Of a DNA stretch of 64,000 nucleotides, positions 1 to 64,000 are shown piece after piece. The stretch is from Phallusia mammillata (Eukaryota): contig OZ281494.1 of assembly GCA_965637545.1 (NCBI GenBank), positions 2,232,001 through 2,296,000 of the forward strand. The letters are read 5' to 3'. The notes below the pieces were generated by a model that was not told the DNA's origin, ran no database searches, and was given only the letters and a program-made list of their open reading frames with translations. How positions within the stretch are numbered: position 1 is the stretch's first letter; every line of letters starts with the position of its first letter. Both the position numbers and the translations under genes were made by a program.

Positions 1-49
1 AAATGTTTGTATCACAAAAAAGAGTTTCAAGATTGTAACAAACTAGTGT

Positions 50-1537
50 CCCAAGATTTGTTACACCCTCAAAACCCCGCTGGGCCGGCAAAAATCGTTG
101 CATCACGTTGCGCTTAATTGTGCTGGCGACAAGAAAACATGACCTGTTGTTGGCTCTCAAATTGGAACATAAACTAGATTTTGGCAGGTCCACTAGCAAA
201 ATAGAAACATGGTAATAGTGTTAGTGTTGCAGCTGCATAATACATTTAATAGGAAGCCATTGACTTCAACAAACCACCTTAACCGCAACTGAGTAAACCC
301 GCTTTCCCTCGCCGGTAGTTATTAATCATTACTGATCAGCTGTTGATGTTGAGACAGGATGTACGTGCAATAGCTGCTTTCTCTCATGTATCAAGCTAAG
401 GTATAAATAGTTAAAATTCTTTGGGCATACATGACTTTGATGCTGTTTAAAACACTTAGCAAGCAGCGTCACTAAAAAGTGTGCTGTCACTTACCTTCCT
501 ACTAATTCCCGGCGGCGGGCAAGTCCATATGCTAGTTTTTTTGCGCAGAAATTTATGTGATCTATGATACAATAAACGCATTTGATCTGGATTCAGGTCA
601 CATTATTCATACTTTAATTTTGTGCCGTCGCTTCTAAACCTTGCAAAATTGAAAAATAACTTTGCAAATTACTTTTGTTGACGTTTTCACACAACACAAG
701 CGTTTGCTGCCTTACCTCGGCATCTTTGCCACGAACATCAAGAACAATATTTTGTCTGGTACTCAGTTGTGCAGGAATGTAAAAAACAAACAAAAGAGTT
801 CTTTGTGACACAACGTATCTGCCAACTGTTCAATAACAGAAAATAAAACCGTATTGGAAGGGTGAACTATTTTGATTACTTGTCGCTTGGTTGCTCTACT
901 TTGGACTCTTATTAACAGCTTTCTTCTAATCGAGGCAGTTATTTGTGGAAACGCGATAAGAAGGCAGGATATTTGTGATGTCTCTTCCCAACTTTCTACC
1001 CGTATTTAGTGGGAAATTGCCGAATCTGTCATTCAGAGGTAAAACCGTGGTTGCTGTGATGTATAAAGAAAAATTCTGACCAAAAGCTTTAAACCTGTCT
1101 GCTAAACTAACAGTAGAGGAATATAATTGTGATTGTAAATGCGGTATTCAATCAGGAAAAGCCCATCTTCAAGACTAATATACTTTTTACGTGATCTAGA
1201 CAAAACTAGTGTTTTCTGAAAGAGCACACAAGACAGTTGGAAGTATAAGTAACTTGCGAACATACAGGAGCACTGATAAACCCGAGAAAAGATTAAACGC
1301 AAATTACGGGATTTTATCAGAGTTTTTCGACAAAAATCATTTCGTTGGCAATAATTGATCAATTAAACAACTTTACCTGCTATGTGTTGCAAATTGGTTA
1401 GAGTATTCTCCACAAGCTTGATTGATTTGACGGCAATAACATTTGGTCAGCGACTTCCTCCCGCTCGTGCCAAGCATTAGATGGTTTAGTATATTGTTGT
1501 GGCTCACAATCGGGACAGTTTGTAAAGTTTGTAAAGC
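50..1537. repeat. Inverted, diverged copy of the upstream spacer that precedes every LDLa-GPCR gene
   Basis: The reverse complement of 1440-1530 matches 23190-23300 and 16800-16900 (acaaactg..cccgat.gtgagccacaacaat.tactaaac.atctaatgcttggca). 280-400 matches 24090-24170 and 60-220 matches 24230-24390. Matched by eye. Confidence 0.8.
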
Positions 1538-2335
1538 GACTTCGGCTTTAACCATGACATTGATATCTGCTTATAGACTTGTATCTGTCTACAAACTATT
1601 TCTCACTATATTACTGGGGCCTAAATGGACTATTTTGGGGTGTTTTGTTACTTGGTGTGTTTCTTTGTTCATTGCCATTATTCCAATCCTTAATTTTTCC
1701 TCTGGTTAGTTTGTGACAACAATCTGGTTTCCTAATTTCGTTCACAAACGTGATTTTGTTTCTTTTGAAGCTGCAATGCTTTTGGCACAACAAATGTCAC
1801 CCACCAACAGCACCGTGTTATCATGACACGACGCTAAACGAGTCATCGACATCAACATGTCCGTGCAATTAATCAAAGGAGAGTTTGGTTACTACGCCAA
1901 AACCAGCGTGTGTTTGCCAAGACTGTTTTCTTCAAGTGGCAATTCAGCTTGGGGATACTCACTGTTTGTAATCACAGTAGATTTTGTCTTGTTTATTTTA
2001 TGGTTGTCGCTTATGTCCTCATTTATCGACGCAGCAATCGCATGGCTGAGGCAAGAAACAATGATACCAGTGCCAAAATGCAGAAACGAATATCCAGATT
2101 GCTTTTGACGGATTTTTGTTGCTGGATTCCGATTTGCATACTAAGTTATGTTTCGCTGGGTGGTGTAGTAATGTCAGATATCGTTTATGTGCTTGCAGCT
2201 GCGGTTTTGCTTCCGATCAACAGCGCCCTCAACCCGTTGCTTTATTCTTCTGTGATTGACAGCGCTTTGGAGAAATGTAAGAAAGCTGGTGTTGCTTCTG
2301 TGCGCCGGACGAATACCGAACTAGTTACTATGTAA
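1538..2335 (+). pseudogene. 5'-deleted LDLa-GPCR pseudogene (end of TM3 to C-terminus only)
   Basis: Reads TSALTMTLISAYRLVSVY...TDFCCWIPI...LPINSALNPLLYS...TELVTM*. In-frame stops at ~1707 (TAG) and ~1824 (TGG>TGA) and a frameshift near 1990. Fused directly to upstream spacer with no signal exon or ectodomain. Confidence 0.92.
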
Positions 2336-3159
2336 TCTTGTTTGCTCTATTTTTATGCGGAGAACCGTTGTTTTCGTGTATTTTGACAACAAAAAGATCT
2401 TCTGTACATAATAGGCCCATTATTTTAGGCGGATCGGAACAGTGGTATATATTAGTATCTCCCAACATTTAACAATCTATTTTTTTCTGCCTAATGCATT
2501 TTGTGTGTCTCTGATTTTTAATTTAGCGTAGGTTATGATCTTGCTCGCCGACATTTGCTTAGCTTTATTTTAATACATATCTAAATTCATAATAAACCAA
2601 AGAATGAATATATTTCCAAACAGACATGTGACAGAACCAGCTTATGATATTTGTTTTAAATACAAAACACCCCACTATTGCTATTGCCTTTTAAAACTTT
2701 CCACATTTAGATTTGGGCTTAACAGAAAGTGATGTGTTCTTTATGAAGTTTGTAAACGCAGTTGTGGGGAAAATTTGACATTGACAGTGATTTTTTGCAA
2801 CAAAATGTCAGAGAGATTAACAAAAACAATGCTTAGAATGAAAACAAAACTTCCAAACATCAGATACATATGAGGTTTGTCATAAAATGTTTAAATATTG
2901 TACATAAAGTTCAAATCATGAACTGACATTTAGATGCTTTTAAGCCTTTCAGTTTTCATAAACAGTCGGTTCCACTCCGGGACGAAAGTTGCTTGAAAAG
3001 TTGATGTAACTTGTTCGTTCGCCTTCCAGCTCATATAAGTGAGGTAAAGATATTGCTGGAACAATACGACTGAGTATTTTTATATCAGTTTGATAAATTA
3101 TTTTTATCTCTTATTTTGATGCAATACATTATACAAGACATAGCTTGTGTAAGTTCTTG

Positions 3160-6100
3160 TCAAGAGTACTTCGGTTTCCGCAATTTCGGGGCACTTTTAT
3201 TAGACTGGGCTACATAAGGTTTGCAACAGTTTAAATATTACATAAAGAAACATATTTGGAAAGTCATGGAACAAAATTGTGAAAACTATTCGAGTTGTAT
3301 GTTTTATTTCAGAATCGTTTTTTAATATGACTTAACCGGTAAACGACTTCGCTTACTTATACATTTATATTCAAGTTCGTAACTTTATCTACAAGACTAA
3401 GTCGTTTTATTTTCAAATGTAATGTTACACTTTTACTTTCCAAACATTACAACTTTTTCATGTGTTAATTTGTCAACTTAAATCAAGTCACCTGAAATGG
3501 TTTTTGGAAGCCCGGAAACCGTTCCATCTATTTCAACTGGTTGCTCTTTCGATCTGCCATAAATGTCGTTAAAAGACTGTTTTATTATTCGCACTACGTA
3601 GGTTGGTATAAAATGATAAACCAAAGAACAGTCGCTTGTTTTTGCCAACCTTTGTTTCGTGCAGCAGCAAACGAAAACAATCACCAGTAACGTCACAATC
3701 AAAATAAATCCTGCCGCACTTCCGGATATAATCCCAATTAAAGTTCCCATGGGAAGACTTCCTGCAAATGTACAACTGCATTAAACTTTTTTTCACATAT
3801 AATGAACTACTTTTTTATCATGTTGTTTAACTTCCATAGTAGACCTTACCTGATGAGCAATTGGCAGAGGAATTCGTTAACGTTGTGAAAACTATTTTGG
3901 AAGTTGCGTTTGTAGAAAAATTGCTGTTGAGTAAAACTGTTAACTGCAATCAAAACACAATATTGATTAAATATTTTAACAGCTGGAATCCACATTCTGT
4001 TAAAGAAACTAACGTAAAAGGTTTTAGGAAGGCAAAACTGCAAAATTACTGTAATGCAGGTTTAACTTAGCGTCAAGGTACTATGGACTAACAAAATACT
4101 CTTTGAAAACTCAAATTATAAAGTGAGTCTGGTTTATAGTGTTCTGAAAATTACTACTTTTTTAGTTTGTACCTGATAACTTCGCACAAATTGAAACATA
4201 TACCAGATGCAGCACACTACTTTCTTGCAACAAACCTCTGCGCTGTAGTTTGTGGAGGGTTGTAGATTTAGTATTCCGGCAGATTGTTCAGAGTACAGTG
4301 TTGTGATGCTTTTGTTGTGGGAAGTTTCAACTAAAACCTTAACAAATCACATAGGAAAATGTGAAAGAATAATTGATAAGAAAGTAGAAATAATTAATGA
4401 TAATTGATGAGAGTAATTAGCAGTGCTTCCTTAATCAGAATCTGTCAATAATAGTGTTAAACGAAACATGTGCTTGACCTTATGTAATCCGTTTACTAGC
4501 AAGCAATGTTTTTTCCCCAAAAACAGTTATAAATTGTAATATCATAAAAATACGGATAAAAATAAATTAAAACCAGAATTTTGACGCTTTGCAGAACGTA
4601 ATATTCTTTTAAAGTTACAAATAAAAACAAAACAATATTAGAATTAAATGTATGTCCTGTGAATAAAAAAAATAGATCAACTAGTGGATTTGCGTTTTTT
4701 TTTAAACACCACCTGTGGATTCAGAGAATGAATTCCGAGTAACTGATCCAGGCCAGACCAATGTATAGATGTCGTAGTTGGGTCGCATGGATTTGGCGTG
4801 GTCCAAGCTGTAACTGATAGTAAATAGCGCCAGTAACTCCACCGTGTCAGCACCGTAGTTTTCACAAACAAAAAAAAAAAGTAGAAAAGAAACAAAATTA
4901 ATTCCCACCTGAAAAGCAACTCGCAGGGAGATTCCCCAATGACGTAAACTGGATCGATGACGTAACGTTTCTAGGTGGACAGCTGTCAATCAACACCGTA
5001 ACCTGTTGGAATTAAAAACAAAGTCTAAGGAGCTTTCAGGAAACGTGCCACAATAAAGGAAGGAAGCAGTTGGCAACTTATAAACCTGAAACCGCTATGT
5101 AGGACTTAGTAGCACATGTTAAGGCGCTGCAGTGAAAATACAACTACATTTTCAGATCTTGGTTTCAGACACCCCACCTATGGTTGCTAAATTAAAGAAA
5201 AGAAGTTGCAATATTCAACTTTAAAATCAAAGTTCTACTCGATCCTTGCAAGGTTGTACTACTGTGCTAATTATACCCGGAAATAAAACACTGATTTTAG
5301 TCATCGCAAAGCCACAAACCTTTGCACTGTAGGTCACCAACGAAGTGAGGTTTAAAATATTGGCTTTGAGATCCGAATACTTTGCTTTGATGATTTGTCC
5401 GTGAGAAGTCTCTATCAAAACCTTAACAAAAACATGCTCAGCTGTGTCACATTAAATGCAATATTACGTGCTTTTACCTTCGGGTTTAGCGAGTATGCGT
5501 TGATGAGTTGAGAAAGACCAGACCACGTGATTGACGTCATGCTCGGATCACAATTGTACGACGTCACCTTTGTAGTAACTAGCTTATCAAAGAAAGAAAC
5601 CATTAGCATACAAATCTGTATGCAAATTGTAATTATGAAAACAAACTTGCTTTATACTATGAGTTTGTGGAGGAAGCAGTGGCTTACACGAAGTTTACTT
5701 AATTGAAATAAGGCCACATAAAAACTTGTCATATTTTGCAGAACATTGGGTGCAACCAGGAAGTCAAACCGGAACTGAACCTGGACCCATATGGCAAGCG
5801 GTTCGACTCTCTGGGTGCAGTATCACAAAACATACAAGTTTCGTATTTCAAAACGTCGTTGTAAAGCGTTTTGTGACTATGAGCTCAAACGAAAGTGTTC
5901 ATTTGTCGCATTGTGGGGAATCAATACTTTCGACGATGAATTCTAGAAATTAACCAACTGTGAAAACCTAGGCCCAAAACGAACTAAGCCCTGTCGGCTT
6001 GGCTGAATGTCGTATACATACTCACGTTTTATTTGGCAGACATAATTCGCGGCGTTTTCACTGCCAGTACAATTCCTGTTAGTTTGCTTCCAGCCATTCC

Positions 6101-8922
6101 CATAATGCAACGCTCTCTGTTGACACGTGGTCAAGTTAGTTGTCGGAAAATCAGCTGCTGACCCATCACTCCAAAACCATGCTTTCCGCGTTACGCTAAA
6201 CCGAGCTCCAACGAATACGGTTATATCTGTAACGGTAGTAAAATTTTCTTTGCACTTTATGATTAAAGAAAAATATACGAAATTTTTGATGACTGTACAA
6301 TGAATGATTTTGTAAAACACATGTGTTAGTAAGCCCAATGTAAATAATTGAATGCTTGACTTTTTAGTTTTACCCACCCATAACTAAAGTTAGCTACAAG
6401 TATGGTTGACCTACTACCCAGTTTTCAATTCGATACCAATAACAGATATTTTAAACAAAAAGTTCTTCGATCCGATCACAAATTATTAAATCATTTTTGT
6501 CAACAAATTCCTTGGAAAACATTTAAAGAATACTAGTCACTTTTAGACGTTGTGTGCAGGTTTACATTAACCATTTCGAAGCAGTGTGATGTCCGTTTGT
6601 AAATCACTATAGTGCTGGCCTAAACTTGACTTAATTGTGACCTCAGTGGAGGCTATGCTATATTTGACAAACGAATCGATTTACTTTCAGTTTTAAGCGT
6701 ACAATTTTATCTGCACGCTACCAAAACACCCAAAAACTTGATCGTCGTAATACTGGTGATTTTCGGCACGTCCTATGTTTTCTCAATAACGAAAAACAAA
6801 CGTTCTAACCAAGAGAATAAGTAGTGATGTACTGGCGACTAACAAAAAAGTCTGTACCAAGATTCTAGCAAAATATTGTGGCAGAAACGAGGGACCAACC
6901 CATGTTTTCCTCGTTGATATTGGCGTTTACGGCAACAGAGCCGAAGTATCGGAAGAGTACGGATACAGGGTATTGGGTATCGACGCCCGAATATCCTAAT
7001 ACACATTTTAGCAAGGAATATAGCTGAAAATCGTCTTTTAACCATAAGCATGCCTTACTGGGAACGTAGATCACTCCATCCTGTCGTTTATGCGGGTTTG
7101 CTGTGGTTTGTAGCGAGGAATAAATATCAAAACTTTGCTCGACGTTAATTGTCCTCCAAGTTTTTATGGGATTACGTGCAGCGTAAAGTGAAAACCTAAG
7201 TTTGAGTTCTACAACAAAAACAAATTGAAAGTGAAAGACAAAATGGTTTACACAAAAATGATCTATACAAAATTAATAATTATCTATATGTATCAAAGTC
7301 TTAGGCATTAGTTGTTTGAAAAGAACAATTTACGACAGGTATTTTTAATCACAAAATTTACAGAGAATCCAAGTTTGAAATAAACGATTCATGTTTTTCT
7401 ATGAACATGTTATCGTATCATTGACTTCGTATCAAGGTAAAAAGTGCCAAACTTCGAAATCGAGTTCTGAAACTTAACAAGTGCTCGGTCTTGCCTGGAT
7501 CTTTGGCATCCTCGCAATCTTTTTCAACGGTCACTTTCCATACAACAGAAGTGCCTTTTTGGCAAAAGCTAACTTTGACCAACCAACTTCCTATATCACT
7601 GCAAAAAAATGCAAATTTACTTTCAAGTGTTCTACTTATAGCAACACAACAAAAAAGGAAGCAAAAAACAGAAGGTAGCGTCGATAACGGGGACATCTAA
7701 CTATGGTCGCAAAAATCAAACTGTGTCATAACTTTGACATAAAAAAGTCTCTTTGTTGCTCACATCGTTTTGATTTAACACAATACTTTTTTTCAATTTT
7801 GGCCTTTACATTACAGTTTAATGTTGATCTCGAGACGTTAGGTATTATTTTTGGAGTTTGCCAAAAATGATAGACAAATATACTAAGGTAGTTACAACAA
7901 CCCATAAAGGCTTTGTGAAACGATGTCTTGCTTTAAAATTGGACAAATTATGTAACCATTACAAATTTCGTATTTCTATTTTCCATCGACATTGCGCAAA
8001 GGGTTTTATGTCTCAATTTCAGTTTCACCAAAATTATCGGCAGCATTGAAAGTGCTTGTATGTCTATAGATGACAATGAAAGAAAAAAGTTACGATAAAT
8101 ATCAAGAAAAACTGAACACTTCAAAATATTTTGTCACGAAAACGCTATAAAAGAGCAATACCTTCCTCGCCTGAGCTGCTGTTTTATTTAATGGTTTTGA
8201 TTCATAAAACGGACGCAAAAAATCTGCATTTAAGCAAGTATATCAACGTAAACACGTAATATCCGTACCCAACTTAATCATTGTTATAAATTAGCGAAAA
8301 TTAAAATACCAAACCTGTCAAAAAAGTCGAGATGCCATTTTGGTCGCGTGACGTTGTTTTTGATGAGCACTGAGTTTTTGTTAAAAGAAAACGCAGCAGT
8401 ACCAAACGGAAGATCGTGAATATAAAGTCTTTTCAAATCTAAATTATAGATATAACTTAACTAAAATGAAATTTTGTTAAAAATTACCAATCACAGCTGT
8501 AACCACTAACATAGAAGTTTGCATGTGCAATTGTCAAAAAATGATTCTTTTCATATGTCTGTACGAAAATATGTGGATAAACCTAAAAAAAATTCACGCT
8601 ACAAACTTTGTGTCGACAATTTCGTCAGCACGAATGTTAGAAACTGGGATGTTTGAGCATCTTTGAAATCAGCAAGTCGTCCACCCCGTGATAAGCATTC
8701 TTGTTCTGCTGTATTTGCATCAACAGTATATCTTGAAAATAAATAGACGACATCTTTCAAAGTCACCAGATTTTTGGGGCAATCTGCAAATGGCAGAAAC
8801 AATTCGCCCATGTATTATTTTCGGTCAAGAATTTACACAATGTTAGTAAATAACTTACTGGCAGTTTGGCTTCTGGCGTGGTAGAAGAGTAAAAACAGTA
8901 AAATAGTTTGAAATAGTTTCAT
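3160..8922 (-). CDS. Type I membrane protein: signal peptide, atypical C-type lectin-like domain, two FN3-like repeats, TM, short basic tail (~545 aa, 15 exons)
   Basis: Hand-built exons: 8859-8922, 8607-8783, 8315-8438, 7495-7598, 7059-7208, 6026-6226, 5478-5578, 5320-5421, 4909-5002, 4713-4813, 4236-4337, 3850-3943, 3650-3761, 3492-3553, 3160-3209. All phases match; total 1638 nt = 546 codons. Signal MKLFQTILLFLLFYHARSQTA; CTL motifs AEQECLSRGGRLADF, FVGARF..WFWSDGS, ANYVCQ; FN3-like ILNLQPSTNYSAELTV and ILNLTSLVTYSAKVTV; TM IISGSAAGFILIVTLLVIVFVCCC. One donor is GC. Confidence 0.8.
6710..6999 (+). pseudogene. Possible decayed type II membrane FkbM-like methyltransferase fragment, antisense in an intron
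   Basis: Hydrophobic NLIVVILVIFGTSYVFSI (~6735-6790), then after a frameshift 6811-6999 reads ...HVFLVDIGVYGNRAEVSEEYGYRVLGIDARIS*, resembling a SAM-binding motif I region. Family call from motif memory only. Confidence 0.3.
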
Positions 8923-10586
8923 GGCAAGAATCAGTTCAAGACAAAAAAATAATCTTTTACATCAAAAAACATAGTTTAGTATTAAAAGCAAATTGTGATG
9001 GGTAAATTTTTTGTAATATACTGTTGTAACAAACGACACTTTTACAGGAAAGCAAGCATATTCCGACAGGCTGACATATTTTAGCTTTAGCACACCTGGT
9101 AAATTAACTCAGCTCAAATTATATGCAATGTACATTAGATTCGCCTTCAAGAAATGGCTATTGATTTTACCCTAAGATGTAGATGAAAACAAATACACTG
9201 CCTTATCGGAATACATGTGTTCTTAACTATCACTAAGCAATAAAACTGTAAAGACGTCATACATCTTGTTTGCTTTTTTAATTCCCTACAAACGAGTCAG
9301 ATATTAGCATAACATTAGATGTTTTATTTGCTTTCAAAACGTTAAGATTAACTGCAGCAGTCTTGTTACGATTTTAATAACCAATGCCAAAAAACAACAA
9401 AAACTTAGCCTTACTTATCCGTCCTCTAAAATGTACTACATGTTTTCTCATGCTACGTGATAATTAGATGCTTATTACTTCCCGTGACGAAGTCTTAGAT
9501 ATCGCTTTGTTGTGCGTCATGCTTGAAAGTTCTTGCAAGACAAGAGATATGCAAATTACTTGTTCGTGCACCTTCTCATAGACTGATCACTCAACCACGG
9601 TCTGGTAGATGCGTTTATGTTATCAAACAAGCAGTGTGCTGTGTGTGATGAAACAGATGCAAGTTTTTTGAGATTGACAAAAAATTAGGGAAATAATAGC
9701 TGGTCTCATCAAGGTAGATCACCAAATACAAAACCTTTTTTCAAACAAACAGGGGATATAAAAGAGAAAAATTATTTTGGTTCGAAAGGCTGCACAATTG
9801 CGTCACTTAGTGTTTTGACTTTCCCGCACATACCCTGTGTTTAGTACTAATTAGGCCCTGTAATTGTGACTTATTTTTTATGGTTGTCTTTTAGGTTATT
9901 AAGAATGCTACTTGTTGCAGGTATGTAACCCTGTATTCGTTGCTTTAAGTCTTAGATCTATATTCCTGGACTGAGGTAAAAATGAAACATCAATCAATCG
10001 TTTGTTTGTCGCGTTTACAAGAAGAGAAGTAACACACAAAAAAGAAAGTTGTGTGACAAGTTTTAAAACGCCGAGTGTTTAATCGGCACTAACGGTGTGT
10101 TCTAAGAAACTGCAGGTGTGCTGTTACCGGGGTAATCGATGTGTATTCGCTTAACAACTTGCCACATAGGACGCACAACACGTTAGGTGTGTTGATTTAA
10201 GTCTAGGTGATCCGTTGTAAGTCTAACAGAAATACGAAAGGTTTTGTGGTGGCGCCATCTGACTCATCTAAAGCCACACACCCCTTCGTGTTGCAACTGC
10301 CTTAGTGTTGTTGTCTAGAAATATTTTTTTTAACCAACAAAAAATATCCCAACCTATCGAGATTGAAAATAAACTGCAACGTAGAAAAAAAATGAAGAAA
10401 AGAAACGTATAAAAGCAAAAAAAAGTGTGCAAAAATGAAACTTTTTTGTGTCAAAGTTTCTACCCAGCTAGATTTTTGCAACCATAAGTAGATGTTCTCG
10501 TTATGGACGAGACACTTTGTTTGTTTCTTACTCCTTTGTCGTTTTGCTATGAATGCAACACTATAGAAAGTTTGCTTTGTTTGCAG

Positions 10587-11553
10587 TGATACAGAGCGTT
10601 GGATGGTGAAAGTCTCGTTATGTCAGAAAGGCACTTCTTTGGTGTGGAAAGTGACCGTTGAAAAAGATTGCGACAACACAACAGATCCAGGCATGCTTTT
10701 TTGTACTTTGAAACCAAGTTTATTAACTTGGTTTTGAAATTTAGCAGCTTTTACCGCGACGCGAAATCAACGATACCATAACATGTATGTGGAAAAAACT
10801 TGCACCAATATTGGGTTATTATCTCAAATATCTTTTTTCTTATGCTGTAAATTATCTTTAAATTGTTATGTTTAAAAAATAATTAGGGAAGCAATAATTT
10901 GAAGAACTACACATCGATCATTTTTGTGTAAAACATTCTGTCTTTCACTTTCATTTTGTTGTAGAACTCAAACTTAGGTTTTCACTTTACGCCGCACGTA
11001 ATCCCATAAAAACTTGGAGGACAATTAACGTTGAGCAAAGTTTTGATATTTATTCGTCGCTACAAACCACAACAAACCCGCATAAACGACAGGATGGAAC
11101 TTTCTCTGTTCCCGGTAAGCAAGGATTTTACATATCTTTTTGACTTTGCTAAAAATTGTATTAGAAATTTGGAACGCATTGGGAATAATTTTGAGCCTAC
11201 AAATCCCAAACAGCTGCGTGATGTAGTCTGGCGAATCTAAACATTGCCATTCGTATAACAGGCTTCACTGATGAAAACTCGTAGGCCAAAAAGAGTGTGC
11301 TACTTGTATCTAGGGTTGGCCCGATCATACTTTGTCGATATCCGCATGAAAAGAAGGTTACATGTATATTTATTGGTACATAAAATAAGGAAAATGCAAA
11401 GAAACTAACTTTAATACAATTACAGATATCAACTTATTTGTTGGAGCTCGATTTATTGAGGCACGCAAAGCATGGTTTTGGAGTGATGGGTCAGCAGCTA
11501 ATTTTCCTACAAACAACTTGACCACGTGTCAACAGAGAGCGTTGAACTATGGG
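10587..11553 (+). pseudogene. Inverted, internally deleted paralogue of the CTL/FN3 gene (exons 4-6 only)
   Basis: Exons 10587-10690 (DTERWMVKVSLCQKGTSLVWKVTVEKDC), 10965-11114 (ELKLRFSLYAARNPIKTW...) and 11426-~11553 (INLFVGARF..WFWSDGSAANFP..TTCQQRAL) mirror 7495-7598, 7059-7208 and 6026-6226. The sequence then jumps to the inverse of ~3460. A terminal-exon relic at ~11860-11910 has lost its acceptor AG. Confidence 0.8.
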
Positions 11554-12199
11554 TCTGATAGATTAACACATGAATAAGTTGTATTGAATTATGCAAAAGT
11601 GTAACATTACATTTGAAAATAAAACGACTTAGTCTTGTAGATAAAGTTACGAACTTGAATATAAATGTATAAGTAAGCGAAGTCGTTTACCAGTTGAGTG
11701 AGATTGAAAAAGGATTCTGAAATAAAACATACAACTCGAAAAGTTAATTATAATTTTGTTCCATGACTTTCCAAATGTATTTCTCGAATTAATAAAATGT
11801 AAATTGTTACTGTCAATGAATATGCAAACCTTATTTAACGCTTTTGACAGTTCAATTTTTGCCCAGTCTATCAAATTGTGCTCCGAAATTGTAAAACTAA
11901 AGTACATTTGACAAAAACCTATACAACCTATGCTCTTTATAATGGCATTAAATCAAGAGATATAATTAATTCATAAAATTGAGATAAAAACTACTCAATC
12001 GTATTGTTTCATCAATCATTTTACCTCACTTATATGAGTTGGAAGGCGAACGAACAAGTTGTGTCAACTTTTCAAGCAACTTTCGTCCAGGAGTGGAACC
12101 GACTGTTTATGAATACTGACATGCTTAAAAGCATCTAAATGCTGGTCTATTATTTGATCTTTATGTACAATATTTAAAATTTATGACAAACCTCATATG

Positions 12200-12663
12200 C
12201 ATAGGCGCCGAGTTTTGCAAAAATGCAAGGTGGCGGACTTGAAATATGACGTCATTTTATGTGACGTCACTAATGCGTGCACCACATGAGCTCAAACTCA
12301 AAGCCCAACAAACTTCCTATAGGATGCAACGTTTGTCAAAATCATAAAAAAGAAATTTTTGAAATAGTATTTATTCGGAACACTTTGCTGTGTAACGTTT
12401 ATCATTGGTTTAGCAGCGTTTTAAAAAATGTTTGTCATGTTGTTTTTGCTTTATATCACCTACAATAACCATTTATTACAGCACAATCGAATTTTACACA
12501 ATAATGGCCATACATTCACTGTCAACAATTGTGTGTTTGACCTCATAAACAAGGCACTAATCGAAACAGGTTCGTACGATACCGCTACAAACAAACCAAA
12601 ATATCCACGGTGGCCGCCACTGTGCTTTACAAACCCAAGGTGGCGGCCTACTCGGCGTCTATG
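12200..12663. mobile_element. hAT-type MITE (family 1)
   Basis: TIRs CATAGGCGCCGAG / CTCGGCGTCTATG, perfect 8-bp TSD CTCATATG. Empty site with a single CTCATATG in the inverted paralogous arm at ~2865-2875. Confidence 0.9.
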
Positions 12664-13197
12664 CTCATATGTAACTGATATTTGGAAGTTTTGTTTTCAT
12701 TCTAAGCATTGTTTTTGTTAATCTCTCTGACATTTTGTTGCAAAAAATCACTGTCAATGTTTCTTTTGTCTAATTTGCCACAAAACTGCGTTCACAAACA
12801 TCAAACCAACTTCTACTTAAGCATAAATCTCAATAAGGAAAGCTCAAAAAGGCAATAGCAATAGTCGGGTACAATGTATTTAAAACAAATATCAAAAGCT
12901 ACTTCTGTCACGTGTCTGCTTAGAAATGTATTAATCTTTCGATTTATTATGAGTGAGATATGCATCAAAAAGAAACAAGAATATCGGCGAACAAGATCAT
13001 CTATGCCAATTTACAAACGAAAGATACTTATAATGCACAATGCAGAAAGAAAATAGTATGTTAAATGTTGGGGGATTGTAATATATACCACTGTACCGAT
13101 CCGCATAAAACAATGGGCCTATTATGTGCGGAATATCTTTTTGTTGTCAAAATACACAAAAAACAACGGTCTCCGCATAAAAGTAAAGCAAACGAGA

Positions 13198-16100
13198 TTA
13201 CATAGTAACGAGTTCGGTATTCGTCCGGCGCACAGAAGCAACACCAGCTTTCTTACATTTCTCCAAAGCGCGGTCAATCACAGATGAATAAAGCAACGGG
13301 TTGAGGGCGCTGTTGATTGGAAGCAAAACCGCAGCTGCAAGCACATATACGATGTCCGACAAAACTACACCACCAAGCGACAAAAAACTAAGCATGCAAA
13401 TTGGAATCCAACAACAGAAATCGGTCAGAAGCAATCTAGATATTCGTTTTTGCATTTTGGCGCTCGTATCATTGCTTTTTGCCTCGGTCATGCGATTGCT
13501 GCGACGATAAATAAGAATATAAGCGACTACCATGAAAATAAACATGACAAAATCGACTGTGATGATAAACAGTGAGTATCCCCAAGCTGCATGGCTTTCT
13601 GAAGCAAAGAGCCTTGGCAAACACACGCTGGTTTTGGCGTAGTAACCAAACTCTCCCTTGATGGATTGCCCTGACATGTTAATGTCGATGACTTGTTTAG
13701 CGTCGTGCCATGATAACACGGTGCTGTTGGTGGGTGACATACGTTGTGCCAAAAGCATTGCAGCCTCAAAAGAAACAAAATCACGTTTGTGAACGAAATT
13801 GGGAAACCAGATTGTTGTTACAAAGTAACCAGATGCAAAATCAATTGTGGGAACGATGGCAATGACCAAAGCAACACACCAAGTAACGAAACACCCCAAT
13901 ATAATCCATTTAGGTCCCAGTGACATAGTAAAGAATGGGTTCCACACAGACACCAGTCGGTAGACTGATATCAGTGCCATGGTTAAAGCCGAAGTTTGAG
14001 ATGAAACAACACACAGTGCACCTAGGATTGAACATTGTGTGCTTGAACGCCATTCTGAATCAAAATAACAATAACTCCCGGAGAACTGGACACTTTTGAC
14101 TGCAACAGCAAGTAAATAGATTCCCATTAACATGTCGGAAACTGATAGGTTAACAATGAATATTTGAGTGCTTTTATTTACACGATTGTCGGTATTCCAG
14201 TTTAGATATGTCTTTTTTAGAGTGGTTGCCGCCACTATGAAATTCCCAATCAATGCAAGGATACCCATAAACCATATAAACGCGTTCAAAATCGGGTTGG
14301 CAATCATTTCCTTCTGATTGGAGAAGACAGTGTTACGAGAGCTGACATGTGGACATTCGTCACTGCCGTCTGAGCAGTCTTTGATTCCGTCTTCTTTGTC
14401 AGCAATGGGCACTGATAGCGGATTCCCAGTAAGACAATAAAACCTCGTGTCTTTACAACGATCCTTTGCCTCATCCGATTTATCGTCACAATCGTAGTTT
14501 CCATCGCAAACTTTCATGACGTCAATGCTCGACAAATCTCCATTTTTACAAATATAGCGTTTGGGACAAAGTGATTCGTTGTAGGAGTTGCCTGGAGTTC
14601 CATCACATGCCCAGTATTGTGCTGCATCTGACATAAATTTGGTGTCATTGCAGAATGTTGGTGGATATTGGCAATTATGGCACTCATCAGTAGCACTTAA
14701 ACATTCAGGTCTTCCATCGCATGCTACACCTAATGTATCCCTTTTGGCGCATATTATAGCATCAATTTGTGGATAACAATAGTTCGTGTTTAGCCAGTCC
14801 AAGCAGACCACAGATTGGTTGCACAGCACAGAATCTATCGGAAGGCAATCTGTTTGGTTGTAGCAGTGCATATGACCTGGTGGACAAGTTGACTGAGAAT
14901 CGCCAAGCACAGCTTTGCACACCGTCTGATTCTCGCATAAGCATTCATCTGACAGGTCGTAGCAATCAATCACGCCGTCGCACACCTGATTCTTTGAGAT
15001 AACGAGTCTCTTGTCCAGGCAAAGGAAGCATCGGAATTCTCCGTTGACGAAACACAGATCAGATTTGTCAGCGCACTGGGCGTCTTGATCGTAGAGATTG
15101 ATTTGTGGCAAGCTGCATGGAAATGTTAACCAATATCCAAGACATTTGAAACTCGGTTTCGCATGATTGTGGTAGCCACTTGGTGTTATAAATGGACAAA
15201 AAGAAACCAACGCGATTTGATAGTTATTGTTAAGGTCTTGATAAAAGACAGGTGATGATAAAGGAGGCCTGTCCTGTGGTCGGCATTGGGGACTGTTGCA
15301 AATCCAGTAATTATCAGTACATACTTTATCTTTGTGTCTTTCACACGGTCTGTGATGCTGAATACAACGTGAAGATTTGTTTACTTGGTACTTCAAATAT
15401 CTCTCCAACGATTTTTTACTGGTGCAGTTAACAAAAAACTGTGTGCAGCTTAAACCAAAAGTATTTATATAAAAATCGCAAGGTTCATCGGTTTGATCCA
15501 TGCAGTTCGGTGTACCATCGGCCACTGTTGTGTTAGGTATGCATTGCCCAGTAGTCGGACAGATCTGATCACCATAGATGCATCCGCACATTACTTGATC
15601 ACCACTGTATGTGCAATTGGTTTCGTCGCTGCTGTCATCGCAGTCAAACTTCCCGTTGCATTTTAAAGATAAAGAGATGCACTGTTTAGACTTGCACTCA
15701 AATTGATCTTCCCAGCAAGGACAGTTGGCTTCATCGCTGTAATCTTTGCAATCATCTACCCTGTCACATACGTTCGAGCTTGGCAGACACCCACGCACAC
15801 CAACACATGCAGAAATCTCGTAACATGCGCATTGAAACTCATTAACTGGGCAAGTGCAATTAATTTCGTCTGTTCCGTCCAAACAGTTGTAGATGCCATC
15901 ACATATTTGTGTCTTTTCATAACATCCCAACCCATCCGTGCAATTACTGTCTCTTGGAAAACAACCGCATTGGTATTGGTTTGCATTGCAAGTCGCAGTT
16001 ACATTATTGTCTTCGCATCTCCCGACTGGCGCACACTGAGTTGCATTAAATGTAGTTGAAATGTTGTCAGGTATTGTTGCTGGGCAACCACACACGAACT

Positions 16101-16481
16101 CTCCGTAGTAGCAAGTTTGCAACCAATGCCGACATTCCTCTGTAAAAACAGTTTGGCACTTAACAGTCATGGGGGTGCAAAAAACTTAAACCAGTTATTT
16201 TTTTTAAAGGGAGTCGTTAACTACACTTCTAATAAACGAACAAGTAAACCGTAGTGGTGTAAAATTGAACTGCAATAAACAAAATCATATTTCGTTTGGT
16301 AAAAATCTGTTACACCTGCTGTGTTGCGTTTTATGACCATACCGTATCATACTCACCGTCCTGTATTTCTTAAAAGTTTAACAGGAACAATCAAAATTTA
16401 CTTACCATAAGTGACAAGCCCGTCCGATGGAAAGTTGTTGATCAACAGAACAAAAGATAACAATAGCACAATCCTTACCAT
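13198..16481 (-). CDS. LDLa-repeat class A GPCR without LRRs, type A (1005 aa, 2 exons)
   Basis: Exon 1 16406-16481 (MVRIVLLLSFVLLINNFPSDGLVTY, donor gtaagt). Exon 2 13198-16139 (acceptor ttttacag, phase 1). About 8-11 canonical or degenerate LDLa modules (e.g. CWEDQFECKSKQC...CNGKFDCDDSSDETNC). RXFP/GRL101-like 7TM (NLSVSDMLMGIYL, TDFCCWIP, LPINSALNPLLY). Confidence 0.93.
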
Positions 16482-18836
16482 ATTTAACCTGCTAAATTAT
16501 TCATTAATCTAAACAAAAAAGAAGGCACATATTGTCTGCTCAAGCTACCTATCGATTCACACCGTTTACAAAACCTTTTACACTGTTTTGGGGATAATTG
16601 CAAAGTATCGCTGTTGATGGTGAACAATAACTAAAGTTCTCAGTTAATTAACAATTTTGTTACTTTTTACCTTGTGTGATTGCTATTTACAACAAAAGAA
16701 AAACAACATGAATAGATTGATACGGTAACAAACTTTAGACTTTTTTTATTTTATGTTATTCAACAAAAACTTCACTCTAGCTCTAAAATGTTAACGTTGT
16801 ACAAACTGCCGCAATCGCGAGTCACAAAAATATACTAAACCATCTAATGCTTGACATAAGCGGAGGGAAGTCGTTGATCAAACGTCATTGCCCTCACATC
16901 AATCAAGCTTTACTGGTTTCAAATTATTCAGGCATAACCTGGGGAGAATACTTTAACTAATCTGCAACGCATAGCAAGTAAGGTTACTTATATGATTAAA
17001 TAATGCCCACAAAATAATTTTTATCGAAAATACAGAATAGCGTAATTCGCGTTTAATTTTTTCTCGGGTTCATAAGTGCTCATAACTGTTCACAAATAAG
17101 TTATACTTCCAACTGTCTTGTCTGACGTTTTCCGAAACGCTAGTTTTGTCCAGATCTAAAATAATTAAATCAGCATTCAAATTGTGCTGTCCCAGATTAA
17201 AAACCGCATTTGCAATTACAATTATTTTTGACTACTGTTAGTTTTCTACTGATTTAAAGATGACACCTTAAACAAGCTTCCACAAATAGGACACCTAAAT
17301 TATATTAGTCTAAATTTCCTTTCTACATCACAGCAACCGCAGTTGGCTCAAAATGACAGATTAGACGATTTCCTGCCCCATATGGGTGCTAAGTGCGGAA
17401 GGGATATTACACTCTTCCTGCCCTATCTTTTTGACCAGTTGATTTGCTCCCATTGGTTAAGTGAAACTTGTTTATACGAGACCACCATTGGGCAACCAAT
17501 TGACAATTAATGATAATAATTCACCCTTACATTATATTGTTTTTGTGTAACTGAATTGTTTGCCGATACGTCAGGCGTCCAAAACAAATCTTTTGTTATC
17601 CTGCACAACTGAGTGACCAGACAAATCATCGTTGTTTTTGTTTGTTGCGAAGGTGTCAAGGTAAGGCTTTTCTGCCACAACCAAGACAAATCCGTACAAA
17701 GGTTAACATCAGCGCACCTTGTGAGTGACACTGCAATGCAAAGTGCTTTTAAACCATTTATTTCAAGAAGCGTTTGACACATAAGAGGAAGCCATTACAC
17801 ATGCCTTTACATCAACAGCTGATCAGCAATGATAAATCATCATCGGTGAGAAAGTCGGGTTTAGGTGGTGTATTAAGATAATATGACTTCCTATTTAAGT
17901 AGTGTGTATGGCTGCAATCTTAAAAAGGAATCCTGAATGTTTTTTTATACTAAGAGTGTTTGAACTGAACAGTATCTGATCTTTCAACAGGCAGCATGGT
18001 CATCGACGATCACCGTTTATTTACAAGTTTTACAAATTTAAAAATTGTTTTCTACGTGTTTATCCGTTGATACTGATATGCCTAAAACTGTTCACGGAAT
18101 TTTTAGACATGAACAACTGCCACCATAAAGGGCCAGTGACCGGCTAAAACGTAAAGTATACTTATTTGTGACAAACCCATTCTTATATAACCAACAACAG
18201 TGTCGACTTTCTACTTTTCTAAACTAACAAATTATCGTAGAAGGTAATTTGCAAATCGTAATTGTGTTCAGGGTTATGAACCTAATCAATAACATGCCAA
18301 ACACCTTCTGCATTATATAGCTTTTTTATACAACAAAAGCACAGCTGTGTACAACAGCTTCCAGTACGTCATATAATTCACACCGCTCTTGCTCAATCTG
18401 CGTCAAGTTCATCGTGACCAAACCATCAACCACTTTACCGACCAAACCGTTGGGAATTTCCCTTCGCTGGTTGGAATTGTTTCTCAAGGTTATGGCCAAA
18501 TTACTCGGGTTGGAACATTTTGGCACATAGTCTCTACTGCATGGTGTCTTCATATCGAGGACTAAACGCCGTAAGTTTGCTTAAGAACTATGACATATCA
18601 ACATACGCGAGTAAATTTACATCTGAATTCTTTGGAAATCTCAACGTATCAACGTCTACCTAATCAGGTACAAGAGCGCGAATCGCGTTTCAGCAAACTT
18701 AGGGTTTTTCTTTACATTTCAGGCCAAGTTTGGAATGTTCCTTTACATTTTTAAATCCCACTGAGCAGACAACAGCTCGTTGCGCACATTCTTTTTCTTT
18801 ATTTTAACCCATGACCCCGCGGGGCAGGCAACGGAT

Positions 18837-19084
18837 CAGTGGTTCCCAACCAGGGCCCATGGCCCCCCAGGGGGTCCACGAGCTATGTTCCGGGGGGCCA
18901 CGGGTGTAGATTTACAAGAAACACCCACTAAAAGTCATTTTCACTTATTCCCGAATTTATTCGACTATTTCACACACTATTTGTTGATAGTGAGGTTATC
19001 ACGCTCATTACTCTATTAGACCTGTTTAAGGCCAAAATTAATACTTTAAGGGGGCCATCGTCCACGAAAGGTTGGGAACCACTG
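18837..19084. mobile_element. hAT (Charlie-like) MITE (family 2)
   Basis: TIRs CAGTGGTTCCCAACC / GGTTGGGAACCACTG. TSD CAACGGAT/CAACAGAT (7/8). Empty site ggCAACAGATacttg in type-B spacers (e.g. ~25262). Confidence 0.9.
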
Positions 19085-19683
19085 CAACAGATCATTGCAA
19101 AGCGTTGAGTCTAACTCATGGAAAAATATCACGTTCTATTAGTGTTCAACAATTTGGGATCAAATAGTTTTAATTAGTGATTCAACAGTGTCGAGCCGAT
19201 GCTAAACCCATTCAATTTTCCTTTGTGTATTTTAAAATGAATTTTCCTTTAAAATACTTGCGTTTCCGGTAACAAACTGAATTACAACCATATCACTTGC
19301 TGCAAAAGCACACATCAAAAGGCAATAAGGCAAACAGTAGGCTAAGATAGTCAGTTACTCTGAGTTTAAATTGCTAAGACTGGTTTTAAATTTATATGTT
19401 TGTTTCCTGGCAAACCCTTTATTAGTAATATTCTTTTAGAAACCTAAAAAAGTAGGTTTTGTTGTTCCTTGGCAAACTTTTGTTTTGATTATCCAAGGTA
19501 TGTATTGATTTTGAACAAATCAAACCTGTACAAAAATGTAGCAAGAACATCAGTTTCAAGCACATCACCTAAAAGCAAAAAGAAAAACGTTTACACAAAA
19601 AGAATTAAGGGCAAAATAGAAAGGGTGTATTCAATATATCGGTAACCTTTTGACACTAGTACGACACAAGAAATTCACGATGG

Positions 19684-22600
19684 TCACATAACAACGAGTT
19701 CGGCAGAAGGCACGCGACATTTCTTACATTTGGCTAGTGCGCTGTCAATCACAGACGAATAAAGCAACGGGTTGAGGGCGCTGTTGATTGGAAGCAAAAC
19801 CGCAGCTGCAAGCACATAAACGATATCTGACATTATTACACCAGCAAGTGACAAAGAACTGAGGATGCAAATCGGAATCCAGCAACAGAAATCCGTCAGA
19901 AGCAATCTGGATATACGCTTTTGCATTTTGGCGCTCGTATCATTGTTTCTTGCCGCAGCCATGCGATTGCTGCGTCGATAGATAAGGACATAAGCGGCAA
20001 CCATGAAAATAAACAAGACAAAATCGACTGTGATAATAAACAGTGAATATTCCCAAGCTGCATGGCCACTTGAAGCAAAAAGTCTTGGCAAACACACGCT
20101 TGTTTTGGCGTAGTAACCAAACTCTCCTTTGATTGATTGGCCAGACATGTTACTGGCGATGACTCGTTTAGCTTCATGCCATGATAGCACGGTGCTGTTA
20201 GTGAGTGACATGCGTTGTGCCAAACTCATTGCAGCTTCAAAAGAAACAAAATCACGTTTGTGAACGAAATTGGGAAACCAGATTGTTGTTACAAAGTAAC
20301 CAGATACAAAATCAATTGTGGGAATGATGGCAATGACCATAGCAACACACCAAGTAACGAAACACGCCAAAATAATCCACTTAGGCCCAAGTGACATAGT
20401 GAGAAATGGTTTGTAGACAGATACAAGTCGATAAGCAGATATCAATGTCATGGTTAAAGCCGAAGTCTGAGATGAAATGACACACAGTGCGCCTAGGATT
20501 GAGCATTGTGTGCATGATCGCCATTGAGAATCAAAATAACAATAACTCCCAGAGAATTGGACACTTTTGACAGCCACAGCAAGTAAATAGATTCCCATTA
20601 ACATGTCGGAAACTGATAGGTTGACAATGAATATTTGAGTGCATTCATTTACACAACTGTCGGTATTCCAGTTTAGATATGTCTTTTTAACTGTGGTTGC
20701 AGCCACTATGAAATTCCCAATCAATGCAAGTATGCCCATGATCCATATAAACGCGTTCAAAATAGGGTTGGCGATCATTTCCTTCTGATTGGAGAAGACA
20801 GTGTCACGAGAACTGACAGGTGGACATTCGTCACTGCCATCCGAGCAGTCTTTGATTCCGTCTTCTTTGTCACGAATTGGCACTGAGATTGGATTCCCAT
20901 TAAGACAATAAAATCTCCTGTCCTTACAACGAATCTTTGCCTCATCCGATTTATCATCACAGTCGTAGTTTCCATCGCAAACTTTCATGACGTCAATACT
21001 CAACAAATCTCCACTGTTACAAATATAGCGTTTGGGACAAATTGATTCGTTATAGGAACTGTCTGATGTTCCATCGCACGTCCAGAGCTTTGCGGCAACT
21101 GACATAAATGCGGTATCGTTACAGAAAGCTGGTTGGTTGAGGCAGTTATGGCACTCATCAGTAGCACTTAAACATTCAGGTCTTCCGTCGCATGCTACAC
21201 CTAATGTTTTTCTCTCGGCACATATTATAGTGTCAATTTGTGGATAGCAATAGTTCGTGTTGAGATAGTTCAGGCAGACCACAGATTGGTTGCACAACAC
21301 AGAATCTATTGGATGGCAATCTGTTTGGTTGTAGCAGTGCATATGACCTGGTGGACAAGTTGACTGGGAATCGCCAAGCACAGCTTTGCACACCGTCTGA
21401 TTCTCGCACAAGCATTCATCTGACAGGTCGTAGCAGTCAATCACGCCATCGCACACCTGATTCCTTGAGATAACCAGTCGCCTGTCCAAGCAAAGGAAGC
21501 ATCGAAATTCTCCGTTGACGAAACAGAGATCGGATTTGTCAGCGCACTGGGCATCTTGGTCGTAAATATTTATTTGTGGCAAGCTACATGGCAATGTTAA
21601 CCAATAACCAAGACATTTGAAACTGGGGTATGCGTGAATGCTATCACCTGGTGTTATAAATGGACAAAAAGCACCCAAAGCAAATTGAATGATGTTGTTA
21701 AAATCCTGATATAAGACAGGAAATTGAGATGTGGGAACGTTGTCCGGTTGGCATCGAGGAATATTGCAAATCCAGTAATCATCAATACAAACTTGATCTT
21801 TGTGTCCTTCACACGGTCTGTGATGCTGAATGCAATGTAAAGAATTGGTGGGTTGGTACCTCACAAATCTCTCCATCGATTTTTTATTGGTGCAGTTTAA
21901 CAAGGTGTGCTCGCATTTTAAACTATACGAACGTGCATAGTAGTCACAAGGTTCATCGCTTTGATCAATGCATTGCGGTACACCATCTCCAACTGATGTG
22001 TTAGTTATACATTGCCCAGTTGGTGGGCAAATCTGTTCTTCATAGATGCATCCGCACATAACTTGATCACCGCTACACGTGCAATTGGTTTCGTCGCTGC
22101 CGTCTTTGCAGTCAAAATTTCCGTTGCACTTCAAAGATAATGGGATGCATTGTTTGGACTTGCACTCAAATTGATCTTCCCAGCAAGGACAGTTGACTTC
22201 ATCGCTGTAATCTTCACAATCATCAATCCTATCACATACCTCCGAGCTTGGCAGACAGCCACGCAAACCAACACATGAGGAACTTTCGTAACATACGCAT
22301 TGAAACTTATCAACTGGGCAAGTACAATTTACTTCGTCTGTTCCATCTAAACAGTCGTAGATGCCATCACATATTTGTGTCTTTTCATAACAACCTATCC
22401 CTTTCGTGCAATTACTGTCTCTTGGAAAACAGCCGCATTGGTATTGGTTTGCATTGCACTCCGCAGTCAAATTGTAGTCTTCGCATCCGCCAACTGGCGC
22501 ACATTGAGTCGCATTAAATGTAGTGGCCGTGTTGTTCGGTCTTGTTGCTGGGCAACCACACACAAACTCTCCCTTGTTGCACGTTTGCAGCGAATATCGA

Positions 22601-22935
22601 CATTCTTCTGTAAAAAAGCTGTCGCATTTAATATTTTTAGAACCACTGTATTTTTTGAGGGAATCGTTATCTACCCTTATAATAAGCGAACAAGTAAATT
22701 ACAGTGCTGTAAAATTAAACTGCGTTTAAAATAATAATATTTTGCCTGGTTAAGTTGTATTCTCATGTTTTATGACTATGGTTGTTTACTCTATACTATT
22801 CACAACACTGTTTATTTTATTTTAGCATGTTAATCCAGGAAGAAACACGATTTGCTTACCAAAAGTGACAAGCCCGTACGATGGTAAGCTGTTGATCAAC
22901 AGAACGAAAGATAACAAAAGCACTCTCCTAACCAT
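19684..22935 (-). CDS. LDLa-repeat GPCR without LRRs, type B (999 aa, 2 exons)
   Basis: Exon 1 22860-22935 (MVRRVLLLSFVLLINSLPSYGLVTF, donor gtaagc) and exon 2 19684-22607, total 3000 nt. Same architecture as type A. Confidence 0.93.
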
Positions 22936-25749
22936 ATTTACCCTGCTATATTATTTATTAATCTAAACTCAAAAGAAGACACGTATTGGCGACACAAGCA
23001 ACGTATCAATCCGACGATAACAAAACGTTTTCAAAATTGTAAGCTATACTGTTTTTGAAAACAATTAAATCACTATTTGTTGTGTACAATAACTAAGCTG
23101 TTCATTTTTTGACCACCTTGTTACGTTTTTACTTCTGTCAGAATTTCACATAAAACAATTATTTCATTCAAGCCCTAAGATGTTACCCTCCTTTACAAAC
23201 TGACCCGATCGTGAGCCACAACAATCTACTAAACGATCTAATGCTTGGCATGAGCAGGGGGAAGTCGCTGACCGTACGTTATTGCCCACACATCAATCAA
23301 GAGTTACTCGATTCAGATTATCCAGGCGAAACCCGGAAGAATGCTTTATCCAATTTGCAACACATAGCAAGTAAAGTTGTTTATTTGATAAAATACTGTC
23401 AACGAATTGATTTTTGTCGAAAAGCTCAGCCGATAGGAGCGTTTAATCTTTTCTCGGGTTCATGGGTGCTCAGTTTGGTCCAGATCACGTAAAGTATTTA
23501 AGTTGTGCTGTTTCAAATTGAAAACCTTTATTCTATCTTTCACAAATATGTCACTTTGGTGCAAATCCCTTCACATTTCATAGCAACCACGGTTTTTGCT
23601 CATAATAACAAATTTGACGACTTCCTGTCCAATACGAGTGAAAAGTGCAGATGGGATATCACAAGCTTCCTGCCTATACCCTTGTTGTACCCTTTTGACC
23701 AGATTTGGCCGCATTGGTTAAGTAAAACTTGTTTATATGAGACCACCATTGATCAACCAAGTGACAAATAATGAGAATAGTTCATCCTTCTGATATCGTA
23801 TTTTTTTCTGTTACTGAACAGTTTGCCGATACAATAGGTGTCCAAAACAAATCTCTTTTTGTGAATCTCTTTTACTATCTTGCACAAATGAGTGACCACA
23901 TAAATTATCGCTGTTTGAAATCGGCAACACAAGAAAATGCGTTAAATTGTTTGCTACAACCAAGACGAATCTGTACAAAGGTGAACAGCAGCAGACCTTG
24001 CAAGTGATACTGCCATGAAAAGTCCTTTTTAACTATTGATTTCAAGTATCGTTCAAAATATAAGAGAAAGCCGTAGACATGTATCCGGTCTTCACATCAA
24101 CAACTGATCGGCAATGATTATAATCATCTGTAAGCGAAGCCGGGTTTAGTACTTGCGGTTAAACTGGTGTATTAAGATTATATGACTTCCTTTTAAGAAG
24201 AGTATATGGCTGCATCAGTAATAGTTTAATATGCTTCCATTTAGTGACTGTGCTCCGGCCAAATCTCTTTTTGTCTACGTTTCAAATTTGGCACCAAAAC
24301 GGGTCATGTTTCAACGTCGCTAAAGAACTCAGGCGCAACGTGTTGCAACTATTTGTTGCCGGGCTAGCGGGGTTCGAGCTTGTAACAAAACAGATAAACT
24401 AGCCTTGAAGTGTAATAAAAAATAAAAAAATTCCGGCAACTTAACTTCCTACATTTAAAACTGAATGAAGCAAAACTTTCCGCAATTCTGATAGCATTAC
24501 AAATTGAAAATTATTTTTTACGTGTTTAAGCATCATAATTATCAGTTGCAAGAACTAAACTGTACTTGGAATTTTTGGACATGAACAACCGCGGCAATAA
24601 AGGACCAGTTATCTTGCTGAAACGTAAACTTTCCTTCTTTGTGACAGATCCACTCTCATATAACCAACAACAGTGTCAACTTTCTATCTTTTTAAACTGA
24701 CAAACTGTCGTAGAAGATGATTAGGAAATAAAATACTTTTGGTACTGATTGGTAGCGGTAACATGCCAAATACCTGCGTTACTATGGCTTATTAGTAATA
24801 AGCCTTATTAGTAATAAGTAATAAGTAATAGGTTATTACACAACGAAAGCAAAGCCATTAAAAACAGCTTCAAGTAAGGTTATATCGCGACCCGAAAACT
24901 AGATCAAATTCCGGGACTGTCAAACCAATTCGATAACATTCGTCTCGCTCCTGCATCTACAACATAAATGATATTTGTAGTTCTTGGGGAGTCTAGAATT
25001 TGGCAAAAGGTTTGCTAGCTGGAATTGTTTCTAAAGGTTTACTCGGGTTTGAATAATTAAAAAAAAGTATTTTTGGACATAGTCTCTACTGGGCGGTGCC
25101 TTTATTTTAAGGACTAAATGCCGTAAGTTTGCTTAAGAAATATGACACACGAATATACACGAGATCAAATCCCACCCAACAAGAAACAGAATGTCGCAGA
25201 GCATTTTTGCATTCCATAGCTATTTACCTGTTTTGCTTTTGCCCATGAACGCGCGAGGAAGGCAACAGATACTTGTAAAGCGTTGAGTCTGACTGATAGC
25301 GACATGGAATCACTACCTTTTCTTAAAGCAACATTTGAAACGTGGAGAAAAAGTTGTGGGATACGCCCAAATGTTGCATGCAAACATGGTATAAGCCACC
25401 ACTTAGTTTGAAACTTTCAAGTTTCAAATTTAATTCTGCAATTTTGTTGTAGTGATTTATAGGAAAACAAGCAAGTTCTATTCGTATTCAAAAACTGGGA
25501 TTAAATATTTTAATTAATTATGCAACAGTTTCGAGCAGATGCTAAACCCATTCAATATTCCTTTGTTTGTTTTAAACTGTACTTTCCTTCAAAATACACC
25601 ACTCCACGGTAATAAATTGAACTACAAACTTTCCACTTGTTTCAACGACAACGATTAAATATAAATTATAAAGTTTAAATTCTAAGACTGGTTTCAAATT
25701 TCAATATTTGTTTGCTGTCAAACTATTTGTTAGTAACCGTCTTGTAGAA

Positions 25750-26447
25750 CAGGCCTGTCAAACTCGCGGCCCGCGGGCCGCATGCGGCCCACGAAGCCCT
25801 CCAATGCGGCCCATGAACAGTCAACAGCAATTGTAATATTTTGTCCGATTTTTATCTAATTATACTAAATTTTTCTTACTTTTCAAAGTGAAACCTATTA
25901 TTCAAACAGACATTTACCGAAATTGAATTTATAGATACAAATCCATATGTTATGAATAGAAACGATAGTAATTAAAACTCCTTTGCCAAACCTTTGATTT
26001 TCAAACTGCCCTAAACAGATTTTGTGTTACTGAAAAGAGTATTACCAGGCTAGCAGCCATATGCGTCTGACTTTTGTAGGCCTATTATGTGAAAACAATG
26101 CGAAAAACAGGTATGAAATGCGTCACAATAAAGATTATGACGTAATAAACAGTTAAAACTGATCTTCACACTGTGCAGTTCAATCTGTGCATCAAGTTGG
26201 AAATTAATCTGGGTTTTGGGGGGGTCAATGGTATATATATATGATATAAACCTTTTTCTTTACCAATTTCAAAAACAAAAACCAGCAGATAATTGGCGGC
26301 TGTTGGTGAAATAAGGATTTGCAATGCGGCCGTCGTAGCGAAAAGGTTGTTTAAGTGTATAAAACTAGATTAAAAATCACATGCGGCCCTCGGCATAATT
26401 TCCAAACTGCAATATGGCCCCCGAACCCCACGAGTTTGACACCCCTG
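25750..26447. mobile_element. hAT (Charlie-like) MITE (family 3)
   Basis: TIRs CAGGCCTGTCAAACTC / GAGTTTGACACCCCTG, perfect 8-bp TSD TTGTAGAA. Empty site (ttttagaa) at ~19435 in the type-A spacer. Confidence 0.9.
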
Positions 26448-26681
26448 TTGTAGAACATCCAAAAAGTAGGCTGTGTTGTTTTTCAGCACAAATATTTCGT
26501 GGTGATATTTCCAGATATGTATTGATTTTGAACAAACCAAACTTGTACAAATGTGTAGCAAGAACATCAGTTACAAGCGCATAGGGAAACAGAAAGGAAC
26601 TTGGTTGGTTTGGAACAAAATCGAAAAGGTATATTTCAAATATTGGTAACATTTGACATAATAAGAGAAAATCACAAAGAG

Positions 26682-29600
26682 TTACATGGCAACGATTTCA
26701 GCAGTATTTCGGCGAGCAGAAGCAGCACGAAATTTCTTACATTTATTCACTGCACTGTCAATCACAGTTGAATAAAGCAACGGGTTTAGTGCGCTGTTGA
26801 TTGGAAGCAAAACCGCAGCTACAAGCACATAAACGATATCTGACAACGGTACGCCACCCATCGACAAATAACTGAGGATGCAAATCGGAATCCAGCAACA
26901 GAAATCGGTAAGAAGCAATCTGGATATTCGCTTCTGCATTTTGGCACTGATATCGTTGTTTCTTTCTTCAGCCATGCGATTGCTGCGTCGATAAATAAGG
27001 ACATAAGCGGCAAACATGAAAATAAACATGACGAAATTCAATGTGATGATAAAAAGTGAGTATCCCAAAGCTGAATGGCTTTCTGAAGCAAAGAGTCTTG
27101 GCAAACACACGCTGGTTTTGGCGTAGTAACCAAACTCTCCTTTGATGGATTGCCCTGACATGTTAATATCGATGACTCGTTTAGCGTCATGCCATGATAG
27201 CACGGTGCTGTTGGTGGGTGACATGCGTTGTGCCAAAATCATTGCAGCTTCAAAAGAAACAAAATCACGTTTGTGAACGAAATTAGGAAACCAGATTGTT
27301 GTTACAAAGTAACCAGATGCAAAATCAACTGTAGGAATGATGGCAATGACCAAAGCAACACACCAAGTAAAGAAACAGGCCAACAAAATCCACATAGGTG
27401 TGAGTGACATTGTAAGGAATGGTTTGTACACAGACACGAGTCGATAGACTGATATCAATGCCATAGTTATAGCCGAAGTCTGAGATGAAATGACGCACAA
27501 TGCACCTAGAATGGAGCATTGTGTGCTCGATCGCCACTCAGAATCGAAATAACAATAATTCCCAGAGAATTGGACACTTTTAACTGCAACAGCAAATAGA
27601 TAAATTCCCATTAACACGTCGGAAACTGAGAGATTGATAATGAATATTTCAGTACACTTTTTTACACAATCGTCCGATTTCCAGTTTGAGTATGTCTTTT
27701 TACCAGTGGTTGCAGCTACAATGAAATTCCCAATCAATGCAAGGATACCCATAAACCATATAAACGCGTTCAAAATAGGGTTGGCAATCATTTCTTTCTG
27801 ATTGGAGAAAATAGTGTAACGAGAGCTGACAGGTGGGCATTCGTCACTGCCGTCTGAGCAGTCTTTGATTCCGTCTTCCTTTTCTGCAATGGGCACTGAG
27901 AGTGGATTCCCATTAAAACAATAAAATCTTTTGTTCTTACAGCGATCCTTTGCCTCATCCGATTTATCGTCACAGTCGTAGTTTCCATCGCAAACTTTCA
28001 TGACGTCAATGCTCATAAAGTTACCACTGCTACAAATATAACGTTTGGGACAAAGTGATTCGTTGTGGGAGCCACGCTGTAGTCCATCACACATCCAAAG
28101 ATCTGTGGCATCTGCCACGAATTGGCTGTCGTTGCAAAACGCCGGTGGATGTGGACAGTTAGGACACTCATCAGTGGAATTTAGACATTCAGGTCTTCCA
28201 TCGCATGCTACACCAAATGTATTCCTTTCGGTGCATAAAATCAAGTCAATTTGTTGATAGCAATATTTGATATTTCTCGAGTCAATGCATTTTACATTGC
28301 CGTTGCACAACACAGAATCTATTGGAAGGCAATCTGTTTGGTTGTAGCAGTGCATATAACCTGGTGGACAAGTTGACCGGGAATCGCCAAACACAGCTTT
28401 GCACACGCTCTGATTCTCGCATAAACATTCATCTGACAGGTCGTAGCAGTCAATCACGCCATCGCACACCTGATTCCTTGAGATAACTAGTCTCTTGTCC
28501 AAGCAAAGGAAACATCGAAATTCTCCGTTCACAAAACACAGATCAGATTTGTCAGCGCACTGGGCATCTTGGTCGTAAAGATTGATTTGAGGCAAGCTAC
28601 ATGGAAATGTTAACCAGTATCCAAGACATTTGAAACTCGGGTGTGCGTGGATGTGGTAATCAGCTGGATTTATGAATGGACAAAAAGCGTACAAAGCCAA
28701 ATTGATGTTTTTATTGTGATCCTGATAGTAAACCGGAGGTGTCGATGGTGGTGTATGCTCTCCTTCGCATTGAGGCTTGTTGCAAATCCAGTATTCATCA
28801 GTGCACATTTTATCCTTGTGCTCTTTACACGGTCTGTGATGCTGAATGCAATGTGCAGAATTGTTTACTTGGTACTTCAAAAATCTCTGCATTGCTGTTT
28901 TACTGGTGCAGTTTATTAAACTGTAATAACACGATAGCTCATAACTTTTAGAAAAATAGTCACAAGGTTCATCGCTATGGTCCATGCAGTTCGGAGTACC
29001 ATCGGCCACCGATGTGTTAGGTATGCATTTCCCGATGGTCGGACAAATCTGTTCTTCATAGATGCATCCGCACATAACTTGATCACCGCTACACGTGCAA
29101 TTGGTTTCGTCGCTGCCGTCTTTGCAGTCAAAATTTCCGTTGCACATCAAAGTTAATGGGATGCATTGTTTAGACTTGCACTCAAATTGATCTTCCCAGC
29201 AAGGACAGTTGACTTCATCGCTGTAATCTTTACAATCATCAATCCTATTGCAAACCTCCGAGCTTGGCAGACAGCCACGCAAACCAACACATGAGGAACT
29301 TTCGTAACATGCACATTGAAACTTATCAACTGGGCAAGTACAATTTACTTCGTCTGTTCCATCTAAACAGTCGAAGATGCCATCACATATTTGTGTCTTG
29401 TCATAACAACCTATCCCTTTCGTGCAATTACTGTCTCTTGGAAAACAGCCGCATTGGTATTGGTTTGCATTGCACTCCGCAGTCAAATTGTAGTCTTCGC
29501 AACCGCCAACTGACGCACATTGAGTCGCATTAAATGTAGTTGCCGTGTTGTTCGGTCTTGTTGCTGGGCAACCACACACAAACTCTCCCTTGTTGCACGT

Positions 29601-29953
29601 TTGCAGCGAATATCGACATTCTTCTGTAAAAAAAGCTGTCGCATTTAATATTTTTAGAACCACTGTATTTTTTTGAGGGAATCGTTATCTACCCTTATAA
29701 TAAGCGAACAAGTAAATTACAGTGCTGTAAAATTAAACTGCGTTTAAAATAATAATATTTTGCCTGGTTAAGTTGTATTCTCATGTTTTATGACTATGGT
29801 TGTTTACTCTATACTATTCACAACACTGTTTATTTTATTTTAGCATGTTAATCCAGGAAGAAACACGATTTGCTTACCAAAAGTGACAAGCCCGTACGAT
29901 GGTAAGCTGTTGATCAACAGAACGAAAGATAACAAAAGCACTCTCCTAACCAT
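26682..29953 (-). CDS. LDLa-repeat GPCR without LRRs, type C (1005 aa, 2 exons)
   Basis: Exon 1 29878-29953 and exon 2 26682-29623, phase-1 intron. 5' part is near-identical to type B; the rest is distinct. Confidence 0.93.
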
Positions 29954-32773
29954 ATTTACCCTGCTATATTATTTGTTAATCTAAACTCAAAAGAAGACAC
30001 GTATTTGCGACACAAGCAACGTATCAATCCGACGATAACAAAACGTTTTCAAAATTGTAGGCTATACTGTTTTTGAAAACAATTAAATCACTATTTGTTG
30101 TGTACAATAACTAAGCTGTTCATTTTTTGACCACCTTGTTACGTTTTTACTTCTGTCAGAATTTCACATGAAACAAATATTTCATTCAAGCCCTAAGATG
30201 TTACCCTCCTTTACAAACTGACCCGATCGTGAGCCACAACAATCTACTAAACGATCTAATGCTTGGCATGAGCAGGGGGAAGTCGCTGACCGTACGTTAT
30301 TGCCCACACATCAATCAAGAGTTACTCGATTCAGATTATCCAGGCGAAACCCGGAAGAATGCTTTATCCAATTTGCAACACATAGCAAGTAAAGTTGTTT
30401 ATTTGATAAAATCTCAGCCGATAGTAGCGTTTAATCTTTCTCGGGTTCATGGGTGCTCAGTTTGGTCCAGATCACGTAAAGTATTTCAGTTGTGCTGTTT
30501 CAAATTGAAAACCTTTTTTCTATCTTTAACAAATATGTCACTTTGGTGCAAATCCCTTCACATTTCATAGCAACCACGGTTTTTGCTCATAATAACAAAT
30601 TTGACGACTTCCTGTCCAATACGAGTGAAAAGTGCAGATGGGATATCACAAGCTTCCTGCCTATACCCTTGTTATACCCTTTTGACCAGATTTGGCCGCA
30701 TTGGTTAAGTAAAACTTGTTTATATGAGACCACCATTGATCAACCAAGTGACAAATAATGAGAAAAAAAAATTTCTGTTACTGAACAGTTTGCCGATACA
30801 ATAGGTGTCCAAAACAAATCTCTTTTTGTGAATCTCTTTTACTATCTTGCACAAATGAGTGACCACATAAATTATCGCTGTTTGAAATCGGCAACACAAG
30901 AAAATGCGTTAAATTGTTTGCTACAACCAAGACGAATCTGTACAAAGTTGAACAGCAGCAGACCTTGCAAGTGATACTGCCATGAAAAGTCCTTTTTAAC
31001 TATTGATTTCAAGTATCGTTCAAAATATAAGAGAAAGCCGTAGACATGTATCCGGTCTTCACATCAACAACTGATCGGCAATGATTATAATCATCTGTAA
31101 GCGAAGCCGGGTTTAGTACTTGCGGTTAAACTGGTGTATTAAGATTATATGACTTCCTTTTAAGAAGAGTATATGGCTGCATCAGTAATAGTTTAATATG
31201 CTTCCATTTAGTGACTGTGCTCCGGCCAAATCTCTTTTTGTCTACGTTTCAAATTTGGCACCAAAACGGGTCATGTTTCAACGTCGCTAAAGAACTCAGG
31301 CGCAACGTGTTGCAACTATTTGTTGCCGGGCTAGCGGGGTTCGAGCTTGTAACAAAACAGATAAACTAGCCTTGAAGTGTAATAAAAAATAAAAAAATTC
31401 CGGCAACTTAACTTCCTACATTTAAAACTGAATGAAGCAAAACTTTCCGCAATTCTGATAGCATTACAAATTGAAAATTATTTTTTACGTGTTTAAGCAT
31501 CATAATTATCAGTTGCAAGAACTAAACTGTACTTGGAATTTTTGGACATGAACAACCGCGGCAATAAAGGACCAGTTATCTTGCTGAAACGTAAACTTTC
31601 CTTCTTTGTGACAGATCCACTCTCATATAACCAACAACAGTGTCAACTTTCTATCTTTTTAAACTGACAAACTGTCGTAGAAGATGATTAGGAAATAAAA
31701 TACTTTTGGTACTGATTGGTAGCGGTAACATGCCAAATACCTGCGTTACTATGGCTTATTAGTAATAAGCCTTATTAGTAATAAGTAATAAGTAATAGGT
31801 TATTACACAACGAAAGCAAAGCCATTAAAAACAGTTTCAAGTAAGGTTATATCACGACCCGAAAACTAGATCAAATTCCGGGACTGTCAAACCAATTCGA
31901 TAACATTCGTCTCGCTCCTGCATCTACAACATAAATGATATTTGTAGTTCTTGGGGAGTCTAGAATTTGGCAAAAGGTTTGCTAGCTGGAATTGTTTCTA
32001 AAGGTTATAGCCGATTTACTCGGGCTTGAATAATCAAAAAAAAGTATTTTTGGACATAGTCTCTACTGGGCGGTGCCTTTATTTTAAGGACTAAATGCCG
32101 TAAGTTTGCTTAAGACATATGACACACATCTAAAATAAAATAAAAATAATTACATTTCAAGGCAATTTAAGCGTGTCCCTTCACATCCCTAAATCCCACC
32201 CAACAAGAAACAGAATGTCGCAGAGCATTTTTGCATTCCATAGCTATTTACCTGTTCTGCTTTTGCCAATGAACGCGCGAGGAAGGCAACAGATACTTGT
32301 AAAGCGTTGAGTCTGACTGATAGCGACATGGAATCACTACCTTTTCTTAAAGCAACATTTGAAACGTGGAGAAAAAGTTGTGGGATACGCCCAAACGTTG
32401 CATGCAAACATGGTATAAGCCACCACTTAGTTTGAAACTTTCAAGTTTCAAATTTAATTCTGCAATTTTGTTGTAGTGATTTATAGGAAAACAAGCAAGT
32501 TCTATTCGTATTCAAAATCTGGGATTAAATATTTTAATTAATTATGCAACAGTTTCGAGCAGATGCTAAACCCATTCAATTTTCCTTTGTTTGTTTTAAA
32601 CTGTACTTTCCTTCAAAATACGCCACTCCACGGTAATAAATTGAACTACAAACTTTCCACTTGTTTCAACGACAACGATTAAATATAAATTATAATGTTT
32701 AAATTCTAAGACTGGTTTCAAATTTCAATATTTGTTTGCTGTCAAACTATTTGTTAGTAACCGTCTTGTAGAA

Positions 32774-33432
32774 CAGGCCTGTCAAACTCGCGGCCCACGA
32801 ACAGTCAACAGCAATTGTAATATTTTGTCCGATTTTTATTTAATTATACTAAATTTGTCTTACTTTTCAAAGTGAAACCTATTATTCAAACAGACATTTA
32901 CCGAAATTGAATTTATAGATACAAATCCATATGTTATGAATAGAAACGATAGTAATTAAAACTCCTTTGCCAAAACTTTTGATTTTCAAACTGCCCTAAA
33001 CAGATTTTGTGTTACTGAAAAGAGTATTACCAGGCTAACAGCCATATGCGTCTGACTTTTGTAGGCCTATTGTGTGCAAACAATGCGAAAAACAGGTATG
33101 AAATGCGTCACAATAAAGATTATGACGTAATAAACAGTTAAAACTGATCTTCACACTGTGCAGTTCAATCTGTGCATCAAGTTGGAAATTAATCTGGGTT
33201 TTGGGGGGGTCAATGGTATATATATATGATATAAACCTTTTTCTTTACCAATTTCAAAAACAAAAACCAGCAGATAATTGGCGGCTGTTGGTGAAATAAG
33301 GATTTGCAATGCGGCCGTCGTTGCGAAAAGGTTGTTTAAGTGTATAAAACTAGATTAAAAATCACATGCGGCCCTCGGCATAATTTCCAAACTGCAATGT
33401 GGCCCCCGAACCCCACGAGTTTGACACCCCTG
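32774..33432. mobile_element. hAT MITE family 3, duplicated with the tandem unit
   Basis: Same TIRs and TTGTAGAA TSD as 25750-26447, with a small internal deletion near the left end. Confidence 0.9.
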
Positions 33433-33666
33433 TTGTAGAACATCCAAAAAGTAGGCTGTGTTGTTTTTCAGCACAAATATTTCGTGGTGATATTTCCAGA
33501 TATGTATTGATTTTGAACAAACCAAACTTGTACAAATGTGTAGCAAGAACATCAGTTACAAGCGCATAGGGAAACAGAAAGGAACTTGGTTGGTTTGGAA
33601 CAAAATCGAAAAGGTATATTTCAAATATTGGTAACATTTGACATAATAAGAGAAAATCACAAAGAG

Positions 33667-36600
33667 TTACATGGCAACGATTTCAGCAGTATTTCGGCGA
33701 GCAGAAGCAGCACGAAATTTCTTACATTTATTCACTGCACTGTCAATCACAGTTGAATAAAGCAACGGGTTTAGTGCGCTGTTGATTGGAAGCAAAACCG
33801 CAGCTACAAGCACATAAACGATATCTGACAACGGTACGCCACCCATCGACAAATAACTGAGGATGCAAATCGGAATCCAGCAACAGAAATCGGTCAGAAG
33901 CAATCTGGATATTCGCTTCTGCATTTTGGCACTGATATCGTTGTTTCTTTCTTCAGCCATGCGATTGCTGCGTCGATAAATAAGGACATAAGCGGCAAAC
34001 ATGAAAATAAACATGACGAAATTCAATGTGATGATAAAAAGTGAGTATCCCAAAGCTGAATGGCTTTCTGAAGCAAAGAGTCTTGGCAAACACACGCTGG
34101 TTTTGGCGTAGTAACCAAACTCTCCTTTGATGGATTGCCCTGACATGTTAATATCGATGACTCGTTTAGCGTCATGCCATGATAGCACGGTGCTGTTGGT
34201 AGGTGACATACGTTGTGCCAAAATCATTGCAGCTTCAAAAGAAACAAAATCACGTTTGTGAACGAAATTAGGAAACCAGATTGTTGTTACAAAGTAACCA
34301 GATGCAAAATCAATTGTAGGAATGATGGCAATGAACAAAGCAACACACCAAGTAACGAAACACGCCAAAATAATCCACTTAGGCCCAAGTGACATAGTGA
34401 GAAATGGTTTGTAGACAGATACAAGTCGATAAGCAGATATCAATGCCATAGTTATAGCCGAAGTCTGAGATGAAATGACGCACAATGCACCTAGAATGGA
34501 GCATTGTGTGCTCGATCGCCACTCAGAATCGAAATAACAATAATTCCCAGAGAATTGGACACTTTTAACTGCAACAGCAAATAGATAAATTCCCATTAAC
34601 ACGTCGGAAACTGAGAGATTGATAATGAATATTTCAGTACACTTTTTTACACAATCGTCCGATTTCCAGTTTGAGTATGTCTTTTTACCAGTGGTTGCAG
34701 CTACAATGAAATTCCCAATCAATGCAAGGATACCCATAAACCATATAAACGCGTTCAAAATAGGGTTGGCAATCATTTCTTTCTGATTGGAGAAAATAGT
34801 GTAACGAGAGCTGACAGGTGGGCATTCGTCACTGCTGTCTGAGCAGTCTTTGATTCCGTCTTCCTTTTCTGCAATGGGCACTGAGAGTGGATTCCCATTA
34901 AAACAATAAAATCTTTTGTTCTTACAGCGATCCTTTGCCTCATCCGATTTATCGTCACAGTCGTAGTTTCCATCGCAAACTTTCATGACGTCAATGCTCA
35001 TAAAGTTACCACTGCTACAAATATAACGTTTGGGACAAAGTGATTCGTTGTGGGAGCCACGCTGTAGTCCATCACACATCCAAAGATCTGTGGCATCTGC
35101 CACGAATTGGCTGTCGTTGCAAAACGCCGGTGGATGTGGACAGTTAGGACACTCATCAGTGGAATTTAGACATTCAGGTCTTCCATCGCATGCTACACCA
35201 AATGTATTCCTTTCGGTGCATAAAATCAAGTCAATTTGTTGATAGCAATATTTGATATTTCTCGAGTCAATGCATTTTACATTGCCGTTGCACAACACAG
35301 AATCTATTGGAAGGCAATCTGTTTGGTTGTAGCAGTGCATATAACCTGGTGGACAAGTTGACCGGGAATCGCCAAACACAGCTTTGCACACGCTCTGATT
35401 CTCGCATAAACATTCATCTGACAGGTCGTAGCAGTCAATCACGCCATCGCACACCTGATTCCTTGAGATAACTAGTCTCTTGTCCAAGCAAAGGAAACAT
35501 CGAAATTCTCCGTTCACAAAACACAGATCAGATTTGTCAGCGCACTGGGCATCTTGGTCGTAAAGATTGATTTGAGGCAAGCTACATGGAAATGTTAACC
35601 AGTATCCAAGACATTTGAAACTCGGGTGTGCGTGGATGTGGTAATCAGCTGGATTTATGAATGGACAAAAAGCGTACAAAGCCAAATTGATGTTTTTATT
35701 GTGATCCTGATAGTAAACCGGAGGTGTCGATGGTGGTGTATGCTCTCCTTCGCATTGAGGCTTGTTGCAAATCCAGTATTCATCAGTGCACATTTTATCC
35801 TTGTGCTCTTTACACGGTCTGTGATGCTGAATGCAATGTGCAGAATTGTTTACTTGGTACTTCAAAAATCTCTGCATTGCTGTTTTACTGGTGCAGTTTA
35901 TTAAACTGTAATAACACGATAGCTCATAACTTTTAGAAAAATAGTCACAAGGTTCATCGCTATGGTCCATGCAGTTCGGAGTACCATCGGCCACCGATGT
36001 GTTAGGTATGCATTTCCCGATGGTCGGACAAATCTGTTCTTCATAGATGCATCCGCACATAACTTGATCACCGCTACACGTGCAATTGGTTTCGTCGCTG
36101 CCGTCTTTGCAGTCAAAATTTCCGTTGCACATCAAAGTTAATGGGATGCATTGTTTAGACTTGCACTCAAATTGATCTTCCCAGCAAGGACAGTTGACTT
36201 CATCGCTGTAATCTTTACAATCATCAATCCTATTGCAAACCTCCGAGCTTGGCAGACAGCCACGCAAACCAACACATGAGGAACTTTCGTAACATGCACA
36301 TTGAAACTTATCAACTGGGCAAGTACAATTTACTTCGTCTGTTCCATCTAAACAGTCGAAGATGCCATCACATATTTGTGTCTTGTCATAACAACCTATC
36401 CCTTTCGTGCAATTACTGTCTCTTGGAAAACAGCCGCATTGGTATTGGTTTGCATTGCACTCCGCAGTCAAATTGTAGTCTTCGCATCCGCCAACTGGCG
36501 CACACTGAGTCGCATTAAATGTAGTTGCCGTGTTGTTCGGTCTTGTTGCTGGGCAACCACACACAAACTCTCCCTTGTTGCACGTTTGCAGCGAATATCG

Positions 36601-36936
36601 ACATTCTTCTGTAAAAAAGCTGTCGCATTTAATATTTTTAGAACCACTGTATTTTTTGAGGGAATCGTTATCTACCCTTATAATAAGCGAACAAGTAAAT
36701 TGCAGTGCTGTAAAATTAAACTGCGTTTAAAATAATAATATTTTGCCTGGTTAAGTTATATTCTCATGTTTTATTACTATGGTTGTTTACTCTATACTAT
36801 TCACAACACTGTTTATTTTATTTTAGCATGTTAATCCAGGAAGAAACACGATTTGCTTACCAAAAGTGACAAGCCCGTACGATGGTAAGCTGTTGATCAA
36901 CAGAACGGAAGATAACAAAAGCACTCTCCTAACCAT
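33667..36936 (-). CDS. LDLa-repeat GPCR without LRRs, type C' (1005 aa, 2 exons)
   Basis: Exon 1 36861-36936 and exon 2 33667-36608. Nearly identical to 26682-29953 except for a type-B tract over TM3-TM4. Confidence 0.93.
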
Positions 36937-38938
36937 ATTTACCCTGCTATATTATTTATTAATCTAAACTCAAAAGAAGACACGTATTGGCGACACAAGC
37001 AACGTATCAATCCGACGATAACAAAACGTTTTCAAAATTGTAGGCTATACTGTTTTTGAAAACAATTAAATCACTATTTGTTGTGTACAATAACTAAGCT
37101 GTTCATTTTTTGACCACCTTGTTACGTTTTTACTTCTGTCAGAATTTCACATAAAACAATTATTTCATTCAAGCCCTAAGATGTTACCCTCCTTTACAAA
37201 CTGACCCGATCGTGAGCCACAACAATCTACTAAACGATCTAATGCTTGGCATGAGCAGGGGGAAGTCGCTGACCGTACGTTATTGCCCACACATCAATCA
37301 AGAGTTACTCGATTCAGATTTTCCAGGCGAAACCCGGAAGAATGCTTTATCCAATTTGCAACACATAGCAAGTAAAGTTGTTTATTTGATAAAATACTGT
37401 CAACGAATTGATTTTTGTCGAAAAGCTCAGCCGATAGGAGCGTTTAATCTTTTCTCGTGTTCATGGGTGCTCAGTTTGGTCCAGATCACGTAAAGTATTT
37501 AAGTTGTGCTGTTTCAAATTGAAAAACTTTTTTCTATCTTTCACAAATATGTCACTTTGGTGCAAATCCCTTCACATTTCATAGCAACCACGGTTTTTGC
37601 TCATAATAACAAATTTGACGACTTCCTGTCCAATACGAGTGAAAAGTGCAGATGGGATATCACAAGCTTCCTGCCTATACCCTTGTTATACCCTTTTTGA
37701 CCAGATTTGGCCGCATTGGTTAAGTAAAACTTGTTTATATGAGACCACCATTGATCGGGCTAGCGGGGTTCGAGCTTGTAACAAAACAGATAAACTAGCC
37801 TTGAAGTGTAATAAAAAATAAAAAAATTCCGGCAACTTAACTTCCTACATTTAAAACTGAATGAAGCAAAACTTTCCGCAATTCTGATAGCATTACAAAT
37901 TGAAAATTATTTTTTACGTGTTTAAGCATGATAATTATCAGTTGCAAGAACTAAACTGTACTTGGAATTTTTGGACATGAACAACCGCGGCAATAAAGGA
38001 CCAGTTATCTTGCTGAAACGTAAACTTTCCTTCTTTGTGACAGATCCACTCTCATATAACCAACAACAGTGTCAACCTTCTATCTTTTTAAACTGACAAA
38101 CTGTCGTAGAAGATGATTAGGAAATAAAATACTTTTGGTACTGATTGGTAGCGGTAACATGCCAAATACCTGCGTTACTATGGCTTATTAGTAATAAGCC
38201 TTATTAGTAATAAGTAATAAGTAATAGGTTATTACACAACGAAAGCAAAGCCATTAAAAACAGTTTCAAGTAAGGTTATATCACGACCCGAAAACTAGAT
38301 CAAATTCCGGGACTGTCAAACCAATTCGATAACATTCGTCTCGCTCCTGCATCTACAACATAAATGATATTTGTAGTTCTTATGGAGTCTAGAATTTGGC
38401 AAAAGGTTTGCTAGCTGGAATTGTTTCTAAAGGTTATAGCCGATTTACTCGGGTTTGAATAATCAAAAAAAAGTATTTTTGAACATAGTCTCTACTGGGC
38501 GGTGCCTTTATTTTAAGGACTAAATGCCGTAAGTTTGCTTAAGAAATATGACACACGAATATACACGAGATCATCTAAAATAAAATAAAAATAATTACAT
38601 TTCAAGGCAATTTAAGCGTGTCCCTTCACATCCCTAAATCCCACCCAACAAGAAACAGAATGTCGCAGAGCATTTTTGCATTCCATAGCTATTTACCTGT
38701 TTTGCTTTTGCCCATGAACGCGCGAGGAAGGCAACAGATACTTGTAAAGCGTTGAGTCTGACTGATAGCGACATGGAATCACTACAAGTTTCAAATTTAA
38801 TTCTGCAATTTTGTTGTAGTGATTTATAGGAAAACAAGCAAGTTCTATTCGTATTCAAAATTCAAAAAAAAAATATTCAAAAAAAATGGTTGCCTTTTGT
38901 GTTCCTTAGTATATGCTTAAATCAAGATACAACACAAC

Positions 38939-39966
38939 CTACGCTTGGTCTGCACAGCCCATTTCTTTAGTTTTCCAATTTCTCCACCACATTAGGAACC
39001 ACACAACATTGCAGATCACAAACAAACAGGCCAGCAATATAGCTGCCACTGTTGAAGATGAGTCTGTTAAAAGCAAAACGTTCTGTTGTTAAACAAAATA
39101 ATCTAATTGTGAATGTTTGTTTTGATCATGTTTATCTTTAGTGGGTGGACAATGCCTGAATGTGTTATGCACACAATGAGTCAGCCATTGAGCTGCCTGC
39201 CTCATTAAAGAAGTTAAACCTAGGAAATGCTACTACTACCAAACCACATGACAGACATACATTAAGCTAATTTTTAATGGTTGGCACCAAGGGCATTTCA
39301 CCCATTTAAAAGACATATCTCCTAAAATGCCCACGGTTAGGACTATTAGGGTCAGAATTAGCATTCAAAATTTAATAAGACTAGAAATATAACTTAGTTT
39401 CTGATGTAAATGTTCCAAATACAGATATTATACCTACCCCTTTTCAGCTGCTAAATAAATAATTTAGCTCTTTGCGCCACCTTTCGAAAATTAGCCAAAT
39501 GTGCGTCTGGCAAATGTGGTATGCTGTTAGTAGCTCTACCACGAAACTAACGCCCGTGAACACAAGGCGGTTACAAAACCTACCTAGTGGTTAGGATAAA
39601 ACAAGGACACTGTAATCGTTTTCATAACTCTTCAAACGATTAATGCTATTGTTTGTTTTTTATCTGATAATAATGACTTATACTGTCCACAAAACTAGTT
39701 TGTTAAATCACCAAGTTCTTCATAAGGTCTTAAATCTAATCTATTTTGGCTGGTATGAGTTTATACAAGATACGTACCGTTGGCGGCACATTCAAAGAAT
39801 CCGTGGGAGATTGTAGCGTTACATTCAGAGCAGTTTAATTTAACCGTAGGAGTTTTAGTAGCTATGTAATGAGATTTGCAAGGGCTTGGCAGTTTGCAAC
39901 TTGAGTCCATTCGGAACGCGAAACAAGTGCAATGTTCAGTTTTGTTAACTGTGTTCGAAATCCATT
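38939..39966 (-). CDS. Partial gene for a small cysteine-rich single-pass membrane protein (5' exon not found)
   Basis: Phase 1-1 exon 39778-39966 (WISNTVNKTEHCTCFAFRMDSSCKLPSPCKSHYIATKTPTVKLNCSECNATISHGFFECAAN; ttcttatag / gtacgt) splices in frame to 38939-39063 (DSSSTVAAILLACLFVICNVVWFLMWWRNWKTKEMGCADQA*). Confidence 0.5.
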
Positions 39967-40413
39967 CTATAAGAAATTAATCCATTGTAAGTCCGGGTAT
40001 ACGTATAATGTTCCTGGTTGTTATTTGTGTTGGCAAATTACATTTTGTTTCAAACAAAAGTAGCAATGTTTACCACAAAATGTTGTTCTATTGAGTGACT
40101 TAATTCGTGTAAAGTTTGCAGCCTCATTTCGTTCTTTATATTGAACCTATCAAACGTCTTGTTTTTGGTGCTAGTAGCCTACATGCCTTTTTTTTGAAAA
40201 TTCTTTAATGTTTAAAAATCAAAGACAAACATACGCATTAAACACACACACAAACATAAATATACCACGCATATATTGCCAAGCTGACAGAAATAAAATG
40301 TTATTCGTTGCAACCAATCATTTGCGACATTAAGGACAATCATAGTGAATATTCGGTTGTATGAATATAGCCGTATTGCAATCGTCAGTGTTTATTGCAT
40401 TTGCAAGTGTTGT

Positions 40414-43400
40414 TCATTCATTTCCGCATTGGAACCGCGACCAAGCTCTTTTCACAGCTTCTCTAACTTCTTCTTGCATCACACAGTAGATGATGAAGAT
40501 AAATAAACCTTGCAATCCGTTCACCGTCACATTGATGTACATGAAGAACTCGTTGCTCGCAGTTGAACCTATCCCTGCAACAAGAATAAGATGATACTTA
40601 AAACAAAATTAGAAGTCAACAGGCACATTGCTAAAAGTAGCGTGTTTGTGGTTTTCAATTACTGCACCACTGCTATTATAATATTGTCATGTACGCAAGG
40701 TATCTGTGTTCGTTGAAAACAATTGTAAGCAATGTTTCATTAACACGCTGTGGCCACACACCAGCCTATGCGTAGCATACATTTTCATGCCTGGGCATAC
40801 ACAAAAGCTTCCTCAAGGCACTGAGGAACACTGCAGGCATTATTACATTTACTCGACGTGGCCACACACTAGTTTATGCGCAGCATAGATTTCCTCATAT
40901 TTGGGAAGAAAAGCTCCCTGAGTAAATCTTAGATGTGCTGGCTATGGACTAAGCGTCTTTCATTGTTAAGCACACAGTGTTTGTGGACTACAATACGTGA
41001 GCAGTTCACAACACTGCAAGCGATATGCTTATGGAGATCAATTGTTGTTACCTACAAATATTCCCAGCACAAGTGGGATTCCCATGACAGGAGTCAGCAG
41101 CAGCAACTTCTTTGCGATGTCGCCCACCACAAGAATCTTGATCTTTTTTGTGATTTTATCATTCGCGTTTGGACGACATACGCGGCCTCGACGTGGTTGG
41201 TTGGCGTTTAGGCGGGAAATGAAGACGACCACGTGGCCGAGAATGAGAAGGTTGATGAGGATGCAGAGAGAGATTGGACCAATCACCGACCAGTAGAAGA
41301 GATGGGACTGATGGTAGAGGAAACAACGCAGGGTATTGTCGTTCGTGGAGGCGTTCAACGCTGTTTGATTCACCGCACTTGGAGTGAGGTAATTCTCTGT
41401 GAAGACGAAACCAACAACTGCAGCTGCTGCTGTAATGATTAAGGGGATTCCCCAGCCGACGAGAGCTCTGATGACGTTTAGCTTGGTCGGGTTGATCGCG
41501 TTGAATTGAAGAGACTTGGACGAAGTTTTCATGGCCAGTGTGATTCCCTCCACCAACATCCAGAACACTGTTAAACAATATTCAATGTAAGCTTATTTGA
41601 ATACACAAATTAAGGAGACAAAACTTCCGTGAACATGTTAATTAATAAGTTATATAATGCTGAAGGTGGTTTTGCGTCATGTTTGGCTCCTTAAACTGGT
41701 GAGAAAATTATTGAAGGATTTACAGTTAAAACAAATTATTGTATCAGGAGAGCAAGGTGGGTTGTTGGACATTGATTGCCTATAGCCTGTATCGCGCCGT
41801 AAAAAAAACAATTGTATGACAATGCCATTTTGCGTAGGAAATATAAATTTACATGTGCATGTGTGTTTTAAAAGATTCATATCATTATAAGCTAGTCTAA
41901 TCTATTGTGGTTAGATTGCCTTGTCACGTCAATTACCTGAAGACAGCAGGAAGTAGTGCATGGCAACCGCCAGAGCCTCGCACAGTTGTGGATACGTCAT
42001 AGCGACGTCATGGATTAAATTGATTGCGTGGAAGATCATGAGAGCCAGTGACAAGTTGATTTGAACAAAGAGTCGGTCGTTCACGATCGCGTGGCGGACG
42101 TTGACGATTGTAATGACAGTAATGATGAGAAACAAAACCGTTGTGCTTTCGGTGATGTAAGACAGGATCTGGAACAACACAAAATTCTATTGGGTTTCGC
42201 GAAATACTAACGTCATTTTGCTAAAATCATCACTTGCGAAATAACTACCATTTTAAAAGAGATTTTTGTCATTAAAACCTGGGAACAAGAAGAAACAAGT
42301 AAAGCCTGATTATTTCAGATTCTAAATTAGGGAGCATAAACCCTGATTTTAGTTTGTAAACAGTAGGTTTTTGATGCACAATTTTTTGTTTTTATTATTG
42401 CACTTACGTACAGTAGCATTGGACACGTAACTCACGTTGTACGATGAGAAATATTAAATTTTTCTTACCTTGACTGAAGCGACCTGGACAACTGGGCCGA
42501 CTGCCAGGAGCACTGCAAACACTGTCGTGTGATCACATACACAAGAAACCTTCGACTGATTAGTTGTTGTCTCAGTTTCGCAGCCTTTAGTCGAAAACAG
42601 GTGTGTATTTGGATCAACAAACGCGCAAATCCATTTGGTTTTGCGATCTTGTTTTGCTGCGTTGTCACGTTGAATGCTCGCACTGACTGGAATCGGTAGA
42701 GCAAAGCTTACTTTGGCTTGAGCGGGCTTCCTGGCGGACAGGTTACCGGCGATTATGGATAGTAGCGGTTGATCGTCAAACGTTTGCACCTCGTCATAGC
42801 CAACGGGTGCCACTTCTTCTGGGTCGTTGACAAAATGTTGTTTCGTACTTGAATTAAAGTCTATTACGGTTATAACGACTGCGAAAGCCGACTTGGAAAC
42901 ACGCTCTACGCTGTTAACGTCGGCTTGGTCTATGCTTAGCTGGCTTTCGCTGGATTCAGAAAATCTTTGCAATCTTGTTACATTATCCGCATAAATTGCG
43001 ACTAGACCAGATAAACTTAGAATAAAACGATCAATGTGTTCGACGATCTCCAATTGGGTGATGTAAGGTGGACCTAGGTAAAAAAAACACTCATTTCTGT
43101 TTTATAGAAAACCTTTTCTGGAAAGAAAAATCTTCTACATAGAAAATTTAAAAACGAAATTAAAAGGAAATTTAAGCACCGACACGACGTAATATCTGAT
43201 ATATTTTAGTTTTATCAGACATTTCCACATGGTTCTGGCAACAAATTCTGTTTAGACCGAAAACTATCAGGTCCATGTATAGTTGTCTTACAGAAAGTAG
43301 TCAATAAATAAGTTCTTTGGATATAAAAACTTGAAAGTAACCGAAACGGTTCGAAAATTATTGAATCTAGGTAAAAAAACGTTTTCAAAATTGATCTATA

Positions 43401-45220
43401 GATCGAAAAACACCCTTTTCCGCTTACTCTAGAATTTTTATAAAAAGTAAAACTCTAAAAACAGTTGTTCAACTTGGTAAGTTGACGATTTTTTAATTGC
43501 CACTATCCGACAGCAAAGTTACGGCTGTTCGTTCAGAAACATAAAGAGCTATCAAAAAAACATAATGCATGGCAAAGAAGATTTTTTTGAGTAAATAGGA
43601 TTACGATTTTTGACAAACTTCTCATTAAGCTTGAATTTATAGTTCAAATCTGAACTAACAGTGAGCATTATAATCGCCTTTTCTCTACTCACCGTCGAAA
43701 GGAGAGCAATTATAGCTTATATTAATGAAAGAATATGGAGGAATAAATACTCCAAGGCCACCTGGCAGAAGTCCAAGGTCACATGTCGGACACACATCCG
43801 AGTCTAAGCTGCAGGAACTTTGACCGTGGCAGTGTTTCATGATTACGATCTGGTCAATAGGATATTGATGAGAATCTGGACCAATGTTACCGCATCTGTT
43901 TGTAAGATATAAACACAAAAGTTGTACATTTCCAACAACGTCCTGTTATTTTTTGTTTCTTTGCTTTACGTTAGTTTTTTTTTGAAGATGACTTAGTTAT
44001 ACTTATCAAACATCTGATTTTCTTGCAATTTAGATTGTAACAAAGACCATGTAAAGTTGAGTTATGTCATTTTCTAAAAGAAAACATTTAGCCACTAATC
44101 GCACTGGCTGGTAGTCGTACCTCATATTGAGAACCAAAAACAGTCGAAAATGCTCTTATAAAAATTAACGTTACAGTCGAAAACAGATGTTGTGTGTGGC
44201 ATTGAGCAGTGTTACTTTACTAGAGTTACTTTATGGCCAGCATTGTGCCAACCTCGCTTTCTGGTGAGCCTCTTTGGCATAACGCTTAATAATACGTTCT
44301 AGCTAGGGCGGTTCAGCCATGATTTACGAATTGTGCCCCTCCTCTGTTTCGCTCCTTATAACATTTATACGTTGCGTAGCTATTTATTTGAAATTTAACC
44401 CAGTCGATTTATCGTTTTTTCTAAACTACGTTCATACATGCGATTCCAACCGACCGTCTATTATCAGTTTAACAGCTTTGTTGGTTTTACTTGATCGCTT
44501 GGTTTGAACCTGTATTTAAAAATAAATAAAGTGCTTGTTTTTTAATCATACTGGCTGATGCTTCTTATTAATCAGAGATAAACTAGCTTTATAAAATGAT
44601 TTGACTCACCCAGAAGCATCCCACCCTCTTGTGACATTCATCCTTTTCACAAAGATTTTTGTTTTGTTTTCGCAGGATATTTCTTTATAGCCACAAACTA
44701 ATAACAAATAAATGTATGGATTAATCTTTACTTTAAAGAAAGCATCTATAGGTCAAAATGTAACTTACTAATGCATGTACGGTCAGTTCCATTGGTACAA
44801 ACCGATGTATTTTGTTGTTGTGCAACAGATGCGGTGTCAGGCATTAAAAAACCTAACCATATCAAAACATTATTTTCATCCTTTGTTGCATGATAAAAAA
44901 ATCTAATCAAGGGAGAATAAGCAATTTCGTAGAACCCGACGAGAATAATCAAAACTGATGCAAAATAAACTAGACGTTATAAGCACTAACTTGTATTTGC
45001 ACAAGATTATTAACTTGTATTTGCAAAAGATAGACGTTTTTACAAATCCAACATTACTTTGGTTATGCAGTTTGACATCTTTTCATTTTTATCTCACGGA
45101 GAAGAATTGGCAAATTTCAACTAAGTTAAGCTGTATATTTGTTAATGTTTACTCACCAAAAGCAGGGACGTATACATGCCACAGGAACAAAAGCAAAACA
45201 AGTCGTTTAGCGCCAATCAT
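40414..45220 (-). CDS. Adhesion GPCR: signal, galactose/rhamnose-binding (SUEL) lectin domain, short GAIN with GPS, secretin-like 7TM (650 aa, 8 exons)
   Basis: Exons 45157-45220, 44769-44852, 44610-44697, 43693-43895, 42469-43073, 41937-42168, 41052-41567, 40414-40574. All GT-AG and phase-consistent, total 1953 nt. GPS WICAF...FSTKGC...CVCDH-T-TVFAVLL; 7TM motifs HYFLLS-VFWMLVEG, GWGIP, NGLQGLFIFIIYC. Confidence 0.88.
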
Positions 45221-46065
45221 TTTTCCTACTATTTGCAACATACCGAACTAAAATTTAATAACTTACATGTACCTTTGGATTAATTAGCAGTTACACTAAA
45301 TTTTTATCTATTTTTTGAACCTACTATAGTATACATTTTATGTAATCTAAATCTGTTGCAACTGCTTAGTGGGGATTTTAAATTACATCATAATTAGAAA
45401 ACTCCAGAAAATAACTTTCCCCTCGTTTATTACCTTTGTCGCCATAATTTCTTTCAACGTCCAATACTGATATGTGATATGGAATAATGCTAACACAAAC
45501 TGTCAACAGTTAATGATTAAAATTCTCCAGCCAACGGTTGTACCAGGAGAGAACATGTTTCGTGTCACTGTATTTGCAGGAAATTTTTTACAAACCACCT
45601 AGAGGAACTGCGTCATACAAGACGTATTATGTTGTCATGGCGATTCGTTGTGCAATGTACATGAACAGTTTGAAGATAATGGAAATATATTTTAATTAAA
45701 TTAAAACTGCCAGATTCGGTGAATCGTTGAGTTGATTTTATTTCGCTTGGTGAAACAACACATTGCGATAAAACAATCACCAAACCGAAATGGCTCCGCA
45801 CCACAAAATCGGTGGATCATGATTAAACACGCTACAGCTACATCTTTTCACAAAGTTTCCCAAAGTTAGTTTTTAAAAGCGAATATTTTTCCAAAAAGGT
45901 ATTGACCATCAATAGGTTATTCGAAACCAAATTGCTTTCGTCAAATTTGCTGACGAGTTGCCGGCGTTGTTCGCAAGTAACTACAGGGCTATTTAAAAAC
46001 GTGTAGATAAAATTAACGGCTCAACGCATACTTTCATAGTAAAATGTTGAAATCAGGCAAGGTAT

Positions 46066-49000
46066 TTACCATTTATTGGAACAAACAAGCAACATAACTA
46101 GGAATGCAATGACAAACATTCCAACTACAAAATTATTTCTCAGTTCCTTTTTCATTTGCAGAAACACAGAATCGTCCTTCATGTATTGATCAAACAAAGT
46201 AGCACCGACATTTCTTCTCGGAAAATTAATGGACGGGACTTTAAGCTTTAAAAACTCACACAAGGGTTCCCAGCCTTCTTCAGCTTTGAATATCAAAAGC
46301 TTCTCTTGCGGGCAGTTCTGTGTACAAGACAGGATGGATGTGTCAAAAAAGGTTAAAGGTAATTTTGTCTAGATCACTTATTAGGTTGCTGGATGTAAGT
46401 TTTACCATGTGCTTGAATTTGCTTAAGATTATGAGTTTATGTTTCTGATCAGCCCAACTTACACAAGTAATCATTATTTGTGAATTTATAAATCACTCGT
46501 TTAAGCGAAAAACTATCGTTGCATTGCTGCCACAAAAACTAAGTTACGGTTTAAAATTGATGACTTAGCTGGCGAAAACGCAAAATTAATAAGCTTTGTC
46601 GTGATTAGTGAAGGTATCATGGTACCCCATGCCAGTTATGTTGCAAAAACATGCGCTAACGTTCCTACCGTCATAACATCGGTGTTGTGGCGTCGAAATC
46701 TGTTCAGTTGGACAACTTCACTGGCCTTCCAACTTCCAAAAGGAACCATCGGGTGAATGGAATGCACGGGTAAGTCTAAAACGTAAACAAGTAGAGCTGT
46801 AGGAATTCTAATGCTTTAACGACAAAGTCTTTGTCTTGGAAGTGTCTTTTTCTGTATGTTTATGGATCAAACTCCGAGACATTAGGCCCTGTTGACGCAG
46901 TGTTGTTTTGGCCATGTGTACAGCTCTACACATAACAATGATGCCAACTAAGGCTGATATAAACGTACTGACAAGCTATTGTTTCGAAACCCGGGATACT
47001 GGCATTGGAATATTTAACAATGTGCAGAGTATCAGGTTTTACCCAACCACTCTCTTTCGACCGGTTTACCACCGAGCCTGTGTAGCTAGTGGGCAGAGCT
47101 CAAATATGCAAGAGTTTTTGCCCTCTGATTTGCCATGCGAGGATGCTTGGGAAGTCGGCGTGATTCGATGTAACCCTTTTAATAGGTCAGGTTTAATGAA
47201 ACATTTTGTGAGTTTTGTTTCACATTACGTCAGATCTATCCATTTTAACAAATCAATCTGGTTTCCCAAGCACATGCTGGGAGCTGAACTGTTTATTATT
47301 TGGGTTCAGGTTTCGGTTAGAGTTCGCCCGGTATAGCTCCTTTCTCGCGTTTATTATTCACTGCGCTGTTTTGTCTAAAACATAAATATAATACAGGCTG
47401 CATTTTATACTGGTTGGGTTTCGGTTCGGGTCCAGCGCCGAACAAAATCTTAGGGTTCAATTCCGGTTCGAGTTTTTAGAAAATCGTACTTGGCGGTTCG
47501 AGTTCGATTTCGGTGAAATGCAATAAATCGTTCAAACCGGTTCGCACATTCGGGTTCAGTTCCGGTTTGACTCCCTGCTTTATTTGTCAAGACACAGAAT
47601 AGAACGATTAATAATCCCATTCAATTACCTCAACAAACTTTTAGTAATAGATTACCACAACTCACAAAATCGTCTGTGAAATCGAAAGTAGCTCCATCCG
47701 GTTTGTGTAAATGTCATGAAACAAATGAGGAGATAGTTCGTTTCCCAAACATCAAGTTGACGAAGCCAACTCTTTACCCAACTCTCTGCCACTCGCATTG
47801 ACAACACTACCTGTTGGAATGAAACCATCAAAAAGTGAAAAGAGGTTTTTAGTAAACAAATCATAGTACACCAAGCCCATCGAAAGGCTTTATACCGAGC
47901 CGGTTACTAAACATTGCCGCACATGCCACACAGCCAAAAATAATCGCATTGACTATTTAGTTTCACGTTAATTGTGGCGATGTACCTGTTGCACACCAGA
48001 GCTTTCGTGTGCTTAAGCGTTCGTTAGTTTTATTTAACAAATTTGTCGTTCAACTGGTGTTAAAGTAAACAAAATACTAGTTGTTGTTTCAAGAACTTGT
48101 ATTTGCTGTTTACTTTAACACCAGTTGAACGACAAATTTGTTAAATATGCAACCTGGTGGACGAAACACCTGTTCAGTATTTTCGTTAGTTTTATGCCGG
48201 TATTATTCAGTTTTTTTCTGTTTTTTCTTCATCATTTATCTTTTCCTGTTGTTCTGTCATTATCTTTATTGATGATTTGTTTAGAACTTAAAAAGCCATA
48301 CTGTGTACAGCGAAATTGACACAAGAGTTAAGATATACACAGGCTGATTAAAGTGCTGTTAGTTACAGCTGTGACAGCCTGCGCTGGGATTCGAACCCTC
48401 CAAGCACACCTTTGCTACTAATATGATATTGTCAGTTTGATGTAGAAAATGTCGTGGGTTGGCAATATCTGAACCTCCAACAGCCGCCATGCATACGGAA
48501 GATAACTGTACAAATTGTTGAAAGACTCGAAATTTAAGAGAACTGTCTTAATTGCTAACAGAATCAGTCAGTAAATTAAAAAGTGGGAATATATATTTCG
48601 CCTAATAATGGAATCATCAGTTCCTTATTCAAAAAGAATCTTATTCAATACATGTTTTTATTTGAATAAGGAACAGATGATACCATTATTAGGGGAAATA
48701 TATATTCCTACTTTCTAAATTACTGACTGATCCTATTAGCAATTGAGACAGTTCTCTCAAATTTCGAGTCAGTTTCATTTTCAATTTTTGTACCCAAGCA
48801 ATAAATGAAAAAGCTCGTTTTTAATGAAGTTATGTTTACCATGAATGGGCGGTTAAAGGACTTTTAGCTTGAAATACCTGTGATACCAATACTAAAACAT
48901 AGTGTTTTCGTTATTCTGGACAATCCTACAAACTCCCCGACTATCGTCAGGCTTATCTCTTTTAAAGTTGTTAATTATAAATTATTCGCAAAATCTTCAA

Positions 49001-50663
49001 TATCTGTAGCCAACTTTATTTCACTTTTTATTTCAATACAACCTTTGCCTCGGGGAAGGCATCGCACAATTGCTTCCAGAAGAAGTACACAGGTAGCCCA
49101 ATAACAACGTCAACCCCTTCATACGATCTTCGTATATCATCAACCGTGGCTTTTCCATCCATCAAGTCATACCAGACCTACATGCAAATTTCGTAAATAT
49201 TGTTAGTGTAACTGTGTTTGAAAATGAATCTTCAAATTTAGGTACAGCATTCACGATTTTAGATATTCTCAGCAAATATACACATTAATGGGAAAGCCAA
49301 CACATTAATGGGAACCTACAAACGCGCCTGTATCCACTGTTCTTTTATGACCGACTGGTTGCTTTTTGTCTGCAAATTCGCGTCGCCCCATTTTTTTATT
49401 GTATGGCACAAAGTTGCGATCAGTTTGTGGCGTTCATTTTAAATTTTATCTTACAATAGCAATAGAATCTGTGGGAACGTAGTAACGTTTGCACTAATAT
49501 ACAGGCTTGTATTTTTTTGCTAAGATTCTTTGTATGTTTAGAATTTAACGAATAGTTTTTGAATTGGTTGTCAAACTACTGCTTTTCTATGGTGCAACGT
49601 TCCGTTTGTGGTATTGTCGTATGTTACTGTGTAGTCAGTGTGAATGGTCAGCAATGCTATAAACCAGCGGTTCTCAAACTTTTTTGACCGCGACCCAATT
49701 TGAGTTTTATGAACAGCTCACGACCCAAGCCTCAAACATAAAATAATTTCGAGGCCACGTCGTCGCCGCATAGGAGTCTGCCCACTTCAAAATGGCTGCA
49801 GGTTTAACGAGTTCGATTCGACAATACTACATAACACAATACACATTGTGGCTTTGCAGCACCATTGATAGAAGTGAATACCAAATCTAAAAACGTTTCC
49901 TCATCCTCAACCGCTAACTGTTACATCTCCACGTTCACTTTCGCATGATTAACTTGTCCTTTTATTTGCCGTGCTATGACGTAACAATCGCCAAGTGCGT
50001 AACAGTAAAATTGAAAGGCTATTGTCAGTATTTTGCAATGATTAGTTCATTTTTCTGTACAACGTGGTCGAGTGAGGGAGTTTTCTACTACTACACTAAG
50101 TAAATTCGTTTGTGTTTACTTAATGCAGTAATAGTTCGCTTGGGCAGAATTGAACCACCATTACGCGACCCATTTTTTGACCCTGCGCGACCCATGTTTG
50201 GGTCGCGACCCATACTTTGAGAACCACTGCTATAAACCGACCAAATTTTGGCGCTTTAGCCTGTGGACACAGCTCATATACTCTGGACATGCCCTGTTGT
50301 CCTTGCTTAGTGCATACAATGCTGCAAATATTACAATTAAACCTACATTATCAGCGAATTCCCAAAACTTCTGTAGGAAACTTCTTAAAATAGTTGTAAA
50401 GGTAAGCATAACTGTTGCTTTCAGAACTTCATTCAAATTTGGTAAGCATACGAAATCGACAAACAACATTTGATGAGCGGTGTCATAATGCACGAAAATG
50501 TCATCATGGTTGGTAAACAAAACAGAACTTACGGTTTGCAGTTTACCTGTCGATGATAGAGGAAGTGCTGTTTCGTGTCATGGACCACAAAGCCTAGGAT
50601 CTTAAAAGCCTCTGCCAATGATTTAGTGCCGGTTTTCGATACACCAGCCATTATAACCTTCAT
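46066..50663 (-). CDS. Sulfotransferase-family (Sulfotransfer_4-like) protein with C-terminal membrane anchor (251 aa, 5 exons)
   Basis: Exons 50547-50663, 49043-49177, 47666-47810, 46669-46775, 46066-46317; 756 nt, phases match. Motifs MKVIMAGVSKTGTKSL, DVVIGLPVYFFWKQLCDAFPEAKVVLSMR, RRHNTDV, EGWEPLCEFL...FPRRN. Hydrophobic tail FVVGMFVIAFLVMLLVC. Confidence 0.9.
47290..47577 (-). repeat. GGTTCG/CCGG-rich transposon end fragment; same terminus occurs at 5757-5781
   Basis: The reverse complement of 47553-47577 (CAGGGAGTCAAACCGGAACTGAACC) matches 5757-5781 at 24/25. No TSD or second terminus identified. Confidence 0.45.
48031..48147. repeat. Perfect 41-bp inverted repeat (hairpin) in a sulfotransferase intron
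   Basis: 48031-48071 is the exact reverse complement of 48107-48147, with a 35-bp loop. Confidence 0.9.
48524..48770. mobile_element. Foldback/MITE-like long imperfect palindrome
   Basis: Arms of ~100 bp (gactcgaaattt.agagaactgtct.aattgctaa... / ...ttagcaattgagacagttctctcaaatttcgagtc). No clear TSD. Confidence 0.65.
49665..50229. mobile_element. hAT (Charlie-like) MITE (family 4) in sulfotransferase intron 1
   Basis: TIRs CAGCGGTTCTCAAA / TTTGAGAACCACTG, subterminal CGCGACCC repeats, perfect 8-bp TSD CTATAAAC. Confidence 0.92.
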
Positions 50664-51040
50664 ATTTCCAAACTTTGTAGCAAAGCAACATCAACTGACT
50701 AACAACATACACCAACAACTGAACGGGCAATACTTGCATTGCTTCCTCACTGCATTTCACTTAGAAATGTATTAATCTTTCGATTTATTATGAGTGAGAT
50801 ATGCATCAAAAAGAAACAAGCTAAATATCGGCGAGAAAGATCATCTATGCCAATTTACAAACGAAAGATACTTATAATGCACAATGCAGAAAGAAAATAG
50901 TATGTTAAATGTTGGGGGATTGTAATATATACCACTGTACCGATTCGCTTAAAACAATGGGCCTATTATGTGCGGAATATCTTTTAATTGTCAAAATACA
51001 CGAAAACAACGGTCTCCGCATAAAAATAAAGCAAACAAGA

Positions 51041-54000
51041 TTACATAGTAACGAGTTCGGTATTCGTCCGGCGCACAGAAGCAACACCAGCTTTCTTACA
51101 TTTCTCCAAAGCGCGGTCAATCACAGATGAATAAAGCAACGGGTTGAGGGCGCTGTTGATCGGAAGCAAAACCGCAGCTGCAAGCACATATACGATGTCC
51201 GACAAAACTACACCACCAAGCGACAAAAAACTAAGCATGCAAATTGGAATCCAACAACAGAAATCGGTCAGAAGCAATCTAGATATTCGTTTTTGCATTT
51301 TGGCGCTCGTATCATTGCTTTTTGCCTCGGTCATGCGATTGCTGCGACGATAAATAAGAATATAAGCGACTACCATGAAAATAAACATGACAAAATCTAA
51401 TGTGATGATAAACAGTGAGTATCCCCAAGCTGCATGGCTTTCTGAAGCAAAGAGCCTTGGCAAACACACGCTGGTTTTGGCGTAGTAACCAAAGTCTCGC
51501 TTGATGGATCGCCCTGACATGTTAATGTCGATGACTTGTTTAGCTTCATGCCATGATAGCACTGTGCTGTTGGTGGGTGACATTTGTTGTGCCAAAAGCA
51601 TTGCAGCTTCAAAAGAAACAAAATCACGTTTGTGAACGAAATTAGGAAACCAGATTGTTGTTACAAAGTAACCAGATGCAAAATCAATTGTGGGAACGAT
51701 GGCAATGACCAAAGCAACACACCAAGTGAAGAAACACCCCAATAAAATCCATTTAGGTCCCAGTGACATAGTAAAAATGGGTTCCACACAGACACCAGTC
51801 GGTAGACTGATATCAGTGCCATGGTTAAAGCCGAAGTCTGAGATGAAATGACACACAGTGCACCTAGGATCGAGCATTGTGTGCTTGAACGCCATTCTGA
51901 ATCAAAATAACAATAACTCCCAGAGAACTGGGCACTTTTGGCTGCAACAGCAAGTAAATAGATTCCCATTAACATGTCGGAAACTGATAGGTTAACAATG
52001 AATATTTGATTGCTTTTATTTACACGATTGTCGGTATTCCAGTTTAGATATGTCTTTTTTAGAGTGGTTGCCGCCACTATAAAATTCCCAATCAATCCAA
52101 GGATACCCATAAACCATATAAACGCGTTCAAAATAGGGTTGGCGATCATTTCCTTCTGATTGGAGAAGACAGTGTTACGAGAGCTGACATGTGGACATTC
52201 GTCACTGCCGTCTGAGCAGTCTTTGATTCCGTCTTCCTTGTCAGCAATGGGCACTGATAGCGGATTCCCAGTAAGACAATAAAACCTCGTGTCCTTAAAA
52301 CGATCCTTTGCCTCATCCGATTTATCGTCACAATCGTAGTTTCCATCGCAAACTTTCATGACGTCAATGCTCGACAAATCTCCATTTTTACAAATATAGC
52401 GTTTGGGACAAAGTGATTCGTTGTAGGAGTTGCCTGGAGTTCCATCACATGCCCAGTATTGTGCTGCATCTGACATAAATTGGGTGTCATTGCAGAATGT
52501 TGGTGGATATTGGCAATTATGGCACTCATCAGTAGCACTTAAACATTCAGGTCTTCCATCGCATGCTACACCTAATGTATCCCTCTTGGCGCATATTATA
52601 GCATCAATTTGTGGATAACAATAGTTCGTGTTTAGCCAGTCCAAGCAGACCACAGATTGGTTGCACAGCACATAATCTATCGGAAGGCAATCTGTTTGGT
52701 TGTAGCAGTGCATAAGACCTGGTGGACAAGTTGACTGGGAATCGCCAAGCACAGCTTTGCACACCGTCTGATTCTCGCATAAGCATTCATCTGACAGGTC
52801 GTAGCAATCAATCACGCCATCGCACACCTGATTCCTTGAGATAACGAGTCTCTTGTCCAGGCAAAGGAAGCATCGGAATTCTCCGTTGACGAAACACAGA
52901 TCAGATTTGTCAGTGCACTGGGCGTCTTGATCGTAGAGATTGATTTGTGGCAAGCTGCATGGAAATGTTAACCAATATCCAAGACATTTGAAACTCGGTT
53001 TCGCATGATTGTGGTAGCCACTTGGTGTTATAAATGGACAAAAAGAAACCAAAGCGATTTGATAGTTATTGTTAAGGTTTTGATAAAAGACAGGTGATGA
53101 TAAAGGAGGCCTGTCCTGTGGTCGGCATTGGGGACTGTTGCAAATCCAGTAATTATCAGTACACACTTTATCTTTGTGTCTTTCACACGGTCTGTGATGC
53201 TGAATACAACGTGAAGATTTGTTTACTTGGTACTTCAAATATCTCTCCAACGATTTTTTACTGGTGCAGTTAACAAAAAACTGTGTGCAGCTTAAACCAA
53301 AAGTCTTTATATAATAGTCGCAAGGTTCATCGGTTTGATCAATGCAGTTCGGTGTACCATCGGCCACTGTTGTGTTAGGTATGCATTGCCCAGTAGTCGG
53401 ACAGATCTGATCACCATAGATGCATCCGCACATTACTTGATCACCACTGCATGTGCAATTGGTTTCGTCGCTGCTGTCATCGCAGTCAAACTTCCCGTTG
53501 CATTTTAAAGATAATGAGATGCACTGTTTAGACTTGCACTCAAATTGATCTTCCCAGCAAGGACAGTTGGCTTCATCGCTGTAATCTTTGCAATCATCTA
53601 CCCTGTCACATACGTTCGAACTTGGAAGACAGCCACGCAAACCAACACATGCGGAAATCTCGTAACATACGCATTGAAACTCATTAACTGGGCAAGTGCA
53701 ATTAATTTCGTCTGTTCCGTCTAAACAGTCGTAGATGCCATCACATATTTGTGTCTTTTCATAACATCCCAGCCCATACGTGCAATTACGGTCTCTTGGA
53801 AAACAACCGCATTGGTATTGGTTTGCATTGCAAGTCGCAGTTACATTATTGTCTTCGCATCTCCCGACTGGCGCACATTGAGTCGCATCAAATGTAGTTG
53901 AAATGTTGTCAGGTCTTGTTGCTGGGCAACCACACACGAACTCTCCGTAGTAGCAAGTTTGCAACCAATGCCGACATTCCTCTGTAAAAACAGTTTTGGC

Positions 54001-54326
54001 ACTTAACAGTCATGGGGGTGCAAAAAACTTAAACTAGTTTTTTTTTTTCAAAGGGAGTCGTCAACTACACTTTCTTTTAAACGAACAAGTAAACCGTAGT
54101 GGTGTAAAATTGAACTGCAATAAACAAAATCATATTTCGTTTGGTAAAAATCTGTTACACCAGCTGTGTTGCGTTTTATGACCATACCGTATCATACTCA
54201 CCGTCCTGTATTTCTTAAAAGTTTAACAGGAACAATCAAAATTTACTTACCATAAGTGACAAGCCCGTACGATGGAAAGTTGTTGATCAACAGAACAAAA
54301 GATAACAATAGCACAATCCTTACCAT
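51041..54326 (-). pseudogene. LDLa-repeat GPCR type A', single-base frameshift between TM3 and TM4 (pseudogene or sequence error)
   Basis: Exon 1 54251-54326; exon 2 51041-53981 is 2941 nt versus 2942 in type A. gtaaa-aatggg at ~51775 versus gtaaagaatggg at ~13930 splits the ORF into 767-aa and 284-aa pieces. Confidence 0.75.
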
Positions 54327-56681
54327 ATTTAACCTGCTAAATTATTCATTAATCTAAACAAAAAAGAAGGCACATATTGTCTGCTCAAGCTACCTATCGA
54401 TTCACACCGTTTACAAAACCTTTTACACTGTTTTGGGGATAATTGCAAAGTATCGCTGTTGATGGTGAACAATAACTAAAGTTCTCAGTTATTTAACAAT
54501 TTTGTTACTTTTTACCTTGTGTGATTGCTATTTACAACAAACGAAAAACAACATGAATAGATTGATACGGTAACAAACTTTAGACTTTTTTTTATTTTAT
54601 GTTATTCAACAAAAGCTTCACTCTAGCTCTAAAATGTTAACGTTGTACAAACTGCCGCAATCGCGAGTCACAAAAATATACTAAACCATCTAATGCTTGA
54701 CATAAGCGAAGGGAAGTCGTTGATCAAACGTCATTGCCCTCACATCAATCAAGCTTTACTAGTTTCAAATTATTCAGGCATAACCTGGGGAGAATACTTT
54801 AACTAATCTGCAACGCATAGCAAGTAAGGTTACTTATATGATTAAATAATGCCCACAAAATAATTTTTATCGAAAATACAGAATAGCGTAATTCGCGTTT
54901 AATTTTTTCTCGGGTTCATAAGTGCTCATAACTGTTCACAAATAAGTTATACTTCCAACTGTCTTGTCTGACGTTTTCCGAAACGCTAGTTTTGTCCAGA
55001 TCTAAAATAATTAAATCAGCATTCAAATTGTGCTGTCCCAGATTAAAAACCGCATTTGCAATTACAATTATTTTTGACTACTGTTAGTTTTCTACTGATT
55101 TAAAGATGACACCTTAAACAAGCTTCCACATTTAGGACACCTAAATTATATTAGTCTAAATTTCCTTTCTACATCACAACAACCGCAGTTGGCTCAAAAT
55201 GACAGATTAGACGATTTCCTGCCCCATATGGGTGCTAAGTGCGGAAGGGATATTACACTCTTCCTGCCCTATCTTTTTGACCAGTTGATTTGCTCCCATT
55301 GGTTAAGTGAAACTTGTTTATACGAGACCACCATTGGGCAACCAATTGACAATTAATGATAATAATTCACCCTTACATTATATTGTTTTTGTGTAACTGA
55401 ATAGTTTGCCGATACGTCAGGCGTCCAAAATAAATCTTTTGTTATCCTGCACAACTGAGTGACCAGACAAATCATCGTTGTTTTTGTTTGTTGCGAAGGT
55501 GTCAAGGTAAGGCTTTTCTGCCACAACCAAGACAAATCCGTACAAAGGTTAACATCAGCGCACCTTGTGAGTGACACTGCAATGCAAAGTGCTTTTAAAC
55601 CATTTATTTCAAGAAGCGTTTGACACATAAGAGGAAGCCATTACACATGCCTTTACATCAACAGCTGATCAGCAATGATAAATCATCATCGGTGAGAAAG
55701 TCGGGTTTAGGTGGTGTATTAAGATAATATGACTTCCTATTTAAGTAGTGTGTATGGCTGCAATCTTAAAAAGGAATCCTGAATGTTTTTTATACTAAGA
55801 GTGTTTGAACTGAACAGTATCTGATCTTTCAACAGGCAGCATGGTCATCGACGATCACCGTTTATTTACAAGTTTTACAAATTTAAAAATTGTTTTCTAC
55901 GTGTTTATCCGTTGATACTGATATGCCTAAAACTGTTCACGGATTTTTTAGACATGAACAACTGCCACCATAAAGGGCCAGTGACCGGCTAAAACGTAAA
56001 GTATACTTATTTGTGACAAACCCATTCTTATATAACCAACAACAGTGTCGACTTTCTACTTTTCTAAACTAACAAATTATCGTAGAAGGTAATTTGCAAA
56101 TCGTAATTGTGTTCAGGGTTATGAACCTAATCAATAACATGCCAAACACCTTCTGCATTATATAGCTTTTTTATACAACAAAAGCACAGCTGTGTACAAC
56201 AGCTTCCAGTACGTCATATAATTCACACCGCTCTTGCTCAATCTGCGTCAAGTTCATCGTGACCAAACCATCAACCACTTTACCGACCAAACCGTTGGGA
56301 ATTTCCCTTCGCTGGTTGGAATTGTTTCTCAAGGTTATGGCCAAATTACTCGGGTTGGAACATTTTGACACATAGTCTCTACTGCATGGTGTCTTCATAT
56401 CGAGGACTAAACGCCGTAAGTTTGCTTAAGAACTATGACATATCAACATACGCGAGTAAATTTACATCTGAATTCTTTGGAAATCTCAACGTATCAACGT
56501 CTACCTATTCAGGTACAAGAGCGCGAATCGCGTTTCAGCAAACTTAGGGTTTTTCTTTACATTTCAGGCCAAGTTTGGAATGTTCCTTTACATTTTTAAA
56601 TCCCACTGAGCAGACAACAGCTCGTTGCGCACATTCTTTTTCTTTATTTTAACCCATGACCCCGCGGGGCAGGCAACGGAT

Positions 56682-56928
56682 CAGTGGTTCCCAACCAGGG
56701 CCCATGGCCCCCCAGGGGGTCCACGAGCTATGTTCCGGGGGGCCACGGGTGTAGATTTACAAGAAACACCCACTAAAAGTCATTTTCACTTATTCCCGAA
56801 TTTATTCGACTATTTCACACACTATTTGTTGATAGTGAGGTTATCACGTCATTACTCTATTAGACCTGTTTAAGGCCAAAATTAATACTTTAAGGGGGCC
56901 ATCGTCCACGAAAGGTTGGGAACCACTG
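56682..56928. mobile_element. hAT MITE family 2, duplicated copy
   Basis: Same TIRs and TSD as 18837-19084. Confidence 0.9.
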
Positions 56929-57528
56929 CAACAGATCATTGCAAAGCGTTGAGTCTAACTCATGGAAAAATATCACGTTCTATTAGTGTTCAACAATTTG
57001 GGATCAAATAGTTTTAATTAGTGATTCAACAGTGTCGAGCCGATGCTAAACCCATTCATTTTTCCTTTGTGTGTTTTTAAAATGAATTTTCCTTTAAAAT
57101 ACTTGCGTTTCCGGTAACAAACTGAACTACAACCATATTACTTGCTGCAAAAGCACACATCAAAAGGCAATAAGGCAAACAGTAGGCTAAGATAGTCAGT
57201 TACTCTGAGTTTAAATTGCTAAGACTGGTTTTAAATTTATATGTTTGTTTCCTGGCAAACCCTTTATTAGTAATATTCTTTTAGAAACCTAAAAAAGTAG
57301 GTTTTGTTGTTCCTTGGCAAACTTTTGTTTTGATTATCCAAGGTATGTATTGATTTTGAACAAATCAAACCTGTACAAAAATGTAGCAAGAACATCAGTT
57401 TCAAGCACATCACCTAAAAGCAAAAAGAAAAACGTTTACACAAAAAGAATTAAGGGCAAAATAGAAAGGGTATATTCAATATATCGGTAACCTTTTGACA
57501 CTAGTACGACACAAGAAATTCACGATGG

Positions 57529-60500
57529 TCACATAATAACGAGTTCGGCAGAAGGCACGCGACATTTCTTACATTTGGCTAGTGCGCTGTCAATCACAGA
57601 CGAATAAAGCAACGGGTTGAGGGCGCTGTTGATTGGAAGCAAAACCGCAGCTGCAAGCACATAAACGATATCTGACATTATTACACCAGCAAGTGACAAA
57701 GAACTGAGGATGCAAATCGGAATCCAGCAACAGAAATCCGTCAGAAGCAATCTGGATATACGCTTTTGCATTTTGGCGCTCGTATCATTGTTTCTTGCCG
57801 CAGCCATGCGATTGCTGCGTCGATAGATAAGGACATAAGCGGCAACCATGAAAATAAACAAGACAAAATCGACTGTGATAATAAACAGTGAATATTCCCA
57901 AGCTGCATGGCCACTTGAAGCAAAAAGTCTTGGCAAACACACGCTGGTTTTGGCGTAGTAACCAAACTCTCCTTTGATTGATTGGCCAGACATGTTACTG
58001 GCGATGACTCGTTTAGCTTCATGCCATGATAGCACGGTGCTGTTAGTGGGTGACATGCGTTGTGCCAAACTCATTGCAGCTTCAAAAGAAACAAAATCAC
58101 GTTTGTGAACGAAATTAGGAAACCAGATTTTTGTTACAAAGTAACCAGATACAAAATCAATTGTGGGAATGATGGCAATGACCATAGCAACACACCAAGT
58201 AACGAAACACGCCAAAATAATCCACTTAGGCCCAAGTGACATAGTGAGAAATGGTTTGTAGACAGATACAAGTCGATAAGCAGATATCAATGTCATGGTT
58301 AAAGCCGAAGTCTGAGATGAAATGACGCACAGTGCGCCTAGGATTGAGCATTGTGTGCTTGAACGCCATTCTGAATCAAAATAACAATAACTCCCAGAGA
58401 ACTGGACACTTTTGACTGCAACAGCAAGTAAATATATTCCCATTAACATGTCGGAAACTGATAGGTTGACAATGAATATTTGAGTGCATTTATTTACACA
58501 ACTGTCGGTATTCCAGTTTAGATATGTCTTTTTAACTGTGGTTGCAGCCACTATGAAATTCCCAATCAATGCAAGTATGCCCATGATCCATATAAACGCG
58601 TTCAAAATAGGGTTGGCGATCATTTCCTTCTGATTGGAGAAGACAGTGTCACGAGAACTGACAGGTGGACATTCGTCACTGCCATCCGAGCAGTCTTTGA
58701 TTCCGTCTTCCTTGTCACGAATTGGCACTGAGATTGGATTACCACTTAGACAATAAAATCTCCTGTCCTTACAACGAATCTTTGCCTCATCCGATTTATC
58801 ATCACAGTCGTAGTTTCCATCGCAAACTTTCATGACGTCAATACTCAACAAATCTCCATTGTTACAAATATAGCGTTTGGGACAAATTGATTCGTTATAG
58901 GATCTGTCTGATGTTCCATCGCACGTCCAGAGCTTTGCGGCAACTGACATAAATGCGGTATCGTTACAGAAAGCTGGTTGGTTGAGGCAGTTATGGCACT
59001 CATCAGTAGCACTTAAACATTCAGGTCTTCCGTCGCATGCTACACCTAATGTTTTTCTCTCGGCACATATTATAGTGTCAATTTGTGGATAGCAATAGTT
59101 CGTGTTGAGATAGTTCAAGCAGACCACAGATTGGTTGCACAACACAGAATCTATTGGATGGCAATCTGTTTGGTTGTAGCAGTGCATATGACCTGGTGGA
59201 CAAGTTGACTGGGAATCGCCAAGCACAGCTTTGCACACCGTCTGATTCTCGCACAAGCATTCATCTGACAGGTCGTAGCAGTCAATCACGCCATCGCACA
59301 CCTGATTCCTTGAGATAACCAGTCGCCTGTCCAAGCAAAGGAAGCATCGAAATTCTCCGTTGACGAAACAGAGATCGGATTTGTCAGCGCACTGGGCATC
59401 TTGGTCGTAAATATTTATTTGTGGCAAGCTACATGGCAATGTTAACCAATACCCAAGACATTTGAAACTGGGGTATGCGTGAATGCTATCACCTGGTGTT
59501 ATAAATGGACAAAAAGCACCCAAAGCAAATTGAATGATGTTGTTATAATCCTGATATAAGACAGGAAATTGAGATGTGGGAACGTTGTCCGGTTGGCATC
59601 GAGGAATGTTGCAAATCCAGTAGTCATCAATACAAACTTGATCTTTGTGTCCTTCACACGGTCGGTGATGCTGAATGCAATGTAAAGAATTGTTGGGTTG
59701 GTATCTCACAAATCTCTCCATCGATTTTTTATTGGTGCAGTTTAACAAGGTGTGCTCGCATTTTAAACTATACGAACGTGCATAGTAGTCACAAGGTTCA
59801 TCGCTTTGATCAATGCATTGCGGTACACCATCTCCAACTGATGTGTTAGTTATACATTGCCCAGTTGGTGGGCAAATCTGTTCTTCATAGATGCATCCGC
59901 ACATAACTTGATCACCGCTACACGTGCAATTGGTTTCGTCGCTGCCGTCTTTGCAGTCAAAATTTCCGTTGCACTTCAAAGATAATGGGATGCATTGTTT
60001 GGACTTGCACTCAAATTGATCTTCCCAGCAAGGACAGTTGACTTCATCGCTGTAATCTTTACAATCATCAATCCTATCACATACCTCCGAGCTTGGCAGA
60101 CAGCCACGGAAACCAACACATGAGGAACTTTCGTAACATGCACATTGAAACTTATCAACTGGGCAAGTACAATTTACTTCGTCTGTTCCATCTAAACAGT
60201 CGAAGATGCCATCACATATTTGTGTCTTTTCATAACAACCTATCCCTTTCGTGCAATTACTGTCTCTTGGAAAACAGCCGCATTGGTATTGGTTTGCATT
60301 GCACTCCGCAGTCAAATTGTAGTCTTCGCATCCGCCAACTGGCGCACACTGAGTCGCATTAAATGTAGTTGCCGTGTTGTTCGGTCTTGTTGCTGGGCAA
60401 CCACACACAAACTCTCCCTTGTTGCACGTTTGCAGCGAATATCGACATTCTTCTGTAAAAAAGCTGTCGCATTTAATATTTTTAGAACCACTGTATTTTT

Positions 60501-60780
60501 TGAGGGAATCGTTATCTACCCTTATAATAAGCGAACAAGTAAATTACAGTGCTGTAAAATTAAACTGCGTTTAAAATAATAATATTTTGCCTGGTTAAGT
60601 TGTATTCTCATGTTTTATGACTATGGTTGTTTACTCTATACTATTCACAACACTGTTTATTTTATTTTAGCATGTTAATCCAGGAAGAAACACGATTTGC
60701 TTACCAAAAGTGACAAGCCCGTACGATGGTAAGCTGTTGATCAACAGAACGAAAGATAACAAAAGCACTCTCCTAACCAT
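57529..60780 (-). CDS. LDLa-repeat GPCR without LRRs, type B' (999 aa, 2 exons)
   Basis: Exon 1 60705-60780 and exon 2 57529-60452. Near-identical to 19684-22935 apart from scattered substitutions and a type-A tract. Confidence 0.93.
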
Positions 60781-63593
60781 ATTTACCCTGCTATATTATT
60801 TATTAATCTAAACTCAAAAGAAGACACGTATTGGCGACACAAGCAACGTATCAATCCGACGATAACAAAACGTTTTCAAAATTGTAGGCTATACTGTTTT
60901 TGAAAACAATTAAATCACTATTTGTTGTGTACAATAACTAAGCTGTTCATTTTTTGACCACCTTGTTACGTTTTTACTTCTGTCAGAATTTCACATAAAA
61001 CAATTATTTCATTCAAGCCCTAAGATGTTACCCTCCTTTACAAACTGACCCGATCGTGAGCCACAACAATCTACTAAACGATCTAATGCTTGGCATGAGC
61101 AGGGGAAGTCGCTGACCGTACGTTATTGCCCACACATCAATCAAGAGTTACTCGATTCAGATTATCCAGGCGAAACCCGGAAGAATGCTTTATCCAATTT
61201 GCAACACATAGCAAGTAAAGTTGTTTATTTGATAAAATACTGTCAACGAATTGATTTTTGTCGAAAAGCTCAGCCGATAGGAGCGTTTAATCTTTTCTCG
61301 GGTTCATGGGTGCTCAGTTTGGTCCAGATCACGTAAAGTATTTAAGTTGTGCTGTTTCAAATTGAAAACCTTTTTTCTATCTTTCACAAATATGTCACTT
61401 TGGTGCAAATCCCTTCACATTTCATAGCAACCACGGTTTTTGCTGATAATAACAAATTTGACGACTTCCTGTCCAATACGAGTGAAAAGTGCAGATGGGA
61501 TATCACAAGCTTCCTGCCTATACCCTTGTTGTACCCTTTTGACCAGATTTGGCCGCATTGGTTAAGTAAAACTTGTTTATATGAGACCACCATTGATCAA
61601 CCAAGTGACAAATAATGTGAATAGTTCATCCTTCTGATATCGTATTTTTTTCTGTTACTGAACAGTTTGCCGATACAATAGGTGTCCAAAACAAATCTCT
61701 TTTTGTGAATCTCTTTTACTATCTTGCACAAATGAGTGACCACATAAATTATCGCTGTTTGAAATCGGCAACACAAGAAAATGCGTTAAATTGTTTGCTA
61801 CAACCAAGACGAATCTGTACAAAGGTGAACAGCAGCAGACCTTGCAAGTGATACTGCCATGAAAAGTCCTTTTTAACTATTGATTTCAAGTATCGTTCAA
61901 AATATAAGAGAAAGCCGTAGACATGTATCCGGTCTTCACATCAACAACTGATCGGCAATGATTATAATCATCTGTAAGCGAAGCCGGGTTTAGTACTTGC
62001 GGTTAAACTGGTGTATTAAGATTATATGACTTCCTTTTAAGAAGAGTATATGGCTGCATCAGTAATAGTTTAATATGCTTCCATTTAGTGACTGTGCTCC
62101 GGCCAAATCTCTTTTTGTCTACGTTTCAAATTTGGCACCAAAACGGGTCATGTTTCAACGTCGCTAAAGAACTCAGGCGCAACGTGTTGCAACTATTTGT
62201 TGCCGGGCTAGCGGGGTTCGAGCTTGTAACAAAACAGATAAACTAGCCTTGAAGTGTAATAAAAAATAAAAAATTTCCGGCAACTTAACTTCCTACATTT
62301 AAAACTGAATGAAGCAAAACTTTCCGCAATTCTGATAGCATTACAAATTGAAAATTATTTTTTACGTGTTTAAGCATGATAATTATCAGTTGCAAGAACT
62401 AAACTGTACTTGGAATTTTTGGACATGAACAACCGCGGCAATAAAGGACCAGTTATCTTGCTGAAACGTAAACTTTCCTTCTTTGTGACAGATCCACTCT
62501 CATATAACCAACAACAGTGTCAACTTTCTATCTTTTTAAACTGACAAACTGTCGTAGAAGATGATTAGGAAATAAAATACTTTTGGTACTGATTGGTAGC
62601 GGTAACATGCCAAATATCTGCGTTACTATGGCTTATTAGTAATAAGCCTTATTAGTAATAAGTAATAAGTAATAGGTTATTACACAACGAAAGCAAAGCC
62701 ATTAAAAACAGCTTCAAGTAAGGTTATATCGCGACCCGAAAACTAGATCAAATTCCGGGACTGTCAAACCAATTCGATAACATTCGTCTCGCTCCTGCAT
62801 CTACAACATAAATGATATTTGTAGTTCTTGGGGAGTCTAGAATTTGGCAAAAGGTTTGCTAGCTGGAATTGTTTCTAAAGGTTTACTCGGGTTTGAATAA
62901 TTAAAAAAAAGTATTTTTGGACATAGTCTCTACTGGGCGGTGCCTTTATTTTAAGGACTAAATGCCGTAAGTTTGCTTAAGAAATATGACACACGAATAT
63001 ACACGAGATCAAATCCCACCCAACAAGAAACAGAATGTCGCAGAGCATTTTTGCATTCCATAGCTATTTACCTGTTTTGCTTTTGCCCATGAACGCGCGA
63101 GGAAGGCAACAGATACTTGTAAAGCGTTGAGTCTGACTGATAGCGACATGGAATCACTAGCTTTTCTTAAAGCAACATTTGAAACGTGGAGAAAAAGTTG
63201 TGGGATACGCCCAAACGTTGCATGCAAACATGGTATAAGCCACCACTTAGTTTGAAACTTTCAAGTTTCAAATTTAATTCTGCAATTTTGTTGTAGTGAT
63301 TTATAGGAAAACAAGCAAGTTCTATTCGTATTCAAAAACTGGGAATAAATATTTTAATTAATTATGCAACAGTTTCGAGCAGATGCTAAACCCATTCAAT
63401 TTTCCTTTGTTTGTTTTAAACTGTACTTTCCTTCAAAATACACCACTCCACGGTAATAAATTGAACTACAAACTTTCCACTTGTTTCAACGACAACGATT
63501 AAATATAAATTATAAAGTTTAAATTCTAAGACTGGTTTCAAATTTCAATATTTGTTTGCTGTCAAACTATTTGTTAGTAACCGTCTTGTAGAA

Positions 63594-64000
63594 CAGGCCT
63601 GTCAAACTCGCGGCCCACGAAGCCCTCCAATGCGGCCCATGAACAGTCAACAGCAATTGTAATATTTTGTCCGATTTTTATCTAATTATACTAAATTTTT
63701 CTTACTTTTCAAAGTGAAACCTATTATTCAAACAGACATTTACCGAAATTGAATTTATAGATACAAATCCATATGTTATGAATAGAAACGATAGTAATTA
63801 GAATTCCTTTGCCAAAACATTTGATTTTCAAACTGCCCTAAACAGATTTTGTGTTACTGAAAAGAGTATTACCAGGCTAGCAGCCATATGCGTCTGACTT
63901 TTGTAGGCCTATTATGTGCAAACAATGCGAAAAACAGGTATGAAATGCGTCACAATATAGATTATGACGTAATAAACAGTTAAAACTGATCTTCACACTG
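63594..64000. mobile_element. hAT MITE family 3, left part (truncated by the window)
   Basis: TTGTAGAA followed by CAGGCCTGTCAAACTC; collinear with the element starting at 25750. Confidence 0.88.

What the first reader, a model, noticed from the sequence alone, without database searches (positions are those of the whole stretch)
50..16481. Old inverted duplication of a lectin-receptor/GPCR gene pair with reciprocal gene loss
Seen: the left arm (spacer, GPCR(+), 3' flank, lectin gene(-)) mirrors the right arm (lectin exons(+), 3' flank, GPCR(-), spacer). Matches are 2335-3460 with ~11570-13200, 6100-6226 with 11426-11553, and 7050-7690 with 10500-11130. The left arm keeps the intact lectin gene and a broken GPCR; the right arm keeps the intact GPCR and a broken lectin gene. 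Inference: complementary degeneration after a foldback duplication restored one working copy of each gene, and the right-arm GPCR may have seeded the array.
Basis: partly seen in the sequence, partly recalled or inferred. Interest (0 to 1): 0.7.

Follow-up and report, generated by a model that had tools for sequence, protein, structure and literature searches.

The report
Old mirror duplication around lectin gene

Summary
The inverted homology is real and far beyond chance. Five collinear blocks match, at 68-88% identity and with blastn E-values from 1e-44 to 0. They are 709-1524/17667-16800, 1539-2874/13995-12664, 2864-3475/12202-11556, 6099-6258/11553-11391 and 7054-7899/11119-10289. They surround a 2.4-kb single-copy centre. 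The left GPCR (L0) lacks 2.8 kb: the signal exon and 715 codons. The right lectin copy lacks 2.6 kb and never shows exons 1-2. The "gene pair" framing is too small. The mirror continues off-window to a second GPCR unit (L1/R2), and to an outer spacer block that pairs with 64.3-73.7 kb on the right. Two unit types, separated by a 15-nt deletion and by their own 3' flanks, are mirrored on both sides. A tandem pair therefore predated the mirror event, and R1 did not seed the array. Neutral divergence is similar across classes: intron 0.40, spacers 0.33-0.36, GPCR dS 0.35. This fits one old event. Lower values come from short, arm-specific, perfect tracts of 80 and 97 nt, most simply arm-to-arm gene conversion. 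The right lectin copy may never have been complete. No RNA evidence was found. This is a new member of a known kind, of low to moderate interest.

The parts
709..1524 (.). Left-arm remnant of spacer A, the region upstream of the inner GPCR unit. It mirrors 16800-17667.
   Evidence: blastn gives 68% over 897 columns, E 2e-91. K2P is 0.33.
1525..1538 (.). Junction of the 2.8-kb deletion in the left GPCR. About 14 nt of filler repeat the motif GTTTGTAAAG.
   Evidence: Pairwise alignments to both sides of R1. Spacer homology ends at 1524 (= 16800) and ORF homology starts at 1539/1540 (= 13995).
1539..2335 (+). L0, a pseudogene fragment of an LDLa-repeat GPCR. It holds the last ~265 codons (TM3-TM7 and tail). 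The signal exon, promoter-proximal region and 715 codons are missing.
   Evidence: 88% identical to R1 13198-13995. Pfam 7tm_1 matches profile positions 153-260. tblastn shows 2 stops and a frame change near 1907-1997. The fragment is mosaic: its first 260 nt are 95-98% identical to L1 and its last 130 nt are 98% identical to R1.
2336..3477 (.). Left intergenic flank between the convergent stop codons of L0 and the lectin gene. It probably holds both 3' UTRs. It mirrors 13197-12665 plus 12201-11556.
   Evidence: K2P is 0.14-0.19. Perfect runs of 80 nt (2778-2857) and 97 nt (3338-3434) were reached by 0 of 5000 column shuffles. In the whole genome this flank occurs only in L, R, P, and in part in R5 and a chromosome-4 copy.
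3478..8922 (-). C-type-lectin-like receptor gene, apparently intact, with 8 predicted exons. E1 8922-8859 is the signal peptide. E2 8783-8607 and E3 6226-6026 form the CTLD. E4 5578-5478 with E5 5421-~5320, and E6 4813-4713 with E7 4337-~4200, form two internal repeats. E8 ~3761-3478 holds the TM helix and tail.
   Evidence: 168 GT-AG models of 388-401 aa contain all motifs without a stop. Exon sequences were read directly. E2 gives Pfam Lectin_C E 0.1, below cut-off. PDB phmmer hits are CTLDs only, at the correct halves. ESM Atlas nearest clusters are Lectin_C, at 0.94 and 0.91. No RNA contigs were found. Boundaries of E5-E8 are uncertain.
7054..7899 (.). Block inside lectin intron 2 that is mirrored at 11119-10289. 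It includes a 178-nt island (7054-7231) at 92% identity.
   Evidence: blastn gives 73%, E 1e-139. K2P is 0.08 for the island and 0.40 for the rest. The genome has no other copy.
7900..10288 (.). Single-copy centre of the mirror. It holds the 5' part of lectin intron 2, exons 2 and 1, and about 1.37 kb upstream of the lectin ATG.
   Evidence: No inverted or direct self-match. tblastn finds no second copy of exon 1 or exon 2.
10289..11119 (.). Right-arm copy of the lectin intron-2 block.
11391..11553 (+). Right-arm fragment of lectin exon 3 with its upstream intron edge. It holds 42 codons at 81% aa identity and is cut mid-exon. Both C-terminal CTLD cysteines are lost.
   Evidence: blastn gives 84%, E 4e-44. 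tblastn covers codons 1-42.
11554..11556 (.). Junction of a 2.6-kb deletion in the right arm. It joins mid-exon 3 (left 6099) to 1-3 nt past the lectin stop codon (left 3478-3480).
   Evidence: Alignment. The same joined form appears in unitigs of DNA run X1. The paralogous copy P keeps about 45-50 nt of the lectin last exon that the right arm lacks.
11556..13197 (.). Right intergenic flank. It is interrupted at 12202-12664 by an interspersed repeat of about 450 bp.
   Evidence: The repeat has at least 75 genomic matches at up to 95% identity. It is absent from both the left arm and P.
13198..16481 (-). R1, an open two-exon LDLa-repeat GPCR. Exon 1 is 16481-16406 (signal peptide) and exon 2 is 16139-13198 (980 codons).
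   Evidence: Pfam gives Ldl_recept_a E 8e-25 and 7tm_1 E 1e-18. The conserved signal exon, donor and acceptor were aligned across units. The best named homologues are all ascidian.
16800..19171 (.). Right spacer A between R1 and R2. Blocks 16800-17667, 18705-18829 and 19086-19171 mirror left 1524-709, -77..-202 and -222..-307.
   Evidence: K2P is 0.33-0.36.
19684..22607 (-). R2, an open b-type GPCR. Its 3' part and 3' flank mirror L1, which lies just left of the window at genome C1:2228545-2231450.
   Evidence: L1/R2 C-terminal K2P is 0.105 and dS is 0.257. A 15-nt deletion and the 3' flank are shared. L1 switches to R7-like sequence in its 5' part.

Best explanation
The stretch is the inner part of an old, array-scale inverted segmental duplication (a palindrome with a 2.4-kb unique centre) in an ascidian chromosome.

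Inferred ancestral segment: the 3' two-thirds of a C-type-lectin-like receptor gene, starting within intron 2; the shared tail-to-tail intergenic flank; an a-type LDLa-repeat GPCR; spacer A; a b-type GPCR; and spacer C.

The event: this segment was copied in inverted orientation about 1.4 kb upstream of the lectin gene. The left arm is contiguous with lectin exons 1-2 and its promoter, so positionally the left arm is the parent and the right arm is the copy.

Later changes, each visible in the sequence:
1. A clean 2.8-kb deletion removed the signal exon and 715 codons of the left inner GPCR (L0). L1 and L2 were also disabled.
2. A 2.6-kb deletion removed the rest of the lectin coding sequence from the right copy.
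3. An interspersed repeat inserted into the right flank.
4. The right b-unit was split by tandem and segmental duplications into R2...R7. These include a 7-kb tandem repeat (93.5%) and a 13.2-kb copy (98.6%).
5. Short gene-conversion tracts were exchanged between the arms and between neighbouring units. These lower the divergence locally and make the copies mosaic.

What is shown: the homology, the junctions, the disabled and open frames, the mirrored unit types, and the non-random identity tracts.

What is inferred: the order of events, which arm is parental, and gene conversion as the cause of the tracts.

The structure itself has no demonstrated function.
For: - Collinear inverted blocks with E-values from 1e-44 to 0.
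- The mirror extends to L1/R2 and to spacer A.
- An outer inverted block pairs left -332..-6607 with right 64340-71212, and left -20852..-22261 with right 71405-73660. K2P there is 0.14-0.24.
- Type-specific characters are mirrored. The a-type 3' end is nearly identical in L0, R1 and R5. A 15-nt deletion with its own flank is shared by L1, L2, R2 and R6.
- L1 is R2-like at its 3' end and R7-like at its 5' end and in its upstream spacer. This is expected if one ancestral right unit was split by later duplications.
- Four neutral classes agree: intron 0.40, spacers 0.33 and 0.36, and GPCR dS 0.354.
- Low-divergence parts are discrete. Perfect runs of 97 and 80 nt lie in a flank that is otherwise 79% matched, and 0 of 5000 shuffles reach them. 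At these places the third copy P is only 79-91% identical.
- Deletion junctions were read directly. The right-arm junction was seen independently in DNA unitigs at single-copy depth.
- P retains about 45-50 nt of the lectin last exon next to the flank. The flank was therefore attached to the lectin 3' end before the right-arm deletion.
- No second exon 1 or 2 is present in the centre.
Against: - Divergence between arms is heterogeneous (K2P 0.08-0.40). Three-way comparison with the paralogous copy P gives conflicting groupings by segment: the flank gives L+R, 3045-3320 gives R+P, and spacer A gives L+P. No single tree dates the events, so repeated partial duplications cannot be strictly excluded.
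- The mirrored b-type characters could in principle have been spread by gene conversion rather than inherited.
- dS between the arms (0.35) equals dS between array types (0.32-0.37). Divergence alone therefore does not order the mirror event and the array diversification.
- The perfect tracts could be conserved 3'-UTR or regulatory elements rather than conversion tracts.
- No genome of a related species could be examined and no RNA data cover the locus.
- "Intact" lectin and GPCR genes are open reading frames only.
Confidence: 0.72

Rival explanations
1. A single lectin/GPCR pair was duplicated by fold-back. Complementary degeneration then left one working copy of each gene, and the surviving right-arm GPCR (R1) later seeded the tandem array.
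For: The innermost units do show complementary damage: L0 is truncated and the right lectin is truncated. The right array has clearly kept growing, with a 98.6% 13.2-kb copy and a 93.5% 7-kb repeat.
Against: Mirror homology continues through spacer A into a second unit and then into an outer spacer block. The two unit types, with a derived 15-nt deletion and distinct 3' flanks, are mirrored. A + strand array of four units lies on the left as well. The right lectin copy starts in intron 2 and no mirrored exon 1 or 2 exists.
Confidence: 0.12
2. The blocks come from several independent duplication or transposition events of different ages that happen to lie in inverted order. There was no single mirror duplication.
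For: K2P ranges from 0.08 to 0.40 between blocks. A third copy of flank + GPCR + spacer A exists 1.28 Mb away, and it groups differently with L or R depending on the segment. This shows that pieces of the module have moved or recombined repeatedly.
Against: At least seven blocks keep strict order and orientation over more than 11 kb per arm. The blocks expected to be neutral agree at 0.33-0.40, as does dS at 0.35. The low values are confined to short perfect tracts embedded in about 79% background. That is the signature of conversion, not of younger insertions with their own boundaries.
Confidence: 0.1
3. Assembly artefact. A chimeric fold-back read or a haplotype mis-join created an apparent palindrome.
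For: Palindromes at array edges are a known failure mode of long-read assembly. Only one assembly and its probable source reads were available.
Against: The arms differ by 12-30%. Each has a private 2.6-2.8-kb deletion, and the right arm has a private repeat insertion. Unitigs of a DNA run cover the left arm at single-copy depth of about 100-110, and separately carry the right-arm junction.
Confidence: 0.02

Closest known systems
Large genomic palindromes / inverted segmental duplications with arm-to-arm gene conversion (for example the ampliconic palindromes of primate sex chromosomes; from general knowledge, not tested here)
   Same: There are two inverted arms around a short unique spacer. 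The arms carry multi-copy gene-family members. Discrete tracts of much higher arm-to-arm identity than the background are present.
   Different: The arms here are old and strongly diverged (68-88%, against more than 99.9% in the classic cases). They are asymmetric because of kilobase deletions, a repeat insertion and one-sided array expansion. Conversion is patchy rather than homogenising. One breakpoint lies inside a gene, so one gene copy is 5'-truncated.
Ciona LDLRR-GPCR lineage-specific expansion (Kamesh et al. 2008, PMC2396169)
   Same: The GPCR units have N-terminal LDL-A repeats joined to a rhodopsin-type 7TM core with no detectable LRR. The best named homologues are ascidian proteins of that architecture. 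The family is expanded, with at least 74 matches in this genome.
   Different: That paper describes the family's content and domain organisation in Ciona. The passages I read did not mention an array or palindrome organisation. The copies here are only 33-41% identical to Ciona, Phallusia and Clavelina proteins, so they are a separate, species- or lineage-specific expansion.
Duplicate-gene fates: pseudogenisation / reciprocal loss after segmental duplication
   Same: One arm keeps an open lectin gene and a dead inner GPCR. The other arm keeps an open GPCR and a dead lectin fragment.
   Different: Reciprocal loss presumes two initially complete duplicates of each gene. The lectin copy shows no sign of ever having had exons 1-2. 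The GPCR is a member of a many-copy array, so loss of L0 is not complementary in any functional sense.

Membership tests
Inverted segmental duplication (palindrome with spacer) | Two arms with collinear homology in opposite orientation, beyond chance | tested here: met
   There are 5 in-window blocks and 2 off-window blocks in strict inverted order, with E-values from 1e-44 to 0.
Inverted segmental duplication (palindrome with spacer) | Single-copy spacer between the arms | tested here: met
   7900-10288 has no self-match. Homology fades at about 7900-7990 and 10210-10289.
Inverted segmental duplication (palindrome with spacer) | One event, shown by uniform neutral divergence along the arms | tested here: inconclusive
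   Neutral classes agree at 0.33-0.40. The flank, the exon-3 block and a 178-nt island are at 0.08-0.19, and comparison with copy P is mosaic.
Arm-to-arm gene conversion | Discrete tracts of near-identity, non-random given the background, and specific to the two arms | tested here: met
   Perfect runs of 97 and 80 nt were reached by 0 of 5000 shuffles. Copy P is only 79-91% identical there. Selection on conserved elements is not excluded.
LDLRR-GPCR (ascidian LDL-A-repeat, relaxin-receptor-like GPCRs; Kamesh 2008) | N-terminal LDL-A repeats | tested here: met
   Pfam Ldl_recept_a gives E 8e-25 with 3 scoring stretches in R1.
LDLRR-GPCR (ascidian LDL-A-repeat, relaxin-receptor-like GPCRs; Kamesh 2008) | Rhodopsin-family 7TM core | tested here: met
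   Pfam 7tm_1 gives E 1e-18. Named homologues include 'GRL101-like' GPCRs. A specific relaxin-receptor affinity of the TM core was not tested by phylogeny here.
LDLRR-GPCR (ascidian LDL-A-repeat, relaxin-receptor-like GPCRs; Kamesh 2008) | No leucine-rich repeats | tested here: met
   No LRR family appears at E<=0.01 in the Pfam scan of R1.
LDLRR-GPCR (ascidian LDL-A-repeat, relaxin-receptor-like GPCRs; Kamesh 2008) | Ascidian lineage | tested here: met
   All the best named hits are from Phallusia, Ciona, Clavelina or Styela, at 33-41% identity.
C-type lectin-like domain (Pfam Lectin_C) | Significant match to the family profile | tested here: inconclusive
   The search was exon by exon only. 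E2 gives Lectin_C E 0.1, 13.8 bits against a cut-off of 22.6. PDB phmmer gives only CTLD chains (KLRD1, dectin-1, CLEC9A, CLEC2D, NKG2D and a yolk-sac IgY receptor precursor), E 0.07-1, with E2 on the N half and E3 on the C half. ESM Atlas nearest clusters are Lectin_C at 0.94 and 0.91. The joined model was not searched.
C-type lectin-like domain (Pfam Lectin_C) | Conserved cysteine framework and the W-x-W-x-DGS core | tested here: met
   Read from the exon translations. The cysteines are at CPKN, QEC, TTC, RNC and YVC. The motif is AWFWSDGS.
C-type lectin-like domain (Pfam Lectin_C) | Ca2+/carbohydrate-binding motifs (EPN or QPD, and WND) | tested here: not met
   Neither motif is present in exon 3. 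Sugar binding is therefore not predicted, and 'lectin' should be read as 'CTLD receptor'.
Reciprocal (complementary) gene loss after duplication | Both duplicates of each gene were initially complete | tested here: inconclusive
   The GPCR side is plausible. L0 keeps spacer A and its 3' end, and pairwise dN/dS is 0.20, as between open copies. The lectin side is doubtful. The right copy starts in intron 2 and no mirrored exon 1 or 2 exists. A later central deletion cannot be excluded.

The most novel reading that the evidence does not exclude
The inverted, partly dead left-hand GPCR copies (L0-L2) and the mirrored arms may act as a standing reservoir for gene conversion. This would shuffle ectodomain and C-terminal segments among the open copies of this GPCR family, whose Ciona counterparts are haemocyte-expressed, next to a CTLD receptor gene. 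The palindrome would then be a diversity-generating architecture of an ascidian innate-immune-type receptor cluster rather than a passive relic. The mosaic identity patterns among units and the perfect arm-specific tracts are compatible with this but do not show it. Any somatic version of the idea is much less likely.
Probability: 0.08. Interest if true: 0.75.

Novelty: new member of a known kind. Interest (0 to 1): 0.27.

Why it matters
The locus gives a worked example of how a lineage-specific receptor family grows in a tunicate genome: a tandem pair, then a mirror duplication, then one-sided array expansion. Kilobase deletions and patchy gene conversion blur the ages along the way. In practice it warns that Ks-based dating inside this cluster is unreliable. 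It also warns that annotation should treat L0, L1, L2, R5 and the right-arm lectin fragment as pseudogenes, and the GPCRs as two-exon genes with an upstream signal-peptide exon. No new kind of system is involved.

Tried and rejected
1. RNA evidence for the lectin gene model. Three RNA-guess runs laid on 3300-9200 gave no contigs. Expression and splice sites therefore remain unverified.

This was not tested.

3. Dating the order of the copies (L, R and the paralogous P at C1:3.513 Mb) by three-way site patterns. The segments disagree, so this was abandoned as a dating tool.

4. Automatic splice-model search with crude scores. It gave a wrong 3' half that missed the TM exon. It was replaced by a motif-constrained enumeration. 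The boundaries of E5-E8 are still ambiguous.

5. Rfam scan of 1-20000 for an RNA gene that could explain the conserved islands. It found nothing.

6. My first reading that all left-hand GPCRs are dead was wrong. With the two-exon model, the stop in L3 is intronic and L3 is open for 974 codons.

7. The idea that R1 is intronless with its ATG at 16170 was rejected. That stretch is intron. The conserved signal exon starts at 16481.

8. The joined spliced lectin model was not sent to any search tool.

Full report
**Setting**

The window is G000:C1:2232001-2296000 of a 240-Mb assembly. The large ORFs in it encode proteins with LDL-A repeats and a rhodopsin-type 7TM core and no LRR (Pfam). The best named homologues are all ascidian (Phallusia, Ciona, Clavelina, Styela), at only 33-41% identity. 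The organism is therefore an ascidian whose own proteins are not in that database. The genes belong to the LDLRR-GPCR type described as a lineage-specific expansion in Ciona (PMC2396169). In Ciona, most EST matches for the family came from blood cells and haemocytes.

**Observation**

The inverted, collinear blocks are:

| Left | Right | Identity | E-value |
|---|---|---|---|
| 709-1524 | 17667-16800 | 68% | 2e-91 |
| 1539-2874 | 13995-12664 | 85% | 0 |
| 2864-3475 | 12202-11556 | 80% | 1e-171 |
| 6099-6258 | 11553-11391 | 84% | 4e-44 |
| 7054-7899 | 11119-10289 | 73% | 1e-139 |

- Between the arms, 7900-10288 is single copy.
- The gap in the right flank at 12202-12664 is an interspersed repeat of about 450 bp. 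It has at least 75 genomic matches at up to 95% identity. It is absent from the left arm and from a third copy of the flank.
- The arms differ by 12-30% and carry private indels.
- Unitigs of a public DNA run cover the left arm at single-copy depth. They separately carry the right-arm joined form, seen as joints 3434->6099 and 6185->7075.
- An assembly artefact is therefore very unlikely.

**Genes**

*GPCR units*
- Each GPCR unit has two exons, not one.
- A conserved signal-peptide exon starts at ATG 16481 in R1. Its peptide is MVRIVLLLSFVLLINNFPSDGLVTY and its donor is TATG|GTAAGT.
- It is spliced to a conserved acceptor, TTTTTACAG|, at 16139.
- The ATG at 16170 that heads the 990-aa ORF is intronic, and that N-terminus has no signal peptide.

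*Lectin gene (- strand)*

| Exon | Coordinates | Content |
|---|---|---|
| E1 | 8922-8859 | signal peptide (MKLFQTILLFLLFYHARS) |
| E2 | 8783-8607 | N half of the CTLD |
| E3 | 6226-6026 | C half of the CTLD |
| E4 + E5 | 5578-5478, 5421-~5320 | first internal repeat |
| E6 + E7 | 4813-4713, 4337-~4200 | second internal repeat |
| E8 | ~3761-3478 | TM helix and about 60-aa tail |

- The two internal repeats are 50-56% identical to each other.
- 168 GT-AG-compatible models of 388-401 aa contain all these motifs without a stop.
- The CTLD assignment rests on several weak but concordant exon-level results:
  - Pfam Lectin_C gives E 0.1, below cut-off.
  - PDB phmmer hits are only CTLD chains, with E2 on the N half and E3 on the C half.
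  - The nearest ESM Atlas clusters are Lectin_C, at 0.94 and 0.91.
- The EPN/QPD and WND sugar-binding motifs are absent, so it is better called a CTLD receptor than a lectin.
- The joined spliced model was deliberately not searched.
- E2 and E3 together already make a compact CTLD. I therefore see no need for the "three-exon cassette" that another first-stage note placed between them.

**Damage in the inner units**

- On the left, spacer homology ends at 1524. About 14 nt of filler follow, and ORF homology resumes at 1539/1540 (= 13995). This is a clean 2.8-kb deletion. It removed the promoter-proximal region, the signal exon and 715 of the 980 exon-2 codons.
- The remaining 797 nt of L0 have two stops and a frame change.
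- On the right, lectin exon-3 homology stops mid-exon at 11553 (= left 6099). It is joined at 11556 to sequence 1-3 nt beyond the lectin stop codon (left 3478-3480).
- The right fragment keeps 42 codons and lacks the last two CTLD cysteines.
- A third copy of the module (P, at C1:3.513 Mb) keeps about 45-50 nt of the lectin last exon next to the flank. This shows that the flank was once attached to the lectin 3' end in the lineage that gave rise to the right arm or to its ancestor. The right-arm gap is therefore a deletion.
- By contrast, the right copy begins inside intron 2, and tblastn finds no mirrored exon 1 or 2 in the centre. There is no evidence that the right lectin copy was ever complete. 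A later central deletion cannot be excluded.

**The larger picture**

I fetched the flanks from the same assembly.

*Left of the window there is a + strand GPCR array:*
- L1 lies at window coordinates -3455..-555 and has premature stops at codons 656 and 769.
- L2 lies at -9910..-7380. It is N-terminally truncated and frameshifted.
- L3 lies at -17418..-14497 and is open for 974 codons.

*On the right there is a - strand array:*
- R1, R2, R3, R4, R6 and R7 are open.
- R5 is a frameshifted 98.6% copy of R1.

*The mirror does not stop at L0/R1:*
- The L1-L0 spacer pairs block by block with the R1-R2 spacer (-307..-222/19171-19086, -202..-77/18829-18705, 709-1524/17667-16800).
- The 3' part of L1 pairs best with R2 (K2P 0.105).
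- The 5' part of L1 and its upstream spacer pair best with R7 and its upstream spacer (-4870..-332/68853-64340, 76-86%).
- The outer inverted collinearity continues: -5988..-4995/70808-69835, -6607..-6216/71212-70818, and -20852..-22261/71405-73660.
- This is the pattern expected if one ancestral right-hand unit, the mirror of L1, was split by the later duplications that produced R2...R7. Those duplications are visible as a 7-kb tandem repeat (19447-30741 vs 26461-37756, 93.5%) and a 13.2-kb copy (12919-26173 vs 50760-64000, 98.6%).

**Did the array or the mirror come first?**

Unit-to-unit homology ends at the same place in both arms, 35 nt before the stop codon (2300 on the left and 13233 on the right). 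The two unit types differ in derived characters that are mirrored:
- L0, R1 and R5 share a nearly identical a-type 3' end.
- L1, L2, R2 and R6 share a 15-nt deletion and their own 3' flank.

The simplest reading is that a tandem a-b pair existed before the mirror duplication. The suggestion that R1 seeded the array is therefore not supported. Gene conversion could in principle have spread these characters, so I hold this at moderate confidence.

**Divergence**

K2P between the arms, by block:

| Block | K2P |
|---|---|
| Intron block 7232-7899 | 0.40 |
| Spacer 709-1524 | 0.33 |
| Spacer -307..-77 | 0.36 |
| GPCR C-terminus | 0.13 |
| Intergenic flank | 0.14-0.19 |
| Exon-3 block | 0.16 |
| 178-nt island 7054-7231 | 0.08 |

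- Nei-Gojobori dS over the 266 shared codons is 0.354 for L0-R1. This equals R1 against R2, R3, R4 and R7 (0.32-0.37). It is higher than L1-R2 (0.257) and R1-P1 (0.214). Pairwise dN/dS is about 0.20 throughout.
- All classes expected to be neutral therefore agree at about 0.33-0.40, which fits one old event.
- The low values come from discrete tracts. The flank aligns at 79% overall but contains perfect runs of 97 nt (3338-3434) and 80 nt (2778-2857). None of 5000 column shuffles reached this. At these places copy P is only 79-91% identical to either arm.
- L0 is itself mosaic. Its first 260 nt are 95-98% identical to its neighbour L1, and its last 130 nt are 98% identical to R1.
- I read this as patchy gene conversion between arms and between neighbours. 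Conserved UTR elements remain an alternative for the flank tracts.
- Three-way comparison of L, R and P gives different groupings in different segments. Sequence divergence therefore cannot order the events.

**Direction**

The left arm is contiguous with lectin exons 1-2 and the upstream region. The right lectin sequence starts abruptly within intron 2. Positionally, the right arm is therefore the inverted copy, placed about 1.37 kb upstream of the lectin ATG. I cannot tell whether the event was a fold-back or a replication template switch. The breakpoints are too old to show microhomology.

**Verdict**

- It is too narrow and partly wrong: the event was at array scale rather than a single gene pair; the array predates the mirror; the lectin copy was probably incomplete from the start; and many other GPCR copies remain.
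- This is an ordinary product of segmental duplication, deletion and gene conversion in an expanding receptor family. It is a new instance of a known kind.

**Limits**

- No RNA data cover the locus.
- No related eukaryotic genome could be searched, so cross-species synteny was not tested.
- The boundaries of exons 5-8 are uncertain.

Noticed in passing
window 16406-16481, 22860-22935, 29880-29953 (- strand): Each LDLa-GPCR unit has a conserved upstream signal-peptide exon (MVR[IR]VLLLSFVLLIN...) spliced to a conserved acceptor, TTTTTACAG|. The genes are two-exon. The ATG at 16170 that heads the 990-aa ORF is intronic.
   Followed up: yes
window 41038-43053 (- strand): An adhesion-type GPCR (Pfam GPS E 6e-8 and 7tm_2 E 2e-14) sits in the 12-kb non-array stretch between units R4 and R5.
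   Followed up: partly
window 12919-26173 and 50760-64000: A recent 13.2-kb direct segmental duplication (98.6%) copied R1 + spacer A + R2. The R1 copy (R5, 51041-53981) has a frameshift near codon 747 and a premature stop.
   Followed up: partly
window 19447-30741 vs 26461-37756: A 7.0-kb tandem repeat at 93.5% identity produced R3 and R4. Their ectodomain-coding parts are almost identical (dS 0.005) although their C-terminal parts differ more (dS 0.08). This is another sign of mosaic exchange.
   Followed up: partly
window 12202-12664: An interspersed repeat of about 450 bp with at least 75 matches across all large contigs at up to 95% identity (SINE- or MITE-sized). It inserted into the right arm only.
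   Followed up: partly
window 5664-5860: A very high-copy repeat lies inside a lectin intron. Summed unitig depth is about 22,900 against about 100 for the neighbouring sequence in DNA run X1.
   Followed up: no
window 7054-7231 and 10942-11119: A 178-nt island at 92% identity, with two perfect runs of 38-39 nt, lies inside an otherwise 69%-identical intron block. It has no Rfam match and no other genomic copy. Whether it is a conversion tract or a functional element is undecided.
   Followed up: partly
G000:C1:3493000-3529000 (loci L013, L011, L006, L012): A dispersed third copy of the module lies here. It holds the flank, an open a-type GPCR (P1), spacer A and the C-terminal fragment of a second GPCR. 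It retains about 45-50 nt of the lectin last exon. A distant CTLD paralogue with the same E2 / long intron / E3 / E4 layout lies about 17 kb away on the opposite strand, facing it.
   Followed up: partly
G000:C1 about 0.04-1.8 Mb and other contigs: Dozens of weak DNA matches (67-74%) to lectin exon 3 indicate a large family of related CTLD genes on the same chromosome.
   Followed up: no
G000:C1:2214583-2217504 (window -17418..-14497): L3, the outermost left-hand GPCR examined, is open for 974 codons and has an intact signal exon. The stop reported by the six-frame search lies in its intron.
   Followed up: yes

What the first reader, a model, noticed from the sequence alone, without database searches (positions are those of the whole stretch)
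6026..8783. C-type lectin domain split by an in-frame three-exon, 126-aa cassette
Seen: exon 8607-8783 encodes the first half of a CTL fold (C...AEQECLSRGGRLADF...) and exon 6026-6226 the second half (FVGARF..WFWSDGS..C..C..YVC). Both boundaries are phase 1, so joining them directly gives a contiguous CTL. Between them lie three spliceable exons (124+104+150 = 378 nt, frame-preserving) encoding an unrecognised beta-rich sequence with one Cys pair. Established: canonical sugar-binding CTLs carry EPN/QPD and WND motifs, which are absent here. Inference: either a large domain insertion into a lectin fold, or an alternatively spliced cassette switching the receptor between two ligand-binding forms.
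Basis: partly seen in the sequence, partly recalled or inferred. Interest (0 to 1): 0.7.

Follow-up and report, generated by a model that had tools for sequence, protein, structure and literature searches.

The report
Lectin-like domain split by nested module
This sea-squirt receptor gene really does have a lectin-like domain cut in two by three extra exons, but they are a permanent built-in module shared by more than 100 sister genes, and nothing found shows them acting as a splicing switch.

Summary
On the minus strand, exon 8783-8607 and exon 6226-6026 encode the two halves of a compact C-type-lectin-like domain. Exons 8438-8315, 7598-7495 (GC donor) and 7208-7059 lie between them with the stated phases.

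They are not a peculiarity of this gene. This genome has at least 120 paralogs of both halves. All 21 distinct paralogs examined, plus three very divergent ones, carry the same three pieces in the same order, strand and phases. Those pieces are under purifying selection (dN/dS 0.31-0.45).

Two annotated Clavelina lepadiformis proteins, a 592-aa receptor and a 1090-aa receptor tyrosine phosphatase, contain the insert inside their coding sequence. Their flanking intron phases match.

So the insert is an old, apparently constitutive nested module of about 126-146 residues with its own cysteine pair. It probably entered a phase-1 intron by exon shuffling.

I found no evidence for exon skipping, but no RNA data cover this gene. 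Two structure predictions failed, so the fold is unknown. The only leads are a sub-threshold similarity to Pfam DUF7023 and related un-nested modules in a CUB gene.

This scan had already found the same architecture on other DNA of this genome (s1-394850, s1-355933).

The parts
8859..8922 (-). Exon 1: start codon and signal peptide (21 codons plus 1 nt, phase 1 donor GTAAGT)
   Evidence: Read from the sequence. Hydrophobic leader; the split codon with exon 2 gives Asn.
8607..8783 (-). Exon 2: N-terminal half of the C-type-lectin-like domain (beta1, alpha1, alpha2), holding Cys C1
   Evidence: Weak Lectin_C match at profile positions 5-36. The family profile's only PDB hits are CTLDs: CD93, codakine, SP-D, collectin-11. 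125 paralogous copies in the genome.
8315..8438 (-). Exon 3: first third of the nested module (DLxRxYI ... WHLxFFD)
   Evidence: Collinear homologues in every paralog. Shuffle test 1 of 2000.
7495..7598 (-). Exon 4: middle of the nested module with the invariant Cys...Trp.Val...Cys; GC donor at 7494-7493
   Evidence: The GC donor is shared with the inverted copy. The paralogs' GT donors have the same phase. Shuffle test 1 of 2000.
7059..7208 (-). Exon 5: last part of the nested module (LRFSLY ... NVEQSF ... DG..VP)
   Evidence: 93% identical to the inverted copy against 48-58% in the flanking introns. Shuffle test 3 of 2000.
6026..6226 (-). Exon 6: C-terminal half of the lectin-like domain (beta2 'VGAR', WFWSDGS, Cys C2, C3, C4)
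   Evidence: 122 paralogous copies. The family profile's only PDB hits are Dectin-1, KLRG1 and CD94, starting at the WIGL strand. The profile finds Clavelina proteins P0014 and P0016.
3478..5578 (-). Downstream exons, approximate model. Two repeated exon pairs of 101+106 nt (5578-5478/5421-5316 and 4813-4713/4337-4232), a 94-nt exon (3943-3850) and the transmembrane/tail exon ending at stop 3480-3478. This makes a type I membrane protein of roughly 535-541 aa.
   Evidence: Read from sequence and open frames. No Pfam family reaches threshold. The acceptor of the last exon is not resolved (3775 or 3757). No transcript evidence.
10289..11559 (+). Decayed inverted copy of the same gene. It keeps exon 4 (10588-10689), exon 5 (10967-11113) and the first two thirds of exon 6 (11428-11559). 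Exons 1-3 and everything after mid-exon 6 are missing.

Best explanation
The window holds one divergent but apparently intact member of a large ascidian family of type I membrane receptors. Its N-terminal C-type-lectin-like domain carries a nested module of about 126 residues. The module is cysteine-bonded and probably all-beta, and it sits in the loop between helix alpha2 and strand beta2.

Shown:
- The three insert exons are homologous to insert exons present in every family member examined.
- They are under purifying selection.
- They are part of the annotated coding sequence in another genus.
- The flanking intron positions and phases are conserved.

Inferred:
- The two lectin halves fold together around the module. 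Lectin Cys C1 lies in exon 2 and its canonical partner C4 in exon 6, while the module has its own Cys pair.
- The module entered a phase-1 intron of an ordinary lectin gene by exon shuffling before the two ascidian lineages split.
- It is included constitutively.
- Functionally, the head is a composite, non-sugar, calcium-independent recognition surface of a cell-surface receptor. The module is the more divergent part, and signalling goes through the short tyrosine-bearing tail, or through a phosphatase domain in the RPTP members.
For: - Family size: 122 and 125 genomic matches to the two halves.
- A complete collinear chain e2-e3-e4-e5-e6 in all 31 sampled loci (21 distinct), with conserved donor phases. 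The same holds in the three most divergent members, including the RPTP type.
- Pooled dN/dS is 0.37, 0.45 and 0.31 for the insert exons.
- The window's own insert exons match the family exon HMMs at p of about 0.0005-0.0015 each and share the invariant C, W, V, C of exon 4.
- Clavelina lepadiformis proteins P0014 (CAK8679940.1 / XP_076817574.1) and P0016 (XP_076817985.1, with two Y_phosphatase domains) contain the insert between the halves. This genome is not Clavelina (45-50% identity).
- In the Clavelina gene the introns e2|e3 (phase 1), e3|e4 (phase 2) and e5|e6 (phase 1) are at the same places. The e4|e5 intron is absent there.
- All PDB hits of both half-profiles are CTLDs, at complementary positions.
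Against: - No transcript of the window gene was seen, so its expression and splicing are unproven.
- The lectin assignment of each half is below Pfam's threshold and PDB E-values are only about 0.2.
- Both structure predictions failed (pLDDT 30 and 44), so neither the single-domain folding of the two halves nor the module's fold is shown.
- Exon 4 has a GC donor, which could weaken its inclusion.
- The window's insert is only 16-37% identical to that of the main family.
Confidence: 0.78

Rival explanations
1. Regulated cassette: exons 3-5 (or exon 5 alone, which is 1-1 symmetric) are alternatively skipped, giving a plain lectin head in some tissues or stages and a module-bearing head in others.
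For: - Skipping all three exons, or exon 5 alone, keeps the frame.
- Exon 4 has a non-canonical GC donor.
- The 60 nt of intron upstream of exon 5 are 82% conserved between the two inverted copies, against 51% for the rest of that intron. This pattern is sometimes seen beside regulated exons.
Against: - No RNA evidence either way.
- The Clavelina RefSeq isoforms X1 and X2 both include the insert.
- Purifying selection on the insert in all paralogs.
- Frame preservation follows automatically from insertion into a phase-1 intron.
- The conserved intron flank can equally be a short gene-conversion tract covering exon 5.
Confidence: 0.1
2. The two flanking pieces are not halves of one lectin domain. 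The unit of about 260 residues is a different, unrecognised fold that merely carries lectin-like motifs at its ends.
For: - Pfam Lectin_C does not reach threshold on either half, nor on whole P0014.
- AlphaFold2 gave no confident fold.
Against: - Every PDB hit of both half-profiles is a CTLD, at collinear and complementary positions.
- The canonical CTLD cysteine positions, the WIGL-like strand and WxWSDGS are all present.
- UniRef names P0014 'C-type lectin domain-containing protein'.
- P0003, a family second-half ORF, hits Lectin_C positions 40-106 at E 0.0066.
Confidence: 0.07
3. In this particular divergent copy the insert exons are relics that are no longer used, or the whole gene is a young pseudogene, even though the family's insert is functional.
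For: - GC donor at exon 4.
- The gene sits in an inverted duplication whose other arm is clearly decayed.
- No expression seen.
- The insert is very divergent from the main family.
Against: - All 126 insert codons and every other exon are open, although divergence from the paralogs is saturated. About 9 stop codons would be expected in random sequence of this composition.
- The hallmark residues are kept.
- Over the first 134 nt of exon 5 the two arms differ at only 4 sites, of which 3 are synonymous by my reading of the codons.
- The GC donor predates the duplication and has the strong AG|GCAAG context.
Confidence: 0.05

Closest known systems
Clavelina lepadiformis LOC143463089 (XP_076817574.1 / CAK8679940.1, 592 aa) and LOC143463404 (XP_076817985.1, 1090-aa receptor tyrosine phosphatase); uncharacterised
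   Same: Same head: lectin first half, module of about 125 aa with the same hallmark residues, lectin second half, then beta-type repeats and a transmembrane segment. The flanking intron positions and phases are the same.
   Different: Only about 45-50% identical in the second half and less in the module. The module is encoded by two exons there and three here. One of the two carries tandem phosphatase domains instead of a short tail.
Compact, non-calcium C-type lectin-like domains of the NK-receptor/Dectin-1 kind (Dectin-1, CLEC9A, KLRG1, CD94) and the CD93 CTLD
   Same: These are the best, and essentially the only, structural relatives by sequence of the two halves. They share the WIGL-like strand, WxWxDGS and the C1-C4 and C2-C3 cysteine positions, and they lack EPN/QPD and WND motifs.
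   Different: From my own knowledge, none of them has a 126-146-residue domain between alpha2 and beta2. The matches are sub-threshold (E about 0.2). Those are type II or differently built receptors; this one is type I with the lectin head at the N-terminus.
Pfam DUF7023 (PF22894), and the free-standing modules of a multi-CUB gene at G000:C1:11.155-11.159 Mb
   Same: The insert of P0014 and P0016 and the CUB-gene modules all hit the same part of DUF7023 (profile positions about 25-127). They share W, F.L(Y), C, C, F.LY and RL at aligned positions.
   Different: All scores (17-21 bits) are below the family's 27-bit cut-off. In the CUB gene the module is contiguous in one exon and follows a complete DUF7495 domain instead of being nested. 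What DUF7023 is remains unknown to me, and no paper mentions it.
Exon shuffling of 1-1 symmetric modules into phase-1 introns (general mechanism for extracellular domains; from established knowledge)
   Same: The module is bounded by phase-1 introns on both sides, so the host frame is preserved with or without it.
   Different: Classical shuffling places modules between domains. Here the module landed inside a domain and was kept.

Membership tests
C-type lectin-like domain (CTLD; Pfam PF00059 Lectin_C) | Sequence match to the family profile above the curated cut-off (22.6 bits) | tested here: inconclusive
   Tested exon by exon only. Exon 2 scores 14.1 bits on profile positions 5-36. Exon 6 gives no hit. 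The related ORF P0003 scores 17.6 bits on positions 40-106. Whole P0014 gives no hit, because the insert splits the domain.
C-type lectin-like domain (CTLD; Pfam PF00059 Lectin_C) | Four canonical cysteines (C1 in alpha1, C2 at beta3, C3 after beta4, C4 in beta5), plus the WIGL-type beta2 strand and the WxWxDGS motif | tested here: met
   C1 lies in exon 2 (..QEC..). Exon 6 has VGAR, WFWSDGS and three cysteines at the expected spacing. All are invariant or nearly so across 20 family members.
C-type lectin-like domain (CTLD; Pfam PF00059 Lectin_C) | Double-loop alpha/beta fold | tested here: inconclusive
   AlphaFold2 on P0014:25-285 with a 3-row alignment gave mean pLDDT 29.9. The PDB sequence hits of both halves are CTLDs only, but at E about 0.2.
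Calcium-dependent sugar-binding C-type lectins (CRD sensu stricto) | EPN or QPD tripeptide and WND motif in the long-loop region | tested here: not met
   Both are absent from exon 6 of the window gene and from all 19 paralogs aligned. The stretch between WSDGS and C2 is only 11 residues.
Ascidian split-lectin receptor family (unnamed; P0014/P0016 and at least 120 genes in this genome) | Collinear chain of lectin N-half, three-part module and lectin C-half with intron phases 1, 2, 1, 1 | tested here: met
   Window gene. Paralogs. Clavelina: (without the e4|e5 intron).
Ascidian split-lectin receptor family (unnamed; P0014/P0016 and at least 120 genes in this genome) | Module hallmark residues (DLxRxY, HL..FD, C..W.V..C, LR.SL, DG...P) | tested here: met
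   Alignments. HMM scores of the window's exons beat 1997-1999 of 2000 shuffles.
Pfam DUF7023 (PF22894) | Profile match above the 27-bit cut-off | tested here: not met
   17.3 bits (P0014), 18.8 bits (P0016), 21.1 bits (CUB-gene module). The window's own exons give no hit.
Alternatively spliced cassette exons | Both inclusion and skipping junctions present in transcripts | not testable with these tools
   The only runs holding the locus are DNA. The RNA-guess runs of the species show nothing at this gene. In the Clavelina homologue only inclusion is annotated.

The most novel reading that the evidence does not exclude
The nested module is the specificity-determining element of an ascidian-wide receptor superfamily of more than 120 genes in this genome, including receptor tyrosine phosphatases. 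A lectin scaffold kept uniform by gene conversion presents a faster-diverging inserted domain. This would be a new way of building a diversified recognition repertoire, for example for self/non-self, gamete or settlement cues. In the window gene, skipping the weakly spliced GC-donor exon would add a second layer of variation.
Probability: 0.15. Interest if true: 0.75.

Novelty: new variant of a known kind. Interest (0 to 1): 0.5.

Why it matters
C-type lectin-like domains are among the best studied animal recognition folds. To my knowledge, a conserved 126-146-residue domain nested inside one has not been described. It is kept across ascidian genera and expanded to more than 100 genes, including receptor phosphatases.

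It is a clean natural case of exon shuffling into, rather than between, domains. It also defines an unstudied receptor family in the closest invertebrate relatives of vertebrates.

For this window the practical message is more modest. The gene is one divergent family member, and the 'cassette' is ordinary constitutive coding sequence of that family.

Tried and rejected
- **RNA evidence.** The one run search found only two DNA holders. Laying X2 plus three RNA-guess runs gave even DNA coverage, and the only 'joints' are cross-mapping contigs of the inverted copy. No transcript was seen.
- **Word-indexed protein searches.** A search with the exon 5 ORF and one with a paralog's exon5+exon6 ORF found nothing, because of the length window. 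A search with P0014 found only itself.
- **Pfam and PDB sequence searches of the insert exons.** No credible hit.
- **ESM Atlas look-alikes of the P0014 insert.** TM at most 0.36, meaningless.
- **A 98-row alignment of exon fragments to P0014, meant to deepen the AlphaFold input.** MAFFT stacked non-homologous fragments on one another, so I discarded it.
- **AlphaFold2.** The whole head gave pLDDT 30 (3 rows) and the insert alone pLDDT 44 (5 rows). Both are too poor for a fold search, so none was run.
- **A metagenomic contig carrying the closest second-half ORF (P0001).** No recognisable insert exons in the 1.4 kb available upstream.
- **Chance open frames in an intron.** Rejected.
- **Two tandem ordinary lectin domains.** Rejected: no further half-domain lies in the interval.
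- **Literature.** No paper on a split lectin in tunicates or on DUF7023.
- **Left out as instructed.** Every search or fold of a joined, spliced model of the window gene or its paralogs.
Full report
**1. The observation**

The gene lies on the minus strand. These are its exons:

| Exon | Coordinates | Content |
|---|---|---|
| 1 | 8922-8859 | Signal peptide; ends in phase 1 |
| 2 | 8783-8607 | 58 full codons: a first cysteine, then ..ANTAEQEC..GGRLA.., i.e. strand beta1 and helices alpha1-alpha2 of a C-type-lectin-like domain (CTLD) |
| 6 | 6226-6026 | The VGAR strand, WFWSDGS and three cysteines ending in YVCQIK |
| 3 | 8438-8315 | 124 nt, first insert exon |
| 4 | 7598-7495 | 104 nt, second insert exon |
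| 5 | 7208-7059 | 150 nt, third insert exon |

- The three insert exons are open in the required frames with phases 1>2, 2>1 and 1>1.
- The insert has exactly two cysteines, both in exon 4.
- EPN/QPD and WND motifs are absent.

**2. The local inverted copy**

A decayed inverted copy of the gene lies on the + strand at about 10289-11559.

- In the pairwise alignment, exon 5 is 93% identical (97% over its first 134 nt) and exon 4 is 79% identical. Neither has an indel.
- The introns are 48-73% identical and have many indels.
- Both splice-site dinucleotides of exon 5 and the GC donor of exon 4 are shared.
- The copy lacks exons 1-3 and everything after mid-exon 6.

**3. The decisive result: a gene family**

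- Searching the window's own assembly with the two lectin halves gave 122 and 125 matches. Most lie on contig C1 at 0.5-1.8 Mb, with others on C4, C8 and at C1:16.3-16.8 Mb. The two halves are always 1-1.7 kb apart.
- Open-frame listings of eight paralogs showed three conserved coding pieces between the halves.
- I built HMMs from paralog sequence only. In all 31 sampled loci that contain both halves (21 distinct genes) there is a complete collinear chain e2-e3-e4-e5-e6 on one strand.
- Donor sites with the same phases as in the window gene are available at each exon end.
- The three most divergent members I could find have the chain too. They are at C8:3.08 Mb, the phosphatase-type genes at C1:16.4 Mb, and C1:3.49 Mb.
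- Alignments show that the window gene shares the family's hallmark residues. In exon 3 these are DLxRxY and HL..FD. In exon 4 they are the invariant C, W, V, C. In exon 5 they are LR.SL, N.E.SF and DG...P.
- Its identity to the main clade is 16-37% in the insert, against 33-44% in exon 2 and 48-59% in exon 6.
- In a shuffle test, the window's exons 3, 4 and 5 were reached or beaten by only 1, 1 and 3 of 2000 composition-preserving shuffles against the matching HMMs.

**4. Selection**

Pooled Nei-Gojobori estimates over 18 distinct paralogs:

| Exon | dN/dS | dS |
|---|---|---|
| e2 | 0.41 | 0.19 |
| e3 | 0.37 | 0.55 |
| e4 | 0.45 | 0.97 |
| e5 | 0.31 | 0.98 |
| e6 | 0.24 | 0.35 |

The insert exons are therefore translated sequence under constraint. 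Their greater divergence goes with much higher synonymous divergence. This points to homogenisation (gene conversion) of the lectin exons rather than to diversifying selection on the insert. An earlier agent of this scan reached the same conclusion on another window (s1-394850).

**5. Other species**

- An exhaustive profile search with the exon 6 alignment found 36 proteins. Two are full-length. P0014 is 592 aa, from Clavelina lepadiformis (CAK8679940.1; RefSeq XP_076817574.1 is 92% identical over the head). P0016 is 1090 aa (XP_076817985.1).
- Both have the order lectin N-half, about 125 aa of insert with the same hallmark residues, then lectin C-half.
- P0016 continues into a transmembrane segment and two tyrosine-phosphatase domains (Y_phosphatase E 1e-104).
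- The window's genome is not Clavelina: the best identity to P0014 is 45-50%.
- RefSeq isoform X2 (P0038) is an N-terminal truncation starting at Met77. It is not a skip of the insert.
- In the Clavelina gene (L061) the introns e2|e3 (phase 1), e3|e4 (phase 2) and e5|e6 (phase 1) are at the homologous codons. Exons e4 and e5 form one exon there.
- The nested arrangement therefore predates the split of the two lineages.

**6. Is it a lectin domain?**

- Half by half, Pfam stays below threshold. Exon 2 scores 14.1 bits on Lectin_C positions 5-36 and exon 6 scores nothing.
- A related second-half ORF (P0003) hits Lectin_C positions 40-106 at E 0.0066.
- Profile searches of the PDB return CTLDs only. 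The second half finds Dectin-1, KLRG1 and CD94, starting at the WIGL strand. The first half finds CD93, codakine, SP-D and collectin-11 at alpha1.
- With P0014, three of the four distinct molecules hit are CTLDs (CLEC9A and Dectin-1). The top-ranked hit is an antibody Fab heavy chain at a similar, non-significant E-value, which I take as chance. The C-terminal half aligns to Dectin-1 residues 63-129. The N-terminal half aligns to residues 7-48 of the same chain, but only at 0 bits, so that part carries no weight.
- All these E-values are about 0.2. The case therefore rests on consistency plus the canonical cysteine and motif pattern.
- The canonical partner cysteines C1 and C4 lie in exons 2 and 6 respectively. 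This is the main reason to think the halves fold together.
- I did not test the joined two-half sequence or any spliced model in a search or fold tool.

**7. What is the insert?**

- No Pfam or PDB sequence hit is credible for the exon profiles.
- Whole P0014 and P0016 both give sub-threshold hits to Pfam DUF7023 over the insert (E 0.004 and 0.001; profile positions 25-112 and 45-111).
- Searching the genome with that family picked up the exon 5 region of the phosphatase-type genes. It also picked up a 223-codon open frame at C1:11.157 Mb.
- That frame and a second one 1.8 kb upstream belong to a multi-CUB gene. In it, a module with the same hallmark residues is contiguous in one exon. In the upstream copy, the module follows a complete DUF7495 domain (E 9.5e-10) and precedes a CUB domain.
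- Supporting scores: P0014 insert against this module gives BLASTP E 3e-4 over 68 collinear residues. hhalign of the exon 5 profile gives E 4e-4. A five-row alignment keeps W, F.L, C, C, F.LY and RL.
- I take this as a lead that the insert is an autonomous domain type that also exists un-nested. It is not proof.
- AlphaFold2 failed on the whole head (pLDDT 29.9). On the insert alone it gave pLDDT 44.2 and pTM 0.43, with only beta strands predicted. The ESM Atlas model is also poor. The fold remains unknown.

**8. Mechanism proposed**

A 1-1 symmetric module was inserted into a phase-1 intron at the alpha2/beta2 boundary of a compact, calcium-independent CTLD gene.

The product is a type I receptor with these parts in order:
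- a signal peptide;
- a composite lectin-plus-module head;
- two repeated beta-type units, each encoded by a 101+106-nt exon pair;
- a 94-nt exon;
- a transmembrane segment and a short tail with tyrosine motifs (this part of the model is approximate and has no Pfam support).

Inferred, not shown: constitutive inclusion, a protein rather than sugar ligand, and the module forming part of the binding surface.

**9. Rivals**

- A regulated cassette remains possible (about 0.1). The points for it are the GC donor, in-frame skipping, and the conserved 60 nt upstream of exon 5.
- A non-lectin fold is about 0.07.
- Relic exons in this particular copy are about 0.05.
- Chance open frames and two tandem lectin domains are excluded.

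**10. Novelty**

I found no paper on this architecture. The proteins exist in databases only as uncharacterised models. The same architecture was already reported by this scan on two other stretches of this genome.

- the divergent window copy;
- the cross-genus intron comparison;
- the isoform check;
- the DUF7023/CUB-gene lead.

Noticed in passing
window 5664-5860 (intron 6 of the lectin-receptor gene): Dispersed high-copy repeat. Summed word depth is about 60,900 against about 250 elsewhere in DNA run X2, and two RNA-guess runs have short matches at 5772-5814. The + strand at 5800-5820 looks like a tRNA T-arm and 3' end, but ARAGORN and Rfam find nothing. It may be a tRNA-derived SINE.
   Followed up: partly
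window 50-16481: Inverted duplication of a lectin-receptor/LDLa-GPCR gene pair with reciprocal decay. The lectin gene is intact on the left arm and broken on the right. The GPCR is one 995-codon open frame on the right arm (13201-16185, minus strand) and only fragmented frames on the left (about 1440-2332). This agrees with note s1-399144.
   Followed up: partly
G000:C1:11155000-11159500 (L050, L056, L057): Multi-CUB gene in which a DUF7495 domain (E 9.5e-10) is followed by a module related to the lectin insert. There are two such units, each contiguous within long open frames. DUF7495 itself has TW..A...C and WIYVG motifs that look lectin-like by eye.
   Followed up: partly
window 3481-3660 (cytoplasmic tail): The tail contains LVYHFI, which fits the ITIM consensus (S/I/V/L)xYxx(I/V/L) by eye. 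The Clavelina homologue's tail has YENx and YQNT motifs, and other family members carry phosphatase domains. Together these hint at phosphotyrosine signalling.
   Followed up: no
L061:7041-7304 (Clavelina lepadiformis homologue): Exons 4 and 5 of the insert are a single exon in Clavelina, so the phase-1 intron inside the module was either gained in the window's lineage or lost in Clavelina.
   Followed up: yes
Family-wide (loci L007-L045): Synonymous divergence is three to five times lower in the lectin exons (dS 0.19 and 0.35) than in insert exons 4 and 5 (0.97 and 0.98). This suggests exon-limited gene conversion among paralogs.
   Followed up: partly

What the first reader, a model, noticed from the sequence alone, without database searches (positions are those of the whole stretch)
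13198..60780. Expanding tandem array of LRR-less LDLa-GPCRs: candidate diversified recognition-receptor system
Seen: six full-length loci plus one fragment in three types, with about 660 aa of Cys-rich ectodomain fused directly to the 7TM, and recent birth (duplication) and death (deletion, frameshift). Established: RXFP1/2 have one LDLa plus LRRs and snail GRL101 has many LDLa plus LRRs; LRR-less LDLa-GPCRs have been noted as orphan receptors in ascidian genomes, and I know of no ligand for them. Inference: birth-and-death dynamics with localised ectodomain variation resembles immune, allorecognition or chemosensory receptor clusters more than a hormone receptor.
Basis: partly seen in the sequence, partly recalled or inferred. 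Interest (0 to 1): 0.85.

Follow-up and report, generated by a model that had tools for sequence, protein, structure and literature searches.

The report
Tandem LDLa-repeat GPCR genes, ascidian-type
The window holds a cluster of six near-identical genes for an orphan sea-squirt receptor family already described in Ciona (many LDL-receptor-type repeats joined to a relaxin-receptor-like seven-helix core, no leucine-rich repeats); the cluster is evolving by duplication, gene conversion and gene loss, but an immune or self-recognition role is not shown, and two of the six copies may be alternative haplotypes rather than extra genes.

Summary
Observation confirmed. On the minus strand, 13198-60780, lie six two-exon genes in three types: A1/A2, B1/B3 and C1/C2. 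Each has a 76-nt signal-peptide exon, a 252-269 nt intron and a ~2.94 kb exon. The proteins are 999-1005 aa, with 8-9 LDLa modules, no LRR and an LGR/RXFP-type 7TM. A2 has a 1-nt deletion. A 7TM fragment lies outside the range at 1443-2335 (+).

This is the LDLRR-GPCR family named in Ciona in 2008 (PMC2396169): orphan, lineage-specifically expanded, with ESTs mostly from blood cells. So it is a new member of a known kind.

What this analysis adds:
- The six copies form one tight clade, and other tunicates have their own clades.
- B and C share a 96-100% identical 5' half.
- C2 carries a B-type conversion tract.
- A2 evolves without constraint (5 S : 16 N changes, against 18 S : 8 N in A1).
- Nonsynonymous change peaks at codons 221-340, but pN/pS is never clearly above 1.

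Caveat: contigs from three other individuals show only one A-block version per individual, at single-copy depth. The 98.6% A-B block duplication may therefore be polymorphic or an assembly of two haplotypes. No RNA run holds the genes. The recognition-receptor idea remains speculation. The scan's first-stage notes record other LDLa-GPCR clusters elsewhere in this genome.

The parts
13198..16481 (-). Gene A1 (type A, intact, 1005 aa): exon 1 16406-16481, intron, exon 2 13198-16139
   Evidence: signal peptide and 7 TM segments; class-A switch residues
19684..22935 (-). Gene B1 (type B, intact, 999 aa): exon 1 22860-22935, exon 2 19684-22607
26682..29953 (-). Gene C1 (type C, intact, 1005 aa): exon 1 29878-29953, exon 2 26682-29623
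33667..36936 (-). Gene C2 (type C, intact, 1005 aa; the ORF list's 965-aa ORF): exon 1 36861-36936, exon 2 33667-36608
34312..34437 (-). Tract in C2 (codons 750-791, TM3 end to TM4) in which 17 codons differ from C1 and all equal type B: gene conversion between types
51041..54326 (-). Gene A2 (type A, broken): exon 1 54251-54326, exon 2 51041-53981; 1-nt deletion after 51775 (codon 761) truncates after TM3; also C587F in an LDLa module
   Evidence: A2 branch 5 S: 16 N against A1 branch 18 S: 8 N, Fisher p=0.003
57529..60780 (-). Gene B3 (type B, intact, 999 aa): exon 1 60705-60780, exon 2 57529-60452
1443..2335 (+). Inverted pseudogene fragment (TM3 end to C-terminus, several frameshifts), 75-80% protein identity to A1; outside the finding's range
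12919..26173 (.). Block 1 of the 13.3-kb duplicate (A1, B1 and spacers), 98.6% identical to 50760-64000
   Evidence: differences listed
50760..64000 (.). Block 2 of the duplicate (A2, B3 and spacers); runs to the window's end, where 63011-64000 resembles the spacer that precedes a C-type gene. Contigs of three individuals end or start exactly at 50759|50760.
23420..37395 (.). 7.0-kb tandem duplication: 23420-30412 (spacer plus C1) matches 30408-37395 (spacer plus C2) at 97.4-99%
15196..15555 (-). Most variable coding stretch (A1 codons 221-340): pN 0.17-0.28, pN/pS 0.4-1.05. It holds a predicted small beta-beta-alpha-beta-beta module (residues 247-311) followed by a decayed LDLa module.
22032..23535 (-). 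5' flank, exon 1, intron and codons 1 to about 218 of B1. This stretch is 96-100% identical to C1 (29048-30553) although the rest of the genes is 69-93% identical: a chimeric or converted 5' half.
41038..43053 (-). Unrelated adhesion-type GPCR gene (GPS motif plus 7tm_2 exons) lying between C2 and A2

Best explanation
What it is. A cluster of paralogous genes of the tunicate LDLRR-GPCR family, that is, LGR type-C-like receptors that lack the leucine-rich-repeat domain.

Shown, protein architecture. Each intact gene encodes these parts in order:
- a signal peptide;
- four LDLa-type modules;
- a small variable module;
- a decayed LDLa module;
- four to five more LDLa modules;
- a short hinge similar to that of RXFP1;
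- a rhodopsin-class 7TM that keeps N1.50, D2.50, the TM3-ECL2 cysteines, R3.50, W4.50, CWxP and NPxxY;
- an unusually long (about 85 aa) structured second extracellular loop that is conserved across the family.

Inferred, how it works. The receptor sits at the cell surface. It captures a protein or lipoprotein-like ligand through the calcium-dependent acidic pockets of its LDLa modules. It then passes the signal to a G protein through the membrane-proximal LDLa module, hinge and ECL2, as the LDLa module and ECL2 do in RXFP1. The ligand is unknown.

Shown, how the cluster evolves. It changes by tandem and segmental duplication, by unequal exchange or gene conversion between types, and by loss (one copy decaying, one dead fragment). 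This is the same birth-and-death pattern the family shows in other tunicates.

Shown, a caveat on copy number. The number of copies per haplotype is probably variable, or overstated in this assembly.
For: Domains: LDLa (8-9 stretches) plus 7tm_1, no LRR.

7TM affinity: by sequence the 7TM is closest to RXFP1 (7tmw, E 8e-24), then TSHR, LHCGR, FSHR and LGR4, and the match includes the hinge. The AlphaFold model of residues 541-1005 has pLDDT 89.6, and its 35 best PDB matches are all LGR-type receptors.

Ectodomain: matches LRP2 and VLDLR LDLa arrays. Five modules keep the full CDGxxDCxDxSDE calcium signature.

Intact function: signal peptide, 7 TM segments and the switch residues are present. 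Purifying selection acts on the intact copies, with dN/dS 0.17-0.39.

Family: 322 homologs were found; those with a source name are from Ciona, Phallusia, Clavelina and Styela. Ciona's LDLRR-GPCRs are described in PMC2396169. The long ECL2 matches 116 of 120 homologs.

Evolution of the cluster: the six copies form one clade, and Ciona and Clavelina form their own clades. The B/C shared 5' half is.
Against: No ligand, no coupling data and no expression evidence exist for this species; none of the RNA-labelled runs of the organism holds the genes. The activation mechanism is by analogy with RXFP1 only. R3.50 sits in a YRL motif rather than E/DRY. Copy number is uncertain.
Confidence: 0.85

Rival explanations
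1. Part of the apparent expansion is not fixed paralogy. The A2-B3 block (50760-64000) and the A1-B1 block (12919-26173) would be two haplotypes of one locus placed in series by the assembler, or a duplication that is polymorphic in the population. On this reading there are about four loci per haplotype, not six.
For: Single version at single-copy depth. In contigs of three independent individuals (X1, X3, X4), every site that tells A1 from A2 shows one version only. The depth there equals that of the unique flank: about 161-177 against 170-201 in X1, 39-46 against 44-49 in X3, and 8.5-9.4 against 10-11 in X4.

Which version each sample carries. X1 carries the A1 version at all diagnostic sites listed, including 10 of 10 substitutions plus the indel in 54331-55700. 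X3 and X4 are mosaics of the two versions. A fourth sample (X10) shows only the A2 version of the spacer.

Other points. No listed contig bridges 50759|50760. Divergence of 1.4% is of the order reported for ascidian heterozygosity (my knowledge, not tested here).
Against: The window has no N. The two blocks have different left flanks. Contigs end or begin exactly at 50759|50760 in X1 and X3, and the right-hand contig begins at 50764 in X4. That fits a graph branch point, meaning that this sequence has more than one context in those individuals. The A2 branch is unconstrained while the A1 branch is constrained, as expected for a separate redundant copy. Logan contigs drop variants and their depths are rough; raw reads were not on hand.
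Confidence: 0.4
2. The cluster is a diversified non-self, allorecognition or chemosensory receptor repertoire. The variable module would be a specificity determinant kept diverse by selection.
For: Species-specific expansions. Tandem array with gain and loss. Variation concentrated at codons 221-340 and 441-560, while flanking parts are homogenised by conversion. Individuals differ in haplotype content. Ciona ESTs of the family came mostly from blood cells (PMC2396169).
Against: dN/dS is below 1 in all regions; only one 40-codon window in one pair reaches 1.05, on 3.5 synonymous differences. Only three sequence types are available, so there is little power. The same stretch is poorly conserved family-wide, which fits low constraint. 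No expression data for this species. No known allorecognition or immune receptor of tunicates belongs to this family (my knowledge).
Confidence: 0.2
3. The receptors sense endogenous large ligands such as lipoprotein or vitellogenin-like particles, or insulin/relaxin-like peptides, as proposed for GRL101 and for the Ciona LDLRR-GPCRs. The paralogs would be partly redundant copies that differ in affinity or expression.
For: LDLa arrays with intact calcium-binding signatures, like those of LRP2 and VLDLR. RXFP1-like 7TM and hinge. Overall purifying selection. The hypothesis is stated in PMC2396169.
Against: No GPCR is known to be activated by a lipoprotein (stated in PMC2396169). In RXFP receptors the LRR domain contributes to relaxin binding (PMC2396169), and it is absent here. 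Species-specific turnover is unusual for receptors of conserved hormones.
Confidence: 0.25

Closest known systems
Ciona intestinalis LDLRR-GPCRs (Kamesh, Aradhyam and Manoj 2008, PMC2396169)
   Same: One to ten LDLa modules at the N-terminus, no LRR, and a 7TM similar to INSL3/relaxin receptors. Lineage-specific expansion and orphan status. In the 7TM tree a Ciona clade of nine lies next to the window clade and its five unnamed sisters. Protein identity is 36-41%.
   Different: Different species and a separate, recent expansion: paralogs here are about 80-82% identical to each other, or about 96% and more between the two copies of one type. The tandem arrangement, the conversion mosaic, the decaying copy and the between-individual differences are described here. 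I did not find them in that paper.
RXFP1/RXFP2 (type C1 LGRs)
   Same: Closest solved 7TM by sequence (7tmw, E 8e-24), with similarity reaching into the hinge (PHV...). An LDLa module is present. LGR-type fold.
   Different: RXFP1/2 have one LDLa and about ten LRRs, which contribute to relaxin binding. Here there are 8-9 LDLa modules and no LRR. ECL2 is about 55 aa longer. YRL replaces the EKY seen at that place in RXFP1.
Lymnaea GRL101 and type C2 LGRs
   Same: Many LDLa modules ahead of an LGR-type 7TM. Orphan status.
   Different: GRL101-type receptors also carry LRRs (PMC2396169, PMC4079206); none is found here.
LDL-receptor family ectodomains (LRP2/megalin, VLDLR)
   Same: The ectodomain's best sequence matches (E 3e-56 and 3e-24), with the calcium-binding signature in five modules.
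   Different: Those are single-pass endocytic receptors with EGF and beta-propeller parts. Here the array is fused to a GPCR.

Membership tests
Tunicate LDLRR-GPCR (PMC2396169) | N-terminal LDLa modules, single or in tandem (1-10) | tested here: met
   Pfam Ldl_recept_a, 8-9 stretches per protein; LRP2 and VLDLR matches
Tunicate LDLRR-GPCR (PMC2396169) | No leucine-rich repeats | tested here: met
   No LRR family at E<=10 in A1, B1 or C1
Tunicate LDLRR-GPCR (PMC2396169) | 7TM similar to relaxin/INSL3 receptors and related to the Ciona members | tested here: met
   RXFP1 is the best PDB hit. LGR-type fold. Groups with the Ciona clade at SH-aLRT 95.
LGR type C1 (RXFP1/2) | LRR ectodomain between the LDLa module and the hinge | tested here: not met
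   No LRR; the LDLa array runs to about 25 residues before TM1
LGR type C1 (RXFP1/2) | 7TM of the LGR clade | tested here: met
   No tree with RXFP sequences was built here; PMC2396169 reports 999/1000 bootstrap for the Ciona family with LGR/GLHR.
LGR type C2 (GRL101) | Multiple LDLa modules together with LRRs | tested here: not met
   Multiple LDLa: yes. LRR: none.
Rhodopsin-class GPCR able to signal | N1.50, D2.50, C3.25-ECL2 disulfide, R3.50, W4.50, CWxP, NPxxY | tested here: met
   Residues 658, 694, 728/865, 753, 779, 935-938 and 972-976 of A1. They are invariant or nearly so in 64 family members. E/D3.49 is replaced by Y.
Diversified recognition-receptor cluster (immune, allorecognition or chemosensory type) | Positive or diversifying selection on the ligand-binding part | tested here: inconclusive
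   The regional maximum is dN/dS 0.39. The highest sliding window is 1.05, on few differences. Only three types are available.
Diversified recognition-receptor cluster (immune, allorecognition or chemosensory type) | Copy-number or haplotype polymorphism between individuals | tested here: inconclusive
   Individuals carry different A-block versions and seemingly one copy each, but contigs cannot separate alleles, copy-number variation and assembly error.
Diversified recognition-receptor cluster (immune, allorecognition or chemosensory type) | Expression in haemocytes or sensory cells | not testable with these tools
   No RNA run holds the genes. The only evidence is the Ciona EST statement in PMC2396169.

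The most novel reading that the evidence does not exclude
The cluster is part of a GPCR-based, germline-diversified recognition repertoire of tunicates. Haplotypes would differ in gene number and in mosaic alleles. A small fold-unassigned module (residues 247-311) and the neighbouring decayed LDLa module would set specificity. Haemocytes would express subsets of the genes to sense non-self or allogeneic ligands.
Probability: 0.1. Interest if true: 0.8.

Novelty: new member of a known kind. Interest (0 to 1): 0.4.

Why it matters
[quoted passage not shown] In the papers I could search they are still without a ligand, eighteen years after they were first described.

This cluster gives three things. 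First, a clean set of very recent paralogs in which constrained and free parts of the ectodomain can be read directly. Second, a natural loss-of-function copy. Third, a locus where copy number seems to differ between individuals. These make it a practical place for population and deorphanisation studies.

It does not by itself show a new kind of system. It also warns that counts of 'recent duplicates' in this assembly need read-level checks.

Tried and rejected
1. RNA evidence. Two run searches found no RNA holder, so the splice and expression could not be checked with reads.

2. Read depth. All runs were Logan contigs, not raw reads. therefore gives only contig-level depth, and the duplication question stays open.

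3. 7TM tree with named RXFP, GRL101 and LGR sequences. No tool returned those sequences as usable ids. I used the PDB sequence ranking, the fold ranking and the published Ciona tree instead.

4. Fold of the variable module. The model has moderate confidence (mean pLDDT 66.5; 79-90 for residues 247-311). The best non-LDLa matches have Z of 4.2 or less, which is uninformative. Pfam finds nothing in the part scanned, residues 266-405.

5. Identity of the nearest homologs. The encoding contigs are metagenome assemblies without taxon names and hold one gene each.

6. Literature on haemocyte expression after 2008. Nothing found.

7. No hit, so that neighbour is unconfirmed.

8. Rejected: that the frameshift is only an assembly slip. 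X3 has depth without the restoring base, and A2 also carries an excess of nonsynonymous changes.
Full report
**1. What is there**

The window has no N. Its minus strand carries six long ORFs at 13198-16170, 19684-22563, 26682-29663, 33667-36564, 51041-53964 (in two overlapping frames) and 57529-60408. All score for Pfam Ldl_recept_a and 7tm_1.

Aligning the upstream regions showed a conserved 76-nt first exon. It begins ATGGT[AT]AGG and encodes M-V-R-[IR]-V-L-L-L-S-F-V-L-L-I-N... It ends at a GTAAG donor. An intron of 252-269 nt follows, and the acceptor TTTTTACAG|AG restores the frame in all six copies. That exon occurs exactly six times in the window, against 0 expected by chance.

The spliced products are 1005 aa (A1, C1, C2) or 999 aa (B1, B3).

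A2 has lost one base after 51775 (codon 761). Its frame ends 38 codons later, after TM3.

The only other piece of the family is an inverted fragment with several frameshifts at 1443-2335, outside the stated range.

Between C2 and A2 lie about 12 kb with an adhesion-type GPCR gene (GPS and 7tm_2 exons, 41038-43053) and a sulfotransferase-like piece (46066-46296). The array is therefore interrupted.

**2. The protein**

- *Ectodomain.* After the signal peptide come about 74 cysteines and 13-14 N-glycosylation sequons. At a permissive threshold Pfam sees 8-9 LDLa stretches and no LRR family. Five modules keep the full CDGxxDCxDxSDE calcium signature. The ectodomain's best solved relatives are LRP2 and VLDLR.
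- *Residues 247-386, the part with no Pfam match (residues 266-405 were scanned).* Alignment with homologs shows three parts: a poorly conserved stretch with a few fixed cysteines; a module that is a normal LDLa in other species but has lost its cysteines and acidic motif here; and a conserved atypical module, GFKC...LPQxNLYD...QCADxSDxC. AlphaFold gives a small beta-beta-alpha-beta-beta unit for residues 247-311 (pLDDT 79-90) and low confidence for 320-393. No solved fold matches the unit convincingly (Z 4.2 or less).
- *7TM by sequence.* The 7TM part is closest to RXFP1 (E 8e-24), then TSHR, LHCGR, FSHR and LGR4. The RXFP1 match starts in the hinge.
- *7TM by fold.* A model of residues 541-1005 has pLDDT 89.6 and pTM 0.85. 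Its 35 best PDB matches are all LGR-type receptors.
- *Switch residues.* N1.50, D2.50, the TM3-ECL2 cysteine pair, R3.50, W4.50, CWxP and NPxxY are present, and invariant or nearly so in 64 family members.
- *ECL2.* The second extracellular loop is about 85 aa long. It is predicted with two helices and short strands, and 116 of 120 homologs match it.

**3. The family**

A database search gave 322 homologs. The best is only 36-41% identical. Those that carry a source name are from Ciona intestinalis, Phallusia mammillata, Clavelina lepadiformis and Styela clava.

Kamesh et al. 2008 (PMC2396169) named these 'LDLRR-GPCRs' in Ciona. They reported 14 members with 1-10 LDLa modules, no LRR and relaxin-receptor-like TM regions. 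They described a lineage-specific expansion, found no ligand, and noted ESTs mostly from blood and haemocytes. I found no later paper on the family.

In a 7TM tree of 69 sequences the six window copies form one clade (support 100) on a long stem. That clade is sister to five unnamed metagenome proteins, and next comes a Ciona clade of nine. Clavelina has its own clade of 15. Each species has therefore expanded the family on its own.

First-stage notes of this scan list further LDLa-GPCR clusters elsewhere in this genome, and one 14.5 kb before this window. I did not check them.

**4. How the cluster evolves**

*Duplicated blocks.* Self-comparison gives two recent duplications in the assembly:
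- 12919-26173 matches 50760-64000 at 98.6% (A and B with spacers).
- 23420-30412 matches 30408-37395 at 97.4-99% (spacer plus C).

*Divergence.* Between types dS is 0.33-0.47. Within types it is 0.026-0.054.

*Mosaicism.*
- B and C are 96-100% identical from 600 nt upstream through exon 1, the intron and codons 1 to about 218. Identity then falls abruptly to 69-75% (dS 0.11-0.14 against 0.5-0.7).
- C2 differs from C1 mainly in codons 750-791, where all 17 differing codons equal type B.

*Decay of A2.* With B and C as outgroup, the A1 branch has 18 synonymous and 8 nonsynonymous changes. The A2 branch has 5 and 16 (Fisher p=0.003), and these include the loss of an LDLa cysteine (C587F). A2 has therefore been free of constraint for some time, which fits its frameshift.

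**5. Selection**

Nei-Gojobori dN/dS is 0.17-0.39 in every region and every pair.

In 40-codon windows, pN is highest at codons 221-340 (0.17-0.28). It is also high at 441-560 in comparisons with type C. It is close to zero at 361-440.

pN/pS reaches 0.65-1.05 at 221-300 and 0.6-0.76 at 441-500, on small counts.

The same stretch is also the least conserved in other species.

**6. Are all six copies real loci?**

Only assembled contigs of public runs were on hand. I laid those of three individuals from three studies (X1, X3, X4), and of a run under another organism label (X10), on 49800-55700. I compared the reported differences with the list of A1/A2 differences.

*What each sample shows.*
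- At every diagnostic site listed, each individual shows one version only.
- X1 has the A1 version throughout: the 3-nt gap at 50821, 50835/6, 53053-53317, 53994-54269, and exactly the 10 substitutions plus one gap that separate the two spacers in 54331-55700.
- X3 has the A2 version at 50760-50985 and 53305-53317, but the A1 version at 53053-53164 and in the spacer.
- X4 is another mosaic.
- X10 holds the A2 version of the spacer.

*Depth.* The depth of these contigs equals that of the unique flank 50228-50759. The figures are X1 148-177 against 171-201, X3 29-46 against 44-49, and X4 8.5-9.4 against 10-11. Two fixed copies should give about 1.5 times the flank depth.

*The junction.* In X1 and X3 contigs end at 50759 and start at 50760; in X4 the right-hand contig starts at 50764. 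No listed contig bridges the junction. That is what a branch point in the assembly graph would give, so this sequence seems to have more than one context in those genomes.

*The frameshift.* All contigs of X1 and X4 that cover 51775 carry the extra base that keeps the frame. In X3, about 61 of 168 depth units lack it.

*My reading.* The A2-B3 block is either a duplication that is not fixed, or a second haplotype placed in series. The frameshift allele is real but not general. I put about 0.4 on 'not a fixed second locus'. Against that reading stand the different flanks, the absence of gaps and the unconstrained A2 branch.

*Other copies.* Summed depth over conserved coding parts is 10-25 times single copy. 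This suggests many more close relatives in the genome.

**7. Function**

Shown: the genes are intact, under purifying selection, and have all the parts of a secreted-pathway class-A receptor of the LGR clade.

Inferred: ligand capture is by LDLa pockets, and activation is through the last LDLa module, the hinge and ECL2, as in RXFP1. The ligand and the G protein are unknown.

No RNA-labelled run of the organism held 5% of the words of A1-B1. That is weak negative evidence only.

The recognition-receptor reading fits the turnover, the localised variation, the differences between individuals and the Ciona blood-cell ESTs. It has no direct support, and I give it about 0.2. The published lipoprotein or large-ligand idea gets about 0.25.

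**8. Verdict**

The thing is a new set of members of a family known since 2008. The new details (gene model, conversion mosaic, decaying copy, long conserved ECL2, decayed LDLa module, copy-number doubt) are useful but not surprising for a tandem receptor family.

Noticed in passing
window 41038-43918 (-): A multi-exon adhesion-type GPCR gene (GPS motif at 42454-43053, 7tm_2 pieces at 41929-42180 and 41038-41568) sits inside the LDLa-GPCR cluster, between C2 and A2.
   Followed up: partly
window 46066-46296 (-): An ORF that matches the C-terminal end of Pfam Sulfotransfer_4 (E 3e-9), probably the last exon of a sulfotransferase-like gene.
   Followed up: partly
window 49800-50230: A high-copy repeat. 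Summed contig depth is 26,000-55,000 in X1 against about 170 for single-copy sequence, and many contigs end at about 49865, 49900, 50077 and 50229-50236.
   Followed up: no
window 1443-2874 (+): The inverted 7TM fragment has a type-A C-terminal tail (…EKCKKAGVASVRRTNTELVTM), although its DNA is closer to types B and C. Its homology to A1 continues past the A1/A2 duplication boundary, to 12664.
   Followed up: partly
window 5943-6377 and 7418-7696 (-): ORFs in the region where first-stage notes place a C-type lectin gene gave no Pfam hit as single ORFs. The domain may be split over exons.
   Followed up: partly
window 50537-50759: X1, X3 and X4 all differ from the window at the same four sites (50583, 50680, 50701, 50708). 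The assembled haplotype therefore carries the rarer allele here.
   Followed up: no
A1 residues 795-880 (window about 13573-13833, -): ECL2 is about 85 aa, predicted with two helices and short strands at high confidence, and conserved in 116 of 120 family members. It is about 55 aa longer than in RXFP1.
   Followed up: partly
L001 and L002 (metagenome contigs that carry P0002 and P0036): The homologs are also encoded by one long uninterrupted ORF. L002 has a reverse-transcriptase ORF 9 kb downstream.
   Followed up: no

What the first reader, a model, noticed from the sequence alone, without database searches (positions are those of the whole stretch)
20340..58430. Patchwork sequence exchange between receptor types
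Seen: (i) C' 34339-34445 is identical to B 20341-20447 and unlike its twin C (TM3-ICL2-TM4). (ii) B' ~58355-58430 matches type A (~14035-14110) rather than B (DSEWRSSTQC versus DSQWRSCTQC; ECL1). (iii) Types B and C share spacer, exon 1, intron and the N-terminal modules up to QICP (~22030/29045), then diverge abruptly. (iv) The 1538-2335 fragment is B-like at TM3-4 but A-like at the C-terminus. Inference: gene conversion and unequal crossover shuffle ectodomain, loop and G-protein-coupling segments into new receptor combinations.
Basis: partly seen in the sequence, partly recalled or inferred. Interest (0 to 1): 0.7.

Follow-up and report, generated by a model that had tools for sequence, protein, structure and literature searches.

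The report
Mosaic receptor genes from paralog recombination
A sea-squirt cluster of near-duplicate cell-surface receptor genes really has swapped pieces between copies, by hybrid-gene formation and short copy-and-paste patches, which is a well-known way for tandem gene families to evolve, seen here in an orphan tunicate receptor family.

Summary
All four observations are in the sequence. Three are far beyond chance.

**The genes.** They are two-exon tunicate LDL-A-repeat plus relaxin-receptor-like 7TM receptors, the "LDLRR-GPCR" family of Kamesh 2008. They are arrayed A-B-C-C' ... A'-B', with C'' just outside the window.

- **(i)** C' 34339-34445 is 100% identical to B and B' over 107 bp, inside an otherwise C-identical gene. 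There are 18 contiguous B-state sites among 386 informative sites (P<=2e-26). Exact unitigs from two independent studies cross both junctions, so this is not a consensus artefact.
- **(ii)** B' 58359-58420 carries 7 contiguous A-type sites (P<=2e-9).
- **(iii)** C and C' are hybrids. B-type spacer, exon 1, intron and the first ~180 codons are joined to a C-type body within C' 36029-36130. The outside copy C'' keeps a non-B 5' end. Segment trees (100/100) and AU tests (p 2e-7 to 1e-4) reject a single tree.
- **(iv)** The fragment at 1538 is mosaic, but its "B-like" start is really 97-99% like paralog L013.

**New here.** C, C' and C'' are near-identical for ~1.9 kb, yet each carries a different variant of the same ~110-bp TM3-ICL2-TM4 stretch. 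A hotspot is suggested within this cluster. It was not replicated in a second subfamily.

**Verdict.** This is real ectopic gene conversion plus unequal crossover. It is an ordinary mechanism in a new family. Functional consequences are untested.

The parts
13198..16170 (-). Gene A, long exon (990-aa ORF). It has 8 LDL-A stretches and a rhodopsin-type 7TM. The exon-1 signal peptide starts at ATG 16481.
19684..22563 (-). Gene B, long exon. The exon-1 signal peptide starts at ATG 22935. B (or B') is the donor type of the C' patch and of the 5' end of C and C'.
26682..29663 (-). Gene C, a hybrid with a B-type 5' end and a C-type body. It keeps a TM3-ICL2-TM4 variant with no donor elsewhere in the genome (best match 87-88%).
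33667..36564 (-). Gene C', the same hybrid as C. Its body differs from C at 1 site over ~2 kb outside the patch.
34339..34445 (-). Conversion tract in C'. It is 107 bp and 100% identical to B 20341-20447 and B' 58186-58292. The minimal tract is 34356-34435 (18 diagnostic sites). It changes 7 residues across the DRY-equivalent motif, ICL2 and the start of TM4.
20341..20447 (-). Donor-type sequence in B for the C' tract.
36029..36130 (-). Breakpoint interval of the B-5'::C-3' hybrid in C'. The equivalent intervals are C 29044-29145 and B 22028-22130. It lies just after the QICP codons. A B-type contig diverges exactly at 36029.
36030..38785 (-). B-type 5' exon part, intron, exon 1 and upstream spacer carried by C'. 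It is homologous to B 22030-25316, C 29045-32340 and B' 59875-63159.
57529..60408 (-). Gene B', the copy of B in the segmental duplication.
58359..58420 (-). A-type conversion tract in B' (ECL1 to the start of TM3). It has 7 diagnostic sites. The outer limits are 58337-58467. The A counterpart lies at ~14043-14104.
51041..53964 (-). Gene A', the copy of A. Its reading frame is broken by a 1-bp deletion inside the TM3-ICL2 stretch, so it is a likely pseudogene.
1538..2874 (+). Fragment F, an inverted and internally deleted copy. An A-upstream-like region (709-1524) is joined directly to TM3. F is L013-like at 1538-~1720, mixed in the middle, and A-like in its 3' end and flank.
12919..26173 (.). 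Segmental duplication, copy 1 (A-B-spacer). It is 98.6% identical to 50760-64000.
50760..64000 (.). Segmental duplication, copy 2 (A'-B'-spacer). It continues outside the window into C'' (L008).

Best explanation
The window holds a young tandem array of two-exon genes for tunicate LDL-A-repeat / relaxin-receptor-like 7TM receptors. Homologous recombination between paralogs, misaligned or ectopically paired, has made the copies into mosaics.

(1) Hybrid genes. An unequal crossover, or an equivalent long-tract event, between B and an ancestral C-type gene fused two parts. B contributed its upstream spacer, signal-peptide exon, intron and first ~180 codons. The C-type gene contributed its body. 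The join lies just after the QICP motif. The 7.0-kb unit was then duplicated, giving C and C'. The unrecombined C-type gene survives as C'' just right of the window.

(2) Short conversion tracts. Short non-reciprocal gene-conversion tracts were later pasted between types:
- 107 bp of B or B' into C' (TM3-ICL2-TM4)
- 62-131 bp of A-type into B' (ECL1)
- 109 bp of L019-like sequence into C''
- L013-like and A-like parts in the dead fragment F

(3) Homogenisation. Longer tracts keep the C-type bodies almost identical to one another.

Shown: the mosaics themselves, their statistical and phylogenetic significance, and the presence of the C' junctions in reads.

Inferred: the mechanism class (conversion versus double crossover), the direction and order of the events, and any effect on signalling.
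For: Architecture and family:
- Pfam finds 8-9 LDL-A stretches plus 7tm_1, and no LRR even at E<=5.
- The best homologues are Ciona, Phallusia and Clavelina GRL101-like proteins.
- The family is described in PMC2396169.

Array map.

Short tracts:
- The C' tract is 107 of 107 identical to B, with 18 contiguous sites and P<=2e-26.
- C's own variant has no donor in the genome, so C' is the recipient.
- B and B' are unchanged in the tract, which fits a non-reciprocal event.
- Exact contigs span both junctions: X1 34311-34445 and X10 34421-34546, from different studies.
- The B' tract has 7 contiguous sites, P<=2e-9. B's version is unique in the genome.

Hybrid genes:
- The identity profile shows the switch.
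- The 5' segment tree groups (B,B',C,C') at 100/100, with L008+L013 elsewhere.
- The body segment tree groups (C,C',L008) at 100/100.
- AU tests reject the congruent alternatives: p 1.3e-4, 2e-7, 3.7e-9 and 0.006.
- L008's upstream DNA has no match in the window.
- Site patterns in the shared 5'/spacer region are 12:2:0 for ((B,B'),(C,C')).

Other mosaics in the cluster: L010/L012 and L008/L019.
Against: - No long reads were available. Only short Logan contigs could be laid, so phasing across whole genes and the true copy number are unverified.
- At C' 36131 and 36138 the only contig laid in three runs carried B-type letters. The hybrid junction itself is therefore not confirmed in reads.
- C and C', or the two A-B blocks, could in principle be divergent haplotypes placed in tandem.
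- The direction of (ii) rests on parsimony.
- The precise order of events is only softly supported. This includes the proposed insertion of the A'-B' block between C' and C''.
- The apparent exchange hotspot was not seen in a second subfamily.
Confidence: 0.85

Rival explanations
1. Assembly or consensus artefact. The patches arise from mixing reads of collapsed near-identical repeats during assembly or polishing.
For: The repeats are 7 kb long and 93-99% identical. This is a setting where consensus errors occur. No long reads could be examined.
Against: Exact k-mer contigs built independently from read sets of two different studies cross both C' junctions. They carry diagnostic sites from both parents. 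A 107-bp unitig that ends exactly at the tract borders appears in X9 and X10. This is the expected graph signature of a real shared tract. Mis-polishing would homogenise near-identical copies. It would not insert a B-type patch into one of three otherwise identical C-type genes.
Confidence: 0.03
2. The mosaic copies are alleles rather than paralogs. C and C', and possibly the A-B and A'-B' blocks, would be divergent haplotypes falsely laid in tandem. The patches would then be allelic polymorphisms.
For: Tunicates are highly heterozygous (general knowledge). In run X1 the C'-specific contig and contigs expected to be shared by three C-type copies have similar word depth, ~87-96. The tool warns that depth is not copy number. 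Run X2 lacks contigs over 34462-34692.
Against: The window has no gaps. The units differ by several indels and sit in one 36-Mb contig with a regular 7.0-kb period. The third C-type gene has a completely different 5' end and upstream region. Even if this rival is true, the B-type tract in a C-type background still requires ectopic conversion from B.
Confidence: 0.08
3. The directions are reversed. C, not C', was overwritten in the ICL2 patch, and B, not B', was overwritten in ECL1, each by donors not present in this assembly.
For: C shares rare states with L007 over a short stretch (23 bp exact; TPMWILLAC at the protein level). Four of B's seven tract states are unique.
Against: Genome-wide searches find no donor better than 87-88% for C's patch, or 93% for B's tract. 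In contrast, C' equals B at 100% over 107 bp, and B' equals the A-type at all 7 sites. Typical between-type divergence (~15%) explains the unique states of C and B as original lineage sequence.
Confidence: 0.07
4. The patches arise from parallel point mutation or convergent selection, without recombination.
For: The patches lie in functionally relevant loops (ECL1, ICL2).
Against: In (i), 18 of 18 clustered differences match one paralog exactly, and 11 of them are silent (18 nt changes, 7 aa changes). In (ii), 7 of 7 match, with only 2 aa changes. P values are 1e-9 to 1e-26.
Confidence: 0.01

Closest known systems
Ciona LDLRR-GPCRs (Kamesh et al. 2008, PMC2396169)
   Same: Both have tandem LDL-A repeats in the ectodomain and no LRRs. 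Both have a 7TM related to INSL3/relaxin receptors and to snail GRL101. Both are tunicate lineage-specific expansions and both are orphan.
   Different: Identity to any listed Ciona, Phallusia or Clavelina protein is only 33-41%. This genome has >100 matches, against 14-30 reported in Ciona. The paper does not discuss exchange between copies.
Hybrid genes from unequal crossing-over in tandem arrays (haemoglobin Lepore/anti-Lepore; red/green opsin hybrids). Cited from general knowledge.
   Same: There is a single breakpoint inside homologous genes. The 5' part and upstream flank come from one paralog and the 3' part from its neighbour. Copy number changes by one repeat unit.
   Different: Here the parents were ~15% divergent at the join, and the hybrid was itself duplicated. 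The reciprocal product is not observable.
Interlocus gene conversion in chemosensory and immune receptor arrays (for example V1R in Mus, PMC2644715; MHC class II bm12, PMC2187482)
   Same: Both show short (~50-150 bp) non-reciprocal tracts that copy a paralog's sequence into an otherwise distinct gene and create new combinations.
   Different: The tracts here fall in 7TM loops (ECL1, ICL2) of an orphan LDL-A receptor, rather than in known ligand-binding segments. No population data are available.

Membership tests
LDLRR-GPCR (tunicate LDL-A repeat GPCRs) | Tandem LDL-A modules in the N-terminal ectodomain | tested here: met
   PF00057 at E 1e-25 to 1e-28, with 8-9 stretches per protein at a relaxed threshold. 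The Cys/DxSDE modules are visible in the alignment.
LDLRR-GPCR (tunicate LDL-A repeat GPCRs) | No leucine-rich repeats between the LDL-A modules and the 7TM | tested here: met
   No LRR family was reported even at E<=5.
LDLRR-GPCR (tunicate LDL-A repeat GPCRs) | Rhodopsin-class 7TM of the relaxin/INSL3-receptor/GRL101 type | tested here: inconclusive
   The 7tm_1 match is significant, and homologues are named GRL101-like by their sources. No explicit tree with RXFP1/2 or GRL101 was built here.
LDLRR-GPCR (tunicate LDL-A repeat GPCRs) | Tunicate lineage | tested here: met
   All named best hits are ascidians: Ciona, Phallusia, Clavelina, Styela.
Interlocus (ectopic) gene conversion | A short tract identical to a paralog, embedded in a different background, and clustered beyond chance | tested here: met
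   C' tract: 107 bp, P<=2e-26. B' tract: P<=2e-9. L008/L019 tract: P<=8e-7.
Interlocus (ectopic) gene conversion | Non-reciprocal: the donor keeps its sequence | tested here: met
   B and B' are identical to each other and to C' in the tract. A and A' keep A-type states in the B' tract.
Interlocus (ectopic) gene conversion | The junctions exist in primary reads and not only in the assembly | tested here: met
   Exact contigs from X1 and X10 cross the two C' junctions. The B' tract was not tested in reads.
Unequal-crossover hybrid gene | A single breakpoint, with the 5' part plus the whole upstream flank from one paralog and the 3' part from another | tested here: met
   Identity profile, segment trees and AU tests. 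B-type homology continues 2.7-3.3 kb upstream.
Unequal-crossover hybrid gene | Copy-number gain by one repeat unit, with a regular period | tested here: met
   Breakpoint-equivalent positions are 22030, 29045 and 36030, giving periods of 7015 and 6985 bp.
Unequal-crossover hybrid gene | A reciprocal deletion product, or direct observation of the event | not testable with these tools
   This needs population or pedigree long-read data.

The most novel reading that the evidence does not exclude
In this cluster the TM2-TM4 portion, and especially the ~110-bp TM3/DRY-equivalent/ICL2/TM4 stretch, behaves as a recurrently exchanged cassette.

Three C-type genes are otherwise identical over ~1.9 kb, yet each carries a different paralog's version of it. 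Differences between young duplicates are over-represented there in 5 of 6 comparisons.

If this reflects a recombination hotspot, or selection for re-pairing ectodomains with different G-protein-coupling loops, it would be a germline mechanism that diversifies signalling output rather than ligand recognition.
Probability: 0.12. Interest if true: 0.6.

Novelty: new member of a known kind. Interest (0 to 1): 0.35.

Why it matters
The result documents how a large, orphan, tunicate-specific receptor family diversifies. Whole N-terminal module blocks and short loop segments are moved between tandem paralogs. Trees of these genes are therefore segment-dependent, and orthology or selection analyses must be done per segment.

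C and C' form a natural pair that differs almost only by 7 residues around ICL2. This is a ready-made experiment on G-protein coupling for whoever de-orphanises the family.

The mechanism itself, ectopic conversion and unequal crossover in tandem arrays, is textbook.

Tried and rejected
- **Simple longest-run GENECONV-style scan over all pairs.** It gave many significant pairs but reports only one run per pair, and conserved blocks inflate it. I replaced it with targeted triplet tests.
- **Hotspot replication in a separate subfamily on contig C3, L020-L030.** There was only one effectively independent comparison. Its cluster lay before TM1 (A-cds 1613-1698), not at TM3-ICL2. The hotspot is therefore not replicated, with low power.
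- **Array-history model.** The model places the A'-B' block as an insertion into the C'/C'' spacer, with its boundary at ~25316/38785/63159. Site patterns shift from 0:17:4 to about 6:10:7 across that point. Many of the left-side sites form one local cluster, so the support is soft. I kept it as a hypothesis only.
- **Homogenisation of C and C' bodies.** My first estimate overcounted upstream differences because of a misaligned edge. With numbers, there are 14 differences in columns 100-1120 against 1 in columns 1120-3170. After allowing for coding constraint, the excess similarity is only modest. The sharper evidence is C versus C'': 35 differences in columns 540-1080 against 1-2 in columns 1100-2200.
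- **Word depth of Logan contigs as copy number.** The tool warns against this use, so it was not used.
- **Spliced model.** All protein work used the long exon by reference.
Full report
**What is in the window.**
The window has no N and is 38% GC. A self-comparison shows ~7-kb tandem units and a 13-kb segmental duplication, 12919-26173 = 50760-64000 at 98.6%.

Each unit carries one long minus-strand ORF of ~960-990 aa:
- A: 13198-16170
- B: 19684-22563
- C: 26682-29663
- C': 33667-36564
- B': 57529-60408
- A': 51041-53964, split into two ORFs

Pfam finds LDL-A repeats plus a rhodopsin-type 7TM. At a relaxed threshold there are 8-9 LDL-A stretches and still no LRR family.

The region 38785-50760 holds remnants of an adhesion GPCR, with GPS and 7tm_2 matches.

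The best homologues are ascidian "GRL101-like" proteins at only 33-41% identity. The family is the "LDLRR-GPCR" expansion described for Ciona: LDL-A repeats, no LRR, a relaxin/INSL3-receptor-like 7TM, orphan, with ESTs mainly from haemocytes (PMC2396169).

The genome is 240 Mb and has >100 matches to the family. These include a dozen close paralogs within ~100 kb on the same contig, and a C-type gene immediately right of the window (L008, here called C'').

**Claim (i).**
C' 34339-34445 equals B 20341-20447 at 107 of 107 bases. This is the maximal exact tract, and it is shared with B'.

C and C' differ at one site across ~2,050 alignment columns. They then differ at 18 sites within 80 bp, and at all 18 C' has the B state. 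In the triplet C'/C/B the 18 B-state sites are contiguous among 386 informative sites, with an upper-bound P of 1.9e-26.

C's own version of the stretch has no better match than 87-88% anywhere in the genome. C therefore keeps lineage sequence and C' is the recipient.

At the protein level the tract changes 7 residues from the residue before the DRY-equivalent (YRL) motif through ICL2 into TM4. For example, SLTPMWILL becomes SLGPKWIIL.

**Read support.**
Only Logan contigs were available, with no raw reads. Four runs from three studies were laid at >=98% likeness on 34000-36300.

- X1 has an exact 135-bp contig at 34311-34445. It holds all 18 B-state sites plus the C'-specific flank sites 34338, 34335 and 34318.
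- X10 has an exact 126-bp contig at 34421-34546. It holds 16 C-type flank sites plus 4 B-state sites.
- X9 and X10 each have a 107-bp unitig that ends exactly at the tract borders. This is the expected graph signature of a segment shared by B, B' and C'.

Both junctions therefore exist as k-mers in read sets from two studies. Long-read phasing remains undone.

**Claim (ii).**
B and B' differ at 39 of 4447 columns. Seven of these lie in 62 bp (B' 58359-58420), and all seven carry the A/A' state.

With sites where A = A' and both differ from B taken as informative, the seven are contiguous among 622, with P<=1.7e-9. The outer limits of the tract are 58337-58467.

B's version is unique in the genome, with the next best match at 93%. 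Only 2 of the 7 changes alter the protein (E/Q and S/C).

The simplest reading is A-type to B' conversion after the block duplication. B is the protein-level outlier, and B' carries the family consensus DSEWRSSTQC.

**Claim (iii).**
B versus C identity is 95-100% from the spacer to just after the QICP codons, and 70-90% after that. Dense differences begin at C' 36028. The last sparse differences are at 36131 and 36138, so the breakpoint lies within C' 36029-36130 (C 29044-29145, B 22028-22130). A B-type contig peels away from C' exactly at 36029.

Adding paralogs from outside the window fixes the direction. L008 (C'') is ~100% identical to C and C' from cds column ~1080 onward. Its 5' end groups with L013, L009 and L017, and its upstream DNA has no match in the window.

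Segment trees:

| Segment | Columns | Grouping | Support |
|---|---|---|---|
| 5' | 0-540 | (B,B',C,C') | 100/100 |
| 5' | 0-540 | L008+L013 | 100/99 |
| body | 620-2090 | (C,C',L008) | 100/100 |
| body | 620-2090 | the above plus L013 | 100/99 |
| body | 620-2090 | B/B' beside A/L002 | 90/91 |
| 3' | 2350-3005 | B/B' with L013 | 98/96 |

AU tests reject the congruent alternatives, with p = 1.3e-4, 2e-7, 3.7e-9 and 0.006. Some of these groups were named after seeing the trees.

C and C' are therefore B-5'::C-3' hybrids. The breakpoint-equivalent positions 22030, 29045 and 36030 give the 7.0-kb period expected from unequal crossover followed by unit duplication.

In the shared 5'/spacer region, site patterns favour ((B,B'),(C,C')) at 12:2:0. 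The transfer therefore predates the B/B' split. One history that fits is insertion of the A'-B' block into the C'/C'' spacer, but the test of its boundary was soft.

**Claim (iv).**
F (1538-2874, plus strand) is an inverted, internally deleted copy. A-upstream-like sequence (709-1524) is joined directly to TM3.

Within the window F looks B-like at its start and A-like at its 3' end. With all paralogs included, 1538-~1720 is 97-99% L013-like. L013 is the neighbouring gene just left of the window. The middle of F is mixed, and the 3' end is 97-98% A-like.

The three C-type genes each carry a different version of the same ~110 bp:
- C' equals B.
- C'' equals L019 exactly over 109 bp (6 contiguous sites, P 8e-7).
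- C has its own version, which shares rare states with L007.

A' has its frameshifting 1-bp deletion in the same stretch.

Differences between young duplicates are over-represented in cds columns 2000-2500 (TM2 to TM4). This holds for A/A', B/B', C/C', L010/L011 and C'/C'' (binomial p from 4e-3 to 1e-12). It does not hold for L009/L017. Many of these sites have both states present in other paralogs, which is a signature of conversion.

Family-wide variability there is average. Hypervariable ectodomain blocks show no such patches. This is consistent with a homology requirement for heteroduplex formation, which is my inference.

A second subfamily on another contig did not show the same clustering, in one informative comparison with low power. 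I treat the "exchange cassette" idea as a low-probability novel reading.

Other mosaics are present. L010 and L012 are 98-99% identical from column 2100 on, but 80-90% identical over most of the ectodomain.

**Comparison with what is known, and verdict.**
The mechanism matches classic unequal-crossover hybrids and interlocus conversion in receptor arrays, for example V1R (PMC2644715). The held literature has only the 2008 description of this family, and nothing on exchange among its members.

Earlier scan notes on this genome agree with this picture. They describe the family as LDL-A-rich and LRR-free, invoke "copy-correction", and record an old inverted duplication at the left of the window.

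This is a new instance of a known process in a little-studied family. Functional impact is untested.

Noticed in passing
window 51041-53964 (near 51745-51895): A' carries a 1-bp deletion inside the TM3-ICL2 stretch. The deletion splits the ORF into 51661-53964 and 51041-51895. A' is a likely pseudogene, unless this is a sequencing error.
   Followed up: partly
window 41038-43053: Minus-strand ORFs match the GPS motif (42454-43053) and secretin-type 7tm_2 (41038-41568). These are remnants or exons of an adhesion GPCR in the 12-kb interval between the two receptor blocks.
   Followed up: no
window 36131 and 36138: In runs X9, X10 and X1, the only contig laid over these positions carries the B-type letters, not the C/C' reference letters. 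The same contig has the C' letter at 36157. Either individuals are polymorphic here, or contigs are missing.
   Followed up: no
window 34462-34692: Run X2 (a 2018 study) has no contigs at >=98% likeness over this part of C/C', although it covers neighbouring bins. This may reflect copy-content or sequence polymorphism between individuals.
   Followed up: no
L010, L011, L012 (G000:C1:2137221-2154078): This is a second three-gene tandem set, ~80 kb left of the window. L010 and L012 are 98-99% identical over the 7TM and at cds columns 200-500, but 80-90% identical over most of the ectodomain. It is another ectodomain/7TM mosaic.
   Followed up: partly
window 20514-20575 (B ECL1): B alone in the genome encodes DSQWRSCTQC. 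This adds a cysteine two residues before the conserved TM3 disulfide cysteine.
   Followed up: partly
L021/L022 versus L025-L029 (contig C3): In a distant subfamily, 13 of 23 differences between two near-identical groups fall within ~86 bp just before TM1 (A-cds 1613-1698). This is a probable separate conversion tract.
   Followed up: no
window 709-1538: Fragment F joins A-upstream-like sequence directly to TM3. This implies a ~2.8-kb internal deletion in an inverted old copy of the unit.
   Followed up: partly
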